Below, piece after piece: positions 1-64,000 of a stretch of 64,000 nt of DNA; positions within the stretch are counted from its first letter, which is position 1, and each line of letters begins with the position of its first letter. The stretch spans positions 211,366 through 275,365 of the forward strand of contig JAHRWA010000010.1 of NCBI GenBank assembly GCA_019090455.1. The letters run 5' to 3'. The notes under the pieces are model-generated. The model made no database searches. It was given only the letters and a program-made list of their open reading frames with translations, and was not told the origin of the DNA. A program made the position numbers and the translations under genes. The DNA comes from Pseudomonadales bacterium (GTDB taxonomy: Bacteria; Pseudomonadota; Gammaproteobacteria; Pseudomonadales; DC-out160).

Positions 1-369
1 CCCTTTTTCAATTAATTCAGAAAACGGGGATCGAGGGATCAATACTCGAGAATCCACATAAAAGGGAATTCCGGCAAACCAGGCTGTATTCGTCAAATAA
101 GCCAAAGGAACTCGCTGCTCCACGCGCTGCGTGACCAAATCAGTGACTTGCCTCTTCTCTTCCAGGGTTAAACGTGAATCCATAATTCTGTTATCCACAT
201 CCCAAGGCAAATGCAGTACATGGAGCACCAACGCGACAGACTCATCCCAAGCGTCGTCAGTTCCGTGACCAAGAAAAACGCCGGCTTCATTCAGTCTACT
301 GGTGGTCCAACGCAAAAAATCCCTTACAGTTTTTAAGTCATTTATGGCTGATTCGATATTAACTTGCAC
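1..369 (-). CDS. prmB: 50S ribosomal protein L3 glutamine-N5 methyltransferase PrmB, N-terminal 123 codons (gene continues past the left edge)
   Basis: Absent from the ORF track because it is open at the window edge. My minus-strand translation from GTG at 369 gives VQVNIESAINDLKTVRDFLRWTTSRLNEAGVFLGHGTDDAWDESVALVLHVLHLPWD...RVPLAYLTNTAWFAGIPFYVDSRVLIPRSPFSELIEKG. This matches the PrmB N-terminal pattern (GHGTDxxWDE, AYLTxxAWFxG, FYVDxRVLxPRSP). An in-frame stop lies upstream at 430-432. Confidence 0.75.
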   Translation of the reverse strand, partial: MQVNIESAINDLKTVRDFLRWTTSRLNEAGVFLGHGTDDAWDESVALVLHVLHLPWDVDNRIMDSRLTLEEKRQVTDLVTQRVEQRVPLAYLTNTAWFAGIPFYVDSRVLIPRSPFSELIEKG

Positions 370-515
370 TCGTTGGTATCCCTTTGGGTTGGTGATGTAG
401 TGATATGATTCTGTGGATTTCTTATTATTCTACCAAAAATTCAGTTATGGTTTCATCAAGAGCGTTAGGTTGATATTATGCGCTCTTCTAAAATTAGTGA
501 TGAATTGAGTGAGTT

Positions 516-1055
516 ATGGAAAAAGCATACGCTAAGATTATCGAGGGAATAGGCGAAGATTTATCTCGACCCGGAATCGTTGACACCCCAAAACGGGCGG
601 CGAAAGCCTTTCAGTACTTGAATAGAGGCTATGAACAATCCCTTGATGCTATCGTCAATAACGCCATTTTCCCCTCAGAAATTGATGAAATGGTCATTGT
701 GAAAGACATCGAAATTTATTCTCTCTGCGAACATCATCTCCTCCCCTTTATTGGAAAATGCCATGTCGCGTATTTACCCACCGGCAAAGTCTTAGGATTA
801 TCAAAAGTCGCTCGCATCGTTGACATGTATTCCTGCCGAATGCAGATCCAAGAGAATTTAACCAAACAAATAGCTGATGCTATTGAAAGTGTCACGGAAG
901 CCGCTGGAGTGGGCGTTATCTTACAGGCACAACACATGTGCATGATGATGAGAGGTGTCGAAAAACAAAGCTCATCCATGAAAACATCCGTGATGTTAGG
1001 AAAGTTCCGCAGTAACGCGCAGACTCGCTCTGAGTTCTTGTCGCTTATTGCCTGA
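516..1055 (+). CDS. folE: GTP cyclohydrolase I (FolE type 1)
   Basis: 179 aa with the hallmark motifs [19 protein letters not shown] and HMCMMMRGV. Confidence 0.93.
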
Positions 1056-1402
1056 TAGCCGTCACTCTGTATTCGTTCCGATTATTGATAAGCCAGACTT
1101 TTTAATCTGGCTTTATTCCTCCCAGCTATTTCTATTCAACTTTCACTCATTTTGTCTATCTTATTTTCTTCGACTTAACCGCTGCGCAAAAGCCATATTG
1201 GCTATACCGACCTATTGCTCTGGATCACTAATTTGTTACTCCAAGAAATTGTAGATAAATGACCCCCGGCTCTCTTCCTAACAACATTAATTCATCTATT
1301 CTTAAAGTGAACATCACACTTCTAGTGACATTTAATATATTTACGAAATTGATTTATTGACGTACTTGAACGAGCCGCTAATCAGCAACTGGAGTATCAA
1401 CT

Positions 1403-1774
1403 GTGACTAAACCCCATATTCTATGCGTCGAAGATCAATTAGTTATGCAGCGTATGATAAAAATCGCCTTGGCCAGCGACTTTGACGTCGATACAGCAGA
1501 TCACGGATTAGACGGGTTTCAAAAAGCGGTAAAGAGGAAAGACAATTATGACCTGATCATCACTGACTTAAATATGCCTGAAATGGATGGTATAACGATG
1601 ATCAAACGTTTACGAGCCCTCACTCGATTCTCCGGCGTCCCCATTCTAGTGGTCAGTACTGAATCTGAAACTTCCAAGAAAACTTCCGCGAAAGAAGCGG
1701 GCGCAAATGGCTGGATAGTGAAACCCATCGCCGCTGAAAAATTGTTAAAGGCAGCAAAAAAACTCACTCATTAG
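1403..1774 (+). CDS. Single-domain CheY-like response regulator (receiver only)
   Basis: 123 aa, GTG start. Receiver pattern ILCVEDQ...DLIITDLNMPEMDG...VPILVVSTE...GWIVKP (acidic pocket, phospho-acceptor Asp in ITDLNMP, conserved Lys in VKP). No output domain. Confidence 0.85.
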   Translation: MTKPHILCVEDQLVMQRMIKIALASDFDVDTADHGLDGFQKAVKRKDNYDLIITDLNMPEMDGITMIKRLRALTRFSGVPILVVSTESETSKKTSAKEAGANGWIVKPIAAEKLLKAAKKLTH

Positions 1775-1801
1775 TTTTACTGCCCTCATTCACACAAACA
1801 A

Positions 1802-2662
1802 TTAAGCCGACACATCAATTGTGGTACCTGTGGCCTCAAATGCGTTGACCTCTGCCACTTGCTGAAAACTTCGCAACCCTTCTCTTTCTTGCCGACTTAG
1901 ATCTTGAGACTCATCTCTTCGTTCCGAATCATCACTGTCATTATCTCTGCTATTGGAGGAACCAAACGTATCGACTGAAGCTGGAACGCCTTCTTCAATC
2001 TCACTTTCTGACGACACCGAATCATCGATATCACGCCTAATATCCGCATCCCGTCTCGCATCATCCCGTTCACTCAGTTTGAATTCAGACTCTACTTCAC
2101 GCTGTTCTGACTTTAATTGCTGTTTCGATTCAACTCCCTCACGGGTTTGTGCCGATACAGCACTGCGCTTCTCCTCTTGAGCCCTCTCTAGCTGTGCATC
2201 ACTATCCTGTGTTTTATTTTCGGCAACCCGAGTTTTCGCTTTGTTCTGTAATGCGTCTCCTTTGTCTAGGTTTTGTTCCACACGTTCAGACAGACTCACT
2301 TCATCCTCTTTCAGTCTCTCGGAATTATCCTCGCGTCTTTCCTGTCGGCGGAGGGTTGCATCATCTTCCTCCCGGTGTCGAGGTTCATTGACGACACCCT
2401 CTACCGGATTTGCACTGGATACCCCAGCAGCACTATCTACCACAGTTGCACTGGATGCACTATCGCTATGAAGTACTTGCTGGCTTCCAGCTAATTTTTG
2501 CCCCCCTTCCAACGTTACTAAAGATTGGGGATTGTTTGTTTGTATTGCTACCACTGTCGAAGACCCAGAATCAGGCTTTCGTTCTGCTATCCCAGAACGA
2601 TTAAAACCTGGCACTGACGCTCCCAGCGTACTTGCCATATTAATCATCGTTACTCTGCTCAC
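1802..2662 (-). CDS. Hypothetical highly charged (E/D/R/S-rich), probably disordered protein
   Basis: 286-aa ORF with a low-complexity acidic/basic mix and no recognisable domain. Start uncertain: GTG at 2662, with alternative ATGs a few codons downstream. Many shadow ORFs on the opposite strand fit a low-complexity coding region. Confidence 0.5.
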   Translation of the reverse strand: MSRVTMINMASTLGASVPGFNRSGIAERKPDSGSSTVVAIQTNNPQSLVTLEGGQKLAGSQQVLHSDSASSATVVDSAAGVSSANPVEGVVNEPRHREEDDATLRRQERREDNSERLKEDEVSLSERVEQNLDKGDALQNKAKTRVAENKTQDSDAQLERAQEEKRSAVSAQTREGVESKQQLKSEQREVESEFKLSERDDARRDADIRRDIDDSVSSESEIEEGVPASVDTFGSSNSRDNDSDDSERRDESQDLSRQEREGLRSFQQVAEVNAFEATGTTIDVSA

Positions 2663-3151
2663 AACTTACGACGTTGCCACTATATTACCACGCTATGCAC
2701 GATGCATTTAGACCGAGTTGTTATCAGTTGGCCACCATTAGGATGGACAGCTATAAGATGATATTGGCCAAACTAGCTAGGTTAGGAACTTAAGGGCTAA
2801 AATTTAAAAGCTGGAACTAAAAAATGATGACAAAAGGTCCAATACTTAATGACAAGCAAACCAAATCCAAAATTCTTAATGTATTATCTGAGGACTCGCG
2901 CAGGACATGATTATGAACACTAGAAAATAGGTAGTTGTGTTTAAATTGTTGCGTTTATATTATTTGGTTTCGCTATCTGTTTGATTCTATTTTTTATTTA
3001 TTTAGACTCTGAGGAAATAACAAAACAGATGACTATTGAGAGGCAGTTAATGACTCATCGAGTTAGGTATAAAACGCATCCTTTTGCAGTAATTAAGAAT
3101 AAAAAGTACGCTCGATGCGGGTATGAAGACACTTATAAATTTTCGAGCAAG

Positions 3152-3604
3152 CTACGATTCATCAATCACCTTTTTGCTGAACTCTATAATTTTCGAACAA
3201 TCCATACAGTCAATCACTTGATACTCTTCTAAATGATAATGGGGTTGGTATTTTTTTAGGTCGGCCAAGACAACAATCAACTTATCGCCGACTGTAATCG
3301 ATACCTTGCCACTTCGAGCCAGCGATCTTCCTTCTTCAATATTTCCATACACGACATCATTAAGGTTTGCCTTAATGATAACACTTGCCGATCGCGTGCC
3401 CTCCAAAATAGGATTCACCTCTTTGACGGTGACAATCGCAACTATTCCGGAATTCAATTTAACACCCGTGAGAGACTCTTTAGGAAAATTTATCATTTGT
3501 ATTTCACCTGATCCGCCAGCATGGGCTAGTCCCATAATCATTATTAAAAAAAAACTCAACCCATAGGCCAGCATTCTAAGTACTCCATTAATGCTAAGCA
3601 TCAC
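3152..3604 (-). CDS. Small secreted protein of unknown function (last gene of the six-gene operon)
   Basis: 150 aa. N-terminal signal peptide (LRMLAYGLSFFLIMIMGLAHA|GGSG) followed by a beta-rich sequence. The start (GTG 3604 / ATG 3601) overlaps the stop of the upstream gene (GTGATG). Confidence 0.55.
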   Translation of the reverse strand: MMLSINGVLRMLAYGLSFFLIMIMGLAHAGGSGEIQMINFPKESLTGVKLNSGIVAIVTVKEVNPILEGTRSASVIIKANLNDVVYGNIEEGRSLARSGKVSITVGDKLIVVLADLKKYQPHYHLEEYQVIDCMDCSKIIEFSKKVIDES

Positions 3605-4158
3605 CGATCCGACAGACTTAGGTTAATATCGTGCCAATGTTCTTGGTACCCAAACACCTTGCCAGTGTTCGTATTTACCATGACTTGAATGAAATCTGCT
3701 TCAACCCAAATGCCGTGATGAAAATGATGCCATCTAACAATAAAAAAGGTGTCTTCGCCTACTTCTTGAAATTCAGCCATCACTTGTTTTGCGTCACTCG
3801 GTATCACTACCTCTTTCTCTACAACATCCAAACACGCCTTCTTCGTTAACGCCAACTTTGAAGATTGCATTAACGCATTCTGCATAAACCCCATTCTCGC
3901 TTCACTTTCAACATTATACTTTGCATCGAAACCTGTGATATTTTGATATAACCTTAATTTGTTGCGAGTGTAGGTATTTTCTACCGTCGTTGAAATTAAC
4001 TGACAAGTAAGAATTTTCTGCAAGTACAGTAAGCCATTGTCCGCCCCTTTATTATGACACCGCTTTCGCAAGCTTGACCACAATGCTTGCTCAGAAACAC
4101 TGTCCGAATCCCCTTCATATAGATCTGCAATAACTCCAACATTTATATCAAGTGTCAT
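3601..4158 (-). CDS. Hypothetical cytoplasmic protein, C-terminal PepSY-like pattern
   Basis: 185 aa with no signal peptide. The C-terminus FFIVRWHHFHHGIWVEADFIQVMVNTNTGKVFGY resembles the PepSY-type strand-strand-'VDxxTGxV' pattern. 11-nt gap to the upstream gene. Confidence 0.5.
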   Translation of the reverse strand: MTLDINVGVIADLYEGDSDSVSEQALWSSLRKRCHNKGADNGLLYLQKILTCQLISTTVENTYTRNKLRLYQNITGFDAKYNVESEARMGFMQNALMQSSKLALTKKACLDVVEKEVVIPSDAKQVMAEFQEVGEDTFFIVRWHHFHHGIWVEADFIQVMVNTNTGKVFGYQEHWHDINLSLSDR

Positions 4159-4169
4159 TCAATATACCT

Positions 4170-4424
4170 TTACCTTGATTTGTGACGTCGAACAATATTC
4201 GAATTTGCCGAATCAACTGCGTACTGAACCCACATATTCCCATGCTTAAATTCAACGATCCAAGCAAGCACATCTCGTACTCTACCCGGCTTTTCAGGAT
4301 CCAGGCTCTCCGTCACTTCAATGTAACGCTGCTCCACCTTTCCGAGCAACGTGTACTTTTCATTACTATCATCCACCTTACCTTTTTCGGCAATAGAGAT
4401 AGCTTCGATTTTATCCATAAACAT
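4170..4424 (-). CDS. Hypothetical small protein, PepSY-like pattern
   Basis: 84 aa. A helix (IEAISIAEK) is followed by VLAWIVEFKHGNMWVQYAVDSANSNIVR, the helix plus beta-sheet signature of PepSY-type domains. Overlaps the upstream gene by 14 nt. Confidence 0.5.
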   Translation of the reverse strand: MFMDKIEAISIAEKGKVDDSNEKYTLLGKVEQRYIEVTESLDPEKPGRVRDVLAWIVEFKHGNMWVQYAVDSANSNIVRRHKSR

Positions 4425-4875
4425 TTATTCCCACAGGAACCAAATATATCATCGATCGTTTAGCAATATTAAAACCCGCTAAATACCGCGTTTGAGTCTT
4501 ATCGATATTGTAAGTTAACTCGATTACCGCATCGTCCTTCTGCCCTTGATGGCAGGGTTTCTGTATATGGACTGCAGCACTTAACCAACCCGATGCAACG
4601 CCAATTTGAATAAGGTCAGTTTCAGAAATAACAACATATTGGCAATTATCCCATTGAGCATGATCAATAAAACCTGCTACTTTTTCTTCTTTATCTAATA
4701 TGACTTCGAAATCTGATAGCGCGTACCGGACATTCATGGACACATCTAAAACTTGCCGCAATAACGTTGAGTCCCATTCTTCTACTGTACTAGCAAGACT
4801 AATGTCTAACTCTCCAGTGAATTGGGAAGCGGCTTGAGCTAATGTTTCTTTCAATACTTTCTCTTGTAACTTCAA
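4411..4875 (-). CDS. Hypothetical cytoplasmic protein
   Basis: 154 aa. TTG start preceded by AGGGA 6 nt upstream. No recognisable motif. Same strand as the neighbours and tightly packed with them. Confidence 0.45.
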   Translation of the reverse strand: MKLQEKVLKETLAQAASQFTGELDISLASTVEEWDSTLLRQVLDVSMNVRYALSDFEVILDKEEKVAGFIDHAQWDNCQYVVISETDLIQIGVASGWLSAAVHIQKPCHQGQKDDAVIELTYNIDKTQTRYLAGFNIAKRSMIYLVPVGINVYG

Positions 4876-4895
4876 TCTAATATCCCTATTTATGA

Positions 4896-6104
4896 CTATC
4901 TAAAAAGCATTTTAATATCAGCGACAACTTCACGTACTATACTCGACAGTTCGTTTAACGCATTAATAGAGGAAATTTGCCCTGCTCCGTTTCCAAGCAA
5001 CACAGGTCTCATAGAACTATAATAAGCAGACCCAACATCAAAAAACACTTGAGAAATTCGATCTGGATCACACTTATGTGTCAAGGCCCACTTTGAATAA
5101 AATTTTCGCGCCATCGCTCTCGCAGCGTTATCCGGTATGTACATTCGAAACCCAATAAAATTCTGAGTCCCTCGATTAATGAAAGCATTCCCCAAAGAAT
5201 CCTCCCACCCTGCAACGCAAATATTGAGATATACCAAATACCTTGGCACGCTCGGCACATTTCCCACTTGACCAACTTGAGTTTCTGAAAAATCGGTTTG
5301 CCCAAGGCAGAGGACACTATTCCAAGTTCCCGTTTGATCCGCTGGCGGATTTGCGACAGTTGGATCAACGAAATGCAAATGATTACCTGCAGGATTAATT
5401 ATCGAGCCATGGCTTGCTTGGTGATAAGTATAAGAATTTCGTATTACCGACCCCCAATGAGAGACAGGAACAGTATTACTATTAAATGAACGTCGATACG
5501 CCCTATGATGGTCATTTTTTCTGAGAATTCTCGCAATTTCTCTCATTTCAGCACGAGTTGAAAGTCCATCGTTAACGTCTGCTTTTGTGTCGCTTACACA
5601 GACATGCCAATACCGAACCCTCATGGTTTCATCAGGTTTCGCATTAAAATCTTTGGGCGTCTCGAAAGAAAGACCGTTAAAGTCGACCTCCACCTTAAAA
5701 TAGAAAAAAGGTTTATCCCAAGGATCCCATGGTTTGTGCTTATCTTCAAAAATAAAGTACGGAATGCGTTTTGTTGCTGGATCAATCACTCGATTATTAA
5801 ATACAATTAAATTATCTAACGTACCGTCTTTCAACTTCGCACCAGTATGACAATGATAAATCGTGATTTTTACTTCAGTGTCATTTGGCACATTTTTTAA
5901 CTGTACATTCATTTTCGCTTTAGAACTTGCTTTTATCTTGTCCGTCGGCGGCGAACTGGGCGGAAACCGACGACCATTGGTATTCGGCGAACAAGAATGA
6001 CGGGCCCACTTAGCCGTTATCGTAGGCTCTAACTCAAGCTCTACCTCCTCAACTTCATCACTTTCAATCGGTCCAGCGACAGCAATAGATTCACCTATTT
6101 GCAT
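4896..6104 (-). CDS. Putative caspase/CHAT-like (clan CD) cysteine peptidase with an uncharacterised N-terminal beta-rich domain
   Basis: 402 aa, GGAGA Shine-Dalgarno sequence 7 nt upstream of the ATG. Residues ~160-345 follow the caspase-fold order: strand RYWHVCVSD, helix AEMREIARILRK, YTYHQASH(232)G, WNSVLCLGQTDFSETQV, YLVYLNIC(296)VAGW, then GNAFINRGTQNFIGFRMYIPDNAARAMARKFY. That last stretch resembles the CHAT consensus (AFlxAGaxxvigslWxvxDxaaxxlmxxFY). Pattern reading only, no search was run. Confidence 0.5.
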   Translation of the reverse strand: MQIGESIAVAGPIESDEVEEVELELEPTITAKWARHSCSPNTNGRRFPPSSPPTDKIKASSKAKMNVQLKNVPNDTEVKITIYHCHTGAKLKDGTLDNLIVFNNRVIDPATKRIPYFIFEDKHKPWDPWDKPFFYFKVEVDFNGLSFETPKDFNAKPDETMRVRYWHVCVSDTKADVNDGLSTRAEMREIARILRKNDHHRAYRRSFNSNTVPVSHWGSVIRNSYTYHQASHGSIINPAGNHLHFVDPTVANPPADQTGTWNSVLCLGQTDFSETQVGQVGNVPSVPRYLVYLNICVAGWEDSLGNAFINRGTQNFIGFRMYIPDNAARAMARKFYSKWALTHKCDPDRISQVFFDVGSAYYSSMRPVLLGNGAGQISSINALNELSSIVREVVADIKMLFR

Positions 6105-6127
6105 TATTCATTCTCCAGTGATCAATT

Positions 6128-6739
6128 TCATGATTCCCCCCAGCCCTCAGCCACCGACATTTTCATACCGCTAAGCGTTTTCAAACAATTCGCAACACGC
6201 TCAGATATAATAATGACAAACGGGTACTCTGGTAAACGAAACATATCGAAGCCATGGGTAGCTTTTAGGTCAAGCGATAATGAATTCATTTGAGAAATAG
6301 TGCCAAATAAATTCTCAGCGTTATACGGCATACCCTCATCGCTATCCAACTCAACATCGCCATCATTTTCATAAATGGAATTCTCTGCATCGAGAGCATT
6401 CACGCAACCCACAACATTTAACGCAAAATACTCTTCCTCTAACTCAGACTTAGCCTTTGAGCTGCCGGTCGTTGGGTATGCTTCGAAATTTTTTACACCG
6501 GCTCGTTCCAAAGCCTGCAAAAAACGTTTATTCACAATAGGCGCATCAGCGACTTCAAAATAATCAGGTAATGCAGTACGGCTATTTTTCCCGAAAACAA
6601 CACTCAAATTTAATGGTGTTTTTGAAAACTTTTTACCCTCTATCCAATCGCTCCCAGTACTCGCGTTGTTGCTAAGTAACTCTCCAAAGATAACTGAACT
6701 ATCTTGTGATTCTAGGACATAGTACATTGCTGATTCCAT
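6128..6739 (-). CDS. DUF1629 / Imm11-family-like protein (first gene of the operon)
   Basis: 203 aa. M(Y)YVLES start, then ALPDYFEVADAPIVNKRFLQALERAGVKNFEAYP...EEYFALNVVGCVNALDAENSIYE...FDMFRLPEYPFVIIISERVANCLK. This matches my recollection of the Imm11 (PF07791) layout: PDFf...lvSerlkeale..gv.gvef.pv...Yy.lnv...vdalD.ekS...ifRl......ilvse. Confidence 0.55.
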   Translation of the reverse strand: MESAMYYVLESQDSSVIFGELLSNNASTGSDWIEGKKFSKTPLNLSVVFGKNSRTALPDYFEVADAPIVNKRFLQALERAGVKNFEAYPTTGSSKAKSELEEEYFALNVVGCVNALDAENSIYENDGDVELDSDEGMPYNAENLFGTISQMNSLSLDLKATHGFDMFRLPEYPFVIIISERVANCLKTLSGMKMSVAEGWGES

Positions 6740-6926
6740 TAAATTTGCACAATAAAACTAAAACTCTCTCGCACATGCTAAAGTAGTCTAGCGATCACTG
6801 TAATCTAACGATAACAGTAATCTAGCCGAGAGAGGCGATCAACTATTGATTTGCCATTAAAGATGCGGAGTTCATTTTTGACGAAGAAAATATCAGCTTG
6901 GTCGAATGAAAGCGGTGGATTGTGCC

Positions 6927-7871
6927 TCAATTATATCCTTGAAGAATGCTAATCAGCCTGTACCCTGCAGATTCGAGTAAAAACAATAGGCCTTCATTCC
7001 CAGGCAAATGCAACGCTCCCACCGCAATCATTGCATTACCCTCTTTCAAGCGAACCTGCATACGATCAAACATGGTGTGATTGCGGTTCTCCACCAATTG
7101 GCGCAAAAAAAGTGTCAACACTTTGCTGTTACTGGCAGACACATATTCATTATTCAGCTGTAGTAATCCAGCTATATCTTCCGACAAATAGAGTCTCAAA
7201 GTTTCTTCTAACAGCGTATCAATGGTATCGACCTCTGCAATTGTCTCCCGTAACATTTCCACTTGATCGGCGATACTGAGTTGCTCAAAAAGATTAATTT
7301 GTTCCATAGGACTTTCTAATTGATGTACCGGTTTTTTAAGAGAAATGAAACGCTCTTGTAATATTGCATCCATCGCTATCCCTTCTGATGACTTCGGCAT
7401 AGAGAGCAACAAGGTTGCAGCCCAAGGTTTTAGTAGCGCGACCATCTGGGCATTGAAGGAAGCAGGCGTCAAACTTTCTACCACAACTTTTAACTCTTGC
7501 CCTGTGATGTAGTCACTGAGTCGCTTGCCATTTTGCAGTAACATTGTCCTTAGCATGAGTTGCTGTGAATGGGCATCAAACTTCGCTTCTAGCGTCAGGC
7601 TATCACAACTATTGATAAGACCTTTTAATGTTGAGCTAAATTGGGTAACCCGACTATCTGAGACATGCATCGTTCCCACTAAATAGCTGGCTTTCAATCC
7701 TGTCTTCTCAACCTTCCAAATAAGGCCGTGACTGAATCGGTGAATATGATTTTGCGAAAAAACCGGTTGGGAATAGCTTAGAAATAGGAATATAAAGGAA
7801 AATAGAATAACAGCAGCTACGCTAGCTCTTACGTTGACAAGGTATATTTCGAATCTCCAACGGTTATCCAT
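6927..7871 (-). CDS. TraB/GumN family protein
   Basis: 314 aa with an N-terminal signal/anchor. Family signatures YLVGTMHVSD and MIAVGALHLPGNEGLL. Confidence 0.8.
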   Translation of the reverse strand: MDNRWRFEIYLVNVRASVAAVILFSFIFLFLSYSQPVFSQNHIHRFSHGLIWKVEKTGLKASYLVGTMHVSDSRVTQFSSTLKGLINSCDSLTLEAKFDAHSQQLMLRTMLLQNGKRLSDYITGQELKVVVESLTPASFNAQMVALLKPWAATLLLSMPKSSEGIAMDAILQERFISLKKPVHQLESPMEQINLFEQLSIADQVEMLRETIAEVDTIDTLLEETLRLYLSEDIAGLLQLNNEYVSASNSKVLTLFLRQLVENRNHTMFDRMQVRLKEGNAMIAVGALHLPGNEGLLFLLESAGYRLISILQGYN

Positions 7872-7880
7872 TCGATAAAA

Positions 7881-9620
7881 TCACTCCCACACTACAGACT
7901 CTCCACTAGCGGACCATGTCTCGAATAAATCACAGTACTTTTTGTCAATGGCATTTCTCTTCAACTTCAACGTTGGCGTTAAACAACCATTACCTACCGT
8001 CCAATCTTCTTTGGTAATAACAAGGCACGTAATTCGTTCATGCTTTTCTATCTGGGAATTGACCTGCTCCAACAGACTCGATAGCTCTTTAATTAAAAGT
8101 TCCTTATACTCCGCTTTAAGAATCCGCTCCTGAGCCACTAGGGATAGATTTAGCAAACAAATAGGTTGTGATAAATTCGCTCCCGTGACGCAGACTTGCT
8201 CCACGTGGTCATGACATAGCATTTTATCTTCTATGGGAACAGGCAATACGTATTTCCCTTTTTCGGTCTTAAACAGTTCGTTCACGCGCCCCGTTATTTT
8301 TAAATTACCTGCGTTATCAATAAAACCAAAATCGCCCGTTTTAAAAAAATGATCTTCTGTAAAGACTTCTGCTGTTTTCACCGGATCTTGATAGTAACCC
8401 ACCATATTGCCTGGACTCTTAACTAACACCTCCCCCGTTTCACTTAATCGAGTGGTAACACCGGGATTACTTTTCCCCACATACCCTACCTTCTGATCGC
8501 CTTTTCGAGAACTGTGCGAGTAGGCCATATTTTCAGTCATACCGTAGACTTCGAGAATTTCAATGCCTAGACGCTTATACCACTCCAAACTATTTTGAGA
8601 GAGAGGTGCAGCCCCACTTAGCAAAAGTCGCGCCTTATCCAATCCCAGCGCCAAAAGAATTTTACGTTTGACCCAACGCGAAAAAACAGGAACACGCAGC
8701 AACCGATTTAACTTTTGCTCAGATAGGTCAGCTAACACCCCTAATTGTAATTTCGTCCAAATCCGAGGTACAGCGAAGAAAATAGTCGGCCTAGCTCTCT
8801 GAATATCCCCCCTAAAAGATTCCAATGAATCCGCAAAATACACAGGTACAGCTTCATACAAAGAAGCTAATTCCACAATAACCCGTTCAGCAACATGAGA
8901 TAGGGGCAGAAAAGATAGCATTCTGTCCTCGCCGTTGATACCGTAAAATAATGCGGCATTGCTGGCTGTTATCGCCATCCCACCAAAAGTATGAACAACG
9001 CCTTTAGGCATACCGGTGGTGCCTGAGGTGTACATAATGGTACTGACCTCATCGAGCCCTCGTATTGGACTTTCAACCATGGGGTCATTACTTAACAAAA
9101 TCTCATCCCAAGACAGAAAATCATTCTCAGGGCTCAGTGGATAAGACAAACACCGTACCTGCTCTGGCACTCCTACCCGCATAAATTCCCAATCATCCAG
9201 CTTCCCAACGAACAACACCTTACATCGGCTACCCTCTAAAACCTGATTAACTGAATCTGCTGTGAGAGTGGGATACAAAGGAACCGTAACATGTCCCGCC
9301 ATCCATATTGCTAGATCACTCAAAATCCAATGAGCACAATTTTTTGATAGAATACCAATACTAGTACCCGGTTCCAGCCTAAGTGATTTAAGGTAGCTAG
9401 CGACACGACGCACTTCATCAGCGACACGTTGCCAATGGTATTCAACGACTTTGTTGTCACCATATGGCTGCGTTAGATAGAGTTTATCCGGGCAGTTTTT
9501 TTCCCAGTAATAGAGTTTTTCTAGTGGTAGCTGTATCTCTACAGGTAGCCCAATCTGGGGCGAAAGAGTTAAGGCAGGTGAAGCGGAACTTCTTTTAGCT
9601 AGCGCTTCATTTGTAGGCAT
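7881..9620 (-). CDS. AMP-dependent synthetase/ligase (long-chain fatty acid-CoA ligase-like)
   Basis: 579 aa. AMP-binding motif IMYTSGTTGMPKGV, plus YGMTE and TGDFGFIDNAGNLKITGR motifs. Confidence 0.88.
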   Translation of the reverse strand: MPTNEALAKRSSASPALTLSPQIGLPVEIQLPLEKLYYWEKNCPDKLYLTQPYGDNKVVEYHWQRVADEVRRVASYLKSLRLEPGTSIGILSKNCAHWILSDLAIWMAGHVTVPLYPTLTADSVNQVLEGSRCKVLFVGKLDDWEFMRVGVPEQVRCLSYPLSPENDFLSWDEILLSNDPMVESPIRGLDEVSTIMYTSGTTGMPKGVVHTFGGMAITASNAALFYGINGEDRMLSFLPLSHVAERVIVELASLYEAVPVYFADSLESFRGDIQRARPTIFFAVPRIWTKLQLGVLADLSEQKLNRLLRVPVFSRWVKRKILLALGLDKARLLLSGAAPLSQNSLEWYKRLGIEILEVYGMTENMAYSHSSRKGDQKVGYVGKSNPGVTTRLSETGEVLVKSPGNMVGYYQDPVKTAEVFTEDHFFKTGDFGFIDNAGNLKITGRVNELFKTEKGKYVLPVPIEDKMLCHDHVEQVCVTGANLSQPICLLNLSLVAQERILKAEYKELLIKELSSLLEQVNSQIEKHERITCLVITKEDWTVGNGCLTPTLKLKRNAIDKKYCDLFETWSASGESVVWE

Positions 9621-9640
9621 TAATTTCTCTGCGGATTTGA

Positions 9641-10114
9641 TTAGCGTAAATCATCGACATGTTGTAACCAGTTCAGCTCAGCCATGCCCGGTTGAAGCAT
9701 TTCCACTTCCAGGCATGCTAGCGAAGCCGTATCCATTCCCACACGCGGTGAGGTTTCCCCCCAAACCAAATAAGTAATAAGGCTACTAACCAATGGCTGA
9801 TGACTTACCATCAACAAATCACCTGTCATATGCTCATCCAGTGATTTAACAGTACGAGTTACCGGAATATCAGGAGTGATATTTGCATTTTCAATAATGT
9901 CAGTTGTTAATTTCGCAACTTCCTTAAATATTGCTGCCGTTTGTCTCGCCCTTAGATACGGGCTGCAAATGATGCGCTCAATCCCATCGGCATGGGTGGC
10001 ACAATAATCAGCAATGGCTTGCACCTGTGAAACACCATGCTCGGTCAAAGCTCTCTCTGCATCACTGGCGGCAACTCTCTGCGCTGCACCATGCCTCAGT
10101 ATGTACAATTTCAT
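9641..10114 (-). CDS. sixA: Phosphohistidine phosphatase SixA
   Basis: His-phosphatase RHG motif in MKLYILRHGAA. I chose ATG at 10114; the track's longer ORF starts at a TTG at 10147 and adds 11 residues not expected for SixA. Confidence 0.8.
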   Translation of the reverse strand: MKLYILRHGAAQRVAASDAERALTEHGVSQVQAIADYCATHADGIERIICSPYLRARQTAAIFKEVAKLTTDIIENANITPDIPVTRTVKSLDEHMTGDLLMVSHQPLVSSLITYLVWGETSPRVGMDTASLACLEVEMLQPGMAELNWLQHVDDLR

Positions 10115-10171
10115 AGGATGAATCTCTAATGATTTGTTGTCTGACAATTCATTCGAAGTCTAATCACTTCT

Positions 10172-11191
10172 TTATTTCGCTTCAAACTCCACATCACTAG
10201 TGTGATCCCCTAACATAAGGCCTTTGATGACGTTTTGCAGCGGCTGATGATCGAAGATAATCGAATATAATCCAGAGACTAGCGGCATATAAATACCCAA
10301 CTCATCTGCTTTTTCTTTAACCATCTTTATTGTGTTGATTCCTTCCGCTGTTTGTCCAATTGTGTCTATCGCATCATCTAATGATTTACCCTGCCCTAGC
10401 AAAAAACCTACCTGAAAATTTCGACTTAAATGGGAACTACAAGTAGCCACTAGATCTCCCACGCCTGCCAATCCCAAAAAGGTCATAGGATCCGCTCCAA
10501 GCGTTTTTGCAAATCGACCCATTTCAGCAAGACTACGGGTAATCAGCATACTTCTCGTATTCTCTCCCGTCTTCATGGCTTCTGCCATTCCCGATGCGAC
10601 GGCATATATATTTTTTAACGCGCCCCCCAGCTCAACACCGTAGACATCGGAACTGGCGTAAACACGAAATTTTTCAGAAGATAGGGAGTCTTGAATGGTG
10701 GTACAGACCGTTCCCTGATCACTGGCAATCACCGTCGCAGTGGGGGAACCCATCAATATTTCTTTCGCCAAATTCGGGCCGCTTAAGACACCTACAGAAT
10801 GGTCGCCTAATTCTTCTTGTAATATCTTGCTCATCAAACAAAAACTTTGCCGCTCAATTCCCTTAGTCGTGGATATCAGAATTGTCTCTTGAGACAACGA
10901 TGGTTTGATTTGTTTCACGACATCTCGAAACACTTGACTGGGAATGGACAGGTAAACAATATCTGCATTCTTCACTGCAGACTCAATTTCATTGGTAGCA
11001 AGGATATGCTGATTGAGCTTAATTCCAGGTAAGTACTTGGTATTCTCTTGCAAATCATTAATTGATTTGACTTGAGTTTCATCCCGCATCCACCATTGCA
11101 CTTGGTGACCTTTACCCGCGCAAATATTAGCAATGGCAGTACCAAAACTACCGCCTCCTAACACACAAACTACATGACGCCGCTTCGCCAT
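10172..11191 (-). CDS. gpsA: NAD(P)H-dependent glycerol-3-phosphate dehydrogenase
   Basis: 339 aa. Rossmann motif VLGGGSFGTA; GpsA motifs GLKGIE-like TKGIE, GPNLAKE and GALKNIYA. Confidence 0.93.
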   Translation of the reverse strand: MAKRRHVVCVLGGGSFGTAIANICAGKGHQVQWWMRDETQVKSINDLQENTKYLPGIKLNQHILATNEIESAVKNADIVYLSIPSQVFRDVVKQIKPSLSQETILISTTKGIERQSFCLMSKILQEELGDHSVGVLSGPNLAKEILMGSPTATVIASDQGTVCTTIQDSLSSEKFRVYASSDVYGVELGGALKNIYAVASGMAEAMKTGENTRSMLITRSLAEMGRFAKTLGADPMTFLGLAGVGDLVATCSSHLSRNFQVGFLLGQGKSLDDAIDTIGQTAEGINTIKMVKEKADELGIYMPLVSGLYSIIFDHQPLQNVIKGLMLGDHTSDVEFEAK

Positions 11192-11476
11192 CAGATTTAA
11201 TATTCCTGTCAGTATTACTCGATTACATCATAAAAAGTCTGTACCGATTATACGGGCAAACTCCCTGCATCGGTAATGGTTAACGTAAAGGAAACACAAT
11301 TAAATTTGAGGCAGTAAAATCTAACGAATACTCGGAATAACAGACAGTCACGATAATCGACAACTAATGTTCCTACAGATCATATAAAACCTAAACGTAG
11401 GTAATAGTCGAAGGGAGACAAAAACAGACTATCGTACTATTTCGACATACTATTTTGACTGTATTATTTCGAGCCA

Positions 11477-11794
11477 TTACAGCCAACGAGATAATACGAG
11501 TTCTGTTTCTAGAAAATCTTTTGTACCTGCAGGACCACTCACTTCCAGCCATACGGGTCCTTGATTAGATTCAATCGACAAGCTAAAGCGTAAAAAGGAA
11601 TTACATTTGGTTTCAAGATATAACCAATCCGTCACTAGAATCATATCTTCTTCGTTCGATGAAAAACGCAGCTTGTATCCGTTTTCCACTTCTAACACTT
11701 GTTTTATAGAATCAAGAACAACACCCAGTATTTCAGTTCTTTCATCGAGAGCATCGTTCTTTGAATAAATTCGCTTGGGATCAATCTTATACAC
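11477..11794 (-). CDS. Hypothetical protein
   Basis: 105-aa ORF flanked by ~300-bp non-coding regions on both sides. No motif I can name with confidence. Confidence 0.4.
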   Translation of the reverse strand: MYKIDPKRIYSKNDALDERTEILGVVLDSIKQVLEVENGYKLRFSSNEEDMILVTDWLYLETKCNSFLRFSLSIESNQGPVWLEVSGPAGTKDFLETELVLSRWL

Positions 11795-12106
11795 ACTGAT
11801 TCTCCACTCGTTTTAGATCACTCGCATTAACTAAATTTTTTAGCACTCTTTTAGGAATAGCACAGGAAGGTTGACTAGAACAGGTGACGCTATGAAGTAT
11901 TCAGTATATTTAAATTGATTTCTATTTTGGTTTTTACTTAAACGAATACCACGATTGCAGACACTCGTAACCTTGAAGAGGACCCTTGGCTTTATCGAAA
12001 ACCATTTAAAAAATGGGTCATCTCTAGATCGATAAGGGATTATCGATGAATAGAATTACCACTACCCATAAATGAAATAGTGGTAATTAAAAGAGCAATA
12101 AACATC

Positions 12107-14047
12107 CTACTTGGATATTTCCAATAACAAATTATTGATGCGTTTCACGTATGCTGAAGGATCATCAAGCTGACTTCCTTCCGCTAATGTGGCTTGATCA
12201 AAAACAACTAGCGCTAAGTCCTTGAATCGATCTTCCTGAATTTCATCCTTCATTTTCTCAACGATCGGATGACTAGGATTAATCTCTAGAGTCGCTTTAG
12301 TTTCAGGAACAGCCTGCCCTGCCGCTTTCATTATTTGCTGCATTTGGGCTCCCATATCGTTATTCCCTAACACCAAACATGCTGGAGAGTCAGTTAAACG
12401 AGTTGTAACTCGAACATCTTCAACCTTGTCTGCTAACGCCTCTTTAACTCGCTTAACGATTTCCTCAGATGTTTTTTCGAGTTTTTCTTGATCATCTTTC
12501 TCGCTATTATCCGCCAGCTCACCAAGATCCAATTCACCTTTGCTAATATTCTCAAATTGTTTGCCATCAAATTCAGTGAGATAACTCATCATCCACTCAT
12601 CAATTCGATCGGTCATCAGGATGACGTCTATCCCTTTTTTGCGAAAGACTTCTATATGAGGGCTGTTCACAACCGCGTTATAACTTTCACCACTAATGTA
12701 ATAAATCTTGTTTTGCCCTTCTTTCATTTTTCCAACATAGTCCTCTAGAGACTGTGTCTGGCCCTCTCCCCCCGCTGAAGTAGTAGCAAAACGCAGCAAC
12801 TTAGCGACCTTCTCTTTATTGGAAAAGTCTTCGCCGGGCCCTTCTTTCAATACTTGACCAAACTCTTGCCAAAGTCCTTGATACCCATCTTTGTCATTTT
12901 TAGCGAGTTTTATCAGCATATCTAATACACGCTTGGTCAAAGCACTTTTCATGCTTTCTACGCTTTTATTTCCCTGTAGTATTTCTCGCGATATATTCAA
13001 GGGCAGATCATTTGAATCGAGAATACCTTTAATGAACCTTAAGTATGAGGGCAAAAACTGTTCAGCCTCATCCATAATAAAAACGCGCTGTACATACAAC
13101 TTAAGACCTTTTGGTGCATCTCTGTTGTACATATCAAATGGCGCGCGCTTGGGAATATACAACAAGCTATTGTATTCGAGCTTGCCTTCTACTCGGTTAT
13201 GACTCCAAGTCGCTGGCTCTTCGAAATCATGGCTAATATGTTTGTAGAACTCTTTGTATTCTTCATCGGTAATCTCACTTCGAGAACGCGTCCAAAGCGC
13301 AGTAGCTTTATTGACGGCTTCATATTCAGGCGCTTTGTCTTCTTCTTTCTTCGCTTCAGTTTCCCCTTCATCACCCTCTTCCGGCATTGAGGGCATTTCT
13401 TCCTTTTCCATTTCTACAGGCAAGGAAATGTGATCAGAATATTTGCGTATGATATTACGTAAACGATACCCATCGGCGAATTCAGATTCGTCCTCATTGA
13501 GGTGTACTACGATGGTGGTTCCTCGTTTCGCTACATCAATATTCTCAACGGTGAATTCACCCTCCCCCTCTGATACCCATTTGACACCGGTGTCTGAAGC
13601 AGCACCTGCTTTTCGGCTCAGGACCTCAACCTGTTTTGCAACGATAAACGAAGAATAAAACCCAACGCCAAACTGACCTATCATTTGCGAATCTTTTTGC
13701 TGATCGCCAGACAGTGATTCGAGAAACTGGGAAGTCCCTGATTTCGCAATCGTTCCCAGATGCTCAATGACATCTTCACGGCTCATCCCAATACCGTTGT
13801 CAATGATAGAAACTGTATTGGCCTCTTTATCAAACTCGATTCGAATCTTTAAATCTGGATCTTCGCTGAGTAAAGAGCCATCTGTCAGACTTTCGAATCT
13901 GAGTTTATCCACTGCGTCCGATGCATTGGATATCAGCTCTCGCAAAAATATCTCTTTATTACTGTACAAAGAATGCACCATCAGATGCAGTAATTTAGAA
14001 ACTTCGGTTTGAAATCCAAGGGTTTGTTTTTCTGCAGTTTCTGCCAT
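12107..14047 (-). CDS. htpG: Molecular chaperone HtpG (Hsp90)
   Basis: 646 aa. Hsp90 N-terminal signature [36 protein letters not shown], plus GQFGVGFYS. Confidence 0.96.
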
Positions 14048-14141
14048 GTTTAAAAATTCCTTTCGCCAAGCATTGATTTTACTATCGTTTAACGTGTTTC
14101 ATTATTGATTATATTTGCAGCGCTCACTGCCAATGAAGAAT

Positions 14142-14170
14142 AGATGGGGACAGGCTCGCCTCTTTTCAAG
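14142..14170 (-). promoter_or_regulatory. Sigma-32 (RpoH) heat-shock promoter of htpG
   Basis: The minus strand reads CTTGAAA-(14 nt)-CCCCATCT, close to the sigma-32 consensus CTTGAAA-N13-15-CCCCATNT. It lies ~90 nt upstream of the htpG ATG. Confidence 0.7.
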
Positions 14171-14417
14171 TCACATCGATCATCCATCACGTTTAACCCT
14201 ATATAACCCTGCTTAGAGACTCTGATTAGTGATTTTGAAAAGACAACCTTAAAAAGTGTGGAGCCTGTCTAAGTTAGGACAAAGAGTAAGGATCTGTTTT
14301 AATAATGCGCTTTTTTCTAGACTTATATTTGTGGTGTAATCTCTTGCACCACAAACCTTACCTTTTAGGTAGGCTTTTGACTACTATATAAAAAACAGCA
14401 CAAAGTAAGGATGATTT

Positions 14418-15542
14418 TTGCTACCGACCTATTACAGGCAAAACCCACAAACTCTAGTTCTGTGGATGATTCTGTTAACCTCAGCTCTCCTGTACGCTCC
14501 TCTTGCTAGCGGGCTTGCTATAGCAACAAATAATAGTGATTTGGCGCTTAGCAGCCATACTCTTGACCCCAGTGCACAACCTGCCAATGAAGACCCAACT
14601 GAGCCCCCCCCAACGTCTGATATAAATAAATTTTTAACACCCTGTACAACGAAGATTACAGGTGAGCTATCCTGGTTAGATCGCACCCACACCGCATTGT
14701 CACGTCAAGTATGCAACCAAGCCAAACGCTTTGATCGTTTTTTCGGGGATATAAACTACGAAACAAACGATGCAACTAGCTTCATTCGAATTCGAAATAG
14801 TTTTATTTTCAAACGAAGTGAAGATTCAAATTTTGAGTTCGCTCCTCGAATTAAGGCGAGAATCTATTTGCCCAGCGCGAGACAAAGAATCAACTTAATC
14901 ATCAGTGATGATACCGAAAACCAGGATAGTATTTCGTCGTCAACAGAAACGACAACCAATAGTATCGAAGAAAAAAAAAATGTTTCTACGGCTTTAAGAT
15001 GGGTGATCCCCTACATTAAGTTTGTGAAACTAGATGTCGATGTAGGCGCCCGATTTAATAACGGCTTCACCACCTTCGTTAAACTTCGTTCCAGAAAAAG
15101 ATTTCAAATTGATGAGCGAGGGATATTAACCGCAACAGGAACGCTTTTTTGGATAGATCACGAAGGATTCGGAGAGCGAACTCAGCTCGATTACGAACAA
15201 ATCATTTCTAAGAATTACCTTTTACGGTGGACATCGGCGGGCAACTTTTCACAAAGTACAAAGGGGATTGACTATAGCCAGCGAATAACCTTATATCAGC
15301 AATTCGATAAGCATCGAGCCATGTCATACTATATTGGCATGAATGGATCAACTCGCCCATACCCCCTACTGGAAGAGTACGGTTTAGGCGTGCGCTATCG
15401 TAAGGACATTCATCACGGTTGGCTTTTTCTTGAAATTGAACCCGAGCTTTTCTGGCCCTCAGAAGAAGATCGGGACACTATTTGGCGTTTTACAGTGCGA
15501 TTAGAAGCGCAATTTGGCCAAAGGCGAAATGCCGAACCTTAA
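14418..15542 (+). CDS. Hypothetical exported protein (possibly outer-membrane associated)
   Basis: 374 aa. N-terminal hydrophobic signal-like segment (LVLWMILLTSALLYAPLASGLAIA). Alternative start ATG at 14466. No named domain recognised. Confidence 0.55.
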   Translation: MLPTYYRQNPQTLVLWMILLTSALLYAPLASGLAIATNNSDLALSSHTLDPSAQPANEDPTEPPPTSDINKFLTPCTTKITGELSWLDRTHTALSRQVCNQAKRFDRFFGDINYETNDATSFIRIRNSFIFKRSEDSNFEFAPRIKARIYLPSARQRINLIISDDTENQDSISSSTETTTNSIEEKKNVSTALRWVIPYIKFVKLDVDVGARFNNGFTTFVKLRSRKRFQIDERGILTATGTLFWIDHEGFGERTQLDYEQIISKNYLLRWTSAGNFSQSTKGIDYSQRITLYQQFDKHRAMSYYIGMNGSTRPYPLLEEYGLGVRYRKDIHHGWLFLEIEPELFWPSEEDRDTIWRFTVRLEAQFGQRRNAEP

Positions 15543-15564
15543 TACCTCGACTAGACTAAACAAC

Positions 15565-16080
15565 ATGTATCGATTGAATGTTGAAAAGTTTCCCTCTATC
15601 GCGAGTCTCTATTCCGCTTGGCTAGTATTGCTTTATATTATCGTGGCTTACGCTATTGCCACCGGAGATATGCTTTACCGAATGGAACAGGTCATTGATT
15701 ACCTAGGAAATATATCGTCTTCTCGTACACGCGAAAATACAGCAACAATATTAATGGCCATGGCCCTCTTCACAGAGCTAGTGCCACTTTGGTTTGGCGC
15801 TATTTTAATTAGACTTGAAGCGCCTCATCGTCGATGGATGCGCTGGCCTCTTACTGCTTTCTGCCTAGGAATCGCCTATACAGTTGTACACAACACATCA
15901 AAACTCCACAGTTTATATTATAACTTAATCGGGCCACACGATTGGATCTTCGCAGGGGCAACAGTGGCTTTCATGCTATTGATTATTGTTGTGTTACACG
16001 GAAAAGGTAATTCCGATAGAGAAGACCCAACAGCATTGCGGGACCCAGAATTTAAGGATTCAGATGCAGCGAAAAACTAA
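15565..16080 (+). CDS. Hypothetical integral membrane protein
   Basis: Several hydrophobic helices. I prefer ATG at 15565 (MYRLNVEKF) over the track's start at 15514, which overlaps the upstream gene by 29 nt. Confidence 0.5.
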   Translation: MYRLNVEKFPSIASLYSAWLVLLYIIVAYAIATGDMLYRMEQVIDYLGNISSSRTRENTATILMAMALFTELVPLWFGAILIRLEAPHRRWMRWPLTAFCLGIAYTVVHNTSKLHSLYYNLIGPHDWIFAGATVAFMLLIIVVLHGKGNSDREDPTALRDPEFKDSDAAKN

Positions 16081-16137
16081 TCCGCCGTTGTTTTTATCCG
16101 TCGCTGTTTTGCAACAGACACTTTAGCAAAAACACGA

Positions 16138-16188
16138 GTTCTAAACGTAAAAAAGGCAGTGTATCACTGCCTTTTTTACGTTTAGAAC
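16138..16188. terminator. Bidirectional Rho-independent terminator (perfect 24-bp inverted repeat)
   Basis: gttctaaacgtaaaaaaggcagtg-tat-cactgccttttttacgtttagaac. GC core stem GGCAGTG/CACTGCC flanked by an A-run and a T-run. It sits between the convergent 15565-16080 (+) gene and sucD (-). Confidence 0.8.
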
Positions 16189-16209
16189 TTTGTAACTCGC
16201 GACTTAATG

Positions 16210-17085
16210 CTACCAGCCAGTTAACTCTTTTAGAGCCAAACCCATTTCTGCAGGGTTTCGAACCGTTTTAACGCCAGCAGCTTCAAGTGCGGCAAATTTT
16301 TCATCCGCTGTACCTTTACCACCCGCAATAATCGCTCCAGCATGCCCCATACGTTTTCCTGCAGGTGCCGTGACTCCAGCAATGTAAGAGACTACCGGTT
16401 TAGTAACATGTTCTTTGATGTATTCCGCAGCTTCATCCTCAGCCGACCCACCAATTTCACCAACCATGATTATTGCTTCAGTCTTGTCATCATTCTGGAA
16501 TAATTCCAGCGCATCAATGAATGTTGTACCCGGAATGGGATCTCCTCCTATTCCGATACAAGTCGTCTGACCAAAACCCAACTCAGTGGTTTGATTAACC
16601 GCCTCATAAGTTAAAGTTCCAGATCGCGAAACAATACCGACTCGGCCAGGTTGGTGAATATGGCCAGGCATAATACCTATTTTGCATTCCCCTGGAGTAA
16701 TGATTCCAGGACAATTTGGCCCAATAACTCGTATGCCTTTCTTGCCTGAAATATACTCTTTTACAAATAGCATATCTAAAGCAGGAATACCTTCAGTAAT
16801 ACAAACAATCAACTCAATGCCTGCATCAGCAGCTTCTACAATAGAATCCTTACAAAATGCCGCGGGCACATAAATCACACTCGCAGTTGCTCCTGTCTTT
16901 TCTACCGCTTGTGCCACGGTATCAAATACAGGAAGCCCTAGATGGGTAGTACCACCTTTTCCAGGAGTAACTCCACCGACCATTTTTGTACCATAGGCAA
17001 TAGATTGTTCAGTATGCAGAGACCCTTGAGATCCTGTGATTCCCTGACAGATAACTTTTGTATCTTTATTAATTAAAACACTCAT
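16210..17085 (-). CDS. sucD: Succinyl-CoA synthetase alpha subunit
   Basis: 291 aa. Contains SRSGTLTYE and the active-site His region GHAGAII. Confidence 0.96.
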
Positions 17086-18251
17086 TATTTACCCTCCACT
17101 GCGGCAACAACTTTTTCAGCAGCGTCGTTAAAACTTTCAGCGGTTATAATGTTCAAACCACTTTCACTTAGTCTCTTTTTTCCTAGCTCAGCATTATTGC
17201 CTTCCAGACGAACAACAACAGGTACTTTCACACCTACTTCTTCCACTGCCCCGATAACACCGTCTGCAATCAAATCACACCGTACAATTCCGCCGAAAAT
17301 ATTCACCAGCACCGCTTGGACTTTGTCATCCGAAAGAATAATCTTGAACGCTTCTGTAACACGCTCCTTGGTCGCACCACCACCGACATCAAGGAAGTTT
17401 GCCGGATTACCCCCTTTCAACTGAACAAGGTCCATAGTACCCATCGCTAATCCGGCACCATTAACCATACAACCTATATTACCATCTAGAGACACGTAGT
17501 TAAGATCCCATTCCGCCGCTTTACGCTCACGTTCATCTTCTTGTGTAGGATCTTCCATTTCTTTCAATTGAGGTTGTCGATACAATGCACTGCCATCAAT
17601 ACCAACTTTGGCATCCAAGCAGTGTAAATCGCCAGCATCAGTAATAACTAAAGGATTTATTTCAACTAAAGCGAGATCTTTTTCTACAAATAATTTCGCC
17701 AAACCTAAGAATATTTTGGTGAACTGTTTGACTTGAGTCGCATTCAACCCAAGTTTAAATGCGATTTCTCGAGCTTGATAGGGCTGTGCGCCCACCAGAG
17801 GATCAATGGCCGCTTTGAGAATTTTCTCAGGAGTTTCTTCTGCAACCTTTTCAATCTCGACACCACCTTCTGTTGATGCCATGAAAACGACTCGACGGGT
17901 TGCTCGATCAAGTACAGCACCCAAATACAATTCATTCGCAATCTCAGTACACGGCTCTACCAATATTTTGGTAACCGGCTGCCCTCGCTCATCAGTTTGA
18001 TAGGTCACCATACGAGTGCCTAGATGCTTCTTAGCAAAAGCGCTGATTTCATCTTTACTTGTCACTAATGCAACGCCGCCCGCTTTACCTCGACCACCTG
18101 CGTGAACCTGAGCTTTAACCACCCATTTAGTGCCACCAATCAGGTCAGCTGCTTCAGCCGCCGCTTCCGGTGTATCGACTGCATAGCCTTTGGATACCGG
18201 TAGTCCATATTCAGCAAATAGCTGTTTGCCTTGGTACTCGTGTAAATTCAT
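17085..18251 (-). CDS. sucC: Succinyl-CoA synthetase beta subunit
   Basis: 388 aa. Starts [19 protein letters not shown]; ATP-grasp plus ligase-CoA domains. Its stop overlaps the sucD start. Confidence 0.96.
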
Positions 18252-18382
18252 TACATTTTACCACTTTAACTTGCGTAACCTTTTGCAGTATTAGCCTGTA
18301 AAAGGTGAGATTGTTTTACGATGTGACTTTAGAATCAAAAAACGTGAAACTTAGTGTTAATCGGTTCCTTTAGCCCATCACC

Positions 18383-19837
<1,455 letters not shown>

Positions 19838-19854
19838 CTATTCAATAAGCGGAT

Positions 19855-21060
19855 TTAGATTTCCAACAATAACCGTGTAGGATCTTCTACAAACTCTTTT
19901 ACTGTTACCAGAAACTGAACTGCATCCTTACCGTCGATCAAACGATGGTCATAAGACACAGCCAAATACATCATCGGTAATATCTCGACTTTACCATCAA
20001 CAGCCATAGGTCGCTCTTGAATTTTGTGCATACCTAAGATTGCGGTTTGGGGAGGGTTTAAAATCGGTGTCGAAAACAATGAGCCAAAGACTCCGCCATT
20101 TGAAATGGTAAACGTTCCACCTGTCATGTCATCAATACTGAGCTTGCCATCACGAGCTTTAAGTCCATAGTCAAAGATCTGTTGCTCCGTTTCTGCTAGG
20201 CTCTTTTTATTCACATCTCGCAATATAGGCACGACCAATCCGCGTTCGGTTGAAACAGCGACGCCAACATCATAAAACCCGTGATAAACCACATCGCTTC
20301 CATCAAGAGAAGCGTTAACCGCTGGATAGCGTTTTAAGGCTTCAACACAGGCACGCACAAAAAAGCCCATAAACCCAAGCTTCACACCATGTTCTTTTTC
20401 AAAAGCCTCTTTGTAGTTTTTACGCAAGGTCATGATCGGCTTCATGTTGACTTCATTAAAAGTCGTTAACATTGCTGTGTCATTTTTGGCTTGCATTAAA
20501 CGTTGCGCAATTCGAGCACGAAGACGCGTCATGGGCACACGTTTTTCTTCACGCTCGTTCAAAGCTGTAGCCGGAGTTGAAACTTCAGCTATTTTAGCCG
20601 ACGCCGTCGTGGCACTAGGAGCTACCGGCTTAGACTTCAAGTAGCCAACAACGTCTTCCTTAGTAATTCGCCCGCCTTTGCCAGTGCCAGTAACTAAGCT
20701 AACATCTACATCCTTTTCAGCGACTAACTTTCTAACCGCTGGACTCAAAGCAAGATCAGCAACCTCTGTTGATGCCTGAGAAACTGCTTCAGCTTTAGGC
20801 TCCGCAGCAGCTACACCAGCAGCGCCAGCTTCAAAATAGCCAAGGACTTCCAGGCTTAATACAGTAACGCCTTCTTCTCGGGTAATTTCCTTCAATACAC
20901 CATCAGCAGGTGCAACGACTTCTAATACTACTTTGTCGGTTTCTATATCAACGATCAACTCATCTCTAGTCACAGCCTCGCCTGCTTGCTTGTGCCATGT
21001 CGCGACGACTCCGTCCGCAACGGACTCAGGAAACTGGGGTGCCTTGATTTCGATAGTCAT
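19855..21060 (-). CDS. sucB: 2-oxoglutarate dehydrogenase E2, dihydrolipoyllysine succinyltransferase
   Basis: 401 aa. Lipoyl domain ([10 protein letters not shown]) and catalytic DHRLIDG motif. Confidence 0.95.
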
Positions 21061-21116
21061 GTTATGTCCTTGAATTTCAATTTAACGGATACTCAAATGA
21101 TGTTGCTCATTGAAAA

Positions 21117-23954
21117 TCACTCAATATTAAATGCTTCGTTTAACAGTTTTTCTTGCTGTTCTGCATGTACCGACAAATACCCTGCAGCCGGTGCAGCCGA
21201 CGCTTCTCGACCGGTATAATGTAAATAAACCGAACTTTTGTGCCTTGTAACAACGTGCCTCATATGATGTTGACTGCAATACCAAGCACCCTGATTCATT
21301 GGCTCTTCTTGACACCACACTACATGCTCCAGATTCTCGTATTGACTAATGGCTTGTTGTAGATCCAATTCTGGAAATGGATAAAGTTGTTCGATACGTA
21401 GAATGGCTATGTCAGGACGATTCTCGATTCGACGTTTTTCATACAAGTCATAAAAAACACGTCCTGAACACATAATGAGGCGAGTGACTTTGTCAGAATC
21501 AATATTATCTATTTCTGGAATGACAGTTTCAAAGCTACCTTCAGTTAAATTTTCCAACGACGAAACACATAGCTTATGCCGTAACAGACTCTTGGGCGTC
21601 ATAACTATAAGCGGCTTTCGAAGTGGTCTAATCGCTTGACGTCGCAGTAAATGAAATATTTGTGCTGGTGTACTGGGAACACAGACTTGAATATTTTGCT
21701 CGGCGGACAATTGAAGAAACCGCTCTAACCTCGCTGAAGAATGCTCTGGGCCTTGTCCTTCGTAACCGTGTGGCAGCAACATAACAAGACCACAAACACG
21801 CGACCATTTATGCTCACCCGATGAGATAAACTGATCAATGACGACTTGTGCTCCATTCGCAAAATCACCAAATTGCGCTTCCCAAATAACCAGGCCGTGA
21901 GGGCATGTAGTTGCATATCCATATTCAAAGGCAAGCACAGCTTCCTCTGACAATAAGGAGTCATACATCACCATGCTCGTCCCCTCCTCCGGAATGGATG
22001 AGAGAGGCATATAAGATTCGCCATTTTTCTGATTGTGCAATACAGCGTACCGATGAGAAAACGTTCCTCGCCCACAGTCTTGACCAGTAAACCGTATGCT
22101 GTGTCCTTCTGACAACAAACTAGCGTAAGCTGCTATCTCCGCATAACCCCAGTTAATTTCCGACGCACCCGCAGTCATTTTTCGGCGGTCTTCCATAATC
22201 TTCGCTACTTGTCGTTGTAACACGAAGCCATCAGGCAGCGCATCTAGCTTCTGCGCCAATTCCTGCAAACGCTTTAGATCGAATTTAGTGTTAGCGCTAG
22301 AGATCCAATCGTGCCCAATGAAGGGAGACCAATCTACAAACAACTCTTCATTAGGCTCTCGTACTAGACTTTTCGCGACGTGCTGACCATCGTCCAGTGC
22401 TTCACGAAAGTCATTCATCATGTCGGTAATTTGCTTCTCAGAGAGCACGCCCTCTACAATTAATCGGTCAGAGTACAGTTTTCTCACCGTTTGCTGTTTC
22501 TTTATCGCTTGATACATCAGTGGTTGAGTACCAGACGGCTCGTCGGTTTCATTGTGGCCCGATCGTCGATAGCAAATCAGATCAATAACAACGTCTTTCT
22601 TATACTGCATTCGAAAATCAACAGCCATCTGTGTCACAAATATGACGGCTTCAGGGTCATCGCCATTGACATGAAAAATAGGCGCCTGAACCATTTTCGC
22701 TACATCAGTACAATACTCTGTTGAGCGCGCATCATCTTGGCGGCTAGTCGTAAACCCGACTTGATTATTAATGATGATATGTATCGTTCCCCCGGTACGA
22801 AATCCACGGGTTTGTGACATTTGAAAAGTTTCCATGACCACACCCTGGCCAGCAAAAGCAGCATCACCATGCAAGATCACTGGGACAACAACATCCCCCT
22901 CACTATCATTACGCCTATCTTGTCGCGCTCTTACAGAACCTTCTACGACAGGTCCAACTATTTCCAAATGAGAAGGGTTAAATGCCAAAGCCAGATGGAC
23001 TTCTCCGCCCGGCGTCGTTACATTCGATGAGAATCCTTGATGATATTTCACATCACCGGATCCACTAGCCGCAAAACTCTTACCTTCAAACTCTTCAAAC
23101 AAATCCGAAGGGTTTTTCCCTAAAATATTGACGAGTAGATTTAATCGTCCTCGATGAGCCATACCCATCACTATTTCTTTTACTTCATATCCACCCACAC
23201 GCTGTATCATTTCATCGATAAGTGGGATGAGGGCATCGGCTCCTTCTAATCCAAAACGTTTATATCCTGGATACTTTGAAGCTAATGATTTTTCTAACCC
23301 TTCCGCAGCAGTTAAACGTTCTAATATATGAATTTTGACGGTGTCACTGTAATCAGGATGGGATCGAACGGACTCCATCCGCTGTTGAATCCAGCGTTTT
23401 TCTTCCGTATCGACAATGTGCATATATTCAACGCCGATACTAGTACAATAAGTACTTTCCATCGCCGTAATTATTTGACTTAGAGTCGCTTCCTCTCGGC
23501 CAATAAACAAACTCCCGGTATTGAAGGTAGTTTCATCATCAGCGATGGATAGACCATGATGGGAAAGTTCTAAATCAGGTACCTGTTCTCGAGCCATGAG
23601 ATCGAGCGGATCTAATGCCGCTCGTTGGTGCCCTCTAACGCGATAAGCGGTAATGAGCTGAAGCACTTTAACTTGCTTTTTTTCATGTTCAGTAGTCACT
23701 GAAGAAATCGCAATCGGTTGAACCCGATTACTATTTTTCGCTAAATAGAGGAAATGTTCACGAACAGTGGAGTGCGGTACATCTTGATTAATATTCCCAT
23801 CGACCTTCGGAAGCTTATCAAATATCTCGCGCCAATCCTCGGACACGGAATTGGGATCGAGTAGATAGGATTCAAAAAGTTCTTCGACATAGTGTGCATT
23901 CCCACCAAAAAGATGAGACGAACGCCACTGCCGATACATCAAACCGTCAGCCAT
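21117..23954 (-). CDS. sucA: 2-oxoglutarate dehydrogenase E1 component
   Basis: 945 aa. Reads as a typical SucA over its full length, ThDP-dependent, and sits between sdhB and sucB. Confidence 0.96.
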   Translation of the reverse strand: MADGLMYRQWRSSHLFGGNAHYVEELFESYLLDPNSVSEDWREIFDKLPKVDGNINQDVPHSTVREHFLYLAKNSNRVQPIAISSVTTEHEKKQVKVLQLITAYRVRGHQRAALDPLDLMAREQVPDLELSHHGLSIADDETTFNTGSLFIGREEATLSQIITAMESTYCTSIGVEYMHIVDTEEKRWIQQRMESVRSHPDYSDTVKIHILERLTAAEGLEKSLASKYPGYKRFGLEGADALIPLIDEMIQRVGGYEVKEIVMGMAHRGRLNLLVNILGKNPSDLFEEFEGKSFAASGSGDVKYHQGFSSNVTTPGGEVHLALAFNPSHLEIVGPVVEGSVRARQDRRNDSEGDVVVPVILHGDAAFAGQGVVMETFQMSQTRGFRTGGTIHIIINNQVGFTTSRQDDARSTEYCTDVAKMVQAPIFHVNGDDPEAVIFVTQMAVDFRMQYKKDVVIDLICYRRSGHNETDEPSGTQPLMYQAIKKQQTVRKLYSDRLIVEGVLSEKQITDMMNDFREALDDGQHVAKSLVREPNEELFVDWSPFIGHDWISSANTKFDLKRLQELAQKLDALPDGFVLQRQVAKIMEDRRKMTAGASEINWGYAEIAAYASLLSEGHSIRFTGQDCGRGTFSHRYAVLHNQKNGESYMPLSSIPEEGTSMVMYDSLLSEEAVLAFEYGYATTCPHGLVIWEAQFGDFANGAQVVIDQFISSGEHKWSRVCGLVMLLPHGYEGQGPEHSSARLERFLQLSAEQNIQVCVPSTPAQIFHLLRRQAIRPLRKPLIVMTPKSLLRHKLCVSSLENLTEGSFETVIPEIDNIDSDKVTRLIMCSGRVFYDLYEKRRIENRPDIAILRIEQLYPFPELDLQQAISQYENLEHVVWCQEEPMNQGAWYCSQHHMRHVVTRHKSSVYLHYTGREASAAPAAGYLSVHAEQQEKLLNEAFNIE

Positions 23955-24115
23955 CGCAGTTTACCTTAATTTATGTCAATTGAACTTCTGCGCGCAAAGG
24001 AACAGAGCGGGTAATAAAACACGCTCTAAAATAACAGTAGCAGCTCTTTTAAAAAAACGAGAACTCTACTGTTTATGTTAGTGTTTTTAATATCACAATG
24101 AACGTGAACAGCCGC

Positions 24116-24823
24116 CTAAACACCCTGCTGAAGTAGCATTTTACGAATATGGCCAATCGCCTTTGTTGGATTTAATCCTTTAGGGCAGACATCAACGCAA
24201 TTCATAATACCGCGGCACCTAAACAAGCTGAAAGGATCATTCAGATCGGCCAATCGTTCACTAGTCGCAGTATCCCGACTATCAATTAAGAATCGATATG
24301 CCTGCAGTAGGCCAGAGGGTCCTACAAATTTATCGGGGTTCCACCAGAATGACGGACAAGCGGTGGAGCAGCACGCACAGAGAATACACTCGTACAGCCC
24401 ATCCAATTTATCTCGCTCTTCTGGTGATTGAAGCCTTTCAATGGCAGGGGCAGGCGTATCATTAATCAGATAAGGTTTAATTTTTTCGTATTGCTGATAG
24501 AACAGGGTCAAGTCAACAACCAAATCACGAATGACAGGTAAGCCTGGCAATGGCCTGACAACCAGTGGCTTATTTCCTTTAACTACATCCGATATTGCCG
24601 TGACGCAAGCAAGACCGTTCTTTCCATTTATATTCATGCCATCAGAGCCGCACACACCTTCACGGCAAGAGCGGCGGTAAGACAACGTTGGGTCTTGCTC
24701 TTTAATTAAACTCAAAACATCTAAAACCATCAAGTCTTTACCACCGGTATCAACTTGGTAGTCCTTCATATGAGGTTCGGAATCGATCTCTGGATTGTAT
24801 CGGTAAATACTTACCTTAAGCAT
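24116..24823 (-). CDS. sdhB: Succinate dehydrogenase iron-sulfur subunit
   Basis: 235 aa. Cys clusters CREGVCGSDGMNINGKNGLAC, CILCACCSTACP and CRGIMNCVDVCP. Confidence 0.96.
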   Translation of the reverse strand: MLKVSIYRYNPEIDSEPHMKDYQVDTGGKDLMVLDVLSLIKEQDPTLSYRRSCREGVCGSDGMNINGKNGLACVTAISDVVKGNKPLVVRPLPGLPVIRDLVVDLTLFYQQYEKIKPYLINDTPAPAIERLQSPEERDKLDGLYECILCACCSTACPSFWWNPDKFVGPSGLLQAYRFLIDSRDTATSERLADLNDPFSLFRCRGIMNCVDVCPKGLNPTKAIGHIRKMLLQQGV

Positions 24824-24849
24824 TGTCTAAAGCCACCCTTAAACGGAGA

Positions 24850-26625
24850 TTAATAGGTTCTGATTTTTGGCTGAAATGTGTCGACTTGTTTCGGGGAAAA
24901 GTTGACATCACGCTTGCCCAGTTTTTTTGTGGTTGGATCATAAATGGAATGCACTAACCAGTTTTCATCATCTCGATCAGGGTAATCATATCGAGAGTGG
25001 GCACCACGACTTTCTGTTCTGGCTTCCGCAGCTATTGCCGTAGCCTCAGCAACTTCTAATAAGTTATCCAGCTCTAGCGCTTCAATTCTCGCAGTATTAT
25101 AGGCACTACTCTTATCAGTGAGATGTCCATTTGCAATTCGTTCTCGAATGTCCGCCAATTTCGCAACACCTTCTTGCATCAAGTCGCCTTTTCGAAATAC
25201 CCCAAAATGATTTTGCATAGTCATTTGGAGATCTTTTCTTAATGTGGGGATATCTTCGCCGCTTTTTGACACTTCCCAACGATTCAGACGTGTTTCAGCT
25301 GATTCCATATCAGATGCAGACACATCTCTATGCTCTATTCCGTCTTTGAGTGCTTTCTCGATATAGATACCGGCAGCTCGCCCAAATACCACGAGATCCA
25401 GAAGTGAGTTACCACCTAGTCTATTTGCACCATGGACAGACACACAGGCCACCTCACCGACAGCGAATAACCCATCAATCACTTTATCATTACCGTCAGC
25501 ATCAACGGATAACGCTTGCCCATTAATATTTGTTGGAATACCACCCATCATATAGTGGCATGTAGGAACCACTGGAACGGGTTCCTTAACTGGATCGGCT
25601 TGAGCAAAGGTAATTGAAAGCTCACAAATACCAGGTAGCCTCTTATGTAAAACATCTGCACCTAAGTGATCCAATTTAAGATAGACGTGATCCCCGTCCG
25701 GCCCACAACCTCGGCCGTCGAGTATCTCCATCATCATAGAGCGCGCAACTACGTCACGCCCTGCAAGATCTTTTGCATTTGGCGCGTAACGCTCCATAAA
25801 ACGTTCGCCATCTTTATTAACAAGATAACCACCTTCGCCGCGACACCCTTCTGTGACCAATACACCCGCACCTGCGATACCTGTGGGGTGAAACTGCCAC
25901 ATTTCTATATCTTGAACAGGGAAGCCAGCTCGTAAAGCCATGCCAACACCATCACCTGTATTGATGAGTGCATTTGTCGTAGAAGAATAGATACGACCTG
26001 ATCCGCCAGTTGCCATCACCGTCGCTTTTGATTTAAAGAAAACAAATTCACCGGTTTCAATACTGCAAGCTATAACACCACAGATGGCATTATCCTGATT
26101 CTTGACTAATTCTACGGCGTACCACTCGTTAAAGAACACCGTATTGTGCATTAGGTTTTGCTGATAAAGCGTATGAAGAAGAGCATGACCCGTTCTATCG
26201 GCAGCAGCACAAGTTCTAGCTGCCTGCCCACCTTCACCAAAATTCTTAGACTGACCGCCAAAAGGCCTTTGATAAATACGCCCTTCTTCAGTTCGAGAAA
26301 AAGGCATACCCATATGATCTAACTCATACACAGCCTCGGGTCCTACATTACACATATACTCGATCGCATCTTGATCTCCAATGTAATCGGAACCTTTAAC
26401 GGTATCGTACATATGCCAACGCCAATCATCATTGGGATCATCGCTAGCAATCGCACATGTAATTCCACCTTGTGCAGAAACAGTATGGGATCGAGTAGGA
26501 AATACCTTAGATATTAAAGCTGTCTTTTGGCCAGACTGCGCTAACTGAAGCGCTGCTCGCATTCCAGCACCACCACCTCCAACAATAACCGCATCATACG
26601 TGACCGTTCGAATATTAGTCATCAA
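24850..26625 (-). CDS. sdhA: Succinate dehydrogenase flavoprotein subunit
   Basis: 591 aa. FAD-binding [10 protein letters not shown] and the covalent-FAD His region [10 protein letters not shown]. Confidence 0.96.
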
Positions 26626-26976
26626 TTACACACTCCACAATATTTGAAAAGCCCATATAACATAAACAAATGTCGCCACTCCACACGCGATTAGATATAT
26701 CGCTCGTATCAACAATGGCTTGATATAATCAGTGGCTATTGTCCAGAGGCCGATCCAAGCGTGAGCCGCAATTGAGATCACGGCTAACAATGTAAAAATC
26801 TTCAAAGGCAAGCATGACATGAATTCTTTCCACGTTTCATAACTTGCTTCAGAAGCACAAAAGAAATAGCTCGCAATCACTACTACATAAACAGCCAATA
26901 ATACTGCAGTGAATCGTTGAATTATCCAATCTGACATTCCACTACGGCTTAAATTAGTAACCGTTACCATATCCAA
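26626..26976 (-). CDS. sdhD: Succinate dehydrogenase hydrophobic anchor subunit
   Basis: 116 aa, three TM helices, positioned between sdhC and sdhA. Confidence 0.85.
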   Translation of the reverse strand: MDMVTVTNLSRSGMSDWIIQRFTAVLLAVYVVVIASYFFCASEASYETWKEFMSCLPLKIFTLLAVISIAAHAWIGLWTIATDYIKPLLIRAIYLIACGVATFVYVIWAFQILWSV

Positions 26977-27359
26977 ACTCCTGCCGCTAATATAAGGACC
27001 GCCGATATTCCCAAAGTGAGAAATGCAAGTCGTCGCGCGCCCTCGAGGCTTTCACCAATACCCACATCTATTATTAGATGCTTAATACCAGCCACAAAAT
27101 GATAAATCAGGCCGGCCATAATCACCCAAAGAATCAATTTTGCAAACGTTCCGCTCAACAGAATTTGCAATGCATCATAGGACTGTTGCGAGGCAAGTGA
27201 CTCTTGTAATACCCAAAGCACAACAGGGATTGCAAGAAAAAGTACGAATCCACTAATTCGATGCGGCATGGATGCCATTGCCGTTATCGGCCATCGAAAA
27301 GAGGCTAAATCTAAGTTAACTGGTCGTTTGTCAATCACGGTTTCATGACGTCCTTTCAT
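26964..27359 (-). CDS. sdhC: Succinate dehydrogenase cytochrome b556 subunit
   Basis: 131 aa. KRPVNLDL...MPHRISG signature, three TM helices, first gene of the sdh operon. Confidence 0.85.
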   Translation of the reverse strand: MKGRHETVIDKRPVNLDLASFRWPITAMASMPHRISGFVLFLAIPVVLWVLQESLASQQSYDALQILLSGTFAKLILWVIMAGLIYHFVAGIKHLIIDVGIGESLEGARRLAFLTLGISAVLILAAGVWIW

Positions 27360-27849
27360 AGAGCCCTAGTAAGGGGCAAGTCGCTGAAGGAATGCACTGG
27401 AATCTATCAAAAACACCCATTTTCTCCTGAGAAAAGAATGTTTTAGTTCCCTTACAAAATTTCCCGCGAAGTATAATCCTATCATTAAGGTATTACAAAC
27501 CGGCATTCATCCAATCTGATATGAATGACTTTCTTTTCATTAATTTATCTTTTCCCTATAAATTAATGAAAATCTCACAAGTGAATTCGTCTATACTCTT
27601 CGCATGTTTGCTGAGTTTAAAAACAGGACTCAACTTCCTTTTGTAAGATCCGCATCTATTTCACTAATGAGTACGAAATACCTAATCGTCGACGAATAAA
27701 GCACAGCCTTTGCGGTTATTTTTAATACATATAAAGGGGATTTGACGATGGACCTTCGTTTTCATTTGACAAACCAAAGCTAGATCATTACTTTTTGCGC
27801 TGCCTAAAGTACGAGTCAATTTCGCAGCTGTTCGAAACAGGAGAAAAAC

Positions 27850-29136
27850 ATGGTTGATAAGAAAGCCCAATTAAAACTAGAGGGCGGAAAAAAAACCCTT
27901 GAGCTTCCAATATACAGCGGCACACTGGGACCCGACGTGGTTGATGTCCGATCACTAACAGCTGAAGGTGTATTTACATATGACCCCGGCTTTGTTTCTA
28001 CAGCCTCCTGCGAGTCAAAAATCACCTTCATCGATGGCGGTAAAGGAGTTTTATTACATCGCGGTTATCCAATTGACCAACTAGCCAATAATTCAGACTA
28101 TCTAGAAACCTGCTACCTGCTTTTATACGGTGAGTTACCCACTAAAGAGCAAAAAGAAAAATTCGATGACACTATCATGAATCACACGATGATACATGAG
28201 CAATTAACGCATTTTTATAATGGCTTTCGCCGAGATGCCCACCCTATGGCGGTCATGTGCGGAGTCGTTGGCGCTTTATCCGCCTTTTATCACGACTCTC
28301 TTGATATCGATGATGAACGACATCGAGAAATAGCGGCATTTAGACTAATCGCGAAAATGCCCACTCTTGCCGCCATGTGTTACAAGTACGTCATTGGCCA
28401 ACCGTTTATGTACCCTCGCAACGATTTAGATTATTCCTCAAACTTCTTACATATGATGTTTGGTGTCCCTTCAGAGGAGACCGTAATCAACCCCATCATA
28501 GCGAAAGCAATGGATAAAATATTTATCCTACACGCAGATCATGAGCAAAACGCTTCTACATCAACAGTAAGGTTAGCCGGATCATCCGGAGCTAATCCGT
28601 TTGCTTGCATAGCTGCTGGTATTGCAGCGCTCTGGGGGCCATCACACGGGGGTGCCAACGAAGCCGTACTCAATATGCTTGATGAAATTGGTGATGTATC
28701 CAATGTTGAAAAATTCATTGCTAAAGCCAAAGACAAAAATGACCCTTTCAGGTTAATGGGCTTCGGACATCGCGTTTATAAAAACTTTGACCCTCGTGCA
28801 AAAGTCATGCGAGAGACATGTCATGATGTACTAAAAGAGTTAGGCACTGACGACCCAATGCTAGAATTAGCAATGAAACTTGAAGACATTGCCCTATCTG
28901 ACAGCTACTTTATTGAGAAAAAACTTTATCCAAACGTAGACTTCTATTCAGGCATCATACTCAAAGCTATTGGTATTCCCACTAGTATGTTCACAGTCAT
29001 CTTTGCTTTGGCACGAACAGTAGGATGGATTGCACACTGGAATGAAATGATTAGCGGCCCCTACAAAATTGGTCGGCCTCGCCAGCTCTATACTGGCGCA
29101 GCCAAAAGGGATCATGTTTCTATTGAAGACCGTTAG
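27850..29136 (+). CDS. gltA: Citrate synthase (type II)
   Basis: 428 aa. Motifs [11 protein letters not shown] and GFGHRVYK. Divergent from sdhC, as in other gammaproteobacteria. Confidence 0.96.
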
Positions 29137-29191
29137 AACATCAGAAGACCGTTAGGATATTGAAAACTAATCTCTGACAATTTTAGAAAAT

Positions 29192-29221
29192 AAAAAAAGG
29201 CTACCCAGGTAGCCTTTTTTT
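29192..29221. terminator. Bidirectional Rho-independent terminator
   Basis: aaaaaaaGGCTACCcaGGTAGCCttttttt, between convergent gltA (+) and the S8 protease gene (-). Confidence 0.75.
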
Positions 29222-29222
29222 A

Positions 29223-31088
29223 TTAATTAGCCCTTCTAAACCCTATCAAGCCCAACAGACTCAACAACCAAAACATAGCGCCACCAAATATTTTCGTAGA
29301 CTGATCATTAGTTTGATCAAAGTCTTGAACATCACTGAACACTAACGCTGAATAACTTTTTCTCCGACTGGTTGTCACCACGTCTATTGCTATGTCTATC
29401 GACTCCCCGACCTCCATAGTACCCAAATCGCAAATTGAACCCTCTTCATTACAAACACCTTGCTGAGATTCAATCACATTTACTATGTCACCAGCAGGAT
29501 AAACAAGATCAACAGCGACATTTATGGCGACTTGAGGCCCAAGGTTAGTCACCTTGGCAATATAATAAACTCGGCCTTCACTTGAAAATAGGCTTTCTCT
29601 TTTGAACTTGCCATCATTACCTACTAACTCCACGGCCAAATTTGCTTGATCTTGAGCTAGAATATCGCCATTAACTAGCAAGGACGCTTGGGCTGCATCT
29701 ACAACTCCAAACCCACAACCTTCGCAGGTACCAGGAAACGGCCTAGCGGTTTCTTTTAACGTTGTTTCAACTTCATCTGGTGTGAGTTCATTATTAATTC
29801 CAAACAAAAGCGCAACCGTACCCGTCACGTGCGGCGTCGCCATACTGGTTCCTTGATAATAAACGTAATTATCGACACCAGGCTGATCACTGCCATCATT
29901 TGCAAGTGAGAGAATTCCATTGGAGTCACTTGAGAAATCCTGCTCTCCCCCTGGTGCTGCTATATCAACTGCATTCCCAAAATTAGAATACACAGCTTTC
30001 TCACCTATTCGATTTGTAGCCGCTACGGTAATAACACCGGTACAGTTTCCCGGTGAATAGCTATCAGCGTTAGCCTCGTTATTTCCTGCAGCTACGATAA
30101 CTACCGCGCCGGCCGCTCTCGCATCTTCAATTGCATCACGATAGGTATTAGAACACGCTGCCGGCTCACTACTGCTTAGGCTTAAATTAATAACTTTCAC
30201 CGGATTAATATTATTCGGTACACCGGCAATGGGCATCCCGACAGCCCAACGAATCGCATCTGCAATATCGGAAGTAAAACCACCACATTTTCCAAGTACT
30301 CTCAAAGGCAATACTTTCGCATTGGGGGCAACACCGGAAACGCCCACATTATTATCGAATACAGCAGCAACAGTTCCAGTAACATGTGTCCCGTGCCAAC
30401 TGCTATTTGTAGACTCTTCTGGAATACCGTTTCCGCATTCGCCAGCGTTCATCGCATCACCTGGATCAGTGGGATCACCATCCCGACCGTCTCCATCGTT
30501 ACCGAAAAATGAAGTCGATACGAAATCATAACCGGGTAAAATATTGTCAACGATATCTTCATGAGGCCTATACCCAGTATCCAATATACCTACCACCACA
30601 CCAGTGGCTAACGTTAAATCCCAAGCTTGCGGTAAATTTATTCCACCAACAGCCTCATAGTAATGCCATTGATCGCTGTATAGTGGATCATTAGGAACAA
30701 ACTGTGGCCACATAATAAGATCTAATTCAACATACTCGACTAAGTCATCTTGCTCCAACTCTCTGACAAGTGCTTCGAGATCTGATCTAGTGGTATCAGG
30801 ATTAACATTCAGTACCTGCTCTCCGCCACTCAGTGATCGGACTCGCGCTAGGGGAATTGATGTCTTTAAGGTAAGTCCAAGCGCCATATCTGCAGTCGAC
30901 GCTCCAGACTGCTGCGTCGCAGTTTCTTTAAACTTAACAATAAGTTGTTTGCTAATCTCGGCCCTGATCGATTGACTGCAAAACAAAAGAACGATAGTTG
31001 TTAGGGAGGCTAATAGGACGCTGGAAGGAGTGTAATCCCATCTAACTGATGGACTCACATTTATCGTAAGGTGTTTGGCTCTTAACAT
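29223..31088 (-). CDS. Secreted subtilisin-like serine protease (peptidase S8) with a GlyGly-CTERM-like sorting tail
   Basis: 621 aa with a signal peptide and an I9-like propeptide (LIVKFKE). Catalytic triad contexts GILDTGY, WHGTHVTGTVAA and GTSMATPHVTG. The C-terminus FGGAMFWLLSLLGLIGFRRAN has a GG motif, a TM helix and a basic end. Confidence 0.9.
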   Translation of the reverse strand: MLRAKHLTINVSPSVRWDYTPSSVLLASLTTIVLLFCSQSIRAEISKQLIVKFKETATQQSGASTADMALGLTLKTSIPLARVRSLSGGEQVLNVNPDTTRSDLEALVRELEQDDLVEYVELDLIMWPQFVPNDPLYSDQWHYYEAVGGINLPQAWDLTLATGVVVGILDTGYRPHEDIVDNILPGYDFVSTSFFGNDGDGRDGDPTDPGDAMNAGECGNGIPEESTNSSWHGTHVTGTVAAVFDNNVGVSGVAPNAKVLPLRVLGKCGGFTSDIADAIRWAVGMPIAGVPNNINPVKVINLSLSSSEPAACSNTYRDAIEDARAAGAVVIVAAGNNEANADSYSPGNCTGVITVAATNRIGEKAVYSNFGNAVDIAAPGGEQDFSSDSNGILSLANDGSDQPGVDNYVYYQGTSMATPHVTGTVALLFGINNELTPDEVETTLKETARPFPGTCEGCGFGVVDAAQASLLVNGDILAQDQANLAVELVGNDGKFKRESLFSSEGRVYYIAKVTNLGPQVAINVAVDLVYPAGDIVNVIESQQGVCNEEGSICDLGTMEVGESIDIAIDVVTTSRRKSYSALVFSDVQDFDQTNDQSTKIFGGAMFWLLSLLGLIGFRRAN

Positions 31089-31200
31089 AATGATTTACCC
31101 TTATTATTAATTTTTTTGGGCTGGGTATTATTGGGGACTAAATACAGAGGCAATTATAAAGCCGCTTCCATTCAACTTTAGCCCGTAGGCATTCTCAAAC

Positions 31201-31233
31201 TAAAAATAACATATCCTTAAAACTAAGGATATG
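31201..31233 (-). terminator. Probable Rho-independent terminator of the Hsp70-like operon
   Basis: Perfect 10-bp stem catatcctta-aaac-taaggatatg. On the minus strand it is followed by TTATTTTTAG. It lies 70 nt downstream of the 954-aa gene stop. Confidence 0.55.
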
Positions 31234-31302
31234 AAGGTTACAATTTTAGATTTTTTGGGTTTACGTATAGATACCTTAGTCGCATTCTTACTAGCCAAGG
31301 CA

Positions 31303-34167
31303 TCAATTAACTAGACGCAATCCCTCAGGTAAAGATTCACCGAATACACGCTGCTGATCTTTTTCGTCCAATTGGATTATCTCCTCTACCATATTCACCC
31401 AACTGGAAGAACACTTAGATCCTGTCAGCTTTGCTACCACCTTTGCTCTCAACTCGTCATTCAAATCTCTTTCACGATCTCCCGATTGTCGGGCAATCAT
31501 ACTCGCAGCAAGTGCCGCGCCTTTATTTTTGCTCCAATCCTGTAACAATAAAAAACTGATCCACTGCCCCGCTACCAGCTTTGGCACCACACGATGGGCA
31601 CTCCCATAAAACGGTACCCGACTTCCTACACGGCCAAGAGCCCACCAAGTCGCCTCGGGTTCTTTCGCTTTCTTCAATCGTGTAACTAACCAATCCCCAA
31701 GCTCCTCTTTACTATCCGATGGAAGATGCTCTAACACTGCAGCCAGACGAACAATATCTTCATAAGAACGTATCTTTAAATCTTGAGCTACTTTTTGGTT
31801 TCGAGCCGTACCTGGGTTAATAAACTTAGCGATATCTTTATATATTTTTTCTTGCGCCTCTTCCGACAAGCCACCGGCCACCCGTCGCCAGAGAGTCCAC
31901 CACTCCGCCCAGGACTGTGATTCACCAGAAAACTGTACCCCTTGTGGATAATAGGCCCACAATTCATTTACCTTCCAGTCATCCAATGGATAGCCGAAAC
32001 CGGGACGCAAACAATACCCCATTAAATTATTCCATAACCGCTCATGATGACTTGAACGTCGACGGCGCTTAGCTCCCGTTGAAATCTCTTTGGACAACGC
32101 ACGTAGTAAGTTCGTATCCCAATTCGCTCTCTTACCCAACAACTTTTCTAGCTGCGGGCGCAAGTTTTTGATAACTTTCTTGTCCGATTTTTTTTCACTT
32201 TTCCCATAAACTTCATTTAGCCGAGCCAGCGCATCAGTAAAATTCGAAGGGAACTCCGCAGTTCCAGGCCTATCATCTAATGGCACAACTGGAGATCTCA
32301 GCAAGAATTCTAAATCCCAGACTCCCCCCCCCTTTGTCGCTACGCACTGTACTTGCAGTGATCCCACAGCTGTAACGTTTGCAACAATCTCAACCATAGC
32401 CTCATTTTCATCATTGCCTTCACTTTTCAAAACTGTCACTAGAGGAGGCAAAGCGACAAAGTCATCATCATCGACTGTAATCACTTGACCTGGAAAATAG
32501 CTTTTATCGATTACAGTCGACACCAAGTTAAATGAAACCGGTTTTCCCAACTTTAGAGAGAATTGTTTCCCTATCAGATTAATACTCTCTCCTTCAGAGG
32601 TCCCTTTGGGTAAAACACACAATGCGATATTGTCTGAATCTTCACTTTCAACCACTAAGAAAAAACTCCGCGCAGAACCTCCACCAATTTTCGTTTGCAA
32701 GCCACGTCGGGCCAACGCATACGCTACAGCTCCATAAGCAACTGCCTGATCTGTTTTATCGTTATCAAGCTGCTTAAGCGGTTCAGGCGACCAGTGATTA
32801 AACAGAGACAAAACTCGCTCCACAATCAAAGGACTTTTAAACATTCCACCATTAAACAATACGGTATCGGGAATTACCGCTCCAGCAGCACTACTCACTT
32901 GTATAGACCGGCATGCATCCTCATGACGATGTAAAAACGATGCTATATGTTTGCTGACTGCCGGGTCGGACACGTAGGTTAAACCAAGCTCCACAACAGC
33001 TGATTGTCGCTGCTTGGGAAAATCATTAAAATCAATTACCGGAAAGAAGCCGTCTAGCACCATTCGATGAATATCGGGTTTTGATACTTGTGTTTTACGA
33101 GTACCCCCTATCAATTTGGATCCACTACCCAATACGGTGATAGTGGCATACTCCGGCGCATCCTTTGCCAGTAACATTTCTTTCGCTTTGCGACTTTGTT
33201 GAATCAATTGAGATAAGGCGGAGGCTGTTAGCTTTTTACCTTCCCGTGTAATTTGTTTTTCGGCTTGATGCGCTAGCGCCAGGTCTACGTTATCCCCTCC
33301 CAGCATCAAATGATCCCCAACAGCGACTCGCTTTAATTCCACAGAATTTTCATTAACAGCGACACTCATCAAACTTAAATCCGTGGTGCCCCCACCCAAA
33401 TCACAAACTAAAATCAACTTGGATTCTTTCAGTATTTCTGCAGCATCGCTCTGATGCCGAAAAAGCCAGTCATACATCACAGCTTGGGGCTCTTCCAAAA
33501 GCAAATGATTAGCTAGACCTGCGAGCTTTGCAGATTCGATAGTCAAAGCGCGAGCCGCTTCGTCAAACGATGCGGGTATGGTGATAACAATTTCTTGCTG
33601 CCCCAAAGGATAATCCGGAAACCGATGATTCCACGCACACCGAATATGATCGAGATAACTGGCACTAGCGACGACCGGGGATACCTTTTCAACACCCTCA
33701 GCAGAAGACCAAGGTAATATGCCCGCCTGCCTATCAACGGAAGAATGGGACAACCAACTCTTAGCACTTACAACCCCCCGACCATCCACCTTGCTATTCA
33801 AGTCCCTCGCCCACTCACCAATAATGGCTTTTGGTGTAACCTCTCCAGCAATAAACTCCAGAGCATCAGTACTTGCATCCCAAGGTAAAATACAATCAGC
33901 CGGCGCGATTTCTCCCTTTGCAGGATGATATCGAAAAGAAGGTAAATTGGAACGCAGCGCAATTTCACCCGGTCCAACTAGTTGCTCGATTTCGAACAGC
34001 TGCAGCTCAGGTTTCAACGACGGTAAATCATGGGTGAGATTAGTGTTGCTAGCGTCTTCTTGTAAGGGGCTTAAATCACAATAGGTGACAACACAGTGTG
34101 TTGTCCCCAAATCAATCCCGACACAATATCGAGCTTTTTTATTACCTTCACGAATGACGGTGTTCAC
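31303..34167 (-). CDS. Large Hsp70-like ATPase with a ~300-aa helical-repeat C-terminal extension
   Basis: 954 aa. Actin/Hsp70 phosphate motifs VGIDLGTTHCVV and DLGGGTTDLS. The C-terminal W-rich helical region (ERLWNNLMGYCLRPGFGYPLDDW...) has no canonical DnaK substrate-binding lid. The GTG start overlaps the upstream stop (GTGA). Confidence 0.85.
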   Translation of the reverse strand: MNTVIREGNKKARYCVGIDLGTTHCVVTYCDLSPLQEDASNTNLTHDLPSLKPELQLFEIEQLVGPGEIALRSNLPSFRYHPAKGEIAPADCILPWDASTDALEFIAGEVTPKAIIGEWARDLNSKVDGRGVVSAKSWLSHSSVDRQAGILPWSSAEGVEKVSPVVASASYLDHIRCAWNHRFPDYPLGQQEIVITIPASFDEAARALTIESAKLAGLANHLLLEEPQAVMYDWLFRHQSDAAEILKESKLILVCDLGGGTTDLSLMSVAVNENSVELKRVAVGDHLMLGGDNVDLALAHQAEKQITREGKKLTASALSQLIQQSRKAKEMLLAKDAPEYATITVLGSGSKLIGGTRKTQVSKPDIHRMVLDGFFPVIDFNDFPKQRQSAVVELGLTYVSDPAVSKHIASFLHRHEDACRSIQVSSAAGAVIPDTVLFNGGMFKSPLIVERVLSLFNHWSPEPLKQLDNDKTDQAVAYGAVAYALARRGLQTKIGGGSARSFFLVVESEDSDNIALCVLPKGTSEGESINLIGKQFSLKLGKPVSFNLVSTVIDKSYFPGQVITVDDDDFVALPPLVTVLKSEGNDENEAMVEIVANVTAVGSLQVQCVATKGGGVWDLEFLLRSPVVPLDDRPGTAEFPSNFTDALARLNEVYGKSEKKSDKKVIKNLRPQLEKLLGKRANWDTNLLRALSKEISTGAKRRRRSSHHERLWNNLMGYCLRPGFGYPLDDWKVNELWAYYPQGVQFSGESQSWAEWWTLWRRVAGGLSEEAQEKIYKDIAKFINPGTARNQKVAQDLKIRSYEDIVRLAAVLEHLPSDSKEELGDWLVTRLKKAKEPEATWWALGRVGSRVPFYGSAHRVVPKLVAGQWISFLLLQDWSKNKGAALAASMIARQSGDRERDLNDELRAKVVAKLTGSKCSSSWVNMVEEIIQLDEKDQQRVFGESLPEGLRLVN

Positions 34168-36005
34168 TTTTCATTTTCTCTCACATCAAGCTCGACATTC
34201 CAACGTTCATCCCCCTTCACTGCAACGGCTTCTAGTCGTAAGGTTCCGACCTCCGTCACCGCGGCGGCCAAATAAACCGGCACAACTTCGCCTGATGATA
34301 GCCCCTCTACTGGTAGAGTCGCCTGAATTTCGGGTAACTCTTCCAACTCACCTTCGTCCCAATCTTCCAATAAATTACCAGGTTGATCATCGCGTCGAGT
34401 CGCTGAACCATAGAATCGGAAACGAACCGGCTCACCAACGACCAAACCAAGCTCTTCGCCCTGCATCGTCACGCTAGATCCTTCTTCCATTCCAAATGGG
34501 GCAACACACAACGCTTGCATTGGTATTTCTATTCCGGGAATAGCCGGCATCGCACTTTCCACACCAATATAATAGGCATTCGCAATCCCACCTCGAATTC
34601 GCACTCCCTTACCACGCCTTACATACCCATAATATGCGGCTCCTTTCGCAACAGATAAATCAAGGTCTGCGCCATCCAATAGCCGTGCGGGTTTTGCGTC
34701 TTCAGTATCTAACCAGCTATTAATAATACCTAACACTCGCTCTGCCAAAACCGGTGCTTTTAAAACTCCACCGTTAAATAAAATGGCCGTCGGCTGAATA
34801 AATGCCCCTGTTACCGGCTCGAAACCCGCTAAGTTATTTAATGCATCAACTTGTTTAGTAAGAAAGGCAGCGAGATGTCGTGTGACACCAGCATCCTGAG
34901 CATAGGGCAATCCCAACTTAGTTAAAGCCCCGCGTGCTGTCTGTACCGGCAACTCACTCACATCGACTTTCGGAAAGAATCCGTCAACTAATACTGACTC
35001 TACCTCTGCACGAGTCAGTTCCGACCTTAACGTACCACCGATCAATTTCGATCCACGACTAGGAACAACTAAAGGAACTACGTCAACAGTCGAATCCGCA
35101 AGTAAACCTTCTTTCGCATCCCTGCAACTGTGTGTCAAAGCCAACACCTGCCACGCCTGCAGTTTCTTACCTTGTTTGGCTAGTTTTGATTTAATGCAAT
35201 ATGCCAAGGCAAGATCCATATTGTCCCCGCCCAATAGAATATGATCTCCCACCGCCACTCGATTCAAACCGAGATTACCCTCTTCTTCTGTCACGGCTAT
35301 TAACGATAGATCAGTAGTACCACCACCAATATCAACGACCAGAACAATATCCCCAACACTGACCTGATCCCGCCAAGCATCACCGGCCTGATGTATCCAA
35401 CTGTAAACCGCAGCTTGGGGTTCCTCTAATAACGTCAAGTTCTTCATACCTGAACTGCGAGCAGCCTCTGCTGTCAGTTCACGTGCCGCAGGATCGAAGG
35501 ACGCAGGTACCGTAATCGTCACTTCTTGTTCTTCGATTGGGTTTTCATAGAAATGCTGATTCCAAGCCGCCTTGATATGTTCCAAGTAAGTCATGGTCAC
35601 ATCAAACGGGGACATTTTCTCCACTTCTTCCGGCGCATCAAGCGGTAAGAACGCTGAGCGACGATCGACTCCACCATGACAAAGCCAACTCTTTGCACTT
35701 GAAATTAAACGTATCGGTGTTTTGCTCCCCAACGACCTGGCCAGCTCACCTACCAATTTATCTGGACGCCTATCCCACGGTAACGCTAGATCGTCTGGAG
35801 CCACTTCCGACTCATGATACTGATATAAAAAAGAAGGCAATTGCGCTTTTTCCTCAACACTACCCAGGCTAGCTAATTGCGGAAGGAGCAAAATTTCTTG
35901 TTTGATTTCATCTTCAATTGCAGTACTGCCTTCATTCTCTAAATCCACAAAAGAAACGACACAGTGTGTAGTACCTAAATCTATTCCAATACTATACCGA
36001 CTCAC
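34164..36005 (-). CDS. Hsp70 family protein (non-DnaK paralog)
   Basis: 613 aa. Motifs IGIDLGTTHCVV and DIGGGTTDLS. The GTG start overlaps the stop of the DUF2760 gene (GTGA). Confidence 0.88.
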   Translation of the reverse strand: MSRYSIGIDLGTTHCVVSFVDLENEGSTAIEDEIKQEILLLPQLASLGSVEEKAQLPSFLYQYHESEVAPDDLALPWDRRPDKLVGELARSLGSKTPIRLISSAKSWLCHGGVDRRSAFLPLDAPEEVEKMSPFDVTMTYLEHIKAAWNQHFYENPIEEQEVTITVPASFDPAARELTAEAARSSGMKNLTLLEEPQAAVYSWIHQAGDAWRDQVSVGDIVLVVDIGGGTTDLSLIAVTEEEGNLGLNRVAVGDHILLGGDNMDLALAYCIKSKLAKQGKKLQAWQVLALTHSCRDAKEGLLADSTVDVVPLVVPSRGSKLIGGTLRSELTRAEVESVLVDGFFPKVDVSELPVQTARGALTKLGLPYAQDAGVTRHLAAFLTKQVDALNNLAGFEPVTGAFIQPTAILFNGGVLKAPVLAERVLGIINSWLDTEDAKPARLLDGADLDLSVAKGAAYYGYVRRGKGVRIRGGIANAYYIGVESAMPAIPGIEIPMQALCVAPFGMEEGSSVTMQGEELGLVVGEPVRFRFYGSATRRDDQPGNLLEDWDEGELEELPEIQATLPVEGLSSGEVVPVYLAAAVTEVGTLRLEAVAVKGDERWNVELDVRENEK

Positions 36006-36625
36006 AACTCTACCTCCGCTGCTGCGATAATGGTGACATCGTGCCCTTCACTTATTTTAGGTAATTTCACTTCTTGAGCGCGCCACCCGCGATGTATTAA
36101 CGTGCCTGAAAATGGAGCACTGCCCACGACCTTTCCTGTTAACCGAATCTCAGATGCATTAAACCCATCCTGAAGCGTAAGCCGGCTTCCCTCTTCTTCT
36201 TCCCGAATAGGCATCAACGTAAAATACTCGTTTATCGCTTTTAAACTTCCCTCATGTACGATACGAGCAGCGGCGCCAACCTCCTCATCGGAGTATTCAC
36301 TAATGTTTTCATAAATAAAATCGATCATTCGAGCCTCTTGCTGTAACAGACTGAGAAACTGCAGAGCTGAATCGGGAGAAGTGGATTTGATAACAGATTC
36401 GTTAACGGCAGGCTCTTTAAGAGGTATTGCCTTATCCGGAGTTTCACTAGAAATGGCGGGGTTTAGTGTAACGTCGGTGTGCGTATTTTTTGATGGTTTT
36501 AGCGCTAGCAATATTAAAAGGATGATGGCAATCCCAGATAATACTAGGTGTGTGATATCAAATACTGCAGGTAGCTGTAAGCTAGGGTCAAAATTCATGT
36601 TTTTCATCTCAAATTCGTTCAACAA
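36002..36625 (-). CDS. DUF2760-like membrane-anchored protein
   Basis: 207 aa with one N-terminal TM helix. The C-terminal region ALQFLSLLQQEARMIDFIYENISEYSDEEVGAAARIVHEG...GTLIHRGWRAQEVKLP...AAAEVEL matches my recollection of the DUF2760 consensus, a family typically found next to Hsp70 paralogs. Confidence 0.6.
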   Translation of the reverse strand: MLNEFEMKNMNFDPSLQLPAVFDITHLVLSGIAIILLILLALKPSKNTHTDVTLNPAISSETPDKAIPLKEPAVNESVIKSTSPDSALQFLSLLQQEARMIDFIYENISEYSDEEVGAAARIVHEGSLKAINEYFTLMPIREEEEGSRLTLQDGFNASEIRLTGKVVGSAPFSGTLIHRGWRAQEVKLPKISEGHDVTIIAAAEVEL

Positions 36626-37166
36626 TCAAAATAGGGACTCTTTTTCTTGGCATCGAATAATATCAAATTTTTGGCGCTGAGTCAGGAGCCTAACACTCTC
36701 TGCTGCCTGGAAAACGAACACTATGTTATTGTTTTGTACACACATTTAACTGCTGTTGTATCAGTTAAAATGAAACTCAGTGAAAGCAATTAAAAAGGAG
36801 CAGCCTGATTCGATATCCAGTCTCGATCCAACTGACCATTGACTAATAAAGCAATAAGCTGCTTCAAAACCATCAACTCAAGCGAACAGGGCTTCTGAAG
36901 CACTTACGTTTAGATCAAAAACATGGCAGAATTCCAATCAATCATTACCAATGAACGCACTAAGCCCAAGGGGTTTAATCATGCTTGTACATCAATTCTA
37001 ATCCCAACATATAACTAAAACAGGGATTGGCTGCCTTACAGTTAAAATGAAGTCGCATTAATCATGTAAACCGACCTGAATGCGCTCAATACGGACAAGA
37101 AGAGCTAAAGCATCTCACTGGACCTAGAATTTGCTTAACTCACCCACTTAATCTAAGGACGATTCA

Positions 37167-37679
37167 ATGAAACCAACCTCTAAATTAAAAATATTTTCGT
37201 CAAATTCACTCGTTAAACGCCTATCTATTGTTGGCACCACCAGCCTAGTACTATCAGCCTGCGCCGCATCCCCTTTTTCCAAACCAGAAATAGAATTACA
37301 AGAATTATCCAATGCGGATGAGGCAGTGGTATACATTTATCGCCCACGAAACAGTTTAAGCGGATTCGGCGAAAAGCATCCTCCAAAAGTATTCATTAAT
37401 AAACGTTCAATTGGAGAGTTACCTAACGGTCGGTTCAAATCTACCCTAATCCAGGAGTTGGAAAATAAAACTATCAGCCTTCATAAGACCGTTAAAGACC
37501 ACGCCTTCTCAAACGTCATACTCCAACAAGACATAGATATTTCTGGCGCTGCTAGATATTTCTTAAAACTGGAATACAACCACGACAGTGAACCCAACAT
37601 GGTATTGGTAAGTGAAAGTGAAGCGCTAAAAGATATGTCAAAACTGAAGCCAATTGCTGACCCTATAGAAGAAGAATAA
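37167..37679 (+). CDS. Putative lipoprotein (DUF2846-like)
   Basis: 170 aa. Lipobox LVLSAC. The VYIYRPRN...VFINKRSIGELPNGRF pattern resembles DUF2846. Confidence 0.55.
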   Translation: MKPTSKLKIFSSNSLVKRLSIVGTTSLVLSACAASPFSKPEIELQELSNADEAVVYIYRPRNSLSGFGEKHPPKVFINKRSIGELPNGRFKSTLIQELENKTISLHKTVKDHAFSNVILQQDIDISGAARYFLKLEYNHDSEPNMVLVSESEALKDMSKLKPIADPIEEE

Positions 37680-37746
37680 GTACGGCATACCAATTTGGTT
37701 AAAGCAGTATTCAAATTAAAACATGAAGAACAAGACAAGAACTTCT

Positions 37747-37781
37747 AACAAAACATCGGCTCTCATTTCTAAGAGCCGATG
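37747..37781 (-). terminator. Rho-independent terminator after the RCC1-repeat gene
   Basis: Perfect 10-bp stem catcggctct-catttcta-agagccgatg. On the minus strand it is followed by TTTTGTT. Confidence 0.6.
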
Positions 37782-37796
37782 AGAATACTAATTATT

Positions 37797-38702
37797 TTAT
37801 AGCGTGATTATAATAGCTTCCGGCACTGTACTCTGCCCCGAATCATCTCTTCCCCAGCAGCTGATTAAGCCAACGCTATCGACTACACAAGTATGATATC
37901 CACCTGCTGATAAGCTTATGATTGTCCCTAAATCTGCCGGCACATCTGCTTGTCCATACGTAGAATCACCCCAACATACCACCCCCGTGTCATCAACAGC
38001 ACAAGAATGCTCATAGCCAACAGACACCTTACTCGGATTACTTAAATCTGGGACAGTATTTTCTCCAAAGGTATTAAACCCACCCCAGCAAGAAACTGCA
38101 GCAGGGATAGCATCGATAGCACAAGAATGGAATGGGCCCACTGCTAACTGAATGGGATTCAACAGAAAAGGTACGACAGCGACACCTAAAAAATCAAACC
38201 CTAACTCGTTTGGGTCTGTAAACCAACAAGAAACACCTTCTGCATCCAATACACAATTGTGTGTTGCTCCGACACCCACGACTACTGGATTGTCAAAACT
38301 TGGTATTGCTCCAATTTGATTTGCAGCCCCCCAACAGACGACTCCGCTATCATCTATACCACAAGCATGTGTTTCTTCCGCCGATATCGCAGTTAAGTTA
38401 CTCAGACCTTCTGGTATATCGCTTTGCCCTGTAGAGTTTAAGCCCCAACATGAGGCCGCTTGCGAATCCATGGCACAAGTATTCGACCCACCCGCCGCTA
38501 GCAGCGATGTGCCAATCAACGTAGGAGCGTCAATCTGGCCTAAATCATTATTTCCCCAACATGTCGTAACGCCTAGTGAAGACCGAGTACAGGTATGCAT
38601 ACCTCCAGCAGAAACTTCTTGTATTCGATTAACAGGCTCACAACCCCAAAGCGTCACTAAAGTTACTACACATAATAAAATTTTATTATTTCGGTATGAC
38701 AT
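37797..38702 (-). CDS. RCC1-repeat (beta-propeller) lipoprotein
   Basis: 301 aa. Lipobox LWGC. About six repeats of the form H(T/S)CA(I/V/M)D..G..(S/V)CWG.N..GQ, which is the RCC1/BLIP-II-like signature. Confidence 0.8.
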   Translation of the reverse strand: MSYRNNKILLCVVTLVTLWGCEPVNRIQEVSAGGMHTCTRSSLGVTTCWGNNDLGQIDAPTLIGTSLLAAGGSNTCAMDSQAASCWGLNSTGQSDIPEGLSNLTAISAEETHACGIDDSGVVCWGAANQIGAIPSFDNPVVVGVGATHNCVLDAEGVSCWFTDPNELGFDFLGVAVVPFLLNPIQLAVGPFHSCAIDAIPAAVSCWGGFNTFGENTVPDLSNPSKVSVGYEHSCAVDDTGVVCWGDSTYGQADVPADLGTIISLSAGGYHTCVVDSVGLISCWGRDDSGQSTVPEAIIITL

Positions 38703-39078
38703 ATCGTTCTCCTTAATTATAATTATGATATTCCAAGTTTATTAAACGTCAGCGAATAACGTGTGCCTCAACCCACTAGAGCTAGCTTCCCGAGTAACCA
38801 TCATATTGTTTATGTTAATTTTTGAGTCTTTGACAGGAAAACTTTGAAAATATTTTTTTGCGGAGGACTTAGGTCACACCTCCCTCTTAAATGGATGGTG
38901 GATCTATTAACCACTCCGTATTTTTCCATAACGACAGTGTTGCAAGTTACGCAGAATCATAATATGTGTCAATATGGGATCACCATAATCCTGTATCGCG
39001 TTTTGACAAACTCTGCCCCCTAGAGACAACTGAATTCAATCCTCTCCACAAACATAGGCCGCACGCACAAACCCATAT

Positions 39079-39963
39079 TTATAAAAAATCGACTTCAGGA
39101 CATAACACACCACCCAACTTCGGTTCGGTATCATTAATTTTAGCGGCAACACACTGCATCGTAACGATATTGTCAAAATTGACTACAGTAAGCTTCGATA
39201 TCGACTGCATCCTTACGGTCGCTACTCCCTGTACTGGAATTCTCGAATATTCAACTGCAGAGGGGCAACCCACCGCAGCACACTCTCCTAACAGATCACC
39301 TCTGGGGCGAGCTGAGATGGCCGATAATAATTCCCCCACTAGAGGTACTACTAATGGATAATTATAAAACAACTCGACCCTTAACAAATTCGCATCAGTC
39401 AACGTATCATTGCCAACGACTATTGCTCCTCTCTCCTGTAAAAAATTATTAGGTATACAAAGCACCCCCCCTACACATGGAACCGTAAGGTCGCGAAAGC
39501 GTATAAAAGACTCAAGATTCGGATTCACAATAATGACTTCAACCGGAATATTCGCAATATTACCAAGCTCGTAGTCTTGCCTATCGGCGTCACTTAAAAT
39601 TGGGCGCAACCCTTTAACAGCCGCTTCTTTCATTGCAACAAGATCAAGACCACTGACGGCACCTGCTCGCGCGGCCATGAGAGCAGCGTAATTCATTGTG
39701 TTTTTAGCTTCCCAGACATAACCCATCTGTACCGTTGCAAACCCCACTACCAGAAGCATTGGCGCAACTATCAGGGTCTCAGTCATGGACACTCCACGCT
39801 GACTACGCTTAGAACCCATCAACATCGTCGTCCTTCTATTAGGATTAAACGACTTTCTAGCAACAAAACTGAATGCCCGGAATAACCACACGGCCATACT
39901 TTTTATATTTTTTATACCTAGCTTACTCAATTGATTTAACTCGCGACACTGCTTGCTAATCAT
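39079..39963 (-). CDS. TadE-like pseudopilin / Flp pilus assembly protein
   Basis: 294 aa. Prepilin-like segment SQRG|VSMTETLIVAPMLLVVGFATVQ (G-x4-E followed by a hydrophobic helix). The true start may be internal to the track ORF. Confidence 0.6.
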   Translation of the reverse strand: MISKQCRELNQLSKLGIKNIKSMAVWLFRAFSFVARKSFNPNRRTTMLMGSKRSQRGVSMTETLIVAPMLLVVGFATVQMGYVWEAKNTMNYAALMAARAGAVSGLDLVAMKEAAVKGLRPILSDADRQDYELGNIANIPVEVIIVNPNLESFIRFRDLTVPCVGGVLCIPNNFLQERGAIVVGNDTLTDANLLRVELFYNYPLVVPLVGELLSAISARPRGDLLGECAAVGCPSAVEYSRIPVQGVATVRMQSISKLTVVNFDNIVTMQCVAAKINDTEPKLGGVLCPEVDFL

Positions 39964-39979
39964 AGGTTAGCTCCCTGTT

Positions 39980-40528
39980 CTATTTTTCTTCCCAATTATC
40001 TTGGAGTCTTTCGGCCAAACGCTCTAAGCTTGAGCTTTTATCATATCGAGATGTACCACCAGTAGAAAAGTGGTAAATATGGCCAAGCAGGTCTGATACT
40101 TTCGACACATCCGCGTCGGCATCAAGCATGGCCGTGTAAAACTTAAAGTGCTTTTCGGCTAACGCTAAATTTACCACGGCTAAATTATATTGCGCCATAT
40201 TATAACCAGGATCGCGCGCAAGCACCTTTTCATAGTAGCCTCTCGCAACTGGCAGTTTTTTTTGTCTATAGGCAATATTACCCAGCTTATACATTGCCGG
40301 GAGAGAGTTTTCATCAAGTGCCAAAGCTTTTTCAAAGGACTTAATAGCAGATGTCCAATCTTTTTCTAAATAGGCCTGCTGCCCCTGCATTAAGTAAGAT
40401 TTTACCGAATGTATTTCAATATTCTCTGGAGGCTTCAATGCTGTATTTTGGCAACCTAAGAGCCCTCCCACGGTTAAGTACAGCAGGAAAACTTTCACCG
40501 ACTTACCCATTACTGAGAGCCTACCCAT
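39980..40528 (-). CDS. TPR-repeat lipoprotein, TadD-like
   Basis: 182 aa. Lipobox LLGCQN and TPR repeats (AYLEKDWTSAIKSFEKALALDENS..., YYEKVLARDPGYNMAQYNLA). Its start abuts the stop of the upstream FHA gene. Confidence 0.7.
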   Translation of the reverse strand: MGRLSVMGKSVKVFLLYLTVGGLLGCQNTALKPPENIEIHSVKSYLMQGQQAYLEKDWTSAIKSFEKALALDENSLPAMYKLGNIAYRQKKLPVARGYYEKVLARDPGYNMAQYNLAVVNLALAEKHFKFYTAMLDADADVSKVSDLLGHIYHFSTGGTSRYDKSSSLERLAERLQDNWEEK

Positions 40529-42226
40529 TTAGTTAACGCTCCATTGGGTATACCACGCAATTTTTGAATTCGCTTTGGTATAATATTCAGTTCCCGGTGG
40601 AACCATATCGACCACCAATGCCCACGCATCGCGCGCCTTTTGAGAGTTTACATATTCTAAACGCAACCCCTTGCGATAAAGTTGCTTCGATCTTAACTCT
40701 ACATTAGATATAGCAACTCTCGCCTCAATACTATCGCCCACTTCAAGCGCTTTCTTCCACAAATAATAAGCTTTATGATGATCACCGTTTTTCTTAGCCG
40801 TGCTCGCCTTATCAACAAATTCTTGCATGACGCGACTTATAACCTCAATGGCATAAACACTTCGTTGATTCGCTATGAAAACTTTCTTTTCTTTATCAAG
40901 AAACACTGTCCACAGATCAAAACCATCCCTCTTGTTCCCTGCTCTAAAAGAGTCATTCCCTTTTTCATACGCGCCATACAACCCTTCCAGCTGACGTCTT
41001 TTTCTCACCAATTTAGAAATAGTTTTTTTAAATATTCCTTTAAAACTTTGAGCCTCTCGGAGCTCTTTGATAACTTGGGGAGCTTCTCCTCGCAAATATT
41101 TCTTATCGGCTAACGATAACAATTGATTCGCTTTATTCTCAGCGACATTTGAGTGAAAAGGCACTTCCTTTCCAGCAGATATTGACTTCGGAGGACTAAC
41201 TTTTTCAGGCGCTAGTGTTCGCGGGCTTACATCCGCAAAAATAGTTTGTACCGGGGTTATATTCTCTGGTGGGGGTAGATTTACTGCTGAAAGCGCTTCG
41301 TCTAACTCATTATCCACCAAAAAAGCATAGGCGATAGACTCGTCTAATTTATTAGCCAACGGCGCGGCAGCATCAGAGCCATTTGAATCTACGTGCGTGT
41401 CAGCAACTACCGTCTCTGCATTTGGAATATCTTTTTCTACTTCAACAGCGGTCGCTAATATATTTGAACCCTTCTCCATGCCCACCCAATACTGAAACCC
41501 ACTCCATGCGCAAGCGGCCATAAAAATACTGCCAATGATCAACCCTGCAAGTTTTAATTTTGGTTTACTGGCTTTCATGTTAAAAGAAAAGCTTTTATCG
41601 GTATCTGGCTTTTCTATCTCCGGCTCTGGCTTTTTACCTTTTGCACCCACATTAGAAAATTTAAGAGAGGCGTCACCAATCTTAATTTCATCGCCATCCT
41701 CCAGCAGAACACGTGCCACTTTATATCCGTTAACTCTAATTCCATTTAGACTTTCTAAATCATTAACGACAAACCGGCCTGACTGATAAATCAATTCCAC
41801 ATGGCGGCGAGAAATTCCACGACCTTCCAACACTAAATCACAGTCAGCTGCTCGACCGATGCTAAATGGGAATTGCTGGATTGGAAACCGGTTACCTTCA
41901 GAATCAACCAACACCACCTGTTCCATGTCGGACATATCAAAATCTGTGATGACTTCGGTGTGATCCTCCTGCCACAAAACTGCGTCAGGCACTTTATCTT
42001 CTAGAAGTGAATCAAAATTCGGTAACTCGTCATTGGATACTTCGTCATTGGATACATCGTCAACTGCATTTAATCCTGCGGTCTCGAAGTCTTGCGCGAC
42101 TTGAGTGTTTAATGGCTTTTCATTTAGATCACGGTCCTGAGCGGTTTGATTTGGATTGGGAGACTTACCTGACTGCTGACCAGCCACTGGTGTCGACTCT
42201 ACAACAAATTCTGCATTATCAAACAT
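40529..42226 (-). CDS. FHA-domain membrane protein with periplasmic helical/TPR-like C-terminal domain
   Basis: 565 aa with an acidic N-terminus. FHA core FPFSIGRAADCDLVLEGRGISRRHVELIYQSGRFVVNDLESLNGIRVNG. Single TM helix (LAGLIIGSIFMAACAWSGFQYWV). Confidence 0.8.
   Translation of the reverse strand: MFDNAEFVVESTPVAGQQSGKSPNPNQTAQDRDLNEKPLNTQVAQDFETAGLNAVDDVSNDEVSNDELPNFDSLLEDKVPDAVLWQEDHTEVITDFDMSDMEQVVLVDSEGNRFPIQQFPFSIGRAADCDLVLEGRGISRRHVELIYQSGRFVVNDLESLNGIRVNGYKVARVLLEDGDEIKIGDASLKFSNVGAKGKKPEPEIEKPDTDKSFSFNMKASKPKLKLAGLIIGSIFMAACAWSGFQYWVGMEKGSNILATAVEVEKDIPNAETVVADTHVDSNGSDAAAPLANKLDESIAYAFLVDNELDEALSAVNLPPPENITPVQTIFADVSPRTLAPEKVSPPKSISAGKEVPFHSNVAENKANQLLSLADKKYLRGEAPQVIKELREAQSFKGIFKKTISKLVRKRRQLEGLYGAYEKGNDSFRAGNKRDGFDLWTVFLDKEKKVFIANQRSVYAIEVISRVMQEFVDKASTAKKNGDHHKAYYLWKKALEVGDSIEARVAISNVELRSKQLYRKGLRLEYVNSQKARDAWALVVDMVPPGTEYYTKANSKIAWYTQWSVN
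42027..42056. repeat. 15-bp tandem duplication (2 units, 14/15 identical) inside the FHA-protein gene
   Basis: tcgtcattggatact / tcgtcattggataca, encoding the VSNDE-VSNDE repeat in the acidic N-terminus. Confidence 0.8.
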
Positions 42227-42480
42227 AACGAATACCGCGAAGCCTAAGCTTTCTCTTAATTATTTATATTCTTATTTAAATTATTATAATTCTGATTAGA
42301 TCGAGATCCTAAGGTATAACACTGCCTCCAAGCGGATGCTGACATAAGCTCTCGCAATTCTCGCGTTGAATAGGACAGAATCGTAGCCATGGTCACACAT
42401 CGCTAGGGATTATACAATTTCAATCATGTAAAGTTTGATATCATGCGTGGCACTACGTGGATACAGCGCTGGAGGCATTA

Positions 42481-42804
42481 CTATAGCTCGAGCCTATCCC
42501 CTATTTGCAGCCCGTAGTACTCCACTCCTCCGGTAGCGAACTCCAACACACTGACACATCCCTTGGGGGCAATTGCAAAATAAAATGGCACTATATTTGA
42601 TTTAAATCCGACTATCACGTTTTCGGAATCCAAGAAAACAACATCTATAGAAAACAACATGCCGACAGTATGTATACTAGAACAAGGCCTTAACCATAGC
42701 GCCTCCTCCATGGGTAAATTGAATCGACCCAATAGCCCTCTCAATCGAGACCACCAACTATGTGCAATGGTTATTGTAAGTGCCTCAAATGAAACTACAG
42801 CCAT
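42481..42804 (-). CDS. DUF192 family protein
   Basis: 107 aa. The pattern SWWSRLRGLLGR...EALWLRPCSSIHTVGMLFSIDVVFLD is typical of DUF192 (COG1430). Confidence 0.6.
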   Translation of the reverse strand: MAVVSFEALTITIAHSWWSRLRGLLGRFNLPMEEALWLRPCSSIHTVGMLFSIDVVFLDSENVIVGFKSNIVPFYFAIAPKGCVSVLEFATGGVEYYGLQIGDRLEL

Positions 42805-42832
42805 AAGCTCAGATCTCCCGCCAATTTACCTT

Positions 42833-43774
42833 CTAAAGCAGTCTAGTCAAAAAGTCAGGCAAAACACCTGCATCTTGTAACCCAACAATAATGACAAACC
42901 CCACTAACATAAATATCAGCGGAAACAGGAACATCATCAGCGGCCCCAGCAGTTTTATCGGTGCCTTACCCGCCGTTTCTTCCGCCCTTTGAAACCTTTC
43001 TGTTCTGCGTTGTTCTGCCTGCCCCTGTAAAACAGTGACTACCTCACCGCCCGTTTCCTCAGCTTGATTTAATGTAGAAACAAAATTTCGGATTCCGACA
43101 CTATCCATTCTTTCAGCCATTTCAATCAACGCTTCATGTCGAGGTTTACCTGCTCTTAACTCACGTTCTAATCGACTAAAATCATCCTTAATCGGACCTG
43201 GGCTCAAACACGCTATGGACTGAGATAGGGCATTCGAATAGTTCAATCCTGCCCTCATAGAAAGAATGATCAAGTCCAACAAAAATGGAAACTCTTTTTC
43301 AATGCGAGTATGACGGAATTTAACTCTATCACGCAGCCAAATATCGGGGTAAGCGAATCCGACAATAACACCCAACACCAATATGACGAGAACCATCGTC
43401 GTTAGTGGCGAAAAATACCAGTAGAATAGAGATGAAACAATTCCAGCCACAACTAAGCAGACGTACCGTAGAGTGACTAACTCCTCAGGAAGCAAAGAAT
43501 AAAACAGTCCAGCTGAGCTTAATTTCATTTGAATTTGATCATATTTTTCTTGTCCCATGTTAACTTTCACATCCGCACAGAACAATTTCACTACAGGTTT
43601 AAAAACCTTATAGATTAATGGTGGGGGATCTCGCCACTCATCAATAGAATGTGCTCGGGCCTCTAACAATCGAACAAACACGAAATACAAATAGATAACC
43701 AGCAACATGGCCGACAAACCAAATAGCATCGCTACTAGGTAAAGTTCGCTATCAATTGAGCCCGAATCAAACAT
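42833..43774 (-). CDS. tadC: Flp pilus assembly inner-membrane platform protein TadC (T2SS F-family)
   Basis: 313 aa. Has the GspF-like TM-cytoplasmic-TM layout. Overlaps tadB by 8 nt and lies downstream of the tadA-like ATPase. Confidence 0.8.
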   Translation of the reverse strand: MFDSGSIDSELYLVAMLFGLSAMLLVIYLYFVFVRLLEARAHSIDEWRDPPPLIYKVFKPVVKLFCADVKVNMGQEKYDQIQMKLSSAGLFYSLLPEELVTLRYVCLVVAGIVSSLFYWYFSPLTTMVLVILVLGVIVGFAYPDIWLRDRVKFRHTRIEKEFPFLLDLIILSMRAGLNYSNALSQSIACLSPGPIKDDFSRLERELRAGKPRHEALIEMAERMDSVGIRNFVSTLNQAEETGGEVVTVLQGQAEQRRTERFQRAEETAGKAPIKLLGPLMMFLFPLIFMLVGFVIIVGLQDAGVLPDFLTRLL

Positions 43775-44642
43775 CTACATTCACTATTTTATTTATTGCA
43801 TATACAGCCAAACACATCATCACAAACATAATACTCAACCAAATCCGCCCCAGCTCCGTAGTGAACAATTTAGCCATCGCCGCCGGTTCTACTACGAAAA
43901 AAACACCTCCGACAATTAACGGCAACCCAATGGCAACCACAGCTTGGGCGCGCCCCATTGAAGTTAACGCTTTAACCTTTCCTTGCGCCTCAGCCTTGGC
44001 CTTAAGGGTTTTCGCGAGCATCTCTAAAGTTTCAGAAAGATTACCGCCCACTTCTCGGGATATTCTAATCCCCGAATTCATGAGTATTAGCTCCTCCCGA
44101 TTAATACGTTTTGCCAAATCATTCAATGAATCATTCAACTCATGCCCGACTCTATACTCAACCAAAACTTGAGCAAACTCAGAAGCTATCGGATCGGGTT
44201 GATTTTTCGAAATTTGGTTCAAAGATTTAATAAGATTCAATCCCGCTCGCAAAGAAGCCGAAAAAGAGACCAACGTATCCGGCAACTGTGCGACAAACTC
44301 ATCTGATCGCCGCTCACGCATACTTTGAAAAAGTAATTTTGGAGCCGCCAAAGTCGCAATCAAAACCGCCAAAGCACCCCAAACGCCCATAAACATATAA
44401 ACAATGGGAACCAGCACCACAATTAACCCGAGACTAACAAGAAACACCTGACTTGGATCTAGATAAATCAGTACATCCCGAAACCCTTTATCGACGAGGG
44501 TAACAAAGTTATTTCGGTAGATTGCAAAAAACTCAATTCCAAACCGTATCAATAGCAAAAAGACGATACCAATGGAAATCCCCAGCATAGCGGTGCCAAT
44601 GGCCAATGAATACTCAAATACAAATACAACTAATTCATTCAT
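43767..44642 (-). CDS. tadB: Flp pilus assembly inner-membrane platform protein TadB (T2SS F-family)
   Basis: 291 aa. GspF-like domain (LPDTLVSFSASLRAGLNLIKSL...). Lies immediately downstream of the ATPase. Confidence 0.8.
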   Translation of the reverse strand: MNELVVFVFEYSLAIGTAMLGISIGIVFLLLIRFGIEFFAIYRNNFVTLVDKGFRDVLIYLDPSQVFLVSLGLIVVLVPIVYMFMGVWGALAVLIATLAAPKLLFQSMRERRSDEFVAQLPDTLVSFSASLRAGLNLIKSLNQISKNQPDPIASEFAQVLVEYRVGHELNDSLNDLAKRINREELILMNSGIRISREVGGNLSETLEMLAKTLKAKAEAQGKVKALTSMGRAQAVVAIGLPLIVGGVFFVVEPAAMAKLFTTELGRIWLSIMFVMMCLAVYAINKIVNVDV

Positions 44643-44658
44643 ATCGCCTCCTTCGAAA

Positions 44659-46335
44659 CTAGCGCAGCTCGCCTATATTGGAGTTCCTATCTGCATCATG
44701 AGACTTTTTAAAAATAGAAGTGTCTAGCTGAACACCAGAAGCTGCCATCTCTCGATAAAACAGAGGAATGTTCCCAGTCGCAACGAACTCCCCCAGTACT
44801 CGGCCATCGTCTCTAACCCCGGTTTTTACATACTCAAATATCGGTTCTATATAAACCTCATCGCCCTCCATTCCCTGCACTTCTACGATACTCGTAATCC
44901 TTCGTGCACCGTCACTAAGTCGTGTCTGTTGAATAATAATCTGGATCGCAGATCCAATTTGTTCACGAATGGCCTGTAAAGGCAAATCCATCCCCGCCAT
45001 AAAAACCATCACTTCTAGACGGGCTAACATATCTTTCGGCGAATTGGCATGACCTGTTGTTAATGACCCGTCGTGCCCTGTATTCATAGCTTGCAACATA
45101 TCGAGCGCTTCTCCCGCTCGACACTCTCCGATAATAATGCGGTCAGGCCTCATCCTTAATGAATTAACCACCAATTCGCGAATGCTTATTGCTCCCTTTC
45201 CTTCCGCGTTAGCCGCACGAGATTCCATCGACACCAGGTTCGGCTGATTGAGCTGTAGCTCAGCCGCATCTTCGATTGTGACTATACGTTCGTCGTTGCC
45301 AATAAAATTAGATAATATATTTAGAGTCGTGGTTTTACCGGAACCGGTGCCTCCCGATACAATGATATTTCGATGGGTTGAAACGCAATTTTGTAAGAAT
45401 AAAGCCATTTCAACACTGCAAGTGCCGTAATTCATTAGATCTTCTACATTCAGCTTTTTCTTTGAGAATTTTCTAATGGTAATACAGGGGCCCACTAATG
45501 AGAGAGGAGGGATGACAGCATTAACACGAGAACCATCAGGAAGCCGAGCATCCACCATTGGTGAACTTTCATCTATCCTTCTACCCAAAGGTGCAACGAT
45601 TCTATCAATGACCCCCATCAAAGCTTGAGTACTAGTAAACTGAGTGCTTGATAACGACAGCTTCCCATCTCGCTCTACATAAATTTGATTTGGCCCATTG
45701 ACCATAACCTCAGTCACTTCATCATCATTCAGCAGAGGCTCTAGAGCACCCAATCCCACAGCTTCAGCCACTACTTGTTCAACTAAATCATTTTTCGTTA
45801 TTCCCGCAGGAATCATTTCTATCTTTTCTTTAATGATATCGACAGTAGCCTTTGTCGCCTCCACCCTTAACTCTTCTGGTGACATTAGCTGCAAATTAGC
45901 TCTCTTGCGTAAATCTAAATATTCTAATATCAGAGTGTGTATTTTCTTTTTTAGCGCAATGAGTTCTTCACTTTCTCCATGCGCCGCAGCAACCAATTCT
46001 TTACTCTCAGGCTTTAATAATGAGCGTAGCGCTTGGCTTACTTCAATCACTCTCACCACTAGAGTGAGTTCACCAAATTGAAGCTCATCTCCGACGTTAA
46101 ATTGTATTGGCTGACTGATACGACGACCGTTAAACCAGGTGCCATTCGTACTCGAATTATCCTCCAGGGTGCAAACTGATATTTCTACTTGTATCGTGGC
46201 GTGATGACGGGAAATCAGCTCATCATCCAAAACTACATCACAGTCTTCACCTTTGCCTAGGGTGTAACGCCCTTGAACCAAAACAAAATTTTTCCGGTTA
46301 CCTTGGCTGTCAATAACATCAAATTCAAACTTCAT
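44659..46335 (-). CDS. tadA: FHA-domain-fused Tad/Flp secretion ATPase (CpaF/TadA family)
   Basis: 558 aa. N-terminal FHA domain (YTLGKGEDCDVVLDDELISRHHATIQ...NSSTNGTWFNGRRI). VirB11/CpaF ATPase core with Walker A GGTGSGKTT, Asp box IVTIEDAAEL, Walker B DRIIIGECRGAEA-like and His box TGHDGSLTTGHANS. Confidence 0.92.
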   Translation of the reverse strand: MKFEFDVIDSQGNRKNFVLVQGRYTLGKGEDCDVVLDDELISRHHATIQVEISVCTLEDNSSTNGTWFNGRRISQPIQFNVGDELQFGELTLVVRVIEVSQALRSLLKPESKELVAAAHGESEELIALKKKIHTLILEYLDLRKRANLQLMSPEELRVEATKATVDIIKEKIEMIPAGITKNDLVEQVVAEAVGLGALEPLLNDDEVTEVMVNGPNQIYVERDGKLSLSSTQFTSTQALMGVIDRIVAPLGRRIDESSPMVDARLPDGSRVNAVIPPLSLVGPCITIRKFSKKKLNVEDLMNYGTCSVEMALFLQNCVSTHRNIIVSGGTGSGKTTTLNILSNFIGNDERIVTIEDAAELQLNQPNLVSMESRAANAEGKGAISIRELVVNSLRMRPDRIIIGECRAGEALDMLQAMNTGHDGSLTTGHANSPKDMLARLEVMVFMAGMDLPLQAIREQIGSAIQIIIQQTRLSDGARRITSIVEVQGMEGDEVYIEPIFEYVKTGVRDDGRVLGEFVATGNIPLFYREMAASGVQLDTSIFKKSHDADRNSNIGELR

Positions 46336-46351
46336 AAGTTATAACCTTCGA

Positions 46352-47719
46352 CTAATCAAAGATATCAAATCTTGTTTCTTCCCCAGCTTCACTGTTCAGC
46401 GATTTTGCATAGTTCAGCATCGATCGATTACGATCAGATTCGGGATCCGTTAAATAAGGAGTGACAAATACCACTAATTCCGTTTGATTATTGATAAATT
46501 GGCGAGATTTAAATAACTCACCAATAATCGGGATAGAACTTAAACCGGGAACTTTTTCAACATTTTTACCGTCTTCAGATGTGAGCATTCCTGCTACAAC
46601 CATGGTTTGACCTGACAACATATTCATTTCTGTTTGTGCTCGGTTCACCACAAATCCAGGAATCTCACGCACCTCGACTGTTGAGTCGATTCGACTAATT
46701 TCCACCTCTAGCTTCACGACAATATAACCTTCCGGATCAGCTGTCGGTTGCATATTGAGTATGACACCGACCTGCTTGAAAATGACCGTAGCCCGCCCAT
46801 CGCTATCAATTGACGGGATTGGGATTTCCCCACCTCCAAGAAACTCAGCGCTGGAGCCACTTCTAGTAATTAACTTCGGTTCCGCGAGTACTTTCGCGAC
46901 ACCCGAATTCACCATTAAGTTTATTCGCGAACTAAGAACAGAAACAGGAGATTGCACTTTCCCATCAATTATATTGGAGGAACTTAAAAAATCCTCGGAG
47001 TGAAATCCAAAAAAGCTGGAGCCTTTATCAAAGTTACCCGCACCTCTGATATCACCCAGCACAGCAAAACTGGGTCCAATTGTTGAATCCTCCCAATTCA
47101 CACCAAACTCTTTTAAACCCGTTTTCCTCACTTCAAGTACCTTTACATCCAACATAATCATGGAACGTAGATTGACAGCAGGCCTTGCCACATTAAATAT
47201 TATTTTCCCGTCAGTAATCTCCTGACTAAATTTAGCTTTCATCTCCTCAATAATACCCATATCGAAGCTCCGTATCACTCGCCCTTCTACAAAGATAATA
47301 TTGTTATCCGCTCTCGCTTCCACACCCTCGACATCAGAAAGAATCGCCTTCGCTACGGTGAGAGTATCTCGCCAGGAATCATCAACTACCTTCAACAAAT
47401 ATCGGACCTCCGCTTGACCGTTGGTCCAAACTCGCAAATCGGTCACTCCTTCCTTGAGGCCCGTTAAAAGTACTTCATCGGGTGCCGTATTACGTACATT
47501 TGCAACATCTGGATGACCAATAGAAACTCTCGTTACACCCGGATAAGGAAGGATTTTAGTTTGCCCTTGTACGATAGTAATAGTTTTACGATACCCATCA
47601 GCAAAACAAACCTGACCACATAAAAAAATTAGAGACATGCAATATAAAGCAACACTCAAGGACCGAGTCAGATTGTTTCTCAGACTAATTAACAACAAGC
47701 TAGAATCAACGTATTTCAT
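46352..47719 (-). CDS. rcpA: Flp pilus secretin RcpA/CpaC
   Basis: 455 aa with a signal peptide. C-terminal secretin domain (VPGLSSIPIIGELFKSRQFINNQTELVVFVTPYL). Confidence 0.9.
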   Translation of the reverse strand: MKYVDSSLLLISLRNNLTRSLSVALYCMSLIFLCGQVCFADGYRKTITIVQGQTKILPYPGVTRVSIGHPDVANVRNTAPDEVLLTGLKEGVTDLRVWTNGQAEVRYLLKVVDDSWRDTLTVAKAILSDVEGVEARADNNIIFVEGRVIRSFDMGIIEEMKAKFSQEITDGKIIFNVARPAVNLRSMIMLDVKVLEVRKTGLKEFGVNWEDSTIGPSFAVLGDIRGAGNFDKGSSFFGFHSEDFLSSSNIIDGKVQSPVSVLSSRINLMVNSGVAKVLAEPKLITRSGSSAEFLGGGEIPIPSIDSDGRATVIFKQVGVILNMQPTADPEGYIVVKLEVEISRIDSTVEVREIPGFVVNRAQTEMNMLSGQTMVVAGMLTSEDGKNVEKVPGLSSIPIIGELFKSRQFINNQTELVVFVTPYLTDPESDRNRSMLNYAKSLNSEAGEETRFDIFD

Positions 47720-48516
47720 TATGACTTACCACCAGCAATGATCTCAAAACCAAAACGACGCTCAATATCAGGTTCCATCATAATTTCCTGCTTAATTTCC
47801 ACTAAGTTATCAATCGTGATGTAGTTACCCTCCACACTATCTTCACCTATCTGATCTGATCGTAATAAAATCCGTATTTCTCCTAGCGCCTGAGCGTGAA
47901 CCAACCGAGTGGCATCTGTCAGAGTAAGCCCGACCGTAATTTCCTTAAACATTCTTTCGTTTTTCCTTATTCGATCATTGATTCTTTCCCCCGCCGCCAG
48001 GACTTTAACCCGAGTCAAAAGTGGCACCGTTCTTTCTCTATCGCCATCCGCAACCGTCACTAATACATCAATAAAGTTTCCGGGCTCGAGAAAGCCCGAT
48101 ATGGCATCCAAAGTGCTCACGTCAATGGTAATCGCTCGCTGCCCATCTTCCAGTAGACTGGCAAACCCACTATATTGGCCTTTTGAAATATGAGAGCGTA
48201 ACAAGGCATCACCGGCCTTTAATGGATTTATGATTTGAGCCCCCGCAATTAAGCTATAACCTGAAGGTGCAAAAACATCTGACTGAACAAACTGCTTTGG
48301 TACCTTGCGTGCTTTCACTGTATCTTTGGAAACAAAATCTCCTACTTTTAAATCTTTTTTCGCGACAATGACGGCTATCATCTGCTGTCCGGCATTGAGA
48401 GCGTCTTTATGAGTCTTTACACTGCGATCAATATAACTACCCGCTAGCATCCAGCCAACACCACCGGTCAAGATCGCACCGATCAGCAATATTATTGTTA
48501 ATCTATTTGATTTCAT
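47719..48516 (-). CDS. cpaB: Flp pilus assembly protein CpaB/RcpC
   Basis: 265 aa. N-terminal TM anchor, SAF-like segment (VIVAKKDLKVGDFVSKDTV) and RcpC-like C-terminus. Its stop overlaps the secretin start. Confidence 0.85.
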   Translation of the reverse strand: MKSNRLTIILLIGAILTGGVGWMLAGSYIDRSVKTHKDALNAGQQMIAVIVAKKDLKVGDFVSKDTVKARKVPKQFVQSDVFAPSGYSLIAGAQIINPLKAGDALLRSHISKGQYSGFASLLEDGQRAITIDVSTLDAISGFLEPGNFIDVLVTVADGDRERTVPLLTRVKVLAAGERINDRIRKNERMFKEITVGLTLTDATRLVHAQALGEIRILLRSDQIGEDSVEGNYITIDNLVEIKQEIMMEPDIERRFGFEIIAGGKS

Positions 48517-48616
48517 TGTTATTGCCGCTCAAAAATGGAAATGAATACAATGCCTAAAACTCAACTATCCAAGTCAGCCTGGGGAAGAGATCAGAAGTAG
48601 TTAAATTGATAAAAGT

Positions 48617-48862
48617 TCAGGGTGCCATCATATTATCTTTGAAGTTCTTTTCATGAATATTGATAGCTTCAACGACGCTGGTTTTATTGATATTATCAGT
48701 TGCACTGATGCCTGACTCACCTTCTAACATCGTTCGGTGAATATCATTATCACTTGCTGCTAACATGGCAATACCCGCCGATCCAGCCAACAATCCCAGC
48801 ATGACAACTAGGTGCTCAACCATCATCTGCCCTGCATGATTTTTTTTATTTTTATATTTCAT
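48617..48862 (-). CDS. Possible second Flp-type prepilin (divergent)
   Basis: 81 aa. NHAG|QMMVEHLVVMLGLLAGSAGIAML fits the Flp processing motif G|xxxxE(Y), with His replacing Tyr, followed by a hydrophobic helix. Confidence 0.45.
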   Translation of the reverse strand: MKYKNKKNHAGQMMVEHLVVMLGLLAGSAGIAMLAASDNDIHRTMLEGESGISATDNINKTSVVEAINIHEKNFKDNMMAP

Positions 48863-48892
48863 TTTTTTCTTATCATTTAGTTACGAGAATCG

Positions 48893-49654
48893 TTATTGCT
48901 TATTCATCCAATTGACCAAAATTTCCGTTTCCCTTTTATTGCTTGCCTGCGGGAAAAATGTAATTTGGATGTGCTCCGCTCTTCTTTGGTATTGAATTTG
49001 TCTATAATGCACTCTTACGCTTGAATTTTCTATAGGTGCTATCGATAACGCCCAACCATCGCTCTGTAATTGATTTTCTACATAATATGTTGCTGAATTC
49101 ACAGAACGCCGTGATGCGATTGTGAGAGTTTCGGATCGGCGCCCTTGATCCAAATATTCCATCTTCTTCATTAGCCTGCTATTCGGTGGCATTGGAAAAT
49201 CAGTTTTCTGTTTCCGTGTGTTCTCTGAATTGGGTATTTCCGACACCGTGAGTCTACCAATCACTACCTTGCCATCCTTATGAAACTGTACGGAATAATA
49301 ATAACCATTCAATTCATACCCCAGAATTGTATCAAACCCCAAACGCTGCTCTGTTGTTTTTCCGTGTCCTTTTGTTTTCCATCGAGAGCGATAAAATTGT
49401 TTTACGGAGTCTTCCGATCCTAAGAACTTGAATTCTTTGATACTCATAGGCAACCCATTTATCGCCATTGTTTCAGCGATCCACTGGGAAGTAGCGCCAG
49501 GGATTACATCAAGCGAGGGCAAAGATCTATTGAGTGGGTCGGAGGAAGCCAGTACCGATGTAGTACTGGCTAGGGTACAAAATAGGATTTGCAGGAGGAG
49601 TATTGCAACTCTTAAAAAAAATTTTTTACCTTTATTAATGATACTTCGCACCAT
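48893..49654 (-). CDS. Hypothetical periplasmic protein within the Tad locus
   Basis: I chose the internal ATG at 49654 (MVRSIINKGKKFFLRVAILLLQILFCTLASTTSVLASS, a signal peptide). The track's longer ORF to 49723 overlaps the upstream gene by 32 nt. No named domain. Confidence 0.5.
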   Translation of the reverse strand: MVRSIINKGKKFFLRVAILLLQILFCTLASTTSVLASSDPLNRSLPSLDVIPGATSQWIAETMAINGLPMSIKEFKFLGSEDSVKQFYRSRWKTKGHGKTTEQRLGFDTILGYELNGYYYSVQFHKDGKVVIGRLTVSEIPNSENTRKQKTDFPMPPNSRLMKKMEYLDQGRRSETLTIASRRSVNSATYYVENQLQSDGWALSIAPIENSSVRVHYRQIQYQRRAEHIQITFFPQASNKRETEILVNWMNKQ

Positions 49655-49691
49655 TCTACAACCGGCATTTAATCTACAAAATATAATTTCT

Positions 49692-50588
49692 TTAGTTAGG
49701 CACCAGTTCTGACAGATCTTCATTCGTCATATTATAATCACCAGCAGCAGCACTTCCTAACTCAGGCATAAGATAATCGAATACATCTTCGTATGCTGGA
49801 TCATCTCGAACAATGAGGCCCGACTCAACACCTTTCAGAATTGAAACGTCACTTGGAATATCTCCAATGACAGGAATATAACCAGTCATTGGAGTAATAT
49901 CGTCAAGAGTTTCATTATCCAATGGCACCGCTCCGCTAACACGCTGACGAAGCTGTTCCTCGTCTAAAGGAGTCCAATTATCCGTTATTATCCCCCCTCT
50001 TGACCTCAAATTAGCAACAGGAGTCGTGTAATGGTTATCCGAATGCCAACCCTTACCATTTGAGAGATTACTATTTCCAATACGAATCAAACGAGCTTGA
50101 TAGCTTAGATTAGATTCTACATACCCCACACCCGACTCTTCGAGATTTAACATACTGTTATGTTGAGTCATCCAATCCGCCGCATTGCTAATATCGGGAG
50201 CTGGAGCCGGCTGATAGTTTGAGTCTCGGGTTAATCCGGAGCTTGCTTCCGTACCCGCATAAAGAGCCAACTCCTCTCCATCGGCAACAAAAAAAGGGTG
50301 ACTGGCATTCCACAATGGATTTATTTTATCGATGATCACCGACATTCCGTTGAGCGGATCTTTATAAAACCTCGATCTTATTTCAGATTCAGGAACTGCC
50401 TGCCGACCAACTACGCGCTCCCATGACACATACCGACTCACTTGATGCACACTATTTTGCATATCAAAAATCGCAGATAGTCCTTGCATCATAATGACCA
50501 TCCCCACAAGAATAAAGCAAGCGGTTAATACAAACTCAGTCATAGCTTGACCTCGCTGCCTAATCCCACCCTCTCCACTAATTCTCAT
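49692..50588 (-). CDS. TadE-like pseudopilin
   Basis: 298 aa. The N-terminus RQRG|QAMTEFVLTACFILVGMVIMM matches the TadE/Flp-type prepilin motif (G|xxxxEF plus a hydrophobic helix). Confidence 0.7.
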   Translation of the reverse strand: MRISGEGGIRQRGQAMTEFVLTACFILVGMVIMMQGLSAIFDMQNSVHQVSRYVSWERVVGRQAVPESEIRSRFYKDPLNGMSVIIDKINPLWNASHPFFVADGEELALYAGTEASSGLTRDSNYQPAPAPDISNAADWMTQHNSMLNLEESGVGYVESNLSYQARLIRIGNSNLSNGKGWHSDNHYTTPVANLRSRGGIITDNWTPLDEEQLRQRVSGAVPLDNETLDDITPMTGYIPVIGDIPSDVSILKGVESGLIVRDDPAYEDVFDYLMPELGSAAAGDYNMTNEDLSELVPN

Positions 50589-50611
50589 ATGAACACTCGC
50601 CTATTCGCAAT

Positions 50612-52003
50612 CTACTGACTTAAATGCGCCTGCCAAAACGGATTGTACAAATTGGGTTGCTCACCGGCATGGGCTTCAAAGCCCCAGATGCAACCCGTCA
50701 TGCCACACGGCCGCTCATAAAATACTTCCGATCGAGCTAGCGCTGACATCAAAATGCGATTGTTCTCATCGTTATCATTAAGGCCAACCCCTTGTTGATT
50801 AAGTCCCGCATTATAAAAATCACTATCTAAAAAACGGTCATGCATTCTCTTTGTCAGAAAAGCTGTTAACTTCAATGGAGGTGCAGCAGGCGCTATACTG
50901 AAGCGCTGTGCAAACCCGATATACCCTACGGCGCAAGAAAAAGCCGAATTAATACCGTTTGCCTCGCGACAAAGAACATCAGCGTCGGCAGAGCCTTGGC
51001 CCACCGTAGCAATCACGCCAGCATCATCGGTTTCAAACTGGTCGTTTGCACCCCAGTTTAAACGAGTGACCAAATTCAGTTGGCTCGTACTACCTTGCCG
51101 TTGCAGCCAGCCTTGATCCCAACTCCGATCTCGAAACCAATCTCTACTCGCCAACGCATCGATCGACTTTTCCGCTAAATCAAAAATCACATCGACATCA
51201 CCTAGAGCGTTATAACTAAGGACATTTCGAATAAGGTCATCTTGCCCATTAATTTCTAACAGTACCGCATCAAGGACAGCTTCATCTCGAGCACCAACAC
51301 GAGACTTTATATAATCAAGGTGATCAGTATTGTTAACATGAATAGTTTGAATTAACTCGGGATCTTGATAGACGGTCATTTCATGCAAGCCTGCAATCAT
51401 TTCCATAGCCTCCTGCTCTAGGGATTTCTCGCCATTAACCGCGTCATAATTCACTAGAGCATCATAGGTCGCTACTTGCGCTACAGTTTGGCTATACATC
51501 AAGGATTGGGTTAGAGCGATATAGAGAGGGGCGATATTATCGACACCGTCCCCACCAGGTCCTAGTATCTTGCCAATAGCTTCATCGGTTAACGCCAACT
51601 CAGGAAAATCCGTCATTAACCTAGTAATCACAGCGGGGTTATTTTGCCTCAAATCTGCTAGCGCACGGACCCAAGAGGTATAGCTGACCATATGCCCTAC
51701 AGCTAAATGATTAGCCATCATGGAACGATGGGTATATGCCAAAAAATTAAGCTGCCTAGCAACGACAACTGCCGCACTAAAAGCCGCAGCATCAGCCGCA
51801 TTGACCAACTGAACCTTATCATTGACGACTCGTCCAGTGTTAAAAGTGGCTAGCATTGTAAATGCCGCAAGTAAAACCAGTGCCATGCCGAGCATGAGAA
51901 CCTGGCCAGACTGACGCCGAAATCGTATAGGGGCTTGAGAAAGAAATATTTTTGGAGTTATTGCTGTAGAGCCAATGTCGGCCCCGATATATCCGTTATT
52001 CAT
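50612..52003 (-). CDS. TadG-like Flp pilus assembly protein
   Basis: 463 aa. The N-terminal segment SGQVLMLGMALVLLAAFTMLATFNTGRVVNDKVQLVNAADAAAFSAAV matches the 'putative Flp pilus-assembly TadE/G-like' pattern (xxLQNAADAAALAAA). Confidence 0.72.
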   Translation of the reverse strand: MNNGYIGADIGSTAITPKIFLSQAPIRFRRQSGQVLMLGMALVLLAAFTMLATFNTGRVVNDKVQLVNAADAAAFSAAVVVARQLNFLAYTHRSMMANHLAVGHMVSYTSWVRALADLRQNNPAVITRLMTDFPELALTDEAIGKILGPGGDGVDNIAPLYIALTQSLMYSQTVAQVATYDALVNYDAVNGEKSLEQEAMEMIAGLHEMTVYQDPELIQTIHVNNTDHLDYIKSRVGARDEAVLDAVLLEINGQDDLIRNVLSYNALGDVDVIFDLAEKSIDALASRDWFRDRSWDQGWLQRQGSTSQLNLVTRLNWGANDQFETDDAGVIATVGQGSADADVLCREANGINSAFSCAVGYIGFAQRFSIAPAAPPLKLTAFLTKRMHDRFLDSDFYNAGLNQQGVGLNDNDENNRILMSALARSEVFYERPCGMTGCIWGFEAHAGEQPNLYNPFWQAHLSQ

Positions 52004-52132
52004 GCCTCCTCCTGCTTATTGTTGTCTAGCCGAGCTTAAAGAAGAAGGTTTCAGGCTTACTCTGTATTTTTTGCCTCGCCACTGGGCAGCGAACTTCCAT
52101 CACGATACTTTACATATTAAATAGAGTATTCG

Positions 52133-52176
52133 AAAAAGCAGTAGGTATAGCGGATAATTTCGCTATACCTACTTGC
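52133..52176 (-). terminator. Hairpin/attenuator immediately downstream of flp
   Basis: Arms gcagtaggtatagcg / cgctatacctac(t)tgc with an 8-nt loop. On the minus strand the hairpin is followed by TTTTTCG. It lies between the flp stop (52190) and the tadG-like start (52003). Confidence 0.6.
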
Positions 52177-52189
52177 CAAACTACATAAT

Positions 52190-52423
52190 CTACTGAAGTA
52201 CCATGGTATTAGACGGGCTAGGAGCAGCGACTGTAGTGGTTGTAGCACCAATAGTAGTACCACCTAGAAGATTTGCGGCGTTTGCCGTTTGTTCTTCAAC
52301 AACGGTTCCGAATGCGCCGAATACCACAATAGCAGAAATCGCGATAACGCCAACCATGATTAGGTACTCGGACATGCCTTGACCACGTTGGGCTTGAGAA
52401 GAGATTAATTTAGATATTTTCAC
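52190..52423 (-). CDS. flp: Flp family type IVb pilin
   Basis: 77 aa, GTG start with a GGGG Shine-Dalgarno sequence. AQRG|QGMSEYLIMVGVIAISAIVVFGAF is the Flp motif G|xxxxEY plus a hydrophobic helix. The C-terminal tail is Thr-rich. Confidence 0.85.
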   Translation of the reverse strand: MKISKLISSQAQRGQGMSEYLIMVGVIAISAIVVFGAFGTVVEEQTANAANLLGGTTIGATTTTVAAPSPSNTMVLQ

Positions 52424-52871
52424 AGGTAGACCCCTTTATTATTTTATTTCGATTTTTATATATTTTTTATTCGCTGCCCCACTCGGATCAGCTAATGAAT
52501 TTATATCACGATCTTTTAGCTAATTCCATACTTTTGATTAACTATTTCCATCAATCGTTGATATGGGAGGATTCAAAGAAAGTAAGCGCACATAATACCT
52601 ATAATAGCGAGTTTGGAAAGTTTGAAATCAAATAATTTACAATAATATACAGTATTCTTCCAGCATGGACCCAAAAGATATCCGGCGTATGCTAATCAGC
52701 TAATCAGAAGAACACCTTGATTCAAAACTAGGGAAAGACAAATGGAGCCAAGACTCTCTTATTGACTCGTGGCATACTTGATTTAGTCATTTACGGCATA
52801 CCATATTGACGTACGGCGTTTTATTTTACCTCTAACATGAAGGTTTATTCCTTAAATTTACGCATCAAAAC

Positions 52872-53828
52872 ATGAAATTATCTCGTTATTTTAAAAAAAA
52901 ATCGGGCAATCTACACTCGCTGACTACAGAGCAAAACGAAGGCAGTAACCTGGAAACTGAAGCAACCACCTCGACCAAAAATTCAATTGAAGAAACAATT
53001 CTGCCCACCTTGCTTGAACTTAATAACGTGCAATATACTCTAAAGCCCTTTAAGAAGGGCGGGATATGTGACATTTATAAAGGACTCCCCAATACAAAAG
53101 ATCTCCCCACCATTGCAGTAAAAATGATTAGAAAGGAATGGTACACTAACAGCAGAGTTAGAAGGCAGTTCAGCACCGAGTCTCAAATTGTACGAGATCT
53201 TCGGCAGGAACATCTCCCCCGTTATATTTCCAGAGGACTGCTCTCCGGTAAACCCTACTTTGCCTATGAATATATCGAAGGGTTTCGTTTAATTAACTTA
53301 TCCCAAAAGAGAGACATTTTCCCGCCAGAACTCGTGAAAGACATTGCCTTAGACATAATTTGCCAGTTATTACGCTCTCTTCACTATATGCATACTAAAT
53401 TGAATCCCATTGCCCACGGAGACATCAGCTCCGAAAATATTATTTTCGATGACTGGCACAATATCCATCTAATCGATTTCGGGTGTGCGCATTATCTAAA
53501 ACTGGCCGACAACAATGCCTATCAATGGGTAGGCAAGCCCTCGTTTATATCGCCAGAACAAGCAAAGGGAGAGCCTTGGGATCATCGTAGCGACATCTAC
53601 CAAGCAGGTATTTTGTATTATGAGCTAGCAACTGGCGCACGCTGGAATACGGGTACGAATCCTCGAAATAAAACGCTTTTTGCTGCTTCAGCTGAACCCC
53701 CAAGACCTGATTTTCTCGCAAAAGAAGCGGGAATAAATATATCAACATCAATAGCCAAAATGCTTCACCCTCAACCTCAATTACGCTATCAATCTGCCAA
53801 TAACGCATTAAAGGACCTTGAAAAATAG
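52872..53828 (+). CDS. Soluble Hanks-type Ser/Thr protein kinase
   Basis: 318 aa. IAVKMI (VAIK-like Lys), catalytic loop HGDISSENIIF, LIDFG (DFG) and FISPEQ (APE). No TM segment. Divergent from flp. Confidence 0.85.
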   Translation: MKLSRYFKKKSGNLHSLTTEQNEGSNLETEATTSTKNSIEETILPTLLELNNVQYTLKPFKKGGICDIYKGLPNTKDLPTIAVKMIRKEWYTNSRVRRQFSTESQIVRDLRQEHLPRYISRGLLSGKPYFAYEYIEGFRLINLSQKRDIFPPELVKDIALDIICQLLRSLHYMHTKLNPIAHGDISSENIIFDDWHNIHLIDFGCAHYLKLADNNAYQWVGKPSFISPEQAKGEPWDHRSDIYQAGILYYELATGARWNTGTNPRNKTLFAASAEPPRPDFLAKEAGINISTSIAKMLHPQPQLRYQSANNALKDLEK

Positions 53829-53869
53829 CGCCCTATAATGGTTATTTACTATTAAATTAAGCGCACTCC

Positions 53870-54853
53870 CTAGCGGACTAAGTCACCACCTTTGTATATA
53901 CATTTAATGGCTTCACCGCCAGAGGGGTAGCACAATCCATTTCCATCCATTTTACCGTCTTTAAACTCACCTTTATATTTACTGCCATCAACCCAAGTAA
54001 AGGAGCCTTTCCCACTCATTTTGTCATTGAAGAAATCACCGACATACTGACGACCATCAGCCCAGAGATAAGTCCCTTTACCCTGCTTGATTCCACCAAT
54101 GAATTGACCCACATATTTGTGTCCGTCCGGCCAAGTTAGCACGCCTTTACCCGTTTGCCGATCATCTAAATAGTCACCAATATATTTTTCACCGCCAGCC
54201 CAGATTTCAGTACCCTTCCCGGATTTCTTACCCTTTTTAAAATCACCACTGTATTTTCTACCGTCGGGCCAGGTATACACGCCCTTACCCGAGGCTTCGT
54301 CATCTATAAAATCTCCAATTAACTTTTCACCATTCGACCAAACAAGCACCCCTTTGCCTTGTTTCTTGTCGTCATGAAATTCTCCATCGTATCGTCGCCC
54401 ATCCGGCCAGCTATAGACCCCTTTACCATTTTTGGCATCACCCTTAAACTGACCCTTATACTGTCGACCATCTCGCCAAGTGTATAGTCCCTTGCCATTT
54501 TTCTGCCCATTTATAAAACCCCCTTCATATTTTGCACCTGAGGCCCACATAAACGTACCTTTGCCGTCAAACACTCCATTTATCCACTCACCCTCATACG
54601 TTGAACCGGAAACAGTAATAAATTTCCCCTGCCCCCACATGGTATCATTCTCCCAGTCGCCCCGATAACTATCACCATTTGGCCAAATATAAGACCCGTT
54701 ACCTTGCCTTTTATTATCAATGAGCCCTCCGACATACTTAGATCCCGTTTCCCAAGACTGTAATTGAGACTCCGCTACAATTTCTTTTTGATCAGAGCAG
54801 CTGGCGACGATGGTAAATGTCGCCATCAATATAAATGCAGTTCTGTATTTCAT
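53870..54853 (-). CDS. MORN-repeat lipoprotein
   Basis: 327 aa. Lipobox VASCSD. About 11 tandem MORN units (YxGxfxxgxxxGxGxxxWxdG). Confidence 0.88.
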   Translation of the reverse strand: MKYRTAFILMATFTIVASCSDQKEIVAESQLQSWETGSKYVGGLIDNKRQGNGSYIWPNGDSYRGDWENDTMWGQGKFITVSGSTYEGEWINGVFDGKGTFMWASGAKYEGGFINGQKNGKGLYTWRDGRQYKGQFKGDAKNGKGVYSWPDGRRYDGEFHDDKKQGKGVLVWSNGEKLIGDFIDDEASGKGVYTWPDGRKYSGDFKKGKKSGKGTEIWAGGEKYIGDYLDDRQTGKGVLTWPDGHKYVGQFIGGIKQGKGTYLWADGRQYVGDFFNDKMSGKGSFTWVDGSKYKGEFKDGKMDGNGLCYPSGGEAIKCIYKGGDLVR

Positions 54854-54992
54854 TAAGATAATCTACTCATGCTGTTGTCCGTTACTTTGGATTAATACCT
54901 GTAAAAGTATAATTCATCACCCTTACGAATCAATGATCGAATAATTCGTTTTCGATTTCACAATGGCCTATCGCCAAACTCCATAGCCCAAC

Positions 54993-55016
54993 AAAAAAGG
55001 CGCCATAGGCGCCTTT
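54993..55016 (-). terminator. Rho-independent terminator of the RND operon
   Basis: aaaaaaGGCGCCataGGCGCCttt. The A-run on the plus strand gives a U-tail for the minus-strand transcript. It lies 17 nt downstream of the pump stop codon. Confidence 0.7.
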
Positions 55017-55032
55017 CCGCGTTGTATTTGCT

Positions 55033-58000
55033 TCAGGTTTGACGTTTTAAGGCAAAAGCCTCTAGCCCATCATTATATCCGGCTTCCCAGCTCGCCGTCA
55101 TTTCCTCTGCATCATACTCAGAAAGCTCTCCTTCACACCCCTTTAACCCTAAGTCATAACCTTTGTCATAGGCCCCGTCAAGATCGTCATTCCAGGAATT
55201 ATCGCCGCTGGCTCTATGAGCGGTGAACCCATCTTCCAATTTTGGGTCGCTAAGTGCCTCCAACACTGCTTCAGACTCTTGCAAAGTGGACGCACTGAAT
55301 GGTTCCACCAAGTCTTCGGCAGCCAAGCTAGGCATCAATTCAGCAGCTATCACTGCATCTAACGCCAACTCTGTATTTAAATTATTTTGTAATTTATCGT
55401 TTGCCGCTTTCAATGCACCGGAAAGACCGTTTAGTCCCTGACTATCCGTTCCACTGGCGTCGTGAAACAATGAGTTAGGCAGATATTTTTTTGCAACGTC
55501 TTGAAGGTCTTCCAAAATGTGATAGATACAAGGTACCAATATCAGTGTAACAAAAGTTGCAAATAGCACTCCAAATGCCAACGACACTGCCATCGGAATC
55601 AAGAATTGTGCCTGTATTGATTTTTCGACCATTAATGGCGCTAGACCGCCGAAGGTAGTAATAGACGTCAGTACTATTGGCCTAAATCGAGCTCCGCCCG
55701 ATTCTCGAATCGCTCGTATCATCGGCACATTATCTCTGGCCTTTCGGTTGATATAATCCACCATAACCAGATTATCATTGACCACTACACCACTGACCGC
55801 ACACATCCCAATTAGAGACCAAAGTGTCACATCAATACCTATAACCATATGCCCTGCAAGAGCACCAACCAGTCCAAATGGGACAGCAAACATTACCATC
55901 ACAGGCTGAATGTAGGATTTAAATAGAATAGCCATCAATATATACATTACTAACAATGCAATGACATAGCCTTTAAGCAAGAATTTCTTAAATTCTTCAG
56001 CATTTTGCTGCGCGCCTGCTGTCCCCCATTTAGCCGCTAATTGAGGTAGAAATTGCTTTTTGACCTCCTTCATAATCTTCGCTGAATCCGCGACGATGGG
56101 GTCAACATTCGCCTTAACCCTGATAACCCGCATTCCATTAGTTCTGCGAATTAGCGTTGGCCCAGAACCATACTCAACATCAGCTACAGTCAAAAGGGGA
56201 ATACTAGATCCATCAGCTAATCGGATATTCATATTCTCCAAATACCAAAGAGAACTCCGCTCTTCAGAGGGATACCTTACTATGACTTTGACCTCTTCAC
56301 TTCCACGCTGCACACTTTGAACCACTGTTCCATGAAACGCTTGGCGAACCTGGTTCGCTACGCTATCCATTTTTAGATGCAAATCTGCTGCTACAGGCTT
56401 CAAATGCAAACTAATCTCAGATTGCCCCCTCTCAAAAGTATCCGTAATATCATAGACACCCTCGAATTCGGAGAGATATACCTTTAGTTTATCCGCCGAT
56501 TCCTTGAGAACTGAGGGATCTTCATGCGTTAACTTGATATCTATCGCTGGCCCTGGTTTATTGAATGTAGAATCATAGTTCAACTGCATAACGTCTTGAA
56601 TATCACCAACAATATCTCTCCAACGCCGGTTCAGCTCAGCACCAGAGACAATCCGGCTTTCTGAAGGCACCATTTCCATAACAACCGATCCTAAATGGTC
56701 TCCTTTGCCTCCAAATAATTGTTTACCGTATATGGTTAAAACGTTCTTAACTTGTTCCTCACCCGTCTCCTCATAGAGCTGAGATTTTAGCTTTATCGCA
56801 GCCCTTTCAATTTTCTGTATAGCTGCTTTTGTCACTTCTGCAGTACTTCCTTGCGCAAATGCTACATTAGCTACGGATATATCTGCTTCAATTTCCGAAA
56901 ACATAACAGTCTTAATCCATCCTCCAGAAAGTAAACCAGAGGACAGAATAAACAATGCGAAAAATAACGCTCCAACGGCATATCGCCAATGCAAAGCTCT
57001 CTCAAGAAAAGGCTGATACCACTCTCGTATAACATATTCCAGCGCACTCTCAAACTTAAGCTGAAATCGTCCAAACACTCCCCCACCATCAGATTTTCGG
57101 GGTTTAATAACAGATAAATGCGCTGGCAGTATCAACAAGGATTCCAGTAAGGAAAATACTAATGTCGAAATAACTACTAGCGGTACGACATACATCAATT
57201 TACCCTCGGGACCGGGTAAAAATAGCAAAGGGCTAAACATCACAATCGTAGTAAGGACAGCAAAAACGACAGGTGTAGCAACTTCCTGGGCTCCAGAAAT
57301 AGCGCCGGACAATCCCACATTCCCCGCTTTTTGATGCGTAAAAATATTTTCGCCCACTATAATGGCATCATCGACAACTATGCCTAACACCAGAATAAAC
57401 GCGAAGAGAGATATCATATTGATACTCCCACCAAATATAGGCAGCATCCAAAATGCACCCATAAATGAAATTGGGATACCTAAGCTCACCCAAAAAGATA
57501 AACGCCAGCGCAAAAATAACATAAGAATAAAAAAGACTAGGCCGAGTCCCACTGCGGCATTTTCTAACAAAAGATCGATACGACTTTTGAAATAAACTGA
57601 AGCATCATTCCAAAGACCGATCTTAATACCCTCTGGTAGGTAAGTCGTCGGACTTTCAACGTACTTATGAATGGAATCGGCTATTTCCAAAATATTTTGA
57701 CCACCAACCTGCATCACCGATAAATACACTGCTGGCTCACCATTATATTCACTGCGGCTACTACCCTGCTGAAACCCATCAATAACTCCGGCGACGTCAC
57801 GCAAATAAACCCGACCGCCATCTGGCTGACTTCTTACTATTATTTCTTCAAAAGTGTCCTTAGTGCTGATTTCTCCTTGAGCAATAATGGACATCTTGCC
57901 AAATTCATTGGAAATGGAGCCTGCGGGTATATCAACAGATTGGCGTTTTATCGCAGATGACACTTCGGCAAAACTAAGGCCATATCGTTGCATTGAAGTT

Positions 58001-58557
58001 TCTGATACTTCAATAGCTATTTCATAAGGCCTTACATTAACCATCTTAACCTGGGATATTTTTGGGTCACTGAGCAAATCACGGCGTACATTTTCGGCAA
58101 TTCGTTTAAGTGTACGTTCGTCCGCTTTACCCGATACAACAACATTACCCACTACTTGCTTAGGCATAGATTGCACAACTCGAGGTTTTTGCACGTTACT
58201 GGGAAACTTTATTCCTGACACTACATTTTGAATAAGCTCCTTAATCTCCTGAGTATCACTCCCGAAAGCCACCTTTACCTTAACCGCGGCGGCATGAGCT
58301 TTCGACACACTGGTTACACTTCCAACCCCATCTAGATCGGCAATAGCATCCTCTATTGGCATCGCGACACTTTTTTCAACTTCAGAAGGCGTAGCACCGG
58401 GGTACGCGACATATATTCCGACTTCATCCCAAACAATATTAGGAAAAGTTTCCTTTCTTGCATCCAACATCGCCACGCTACCAGCAACAAGCGTGAGTAC
58501 CATTAAGAGGTTTGCAGCAACACGATTTTCCGCAAACCACGCAATAACGCTATTCAT
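55033..58557 (-). CDS. RND efflux permease (AcrB/HAE-like) with a ~155-aa acidic C-terminal cytoplasmic extension
   Basis: 1174 aa. Typical RND N-terminus MNSVIAWFAENRVAANLLMVL and a 12-TM/two-loop layout. After the last TM helix (…LILVPCIYHILEDL) an unusual tail ends with the repeated motif W..D..GAYDKGYDLGLKG / SWEAGYNDGLEAF. The ATG overlaps the adaptor stop (ATGA). Confidence 0.92.
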   Translation of the reverse strand: MNSVIAWFAENRVAANLLMVLTLVAGSVAMLDARKETFPNIVWDEVGIYVAYPGATPSEVEKSVAMPIEDAIADLDGVGSVTSVSKAHAAAVKVKVAFGSDTQEIKELIQNVVSGIKFPSNVQKPRVVQSMPKQVVGNVVVSGKADERTLKRIAENVRRDLLSDPKISQVKMVNVRPYEIAIEVSETSMQRYGLSFAEVSSAIKRQSVDIPAGSISNEFGKMSIIAQGEISTKDTFEEIIVRSQPDGGRVYLRDVAGVIDGFQQGSSRSEYNGEPAVYLSVMQVGGQNILEIADSIHKYVESPTTYLPEGIKIGLWNDASVYFKSRIDLLLENAAVGLGLVFFILMLFLRWRLSFWVSLGIPISFMGAFWMLPIFGGSINMISLFAFILVLGIVVDDAIIVGENIFTHQKAGNVGLSGAISGAQEVATPVVFAVLTTIVMFSPLLFLPGPEGKLMYVVPLVVISTLVFSLLESLLILPAHLSVIKPRKSDGGGVFGRFQLKFESALEYVIREWYQPFLERALHWRYAVGALFFALFILSSGLLSGGWIKTVMFSEIEADISVANVAFAQGSTAEVTKAAIQKIERAAIKLKSQLYEETGEEQVKNVLTIYGKQLFGGKGDHLGSVVMEMVPSESRIVSGAELNRRWRDIVGDIQDVMQLNYDSTFNKPGPAIDIKLTHEDPSVLKESADKLKVYLSEFEGVYDITDTFERGQSEISLHLKPVAADLHLKMDSVANQVRQAFHGTVVQSVQRGSEEVKVIVRYPSEERSSLWYLENMNIRLADGSSIPLLTVADVEYGSGPTLIRRTNGMRVIRVKANVDPIVADSAKIMKEVKKQFLPQLAAKWGTAGAQQNAEEFKKFLLKGYVIALLVMYILMAILFKSYIQPVMVMFAVPFGLVGALAGHMVIGIDVTLWSLIGMCAVSGVVVNDNLVMVDYINRKARDNVPMIRAIRESGGARFRPIVLTSITTFGGLAPLMVEKSIQAQFLIPMAVSLAFGVLFATFVTLILVPCIYHILEDLQDVAKKYLPNSLFHDASGTDSQGLNGLSGALKAANDKLQNNLNTELALDAVIAAELMPSLAAEDLVEPFSASTLQESEAVLEALSDPKLEDGFTAHRASGDNSWNDDLDGAYDKGYDLGLKGCEGELSEYDAEEMTASWEAGYNDGLEAFALKRQT

Positions 58558-60278
58558 TGAGCAGATTCCTCAAGCAATCGAGGAATAACTGCCTCTGCCG
58601 CACCTTTAGAGTTCACTTGAGGGCGATTGACTTGAATGTCGTTGGTTGCGACCTTTTGGCTAGGTTTATTTTTTAGATGAGCAGTGGGGCTAGTACTCTC
58701 TACTTGAGGCTTTTTCACAGAAGCCGCCTGATCTGACCTGTTCTTATACGCTGCCGAATTGTTTTCTAAATTTGCTTTCGCTGCTATACGATCAAGAATT
58801 GCTTTTACATCATTTTCTTCATTTTTGTTTTTAACCGATTCTACTGTCTCAACTCTCTTTTCCAAGTTTGCGAATTTATGCTCTCCCCCCCCCCTTACCA
58901 ATTCTATTTCATTTGAGATATTTGAAGCTTGCTTCCCATGCTCCTTATTTTGCTCCAACCCACTAATATCATCATTCGAATGAATACTATTTTTCTTCGG
59001 TTCAGCTTGTTTAATTGGACGCTGTTTAATTGGCCATGAGTCATTGGTATCTGTTGCCAATTCTTCGTTAAAATCTCGCCCCTTCGCGACGACGTTACTG
59101 CCACTATCGACGATATCCAAATTATCCTCGTGAGTTGATCGTACTCTCATCCCCTCAATAGCAACATCCAAGCGGGTAACAACCACTTGATCGCCTGGTT
59201 GTAATCCACTGGCGATATAAACCAACTCTCTGCCTTTATGTAAAATGCCTAAACTTCTTTTTTGTAATCGCTCATCGGAATCAACAATCCAAACTTTATC
59301 CCCATTTCGAAGTACTTTTCTGGGCAAAACAACCACATTAGAGTATTCCTTTCCTTGTACCTGCGCTTCAACAAATTGGCCGGCAGATAGAGGAGGTCGA
59401 CCTGGTTGTTCCGAGTCACGCTCATAAGGCCCTTCTATTTGCGCAACGATATAAATCAGTCGGTTTCGCATATCAATTCCACCTTCCGTGCGCACGACTT
59501 TACCTGACCACAGGTAATTTTGGCCGGCATATGCTAATTGGAGTGTTACTGGCGGCCCCTCATTGGCAGCATCTTGCCCTTGGTATCTTACCGGTGCGTT
59601 AACCAGGCTTAATTGGTGATCCGACAAAGGAAGCCTTACCTCTGCTTGATCCACAGCATATACTCGCGCTATCTGCATACCAGGAGTTACGTACTGACCT
59701 CGACCAATAAAAGCCTCTCTAACCCTACCGTCGAAGGGTGCGAACACTTTGGCTTTCGCAATCTGATTGTTAGCTATTTTGACATCGGCCTTAGCCGCAT
59801 TTACATTGGCTAGGGCCTCGCGCTGCTGCGCTTTTTTGAATTTTTTGGATCGTTTGATACCATTAACTTCATCGTCATCAAGTCCCTGATTCGCAATCAA
59901 TCGATCATAGGCTTGTTGAACCGATATCAAGCGGGCTTCAGCTTTGGTGATTTGTAGTTTGTATCGTGTTGCGTCGACTTCCAACAATAGTTCATCTTTT
60001 TTGAAAAAACCGCCGCTGGCAAAATTGGAAGACACCTTGATAACTCTTCCGGCCACTTCGGTGACTATCTGTAACTCGGAACCCGGACTAATTAGTCCTC
60101 GAGAATACACAGGTATAGAGACAGTCTGCGTCATTGCCGTTGTCACGGTAACTGGTGGGGTTTGAGGTTTATAGGCAACCTCTGTGGGCGCTGGAGACAT
60201 TGAATTTAAGACAAAATACCCCCCCAGACCACTCGTTATTAATAGTATGGGGACAAAAGATCTAATAAAAATATTCAT
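58554..60278 (-). CDS. RND efflux periplasmic adaptor (MFP) with a ~190-aa low-complexity C-terminal tail
   Basis: 574 aa. N-terminal anchor, barrel-sandwich/coiled-coil hairpin pattern (VTEVAGRVIKV...LLLEVDATRYKLQITKAEARL...) and a long polar tail after ~residue 385. Confidence 0.88.
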   Translation of the reverse strand: MNIFIRSFVPILLITSGLGGYFVLNSMSPAPTEVAYKPQTPPVTVTTAMTQTVSIPVYSRGLISPGSELQIVTEVAGRVIKVSSNFASGGFFKKDELLLEVDATRYKLQITKAEARLISVQQAYDRLIANQGLDDDEVNGIKRSKKFKKAQQREALANVNAAKADVKIANNQIAKAKVFAPFDGRVREAFIGRGQYVTPGMQIARVYAVDQAEVRLPLSDHQLSLVNAPVRYQGQDAANEGPPVTLQLAYAGQNYLWSGKVVRTEGGIDMRNRLIYIVAQIEGPYERDSEQPGRPPLSAGQFVEAQVQGKEYSNVVVLPRKVLRNGDKVWIVDSDERLQKRSLGILHKGRELVYIASGLQPGDQVVVTRLDVAIEGMRVRSTHEDNLDIVDSGSNVVAKGRDFNEELATDTNDSWPIKQRPIKQAEPKKNSIHSNDDISGLEQNKEHGKQASNISNEIELVRGGGEHKFANLEKRVETVESVKNKNEENDVKAILDRIAAKANLENNSAAYKNRSDQAASVKKPQVESTSPTAHLKNKPSQKVATNDIQVNRPQVNSKGAAEAVIPRLLEESAQ

Positions 60279-60617
60279 TTAATTATGTCTACTCACCCTT
60301 AGACTCATATTTAACAAAAAAAACCGAACAAACTGTTGCCTACCTTAATTTGGCATCCCATATAATCTGCCCTCCCTCACCATGGATAGCCAAATTTACG
60401 AGACAAATATATTAGCTTCATATACTTGACTTGGGAGTCTGCACGTCTTTCTTGCATTACGCAAATTGTTTGGCTTTAAGCACCGCAAAGCAATCGCAGG
60501 GGGTATTTGATTGCCCCACGCTTAGTTTAGTAACCGAATCAAATACATCTATTTTCGAATAAGTTAGCTCTCATCAACACAGCTCAAATATAACAATAAC
60601 TCTAGACAATAATAGCC

Positions 60618-61451
60618 TTAAGCAACATGAACAACGCGAGACCTTTTATCAAATCTAGAAGTCGAACCAGCATAACTGCGGACAATAGGAGACAATATTT
60701 CACTCACTTTATTGAGCAAATTAACATGGCTAGTATTGATAAAGAAATGATCACCATCAAAGAGCTGCATACTAAACTCTCTACAAGTTTGATACACCCA
60801 ATCTTCAAGGTGTCTAGCAGTCACTCCCCCATCATCAATACCACCGAATGCCGTGATCGGAACTTCAAGTGGTTTATCGTCAATATATTTCCATGTTTCA
60901 ATCAACTTGATATCAGCTCTCAAAATTGGACTCACTAGCTCCATCAACTCGGGATGTTCCAGAGCTTCATCTGGCGTACCATTTAGCTTCTTAATTTCTT
61001 CAATAAAGTCTTCTTCAGATAAACGATGAATCGACCTATGACTTGAATCAATTTGAGGTGCACACCTTCCTGAAACGAACAACTGCACCGGTGACACTTC
61101 AGAACATTGACGTAGCCTGCGTGTGAGTTCAAATGCAACCTGGGCTCCCATACTGTGACCAAAAAATGCAAAAGGCACATCGAAGTGCGGGGTAAACTCC
61201 TGAACCAAGGCATCAAGCAACAAGTTCATACTCGTCAACGATGGTTCTCGAAAACGCGTACCGCGACCGGGTAACTGTACGCTGCAGACTTCAACCCCAT
61301 TCGGTACCTGATTACACCAGTCCCGGAATGTACTGGCACTTCCGCCAGCATAGGAAAAGCAGAACAATCTAACAGTCGGATTTTCTACTCTTTTTTGAAC
61401 GTGAAACCACGGGCTTTGATACAAGCTCTTGGATACATGATGATTACTCAT
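60618..61451 (-). CDS. Type II thioesterase (NRPS/PKS editing TE-like)
   Basis: 277 aa. RLFCFSYAGGSASTFRDW and GHSMG nucleophile elbow, with a late GDHFF motif. Confidence 0.85.
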   Translation of the reverse strand: MSNHHVSKSLYQSPWFHVQKRVENPTVRLFCFSYAGGSASTFRDWCNQVPNGVEVCSVQLPGRGTRFREPSLTSMNLLLDALVQEFTPHFDVPFAFFGHSMGAQVAFELTRRLRQCSEVSPVQLFVSGRCAPQIDSSHRSIHRLSEEDFIEEIKKLNGTPDEALEHPELMELVSPILRADIKLIETWKYIDDKPLEVPITAFGGIDDGGVTARHLEDWVYQTCREFSMQLFDGDHFFINTSHVNLLNKVSEILSPIVRSYAGSTSRFDKRSRVVHVA

Positions 61452-61780
61452 TTGACTTTCCCTTAATAACTTTATTTTTTTTGTTTTAAGTTATTATTTT
61501 AGCTATTTTATACTTTGTATATACGAAGAGGCCTTGAGCGTTCCCGACATCCGTATAAATTATATTTGCTCACCTACACAGCTCGATTAACTGGGCCGTG
61601 AAAATCACTGTATCGCTAATGAGCCACCATTAAACTGGACCTTAAGTGTGTAGTCAATTTTTTCCTGTTGGGTTATGGTAATCGCAAGATTAGTGTTTAC
61701 TTACATCAAGTAACAATCAATTTACTCAAACCCCTAACCCAAAAAACGCTAACGATTTACTTGTATTGCAGCTAGCAATA

Positions 61781-63100
61781 TTAGCTTGCTATCTGTGCTT
61801 GAAACCCTTTTTCAAATGCTCTTTTTGCTATTTCTAAGCCCTGCTCAAGCACTTTCATCGGAATATTCAGGGGCGGCAAAAACTTAACCACTTGACCATT
61901 TCGCCCTGCACTTTCCAGAATCAAGCCGTTTTCGAAACAATTCATCAAAATATCATTAACTAAGCTCTCATCTTGCAACTGACTCAGATCCACCCCCCAT
62001 ATCATACCAATACCCCGCACCTCGATACGCGGATCTAATACGGCTATAGATTTCTTAAGGAAATTTTCAATGACTCGCATTTTTTGGGAAACTTGACTTG
62101 CTATATTCTCGTCATGCCAGATTTTTATCGCTGCTTCACCGCCAACAAATGCGAGCTGGTTCCCACGAAAAGTCCCGTTGTGTTCTCCAGGCAGCCAATT
62201 ATCAAGTTCAGGTTTAATTAGCACCAACGCTAGAGGAAGACCATATCCACTAATCGACTTCGATAGCGTCACCATGTCTGGCTGAATACCGGCACGCTCA
62301 AATGAGAAAAAGTCACCCGTTCTACCGCAACCTACTTGAATGTCATCCACTATCAGCAACATATCATGTTTATCACAGACGGCGCGTAACCCGTGCAGCC
62401 ACTCAGTAGGGGCGACGATAACACCTCCTTCCGCCTGCACTGTCTCAACTATGACCGCAGCAGGGACTTCGACTCCAGAATTAGGATCACTCAACACTTG
62501 ATCCATGTACTCAATCGTGTTGAGATTTTTCATATAGCCGTAGGGGTAAGGCATAAAGGTAACGTTATTCAAGGGTGTCCCAGCCCCCTCTCGATTGAAC
62601 TTATTGCCAGTGACCGACAAAGCCCCTGCAGTCATTCCGTGAAACCCACCTTGAAAGGCGATAATGCCAGTTCGACCTTTGTTTTTTCTAGCCAGCTTCA
62701 TCGCAGCTTCAACTGCATTGGTTCCAGTTGGACCACAAAACTGAGTTTTATAATGATAACCCCGGGGTTTCAAAATCAATTCATGCAAGGCAACCAAGAA
62801 GCTACGCTTTGCACTCGTAAACAGGTCAAGACCGTGGATGATATTATCTGACTGAAGGTATTCAATCAGTTTATCTTTAATCAGATCGTGGTTGTGCCCG
62901 TAATTGAGAGCACCAGCACCGGCAAAAAAATCTATATACTCCCTACCCTGCTCATCGGTCAGAATAGAGCCTTTTGCCTTAGTAAATACCACAGGATACG
63001 ACCGACAATACGAGCGAACTTGTGATTCGTAATCATTGAATACATCGGTATTCATAGCAACAGCCTCGTTTGTTTTTATTATTTGTCTAAAGATTCTCAT
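61781..63100 (-). CDS. Diaminobutyrate--2-oxoglutarate transaminase (class III aminotransferase; EctB/PvdH/Dat-like)
   Basis: 439 aa. ESQVRSYCRSYPVVFTKAKGS...YIDFFAGAGALNYGHN...GPTGTNAVEAAMKLAR...DDIQVGCGRTG...TLSKS (PLP Lys). No ectA or ectC is adjacent. Confidence 0.88.
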   Translation of the reverse strand: MRIFRQIIKTNEAVAMNTDVFNDYESQVRSYCRSYPVVFTKAKGSILTDEQGREYIDFFAGAGALNYGHNHDLIKDKLIEYLQSDNIIHGLDLFTSAKRSFLVALHELILKPRGYHYKTQFCGPTGTNAVEAAMKLARKNKGRTGIIAFQGGFHGMTAGALSVTGNKFNREGAGTPLNNVTFMPYPYGYMKNLNTIEYMDQVLSDPNSGVEVPAAVIVETVQAEGGVIVAPTEWLHGLRAVCDKHDMLLIVDDIQVGCGRTGDFFSFERAGIQPDMVTLSKSISGYGLPLALVLIKPELDNWLPGEHNGTFRGNQLAFVGGEAAIKIWHDENIASQVSQKMRVIENFLKKSIAVLDPRIEVRGIGMIWGVDLSQLQDESLVNDILMNCFENGLILESAGRNGQVVKFLPPLNIPMKVLEQGLEIAKRAFEKGFQAQIAS

Positions 63101-63472
63101 TAAAAATCGATGCTTCGCCGATTATCACACTAATAGAGCCATAACAAAATGGTGAAGGCAACATTCTCAACAGGCTTTAAAGGCTGCGCCGGGCTCTTGT
63201 AACTCAGATAGAAGAAGAAACAAAAAAATTCCCTTCAAGACCCCTATTTCAGAAACCTATGAGCAGCACATTCCAATATTTAAAGTTTACGGTATTTCAA
63301 CAGCTTATAAAGCTTTCAGTCAATAGACGTAAGCTAGAACCCATCATCTCCAACAAGACAATGACAACCAACCCATCAGCCGGCAGTGATAACCTTTGTC
63401 ATTTAAGACACAAAGCGTTTACAAGAATCCACAGGATTAACACCAAATATTCAAGCGAATTAACCGTCCAAT

Positions 63473-63679
63473 CTAGCTTTTCTGCTTGTTGCGTATGCTT
63501 GTCACTACTTCACCCCCAATCCCCCAGTTATCGGTACTCACCTCATCTATCACCACCACAGTGGTAGCGGGGTTTTTATGTAACACATCGACCATTAACT
63601 GTGTTACCCCTTGAATCAATTTCGCTTTCTGCTCCGGTGTTACACCTTCATCGGTTATTTTGATATTAATGTAGGGCAT
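63473..63679 (-). CDS. 4-oxalocrotonate tautomerase family enzyme
   Basis: 68 aa. Starts MPYINIKI (catalytic Pro1), with typical 4-OT length and pattern. Confidence 0.85.
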   Translation of the reverse strand: MPYINIKITDEGVTPEQKAKLIQGVTQLMVDVLHKNPATTVVVIDEVSTDNWGIGGEVVTSIRNKQKS

Positions 63680-63707
63680 AGTAATCTCCTTAATTGGCTC
63701 ATTTTAT

Positions 63708-64000
63708 TTATGGATGGTCCGATTTCTTTTTCATTTTTTGGGTGCCGAAAGAAAGCAATTTTTCATTAACTACCCGGCTGTGGGACAACCACGCCCCTAC
63801 ACTGACCAAAATCAACCCAAGCACCAGTGATCGTGTGGCCGACTCATCAAAAACGATTAAAGCAGACACCCCAGAAAATACCGGGACAAATGCCATCATC
63901 GCGCCAGTGGAAGCGGGACCTATCAGCTGAATCGCCCTAGTGTACAAAATCATTTGAATGATCGTTGCCAGCACACCCTGATAAAACGCTTGAATTAAGA
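63708..64000 (-). CDS. EamA/DMT-family transporter, C-terminal part (gene start lies beyond the right edge)
   Basis: Hydrophobic helices with the pattern IQMILYTRAIQLIGPASTGAMMAFVPVFSGVSALIVFDE typical of an EamA domain. The reading frame stays open to the window end. Confidence 0.7.
   Translation of the reverse strand, partial: LIQAFYQGVLATIIQMILYTRAIQLIGPASTGAMMAFVPVFSGVSALIVFDESATRSLVLGLILVSVGAWLSHSRVVNEKLLSFGTQKMKKKSDHP

Follow-up and report, generated by a model that had tools for sequence, protein, structure and literature searches.

The window analysed here, a 64,000-nucleotide stretch from the genome of a marine gammaproteobacterium (Pseudomonadales, DC-out160), carries a Tad/Flp locus at positions 39079-53828, in which ORF calls and Pfam and NCBIfam matches place the kinase gene on the plus strand and all the other named locus genes on the minus strand (Table 1). 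The gene list of the first-pass annotation, running from flp to a TadD-like TPR lipoprotein, agrees with these matches; a DUF192 gene and a 276-aa ORF for a signal-peptide protein are additions to it. As in the canonical Tad systems of Aggregatibacter (tad), Caulobacter (cpa) and Pseudomonas aeruginosa (flp-tad-rcp), a single operon encodes a Flp prepilin, TadE/F-like pseudopilins, a TadG-like protein, CpaB/RcpC, an RcpA/CpaC secretin, a TadA/CpaF ATPase, TadB, TadC and a TadD-like TPR lipoprotein. The locus differs from those systems in having neither TadZ/CpaE nor TadV/CpaA, in the fusion of the ATPase to an FHA domain, and in the addition of DUF192, a periplasmic protein, an FHA membrane protein and a kinase, together with a PP2C phosphatase in relatives. 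We consider that it probably encodes the whole of a Tad/Flp (type IVc) pilus machine, one that belongs to a distinct subtype without TadZ or TadV in the locus.

Table 1. Genes and other features of the Tad/Flp locus and its immediate surroundings.
Feature	Position	Strand	Evidence and remarks
TadE pseudopilin, RG/VSMTET	39079..39825	-	PF07811 E 4e-9; ORF to 39963
TPR gene/tadE junction, ~150 nt left	39826..39979		Site of a ~220-aa PP2C gene in every other complete relative
TPR lipoprotein (TadD-like), 182 aa	39980..40528	-	TPR_16 E 1e-13; lipobox LLGC read directly
Predicted bitopic FHA membrane protein, 565 aa	40529..42226	-	Pfam FHA, residues 122-184, E 2e-18
DUF192 protein	42481..42804	-	PF02643 E 8e-16
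TadC platform protein	42833..43774	-	T2SSF E 2e-16
TadB platform protein	43767..44642	-	T2SSF E 6.5e-15
FHA-fused TadA/CpaF ATPase, 558 aa, class III architecture	44659..46335	-	Pfam, NCBIfam
RcpA/CpaC-type secretin	46352..47719	-	PF00263 E 2.5e-36; PF13629 E 1e-11
CpaB/RcpC	47719..48516	-	PF16976 E 3e-21
Small pilin-like protein, 81 aa, AG/QMMVEH	48617..48862	-	Read directly; small ORF at the equivalent position in relatives
Conserved signal-peptide (periplasmic) protein	48893..49657	-	276-aa ORF to 49723; likely start 49657
Pseudopilin-like protein, 298 aa, RG/QAMTEF	49692..50588	-	Motif read directly; homologues in relatives
TadG-like protein, 463 aa	50612..52003	-	PF13400 E 6e-7; position conserved in relatives
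Hairpin, 13-bp stem and T-run, terminator- or attenuator-like	52140..52173	-	Just 3' of flp
Flp-type major prepilin, 77 aa, RG/QGMSEY	52190..52423	-	Read directly; relatives' homologues at the equivalent position
Divergent flp/kinase intergenic region, 448 nt	52424..52871		Coordinates; presumed promoters
Soluble Hanks-type Ser/Thr kinase, 318 aa, non-RD	52872..53828	+	Pkinase E 7e-26
MORN-repeat lipoprotein	53870..54853	-	MORN E 2e-70

Exactly four proteins carry the G/xxxxE prepilin motif on direct reading (flp, the 298-aa protein, the 81-aa protein and TadE), where at least four had been claimed. Both flp and the 298-aa protein, the first of two that had been called TadE-like, are present and are identified by this motif and a hydrophobic segment; neither has a Pfam match. 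Comparison with relatives and the sequence itself make 39825 the likely start of TadE. The DUF192 gene occurs in 19 of the 19 family loci that cover its position and in 4 of 44 control Tad loci, and is a conserved accessory gene of the TadZ-less FHA-ATPase Tad subtype.

The absence of tadV and tadZ, proposed earlier for this locus, is confirmed and proves to be a trait of the whole locus family rather than of the window alone. TadZ turned up in 41 of the 44 control Tad loci; the family loci, about 29 in number, all lack it. In the window, a Pfam scan that covered about 50 of the 56 larger ORFs gave no match to Peptidase_A24, ParA/CbiA/AAA_31 or PP2C; the six or so outside the scan are two in the sdh/suc region (945 aa, 21117-23954; 591 aa, 24850-26625) and four short ones (88-123 aa) that either lie close to a window end or overlap a larger ORF. 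A search with profiles seeded from genuine TadZ and TadV sequences matched only a stand-alone receiver domain at 1403-1774. Prepilin cleavage would thus fall to a peptidase encoded outside the locus. A relative in Moraxella bovis has the core machine without the kinase module and without TadZ, so the loss of TadZ is not explained by the kinase module alone.

The N-terminal FHA domain of the ATPase (PF00498, residues 24-88, E 6e-20) stands as first annotated, ahead of a T2SSE domain (PF00437, residues 193-470, E 4e-62) in a protein that matches TIGR03819 TadA (E 2e-97). Across 18 orthologues its FHA residues G27, K28, S42, H45, S62, T63, N64 and G65 do not vary; the Gly-Lys pair replaces the Gly-Arg of canonical phosphothreonine-binding FHA domains. 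The same order of N-terminal FHA, variable linker and CpaF core characterises "class III" CpaF (FHA-IDR-3HB-NTD-CAD), described mostly from betaproteobacteria, e.g. Achromobacter xylosoxidans E3HIW0 (PMC12019362). The window's family differs in being gammaproteobacterial (Ketobacteraceae and related Pseudomonadales). That report classifies architecture only, and its passages on FHA are silent on kinase, phosphatase and gene context (PMC12019362).

The second FHA protein of the operon, also recognised at first pass, is predicted from Pfam, alignment and an AF2 model to comprise a disordered N-terminus, an FHA domain (104-189), a transmembrane helix (222-250, a hydrophobic helix in the AF2 model), a Pro-rich linker and a TPR-like region (359-563). 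A Lys-rich stretch N-terminal to the helix suggests that the N-terminus is cytoplasmic and the all-helical TPR-like domain periplasmic. The C-terminal domain is common to 116 representatives at 50% identity. The FHA domain has the canonical phosphothreonine-binding set (GR...SRRH...SLNG) and, among solved structures, is closest to GarA/OdhI (Foldseek and PDB matches, 35-39% identity). Two threonines in the tail, Thr12 (ESTPV) and Thr90 (TEV[Y/I/L]), are invariant in 25 sequences; their motifs are still recognisable in the distant loci L049, L050, L051 and L057 and are patchy among more distant family members. We take the Thr-x-Val-aromatic motif in a disordered tail upstream of the FHA domain to resemble the ETTSVF phospho-sites of GarA/OdhI. 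In Actinobacteria, GarA and OdhI act as small soluble regulators of metabolism; here the FHA module would instead face the cytoplasm as the head of a bitopic membrane protein encoded in a pilus operon, and the spacing from threonine to FHA is about 20 residues as against about 40.

A soluble Hanks-type kinase transcribed divergently from flp is present, as the first-pass annotation held (Pkinase score 91.5 bits, cut-off 31.7), with StkP and PknB as its closest solved structures. Its catalytic motifs, described as intact, are so only in part: the VAVK Lys, alpha-C Glu, DFG and SPE are in place, but the catalytic loop reads HGDISSEN, with HGD for HRD (non-RD) and Ser for the catalytic-loop Lys, and kinase activity is for this reason not certain. 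These substitutions, with a degenerate glycine-rich loop (GGICD), would fit an inactive pseudokinase serving only as scaffold or adaptor. We regard this as highly improbable, given that conservation across 68 members of the kinase family reaches at least 95% for HGDISSEN, DFG, SPE, the VAVK Lys and the catalytic Asp and Asn, the alpha-C Glu being conserved at a level below 95%, and that all relatives have a dedicated PP2C alongside the kinase, for which there would be no use unless something is phosphorylated.

The locus type recurs in at least 14 lineages, counted at <90% ATPase identity, among Ketobacter, HdN1 and marine Pseudomonadales MAGs, and the kinase is found in every family locus that covers its position, in all checkable lineages. 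Its adjacency to flp is conserved across relatives: most loci have the two genes side by side in divergent orientation. In L050 and L057 the kinase instead sits at the opposite end of the operon, where it follows tadE in convergent orientation. Two loci stand among unrelated neighbours, L049 between lgt/thyA/folA and amoC/ICL, and L050 between glnD/truA and gltX. A reduced module in L051 keeps the kinase, the FHA-ATPase, the FHA membrane protein and a TPR protein together; pilin, secretin, TadB and TadC homologues were not detected within about 10 kb on each side. The kinase family comprises about 70 clusters, 41-72% identical, with a sharp drop beyond; the longest contigs of 21 kinase clusters are equal in size to those of ATPase clusters, an indirect sign of co-residence. 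Kinase and ATPase pairwise identities co-vary (Spearman 0.83, 105 pairs), a correlation that shared phylogeny would also yield. Most loci with the kinase beside flp share the broader synteny AcrB-MORN-kinase, so part of the conservation reflects vertical inheritance.

In relatives, the operon also contains a PP2C gene, between the TPR gene and tadE, in every one of the 14 further distinct loci whose sequence extends that far (L049 (=L066), L050, L054, L057, L059, L061-64, L070, L071, L104, L106 (HdN1) and L107 (Ketobacter sp.)). The earlier statement that the window has no PP2C holds. A tblastn search of the whole window with a relative's PP2C revealed no remnant (best E 0.34), and the PP2C-less junction recurs in independent assemblies. 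The gene has been cleanly and recently lost in the DC-out160 genome, and its absence is not a feature of the Tad subtype. The kinase and FHA proteins of this genome nevertheless look intact, so the module may work differently there.

The divergent flp and kinase genes share their intergenic region, and no substrate of the kinase is known; its target could therefore be gene expression, for example a transcription factor acting in this region. Sigma-70-like matches there are weak and no more frequent than expected by chance. We consider such a role very unlikely: Pfam finds no transcription factor encoded in the locus, in L050 and L057 the kinase lies away from the flp promoter region, and two FHA readers are built into components of the machine itself.

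Comparative genomics supports a phospho-signalling reading, and we think it fairly likely that an operon-encoded Thr-phosphorylation switch controls the Tad pilus motor. FHA domains bind phosphothreonine. They can also be phospho-independent structural modules, as in SctD/YscD of the T3SS inner ring, and here they might simply scaffold the ATPase and inner-membrane complex while the kinase regulates something else. Consistent with that, PF16697 (the cytoplasmic domain of YscD) is a second match for both FHA domains, Lys replaces the canonical Arg in the ATPase FHA, and the M. bovis ATPase keeps a degenerate FHA with no kinase in the 25.6-kb stretch around the locus, indicating a kinase-independent role there. 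In this one kinase-less relative compared, however, it is precisely the phosphate-contact residues that are lost (S42 to A, S62-T63 to G-A). The membrane protein, moreover, has the full canonical binding set and is most like GarA/OdhI; at least 14 lineages keep kinase and PP2C within the operon or next to it, in two positions and with differing flanks; and L051 retains the kinase and both FHA proteins without the rest of the machine. On balance, a purely structural role is unlikely.

For the switch we infer a control module made up of the kinase, the bitopic FHA membrane protein, the TPR lipoprotein (whose gene is always next after that of the membrane protein in relatives) and, in relatives, the PP2C. 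The kinase would phosphorylate a conserved threonine in the tail of the membrane protein, most likely Thr12, Thr90 or both, to be read by the ATPase FHA, the membrane protein's own GarA-like FHA, or both. Reading of the phosphothreonine would then control either how the CpaF hexamer docks at the TadB/TadC platform or its activity there, and PP2C would reset the switch. In other Tad systems TadZ is implicated in positioning or localising the machinery, and we assume that ATPase docking at the platform is also its task. Candidate inputs for the signal are the periplasmic TPR-like domain and associated lipoproteins. In the DC-out160 genome, loss of PP2C would bias the switch to the phosphorylated state or make it reliant on an unlinked phosphatase.

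The first-pass proposal of a switch like PpkA/Fha1 gains support in that the kinase travels with the FHA-Tad locus and relatives add an in-operon PP2C, completing a kinase/phosphatase/FHA set like the PpkA-PppA-Fha1 set of the T6SS. The Thr phosphorylation pathway of the P. aeruginosa H1-T6SS consists of the PpkA kinase, the PppA PP2C phosphatase and Fha1, with a PpkA-TssL-Fha variant in Agrobacterium. In both cases the gene cluster for an envelope-spanning nanomachine includes its own Hanks kinase, PP2C and FHA reader, and periplasmic and lipoprotein accessory components could act upstream. The Tad machine is not known to have homology to the T6SS beyond shared domains. Its kinase is soluble and lacks a sensor domain in the membrane or periplasm; of its two FHA readers, one forms part of the motor ATPase and the other of a membrane protein; and PP2C is missing in the DC-out160 genome.

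The Kil system of Myxococcus xanthus likewise combines an FHA-fused CpaF-type ATPase (KilF) with further FHA-domain proteins, and its authors proposed a T6SS-like phosphorylation cascade (PMC8460266). TadZ is not mentioned in that paper and "kinase" is absent from its main text, so that no kinase or phosphatase is reported there for the Kil clusters. Kil genes are spread over two clusters rather than a single operon; Kil has its own prepilin peptidase (KilA), a secretin without an N0 domain and neither TadG nor TadD (PMC8460266), whereas the window locus has TadG-like and TadD-like proteins and a kinase, with PP2C in relatives. Since Kil assembles on prey contact (PMC8460266) and the M. bovis plasmid version of the subtype has RHS-core toxin genes and the gene for a giant DUF2235 protein on its flanks, the machine could be, rather than chiefly an adhesive pilus, a Tad-derived device for contact-triggered killing or protein delivery, with the kinase/FHA module as contact sensor. 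This would be compatible with a phospho-switch, because it concerns output rather than regulation. We judge it distinctly unlikely: in the window the pilin set is full, with flp, three pseudopilins and the TadG-like protein, and is joined by the TadD-like lipoprotein absent from Kil (PMC8460266), and Pfam detects no family of toxins or effectors beside the locus in the window or at the HdN1 and Ketobacter sp. MCCC 1A13808 loci.

The FHA-CpaF class III architecture (PMC12019362) and the FHA-rich Myxococcus Kil system with its T6SS-like phosphorylation analogy (PMC8460266) are already published; our literature search gave no description of a kinase/PP2C/FHA module encoded within a Tad operon. 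The set present in relatives thus points to an undescribed phospho-switch on the Tad pilus motor.

The MORN lipoprotein, a possible accessory component, is encoded next to the kinase in L003, L046, L048, L054, L059, L062-64, L070, L071 and L104 and is fused to the TPR lipoprotein in L049. The signal-peptide protein has no match in Pfam or the PDB; it has orthologues in all family loci, and one lies two genes from a kinase homologue on a Methylococcales contig without Tad genes.

The Tad locus forms one long minus-strand gene array with a single divergent plus-strand gene (39079-54853), and Pfam and NCBIfam scans, together with direct reading of motifs, identified every gene that the first-pass annotation had named there, so that its observation of the locus was correct, although its gene list had left out DUF192 and the signal-peptide protein p276. 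The features that mark a Tad/Flp system are found together: a TadA/CpaF ATPase, TadB and TadC, a secretin with CpaB/RcpC, and Flp with TadE/F-type pseudopilins. Besides Flp, direct reading finds three proteins with the G|xxxxE motif and the Pfam scan places PF07811 in one of them; the pilin-like genes proposed earlier are thus present, two of them being recognised by the motif only. A 13-bp hairpin with a T-run lies directly 3' of flp, as expected after a major pilin gene, and is the one element that stands out in a promoter scan of the locus, where matches otherwise did not exceed chance.

Genes and gene products of the Tad locus and its divergent kinase gene
Product	Position	Strand	Features
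flp-like prepilin	52190-52423	-	77 aa, RG|QGMSEY motif; no Pfam match
TadG-like protein	50612-52003	-	PF13400
Pseudopilin-like protein, 298 aa	49692-50588	-	Motif RG|QAMTEF
p276, 276 aa, signal peptide	48893-49723	-	
Pilin-like protein, 81 aa	48617-48862	-	Motif AG|QMMVEH
CpaB/RcpC	47719-48516	-	PF16976
Secretin, 455 aa	46352-47719	-	PF00263 and N-terminal PF13629
FHA-ATPase, 558 aa	44659-46335	-	FHA N-terminal, T2SSE E 4e-62
TadB	43767-44642	-	PF00482 E 6.5e-15
TadC	42833-43774	-	PF00482 E 2e-16
DUF192	42481-42804	-	Pfam/NCBIfam scans
FHA membrane protein, 565 aa	40529-42226	-	Pfam/NCBIfam scans
TPR lipoprotein (TadD-like)	39980-40528	-	
TadE	39079-39963	-	PF07811; motif RG|VSMTET
Kinase, 318 aa, Pkinase domain	52872-53828	+	448-nt gap to flp, transcribed away from flp

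Beyond this region the window is typical chromosomal sequence with sdh, suc, gltA, htpG and an RND pump, and G+C is uniform; the kinase and the ATPase match proteins from a Pseudomonadales MAG at 100% identity. The Pfam scan took in about 50 of the 56 larger ORFs; the roughly six others are four of 88-123 aa, which lie close to an end of the window or overlap a larger ORF, and those of 945 aa (21117-23954) and 591 aa (24850-26625) in the sdh/suc region. Neither Pfam nor PDB gave a match to the p276 protein, not even when a 13-sequence profile was used, and its single-sequence model is of too low confidence to use (pLDDT 46.6).

The ATPase has TIGR03819 (TadA) as its best NCBIfam match (E 2e-97; 326.5 bits, below the model cut-off of 373) and, by direct reading, a GGTGSGKTT Walker A motif. 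Its FHA domain (residues 24-88, with Gly-Lys in place of Gly-Arg) is joined by a linker reaching to about residue 125 to a T2SSE domain at 193-470, the layout defined as 'class III' CpaF in PMC12019362. The matches listed in a search with the full ATPase were close orthologues (58-71% identity), with no betaproteobacterial class III protein or KilF among them, and tblastn of plasmids with the ATPase N-terminus for further FHA-CpaF loci returned Moraxella bovis only. Two JGI proteins, P0117 and P0118 (802 and 881 aa), score like close ATPase orthologues while carrying no FHA Pfam domain and having no BLAST identity reported; either fusion or tandem ATPase domains may account for them.

The reported lack of tadV and tadZ in the locus was confirmed and extends to the whole family of Tad loci with an FHA-fused ATPase. 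Iterated profile searches, seeded with TadZ (receiver plus AAA_31/ParA) and TadV (Peptidase_A24) from two Firmicutes Tad loci, detected TadZ in none of about 29 family loci as against 41 of 44 other Tad loci, these controls being mostly monoderm and matching in the ATPase core only; TadV was found in 5 of the 44 and in no family locus. The controls are the remainder of a genome-collection scan with a single ATPase, in which just one locus, L003, belonged to the family. No Peptidase_A24 or ParA/CbiA/AAA_31 domain was found among the Pfam-scanned ORFs of the window. Both genes are missing from all family loci, which makes their absence a feature of the subtype as a whole; with the secretin and ATPase genes directly adjoining in the family, no room is left for tadZ, and prepilin cleavage must come from elsewhere. 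PilD cleaves the Flp of Bdellovibrio according to a recent preprint (bioRxiv 10.64898/2026.07.08.737194). A stand-alone receiver at 1403-1774 was ruled out as a TadZ remnant, being 123 aa long, without a ParA domain and 37 kb away.

DUF192 also distinguishes the subtype, with a gene in all 19 family loci that cover the position as against 4 of the 44 controls; we found no literature linking DUF192 to pili. The four controls that carry it (COG1430; L001, L002, L004 and L012, from Firmicutes and Chloroflexi) have ATPases among those most similar to the window's.

The divergent gene encodes a protein with a Pkinase match of 91.5 bits against a cut-off of 31.7. Aligned to StkP, it has the VAVK Lys, the Glu, the catalytic-loop Asp and Asn, DFG and SPE, and conservation in its family reaches at least 95% for all of these but the Glu, which is conserved to a lower level. 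The earlier description of its catalytic motifs as intact therefore holds for these residues but not for the loop, which reads HGDISSEN rather than the canonical HRDxKxxN, with Arg replaced by Gly and Lys by Ser, and which is invariant in 68 members. A pseudokinase could account for such a loop, although it explains less well the phosphatase gene in the operon of relatives and the two positions of the kinase gene described below. The kinase has no hydrophobic segment; its N-terminus begins with a conserved MxLxxLFxWRxKK segment followed by a variable tail. Its family is sharply bounded, with about 70 clusters of 41-72% identity and 305-350 aa, beyond which come one Methylococcales member at 37% and then only generic kinases below 32%.

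We examined gene context in public assemblies holding kinase and ATPase homologues and in 20 metagenome loci recovered with an ATPase N-terminus profile, at least 14 separate lineages at <90% ATPase identity in all. A kinase gene is present in every locus that covers its position, mostly divergent from flp, so that the kinase link to the Tad locus proposed by the first-pass annotation is conserved across lineages and its interpretation withstands the refuting condition that it had set, a kinase-flp adjacency confined to this locus or otherwise not conserved. Many of the flp-adjacent loci also keep the MORN lipoprotein and the RND pump, and conservation there could therefore be plain synteny. 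Three arrangements go beyond synteny. In one related locus, L049, the kinase adjoins flp although the flanking genes are completely different; in L050 and L057 there is no kinase beside flp, and it lies instead at the far end, convergent after tadE and among other flanks; and in L051 a kinase 41% identical to the window's forms a module with an FHA-ATPase, an 889-aa FHA membrane protein and a TPR protein, with no pilin, secretin, TadB or TadC homologue detected within the roughly 10 kb fetched on each side. The alternative that the FHA domains are structural and the kinase unrelated to the machine accounts less well for the two kinase positions and for the phosphatase gene, and the same is true of a kinase that acts on the locus at the transcriptional level, an alternative that its usual place beside flp brings to mind.

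The identities of kinase and ATPase co-vary between loci (Spearman 0.83 over 105 locus pairs), as shared phylogeny alone could also produce, and for 21 kinase clusters the longest contig equals in size that of an ATPase cluster; both observations are consistent with long co-residence of the two genes. The L051 module (GCA_028281605.1 JANQJO010000097.1, 3620-10987), whose FHA-ATPase has 686 aa, runs directly into an ABC transporter pair and is flanked on its other side by genes for a caspase-like peptidase, a trypsin-like protease and an amidase. The only family member found outside a Tad context is the 37% identical kinase of L047, a Methylococcales contig (ENA ERZ27250242; 203-898, 3281-4198), where it lies two genes from a p276 homologue (33% identity, E 9e-39) with an Lnt-like N-acyltransferase gene in between; this pairing suggests a kinase-p276 partnership independent of Tad.

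In each of the 14 other distinct loci extending as far as the distal end, a PP2C phosphatase gene of about 220 aa lies between the TPR gene and tadE, and the family thus encodes a full kinase, phosphatase and FHA set. These loci include the cultured strain HdN1, Ketobacter sp. MCCC 1A13808 and L104, the nearest relative (ATPase 71% identical). The window has only about 150 nt at this junction; tblastn of its 64 kb with a relative's PP2C gave no remnant or relocated copy (best E 0.34), and no PP2C was seen among the ORFs covered by Pfam. The earlier statement that PP2C is missing is accordingly right for the window, but its relatives carry the gene within the operon. Misassembly was ruled out as the cause of the gap, because independent assemblies from other samples agree at the PP2C-less junction. 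This genome is a recent phosphatase-loss variant. The kinase and FHA proteins of the window are free of signs of decay, the kinase deviating at 4 of 102 conserved columns, conservatively in each case.

A candidate target of the kinase is the second FHA protein. In an AF2 model built from a 25-sequence alignment, a disordered N-terminus (1-100) is followed by an FHA domain (104-189), a transmembrane helix (222-250), a Pro-rich disordered linker and an all-helical region at 359-563 with pLDDT >90 and weak TPR-like matches. Lys-rich residues N-terminal of the helix imply that the FHA domain is probably cytoplasmic in this model. The domain has the canonical GR...SRRH...SLNG residues, and GarA/OdhI are its closest solved structures at 35-39% identity. 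Two motifs in the disordered tail, F-x-V-E-S-T12-P-V and W-D-x-D-x-T90-E-V-[Y/I/L], are invariant in the 25 sequences and recognisable in the distant proteins of L049, L050, L051 and L057. The second has the pT-x-x-hydrophobic form preferred by many FHA domains, and it resembles the ETTSVF switch site of GarA/OdhI, a likeness we regard as a lead. Conserved Thr residues in the ATPase linker, TadB and TadC were confined to core-domain positions, none being specific to the family, which leaves those of the FHA membrane protein as the candidate phospho-sites. The periplasmic domain is shared by at least 116 representatives at 50% identity in an exhaustive profile search and so marks a large uncharacterised family, in whose distant members the Thr motifs are patchy, as judged in 108 representatives by a strict regular expression that is not quantitative.

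The M. bovis locus (plasmid NZ_CP087831) provides a kinase-less comparison. It keeps the core gene order from flp to DUF192, together with tadE, and its FHA-ATPase is 48% identical to the window's; annotation and homology search of the 25.6-kb stretch found no kinase, PP2C, FHA membrane protein, TPR gene or TadZ. In its ATPase FHA domain, S42 is replaced by A and the Ser-Thr of the STNG loop by G-A, at positions invariant in 18 kinase-linked orthologues. If the FHA domain reads phosphothreonine only in the presence of a kinase, this is the pattern one would predict, here in a single example. The locus (L105; NZ_CP087831.1, 61963-87609) lies on a 130-kb plasmid and is bordered by genes for two RHS-core toxins, a lytic transglycosylase and a 1784-aa DUF2235 protein, which may hint at a toxin-delivery role of the Tad subtype in M. 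bovis.

We consider it most likely that the Tad pilus machine of this family is under a threonine-phosphorylation switch. From the observed gene association and residue conservation we infer each biochemical step: the soluble kinase would phosphorylate the tail of the FHA membrane protein; the mark would be read by the CpaF FHA domain, or by the membrane protein's own FHA domain as a GarA-like latch; its reading would control engagement of the motor with TadB/TadC; and PP2C would reset the switch. Signals might enter through the periplasmic TPR-like domain, the TPR and MORN lipoproteins or the conserved periplasmic p276. The MORN lipoprotein (53870-54853), next to the kinase and kept in most family loci, is fused to the TPR protein in L049 (15844-16716), which suggests that the MORN and TadD-like TPR lipoproteins act together in the envelope. 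More tentatively, and on balance doubtfully, phosphothreonine-gated docking may have taken the place of TadZ: kinase and PP2C would write and erase marks at Thr12/Thr90 for the CpaF FHA domain to read, the motor would engage its platform only upon a periplasmic or surface signal passed through the TPR-like domain and the lipoproteins, the membrane protein's own FHA domain would serve as a GarA-like self-inhibitory latch, and the present genome would be a 'locked' phosphatase-loss variant. If so, a post-translational on/off switch would be defined for a Tad motor for the first time.

The PpkA/PppA/Fha1 pathway of the P. aeruginosa H1-T6SS would, by analogy, be the closest functional counterpart, although the locus is not a member of it. 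PpkA-type pathways use a transmembrane kinase with a periplasmic sensor domain, whereas the window kinase is soluble; the machine is different, and no T6SS genes were found in the window by Pfam. The window retains the kinase and two FHA proteins of such a trio but not PP2C, and all three are present in the 14 related loci.

By its description, the Kil system of Myxococcus (PMC8460266) is similar in having an FHA-fused ATPase (KilF) and several FHA proteins, which makes a Kil-like killing device a further alternative. Kil, as described there, has split clusters, its own peptidase KilA, no TadG or TadD and a short secretin without N0, whereas the window has a single operon, TadG-like and TadD-like genes, no peptidase and a secretin with N-terminal PF13629; a killing device also explains the in-operon PP2C and the two kinase positions less well than a phosphorylation switch does. 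The Kil authors proposed a T6SS-like cascade, and the word 'kinase' is absent from their main text (PMC8460266). Class III FHA-CpaF is mostly betaproteobacterial, with no function or context given in the passages of PMC12019362 on FHA. The FHA-CpaF and the idea of a T6SS-like cascade were thus anticipated in outline, and the family described here makes that idea directly testable. To this, comparison between genomes contributes the phosphatase absent from the window, the lack of TadZ throughout the family, candidate phospho-sites, a relative without the kinase as control, and cultured hosts. A full-text literature search, partial in its coverage, returned no paper on a kinase/PP2C/FHA module in Tad loci.

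Post-translational switching of Tad pili on and off is poorly understood, and what the FHA domain does on class III CpaF and on KilF is still open in the two papers found to mention it, PMC12019362 and PMC8460266. In this family one operon holds a putative writer (the kinase), an eraser (PP2C), two readers (the FHA proteins) and candidate phospho-sites, and it occurs in the cultured Ketobacter alkanivorans, Ketobacter sp. MCCC 1A13808 and strain HdN1. The bacteria that carry it are marine hydrocarbon degraders and plastic colonisers, to which control over surface attachment is important. TadZ appears dispensable in this family, and a whole Tad lineage without TadZ and without a locus-encoded prepilin peptidase also has a bearing on the criteria by which genome surveys recognise Tad systems.

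Elsewhere in the window, about 10 kb (29223-38702) separates tadE from citrate synthase, where HdN1 and Ketobacter sp. (L106 and L107) have one dehydrogenase gene; this extra segment encodes an S8 peptidase with DUF11, an HSP70-like trio, a DUF2846 protein and an RCC1-repeat lipoprotein. The trio (31303-36625) comprises three adjacent minus-strand genes, for HSP70-like (954 aa, with DUF3731), HSP70/MreB-like (613 aa) and DUF2760 proteins, and looks like a conserved, uncharacterised DnaK-related set. Near the start of the window, several small ORFs without Pfam matches (3152-4875) precede a region (4896-6739) in which a 203-aa Imm11-family immunity protein adjoins a 402-aa protein with a weak CHAT-domain match, and which could be a toxin-immunity or defence islet.
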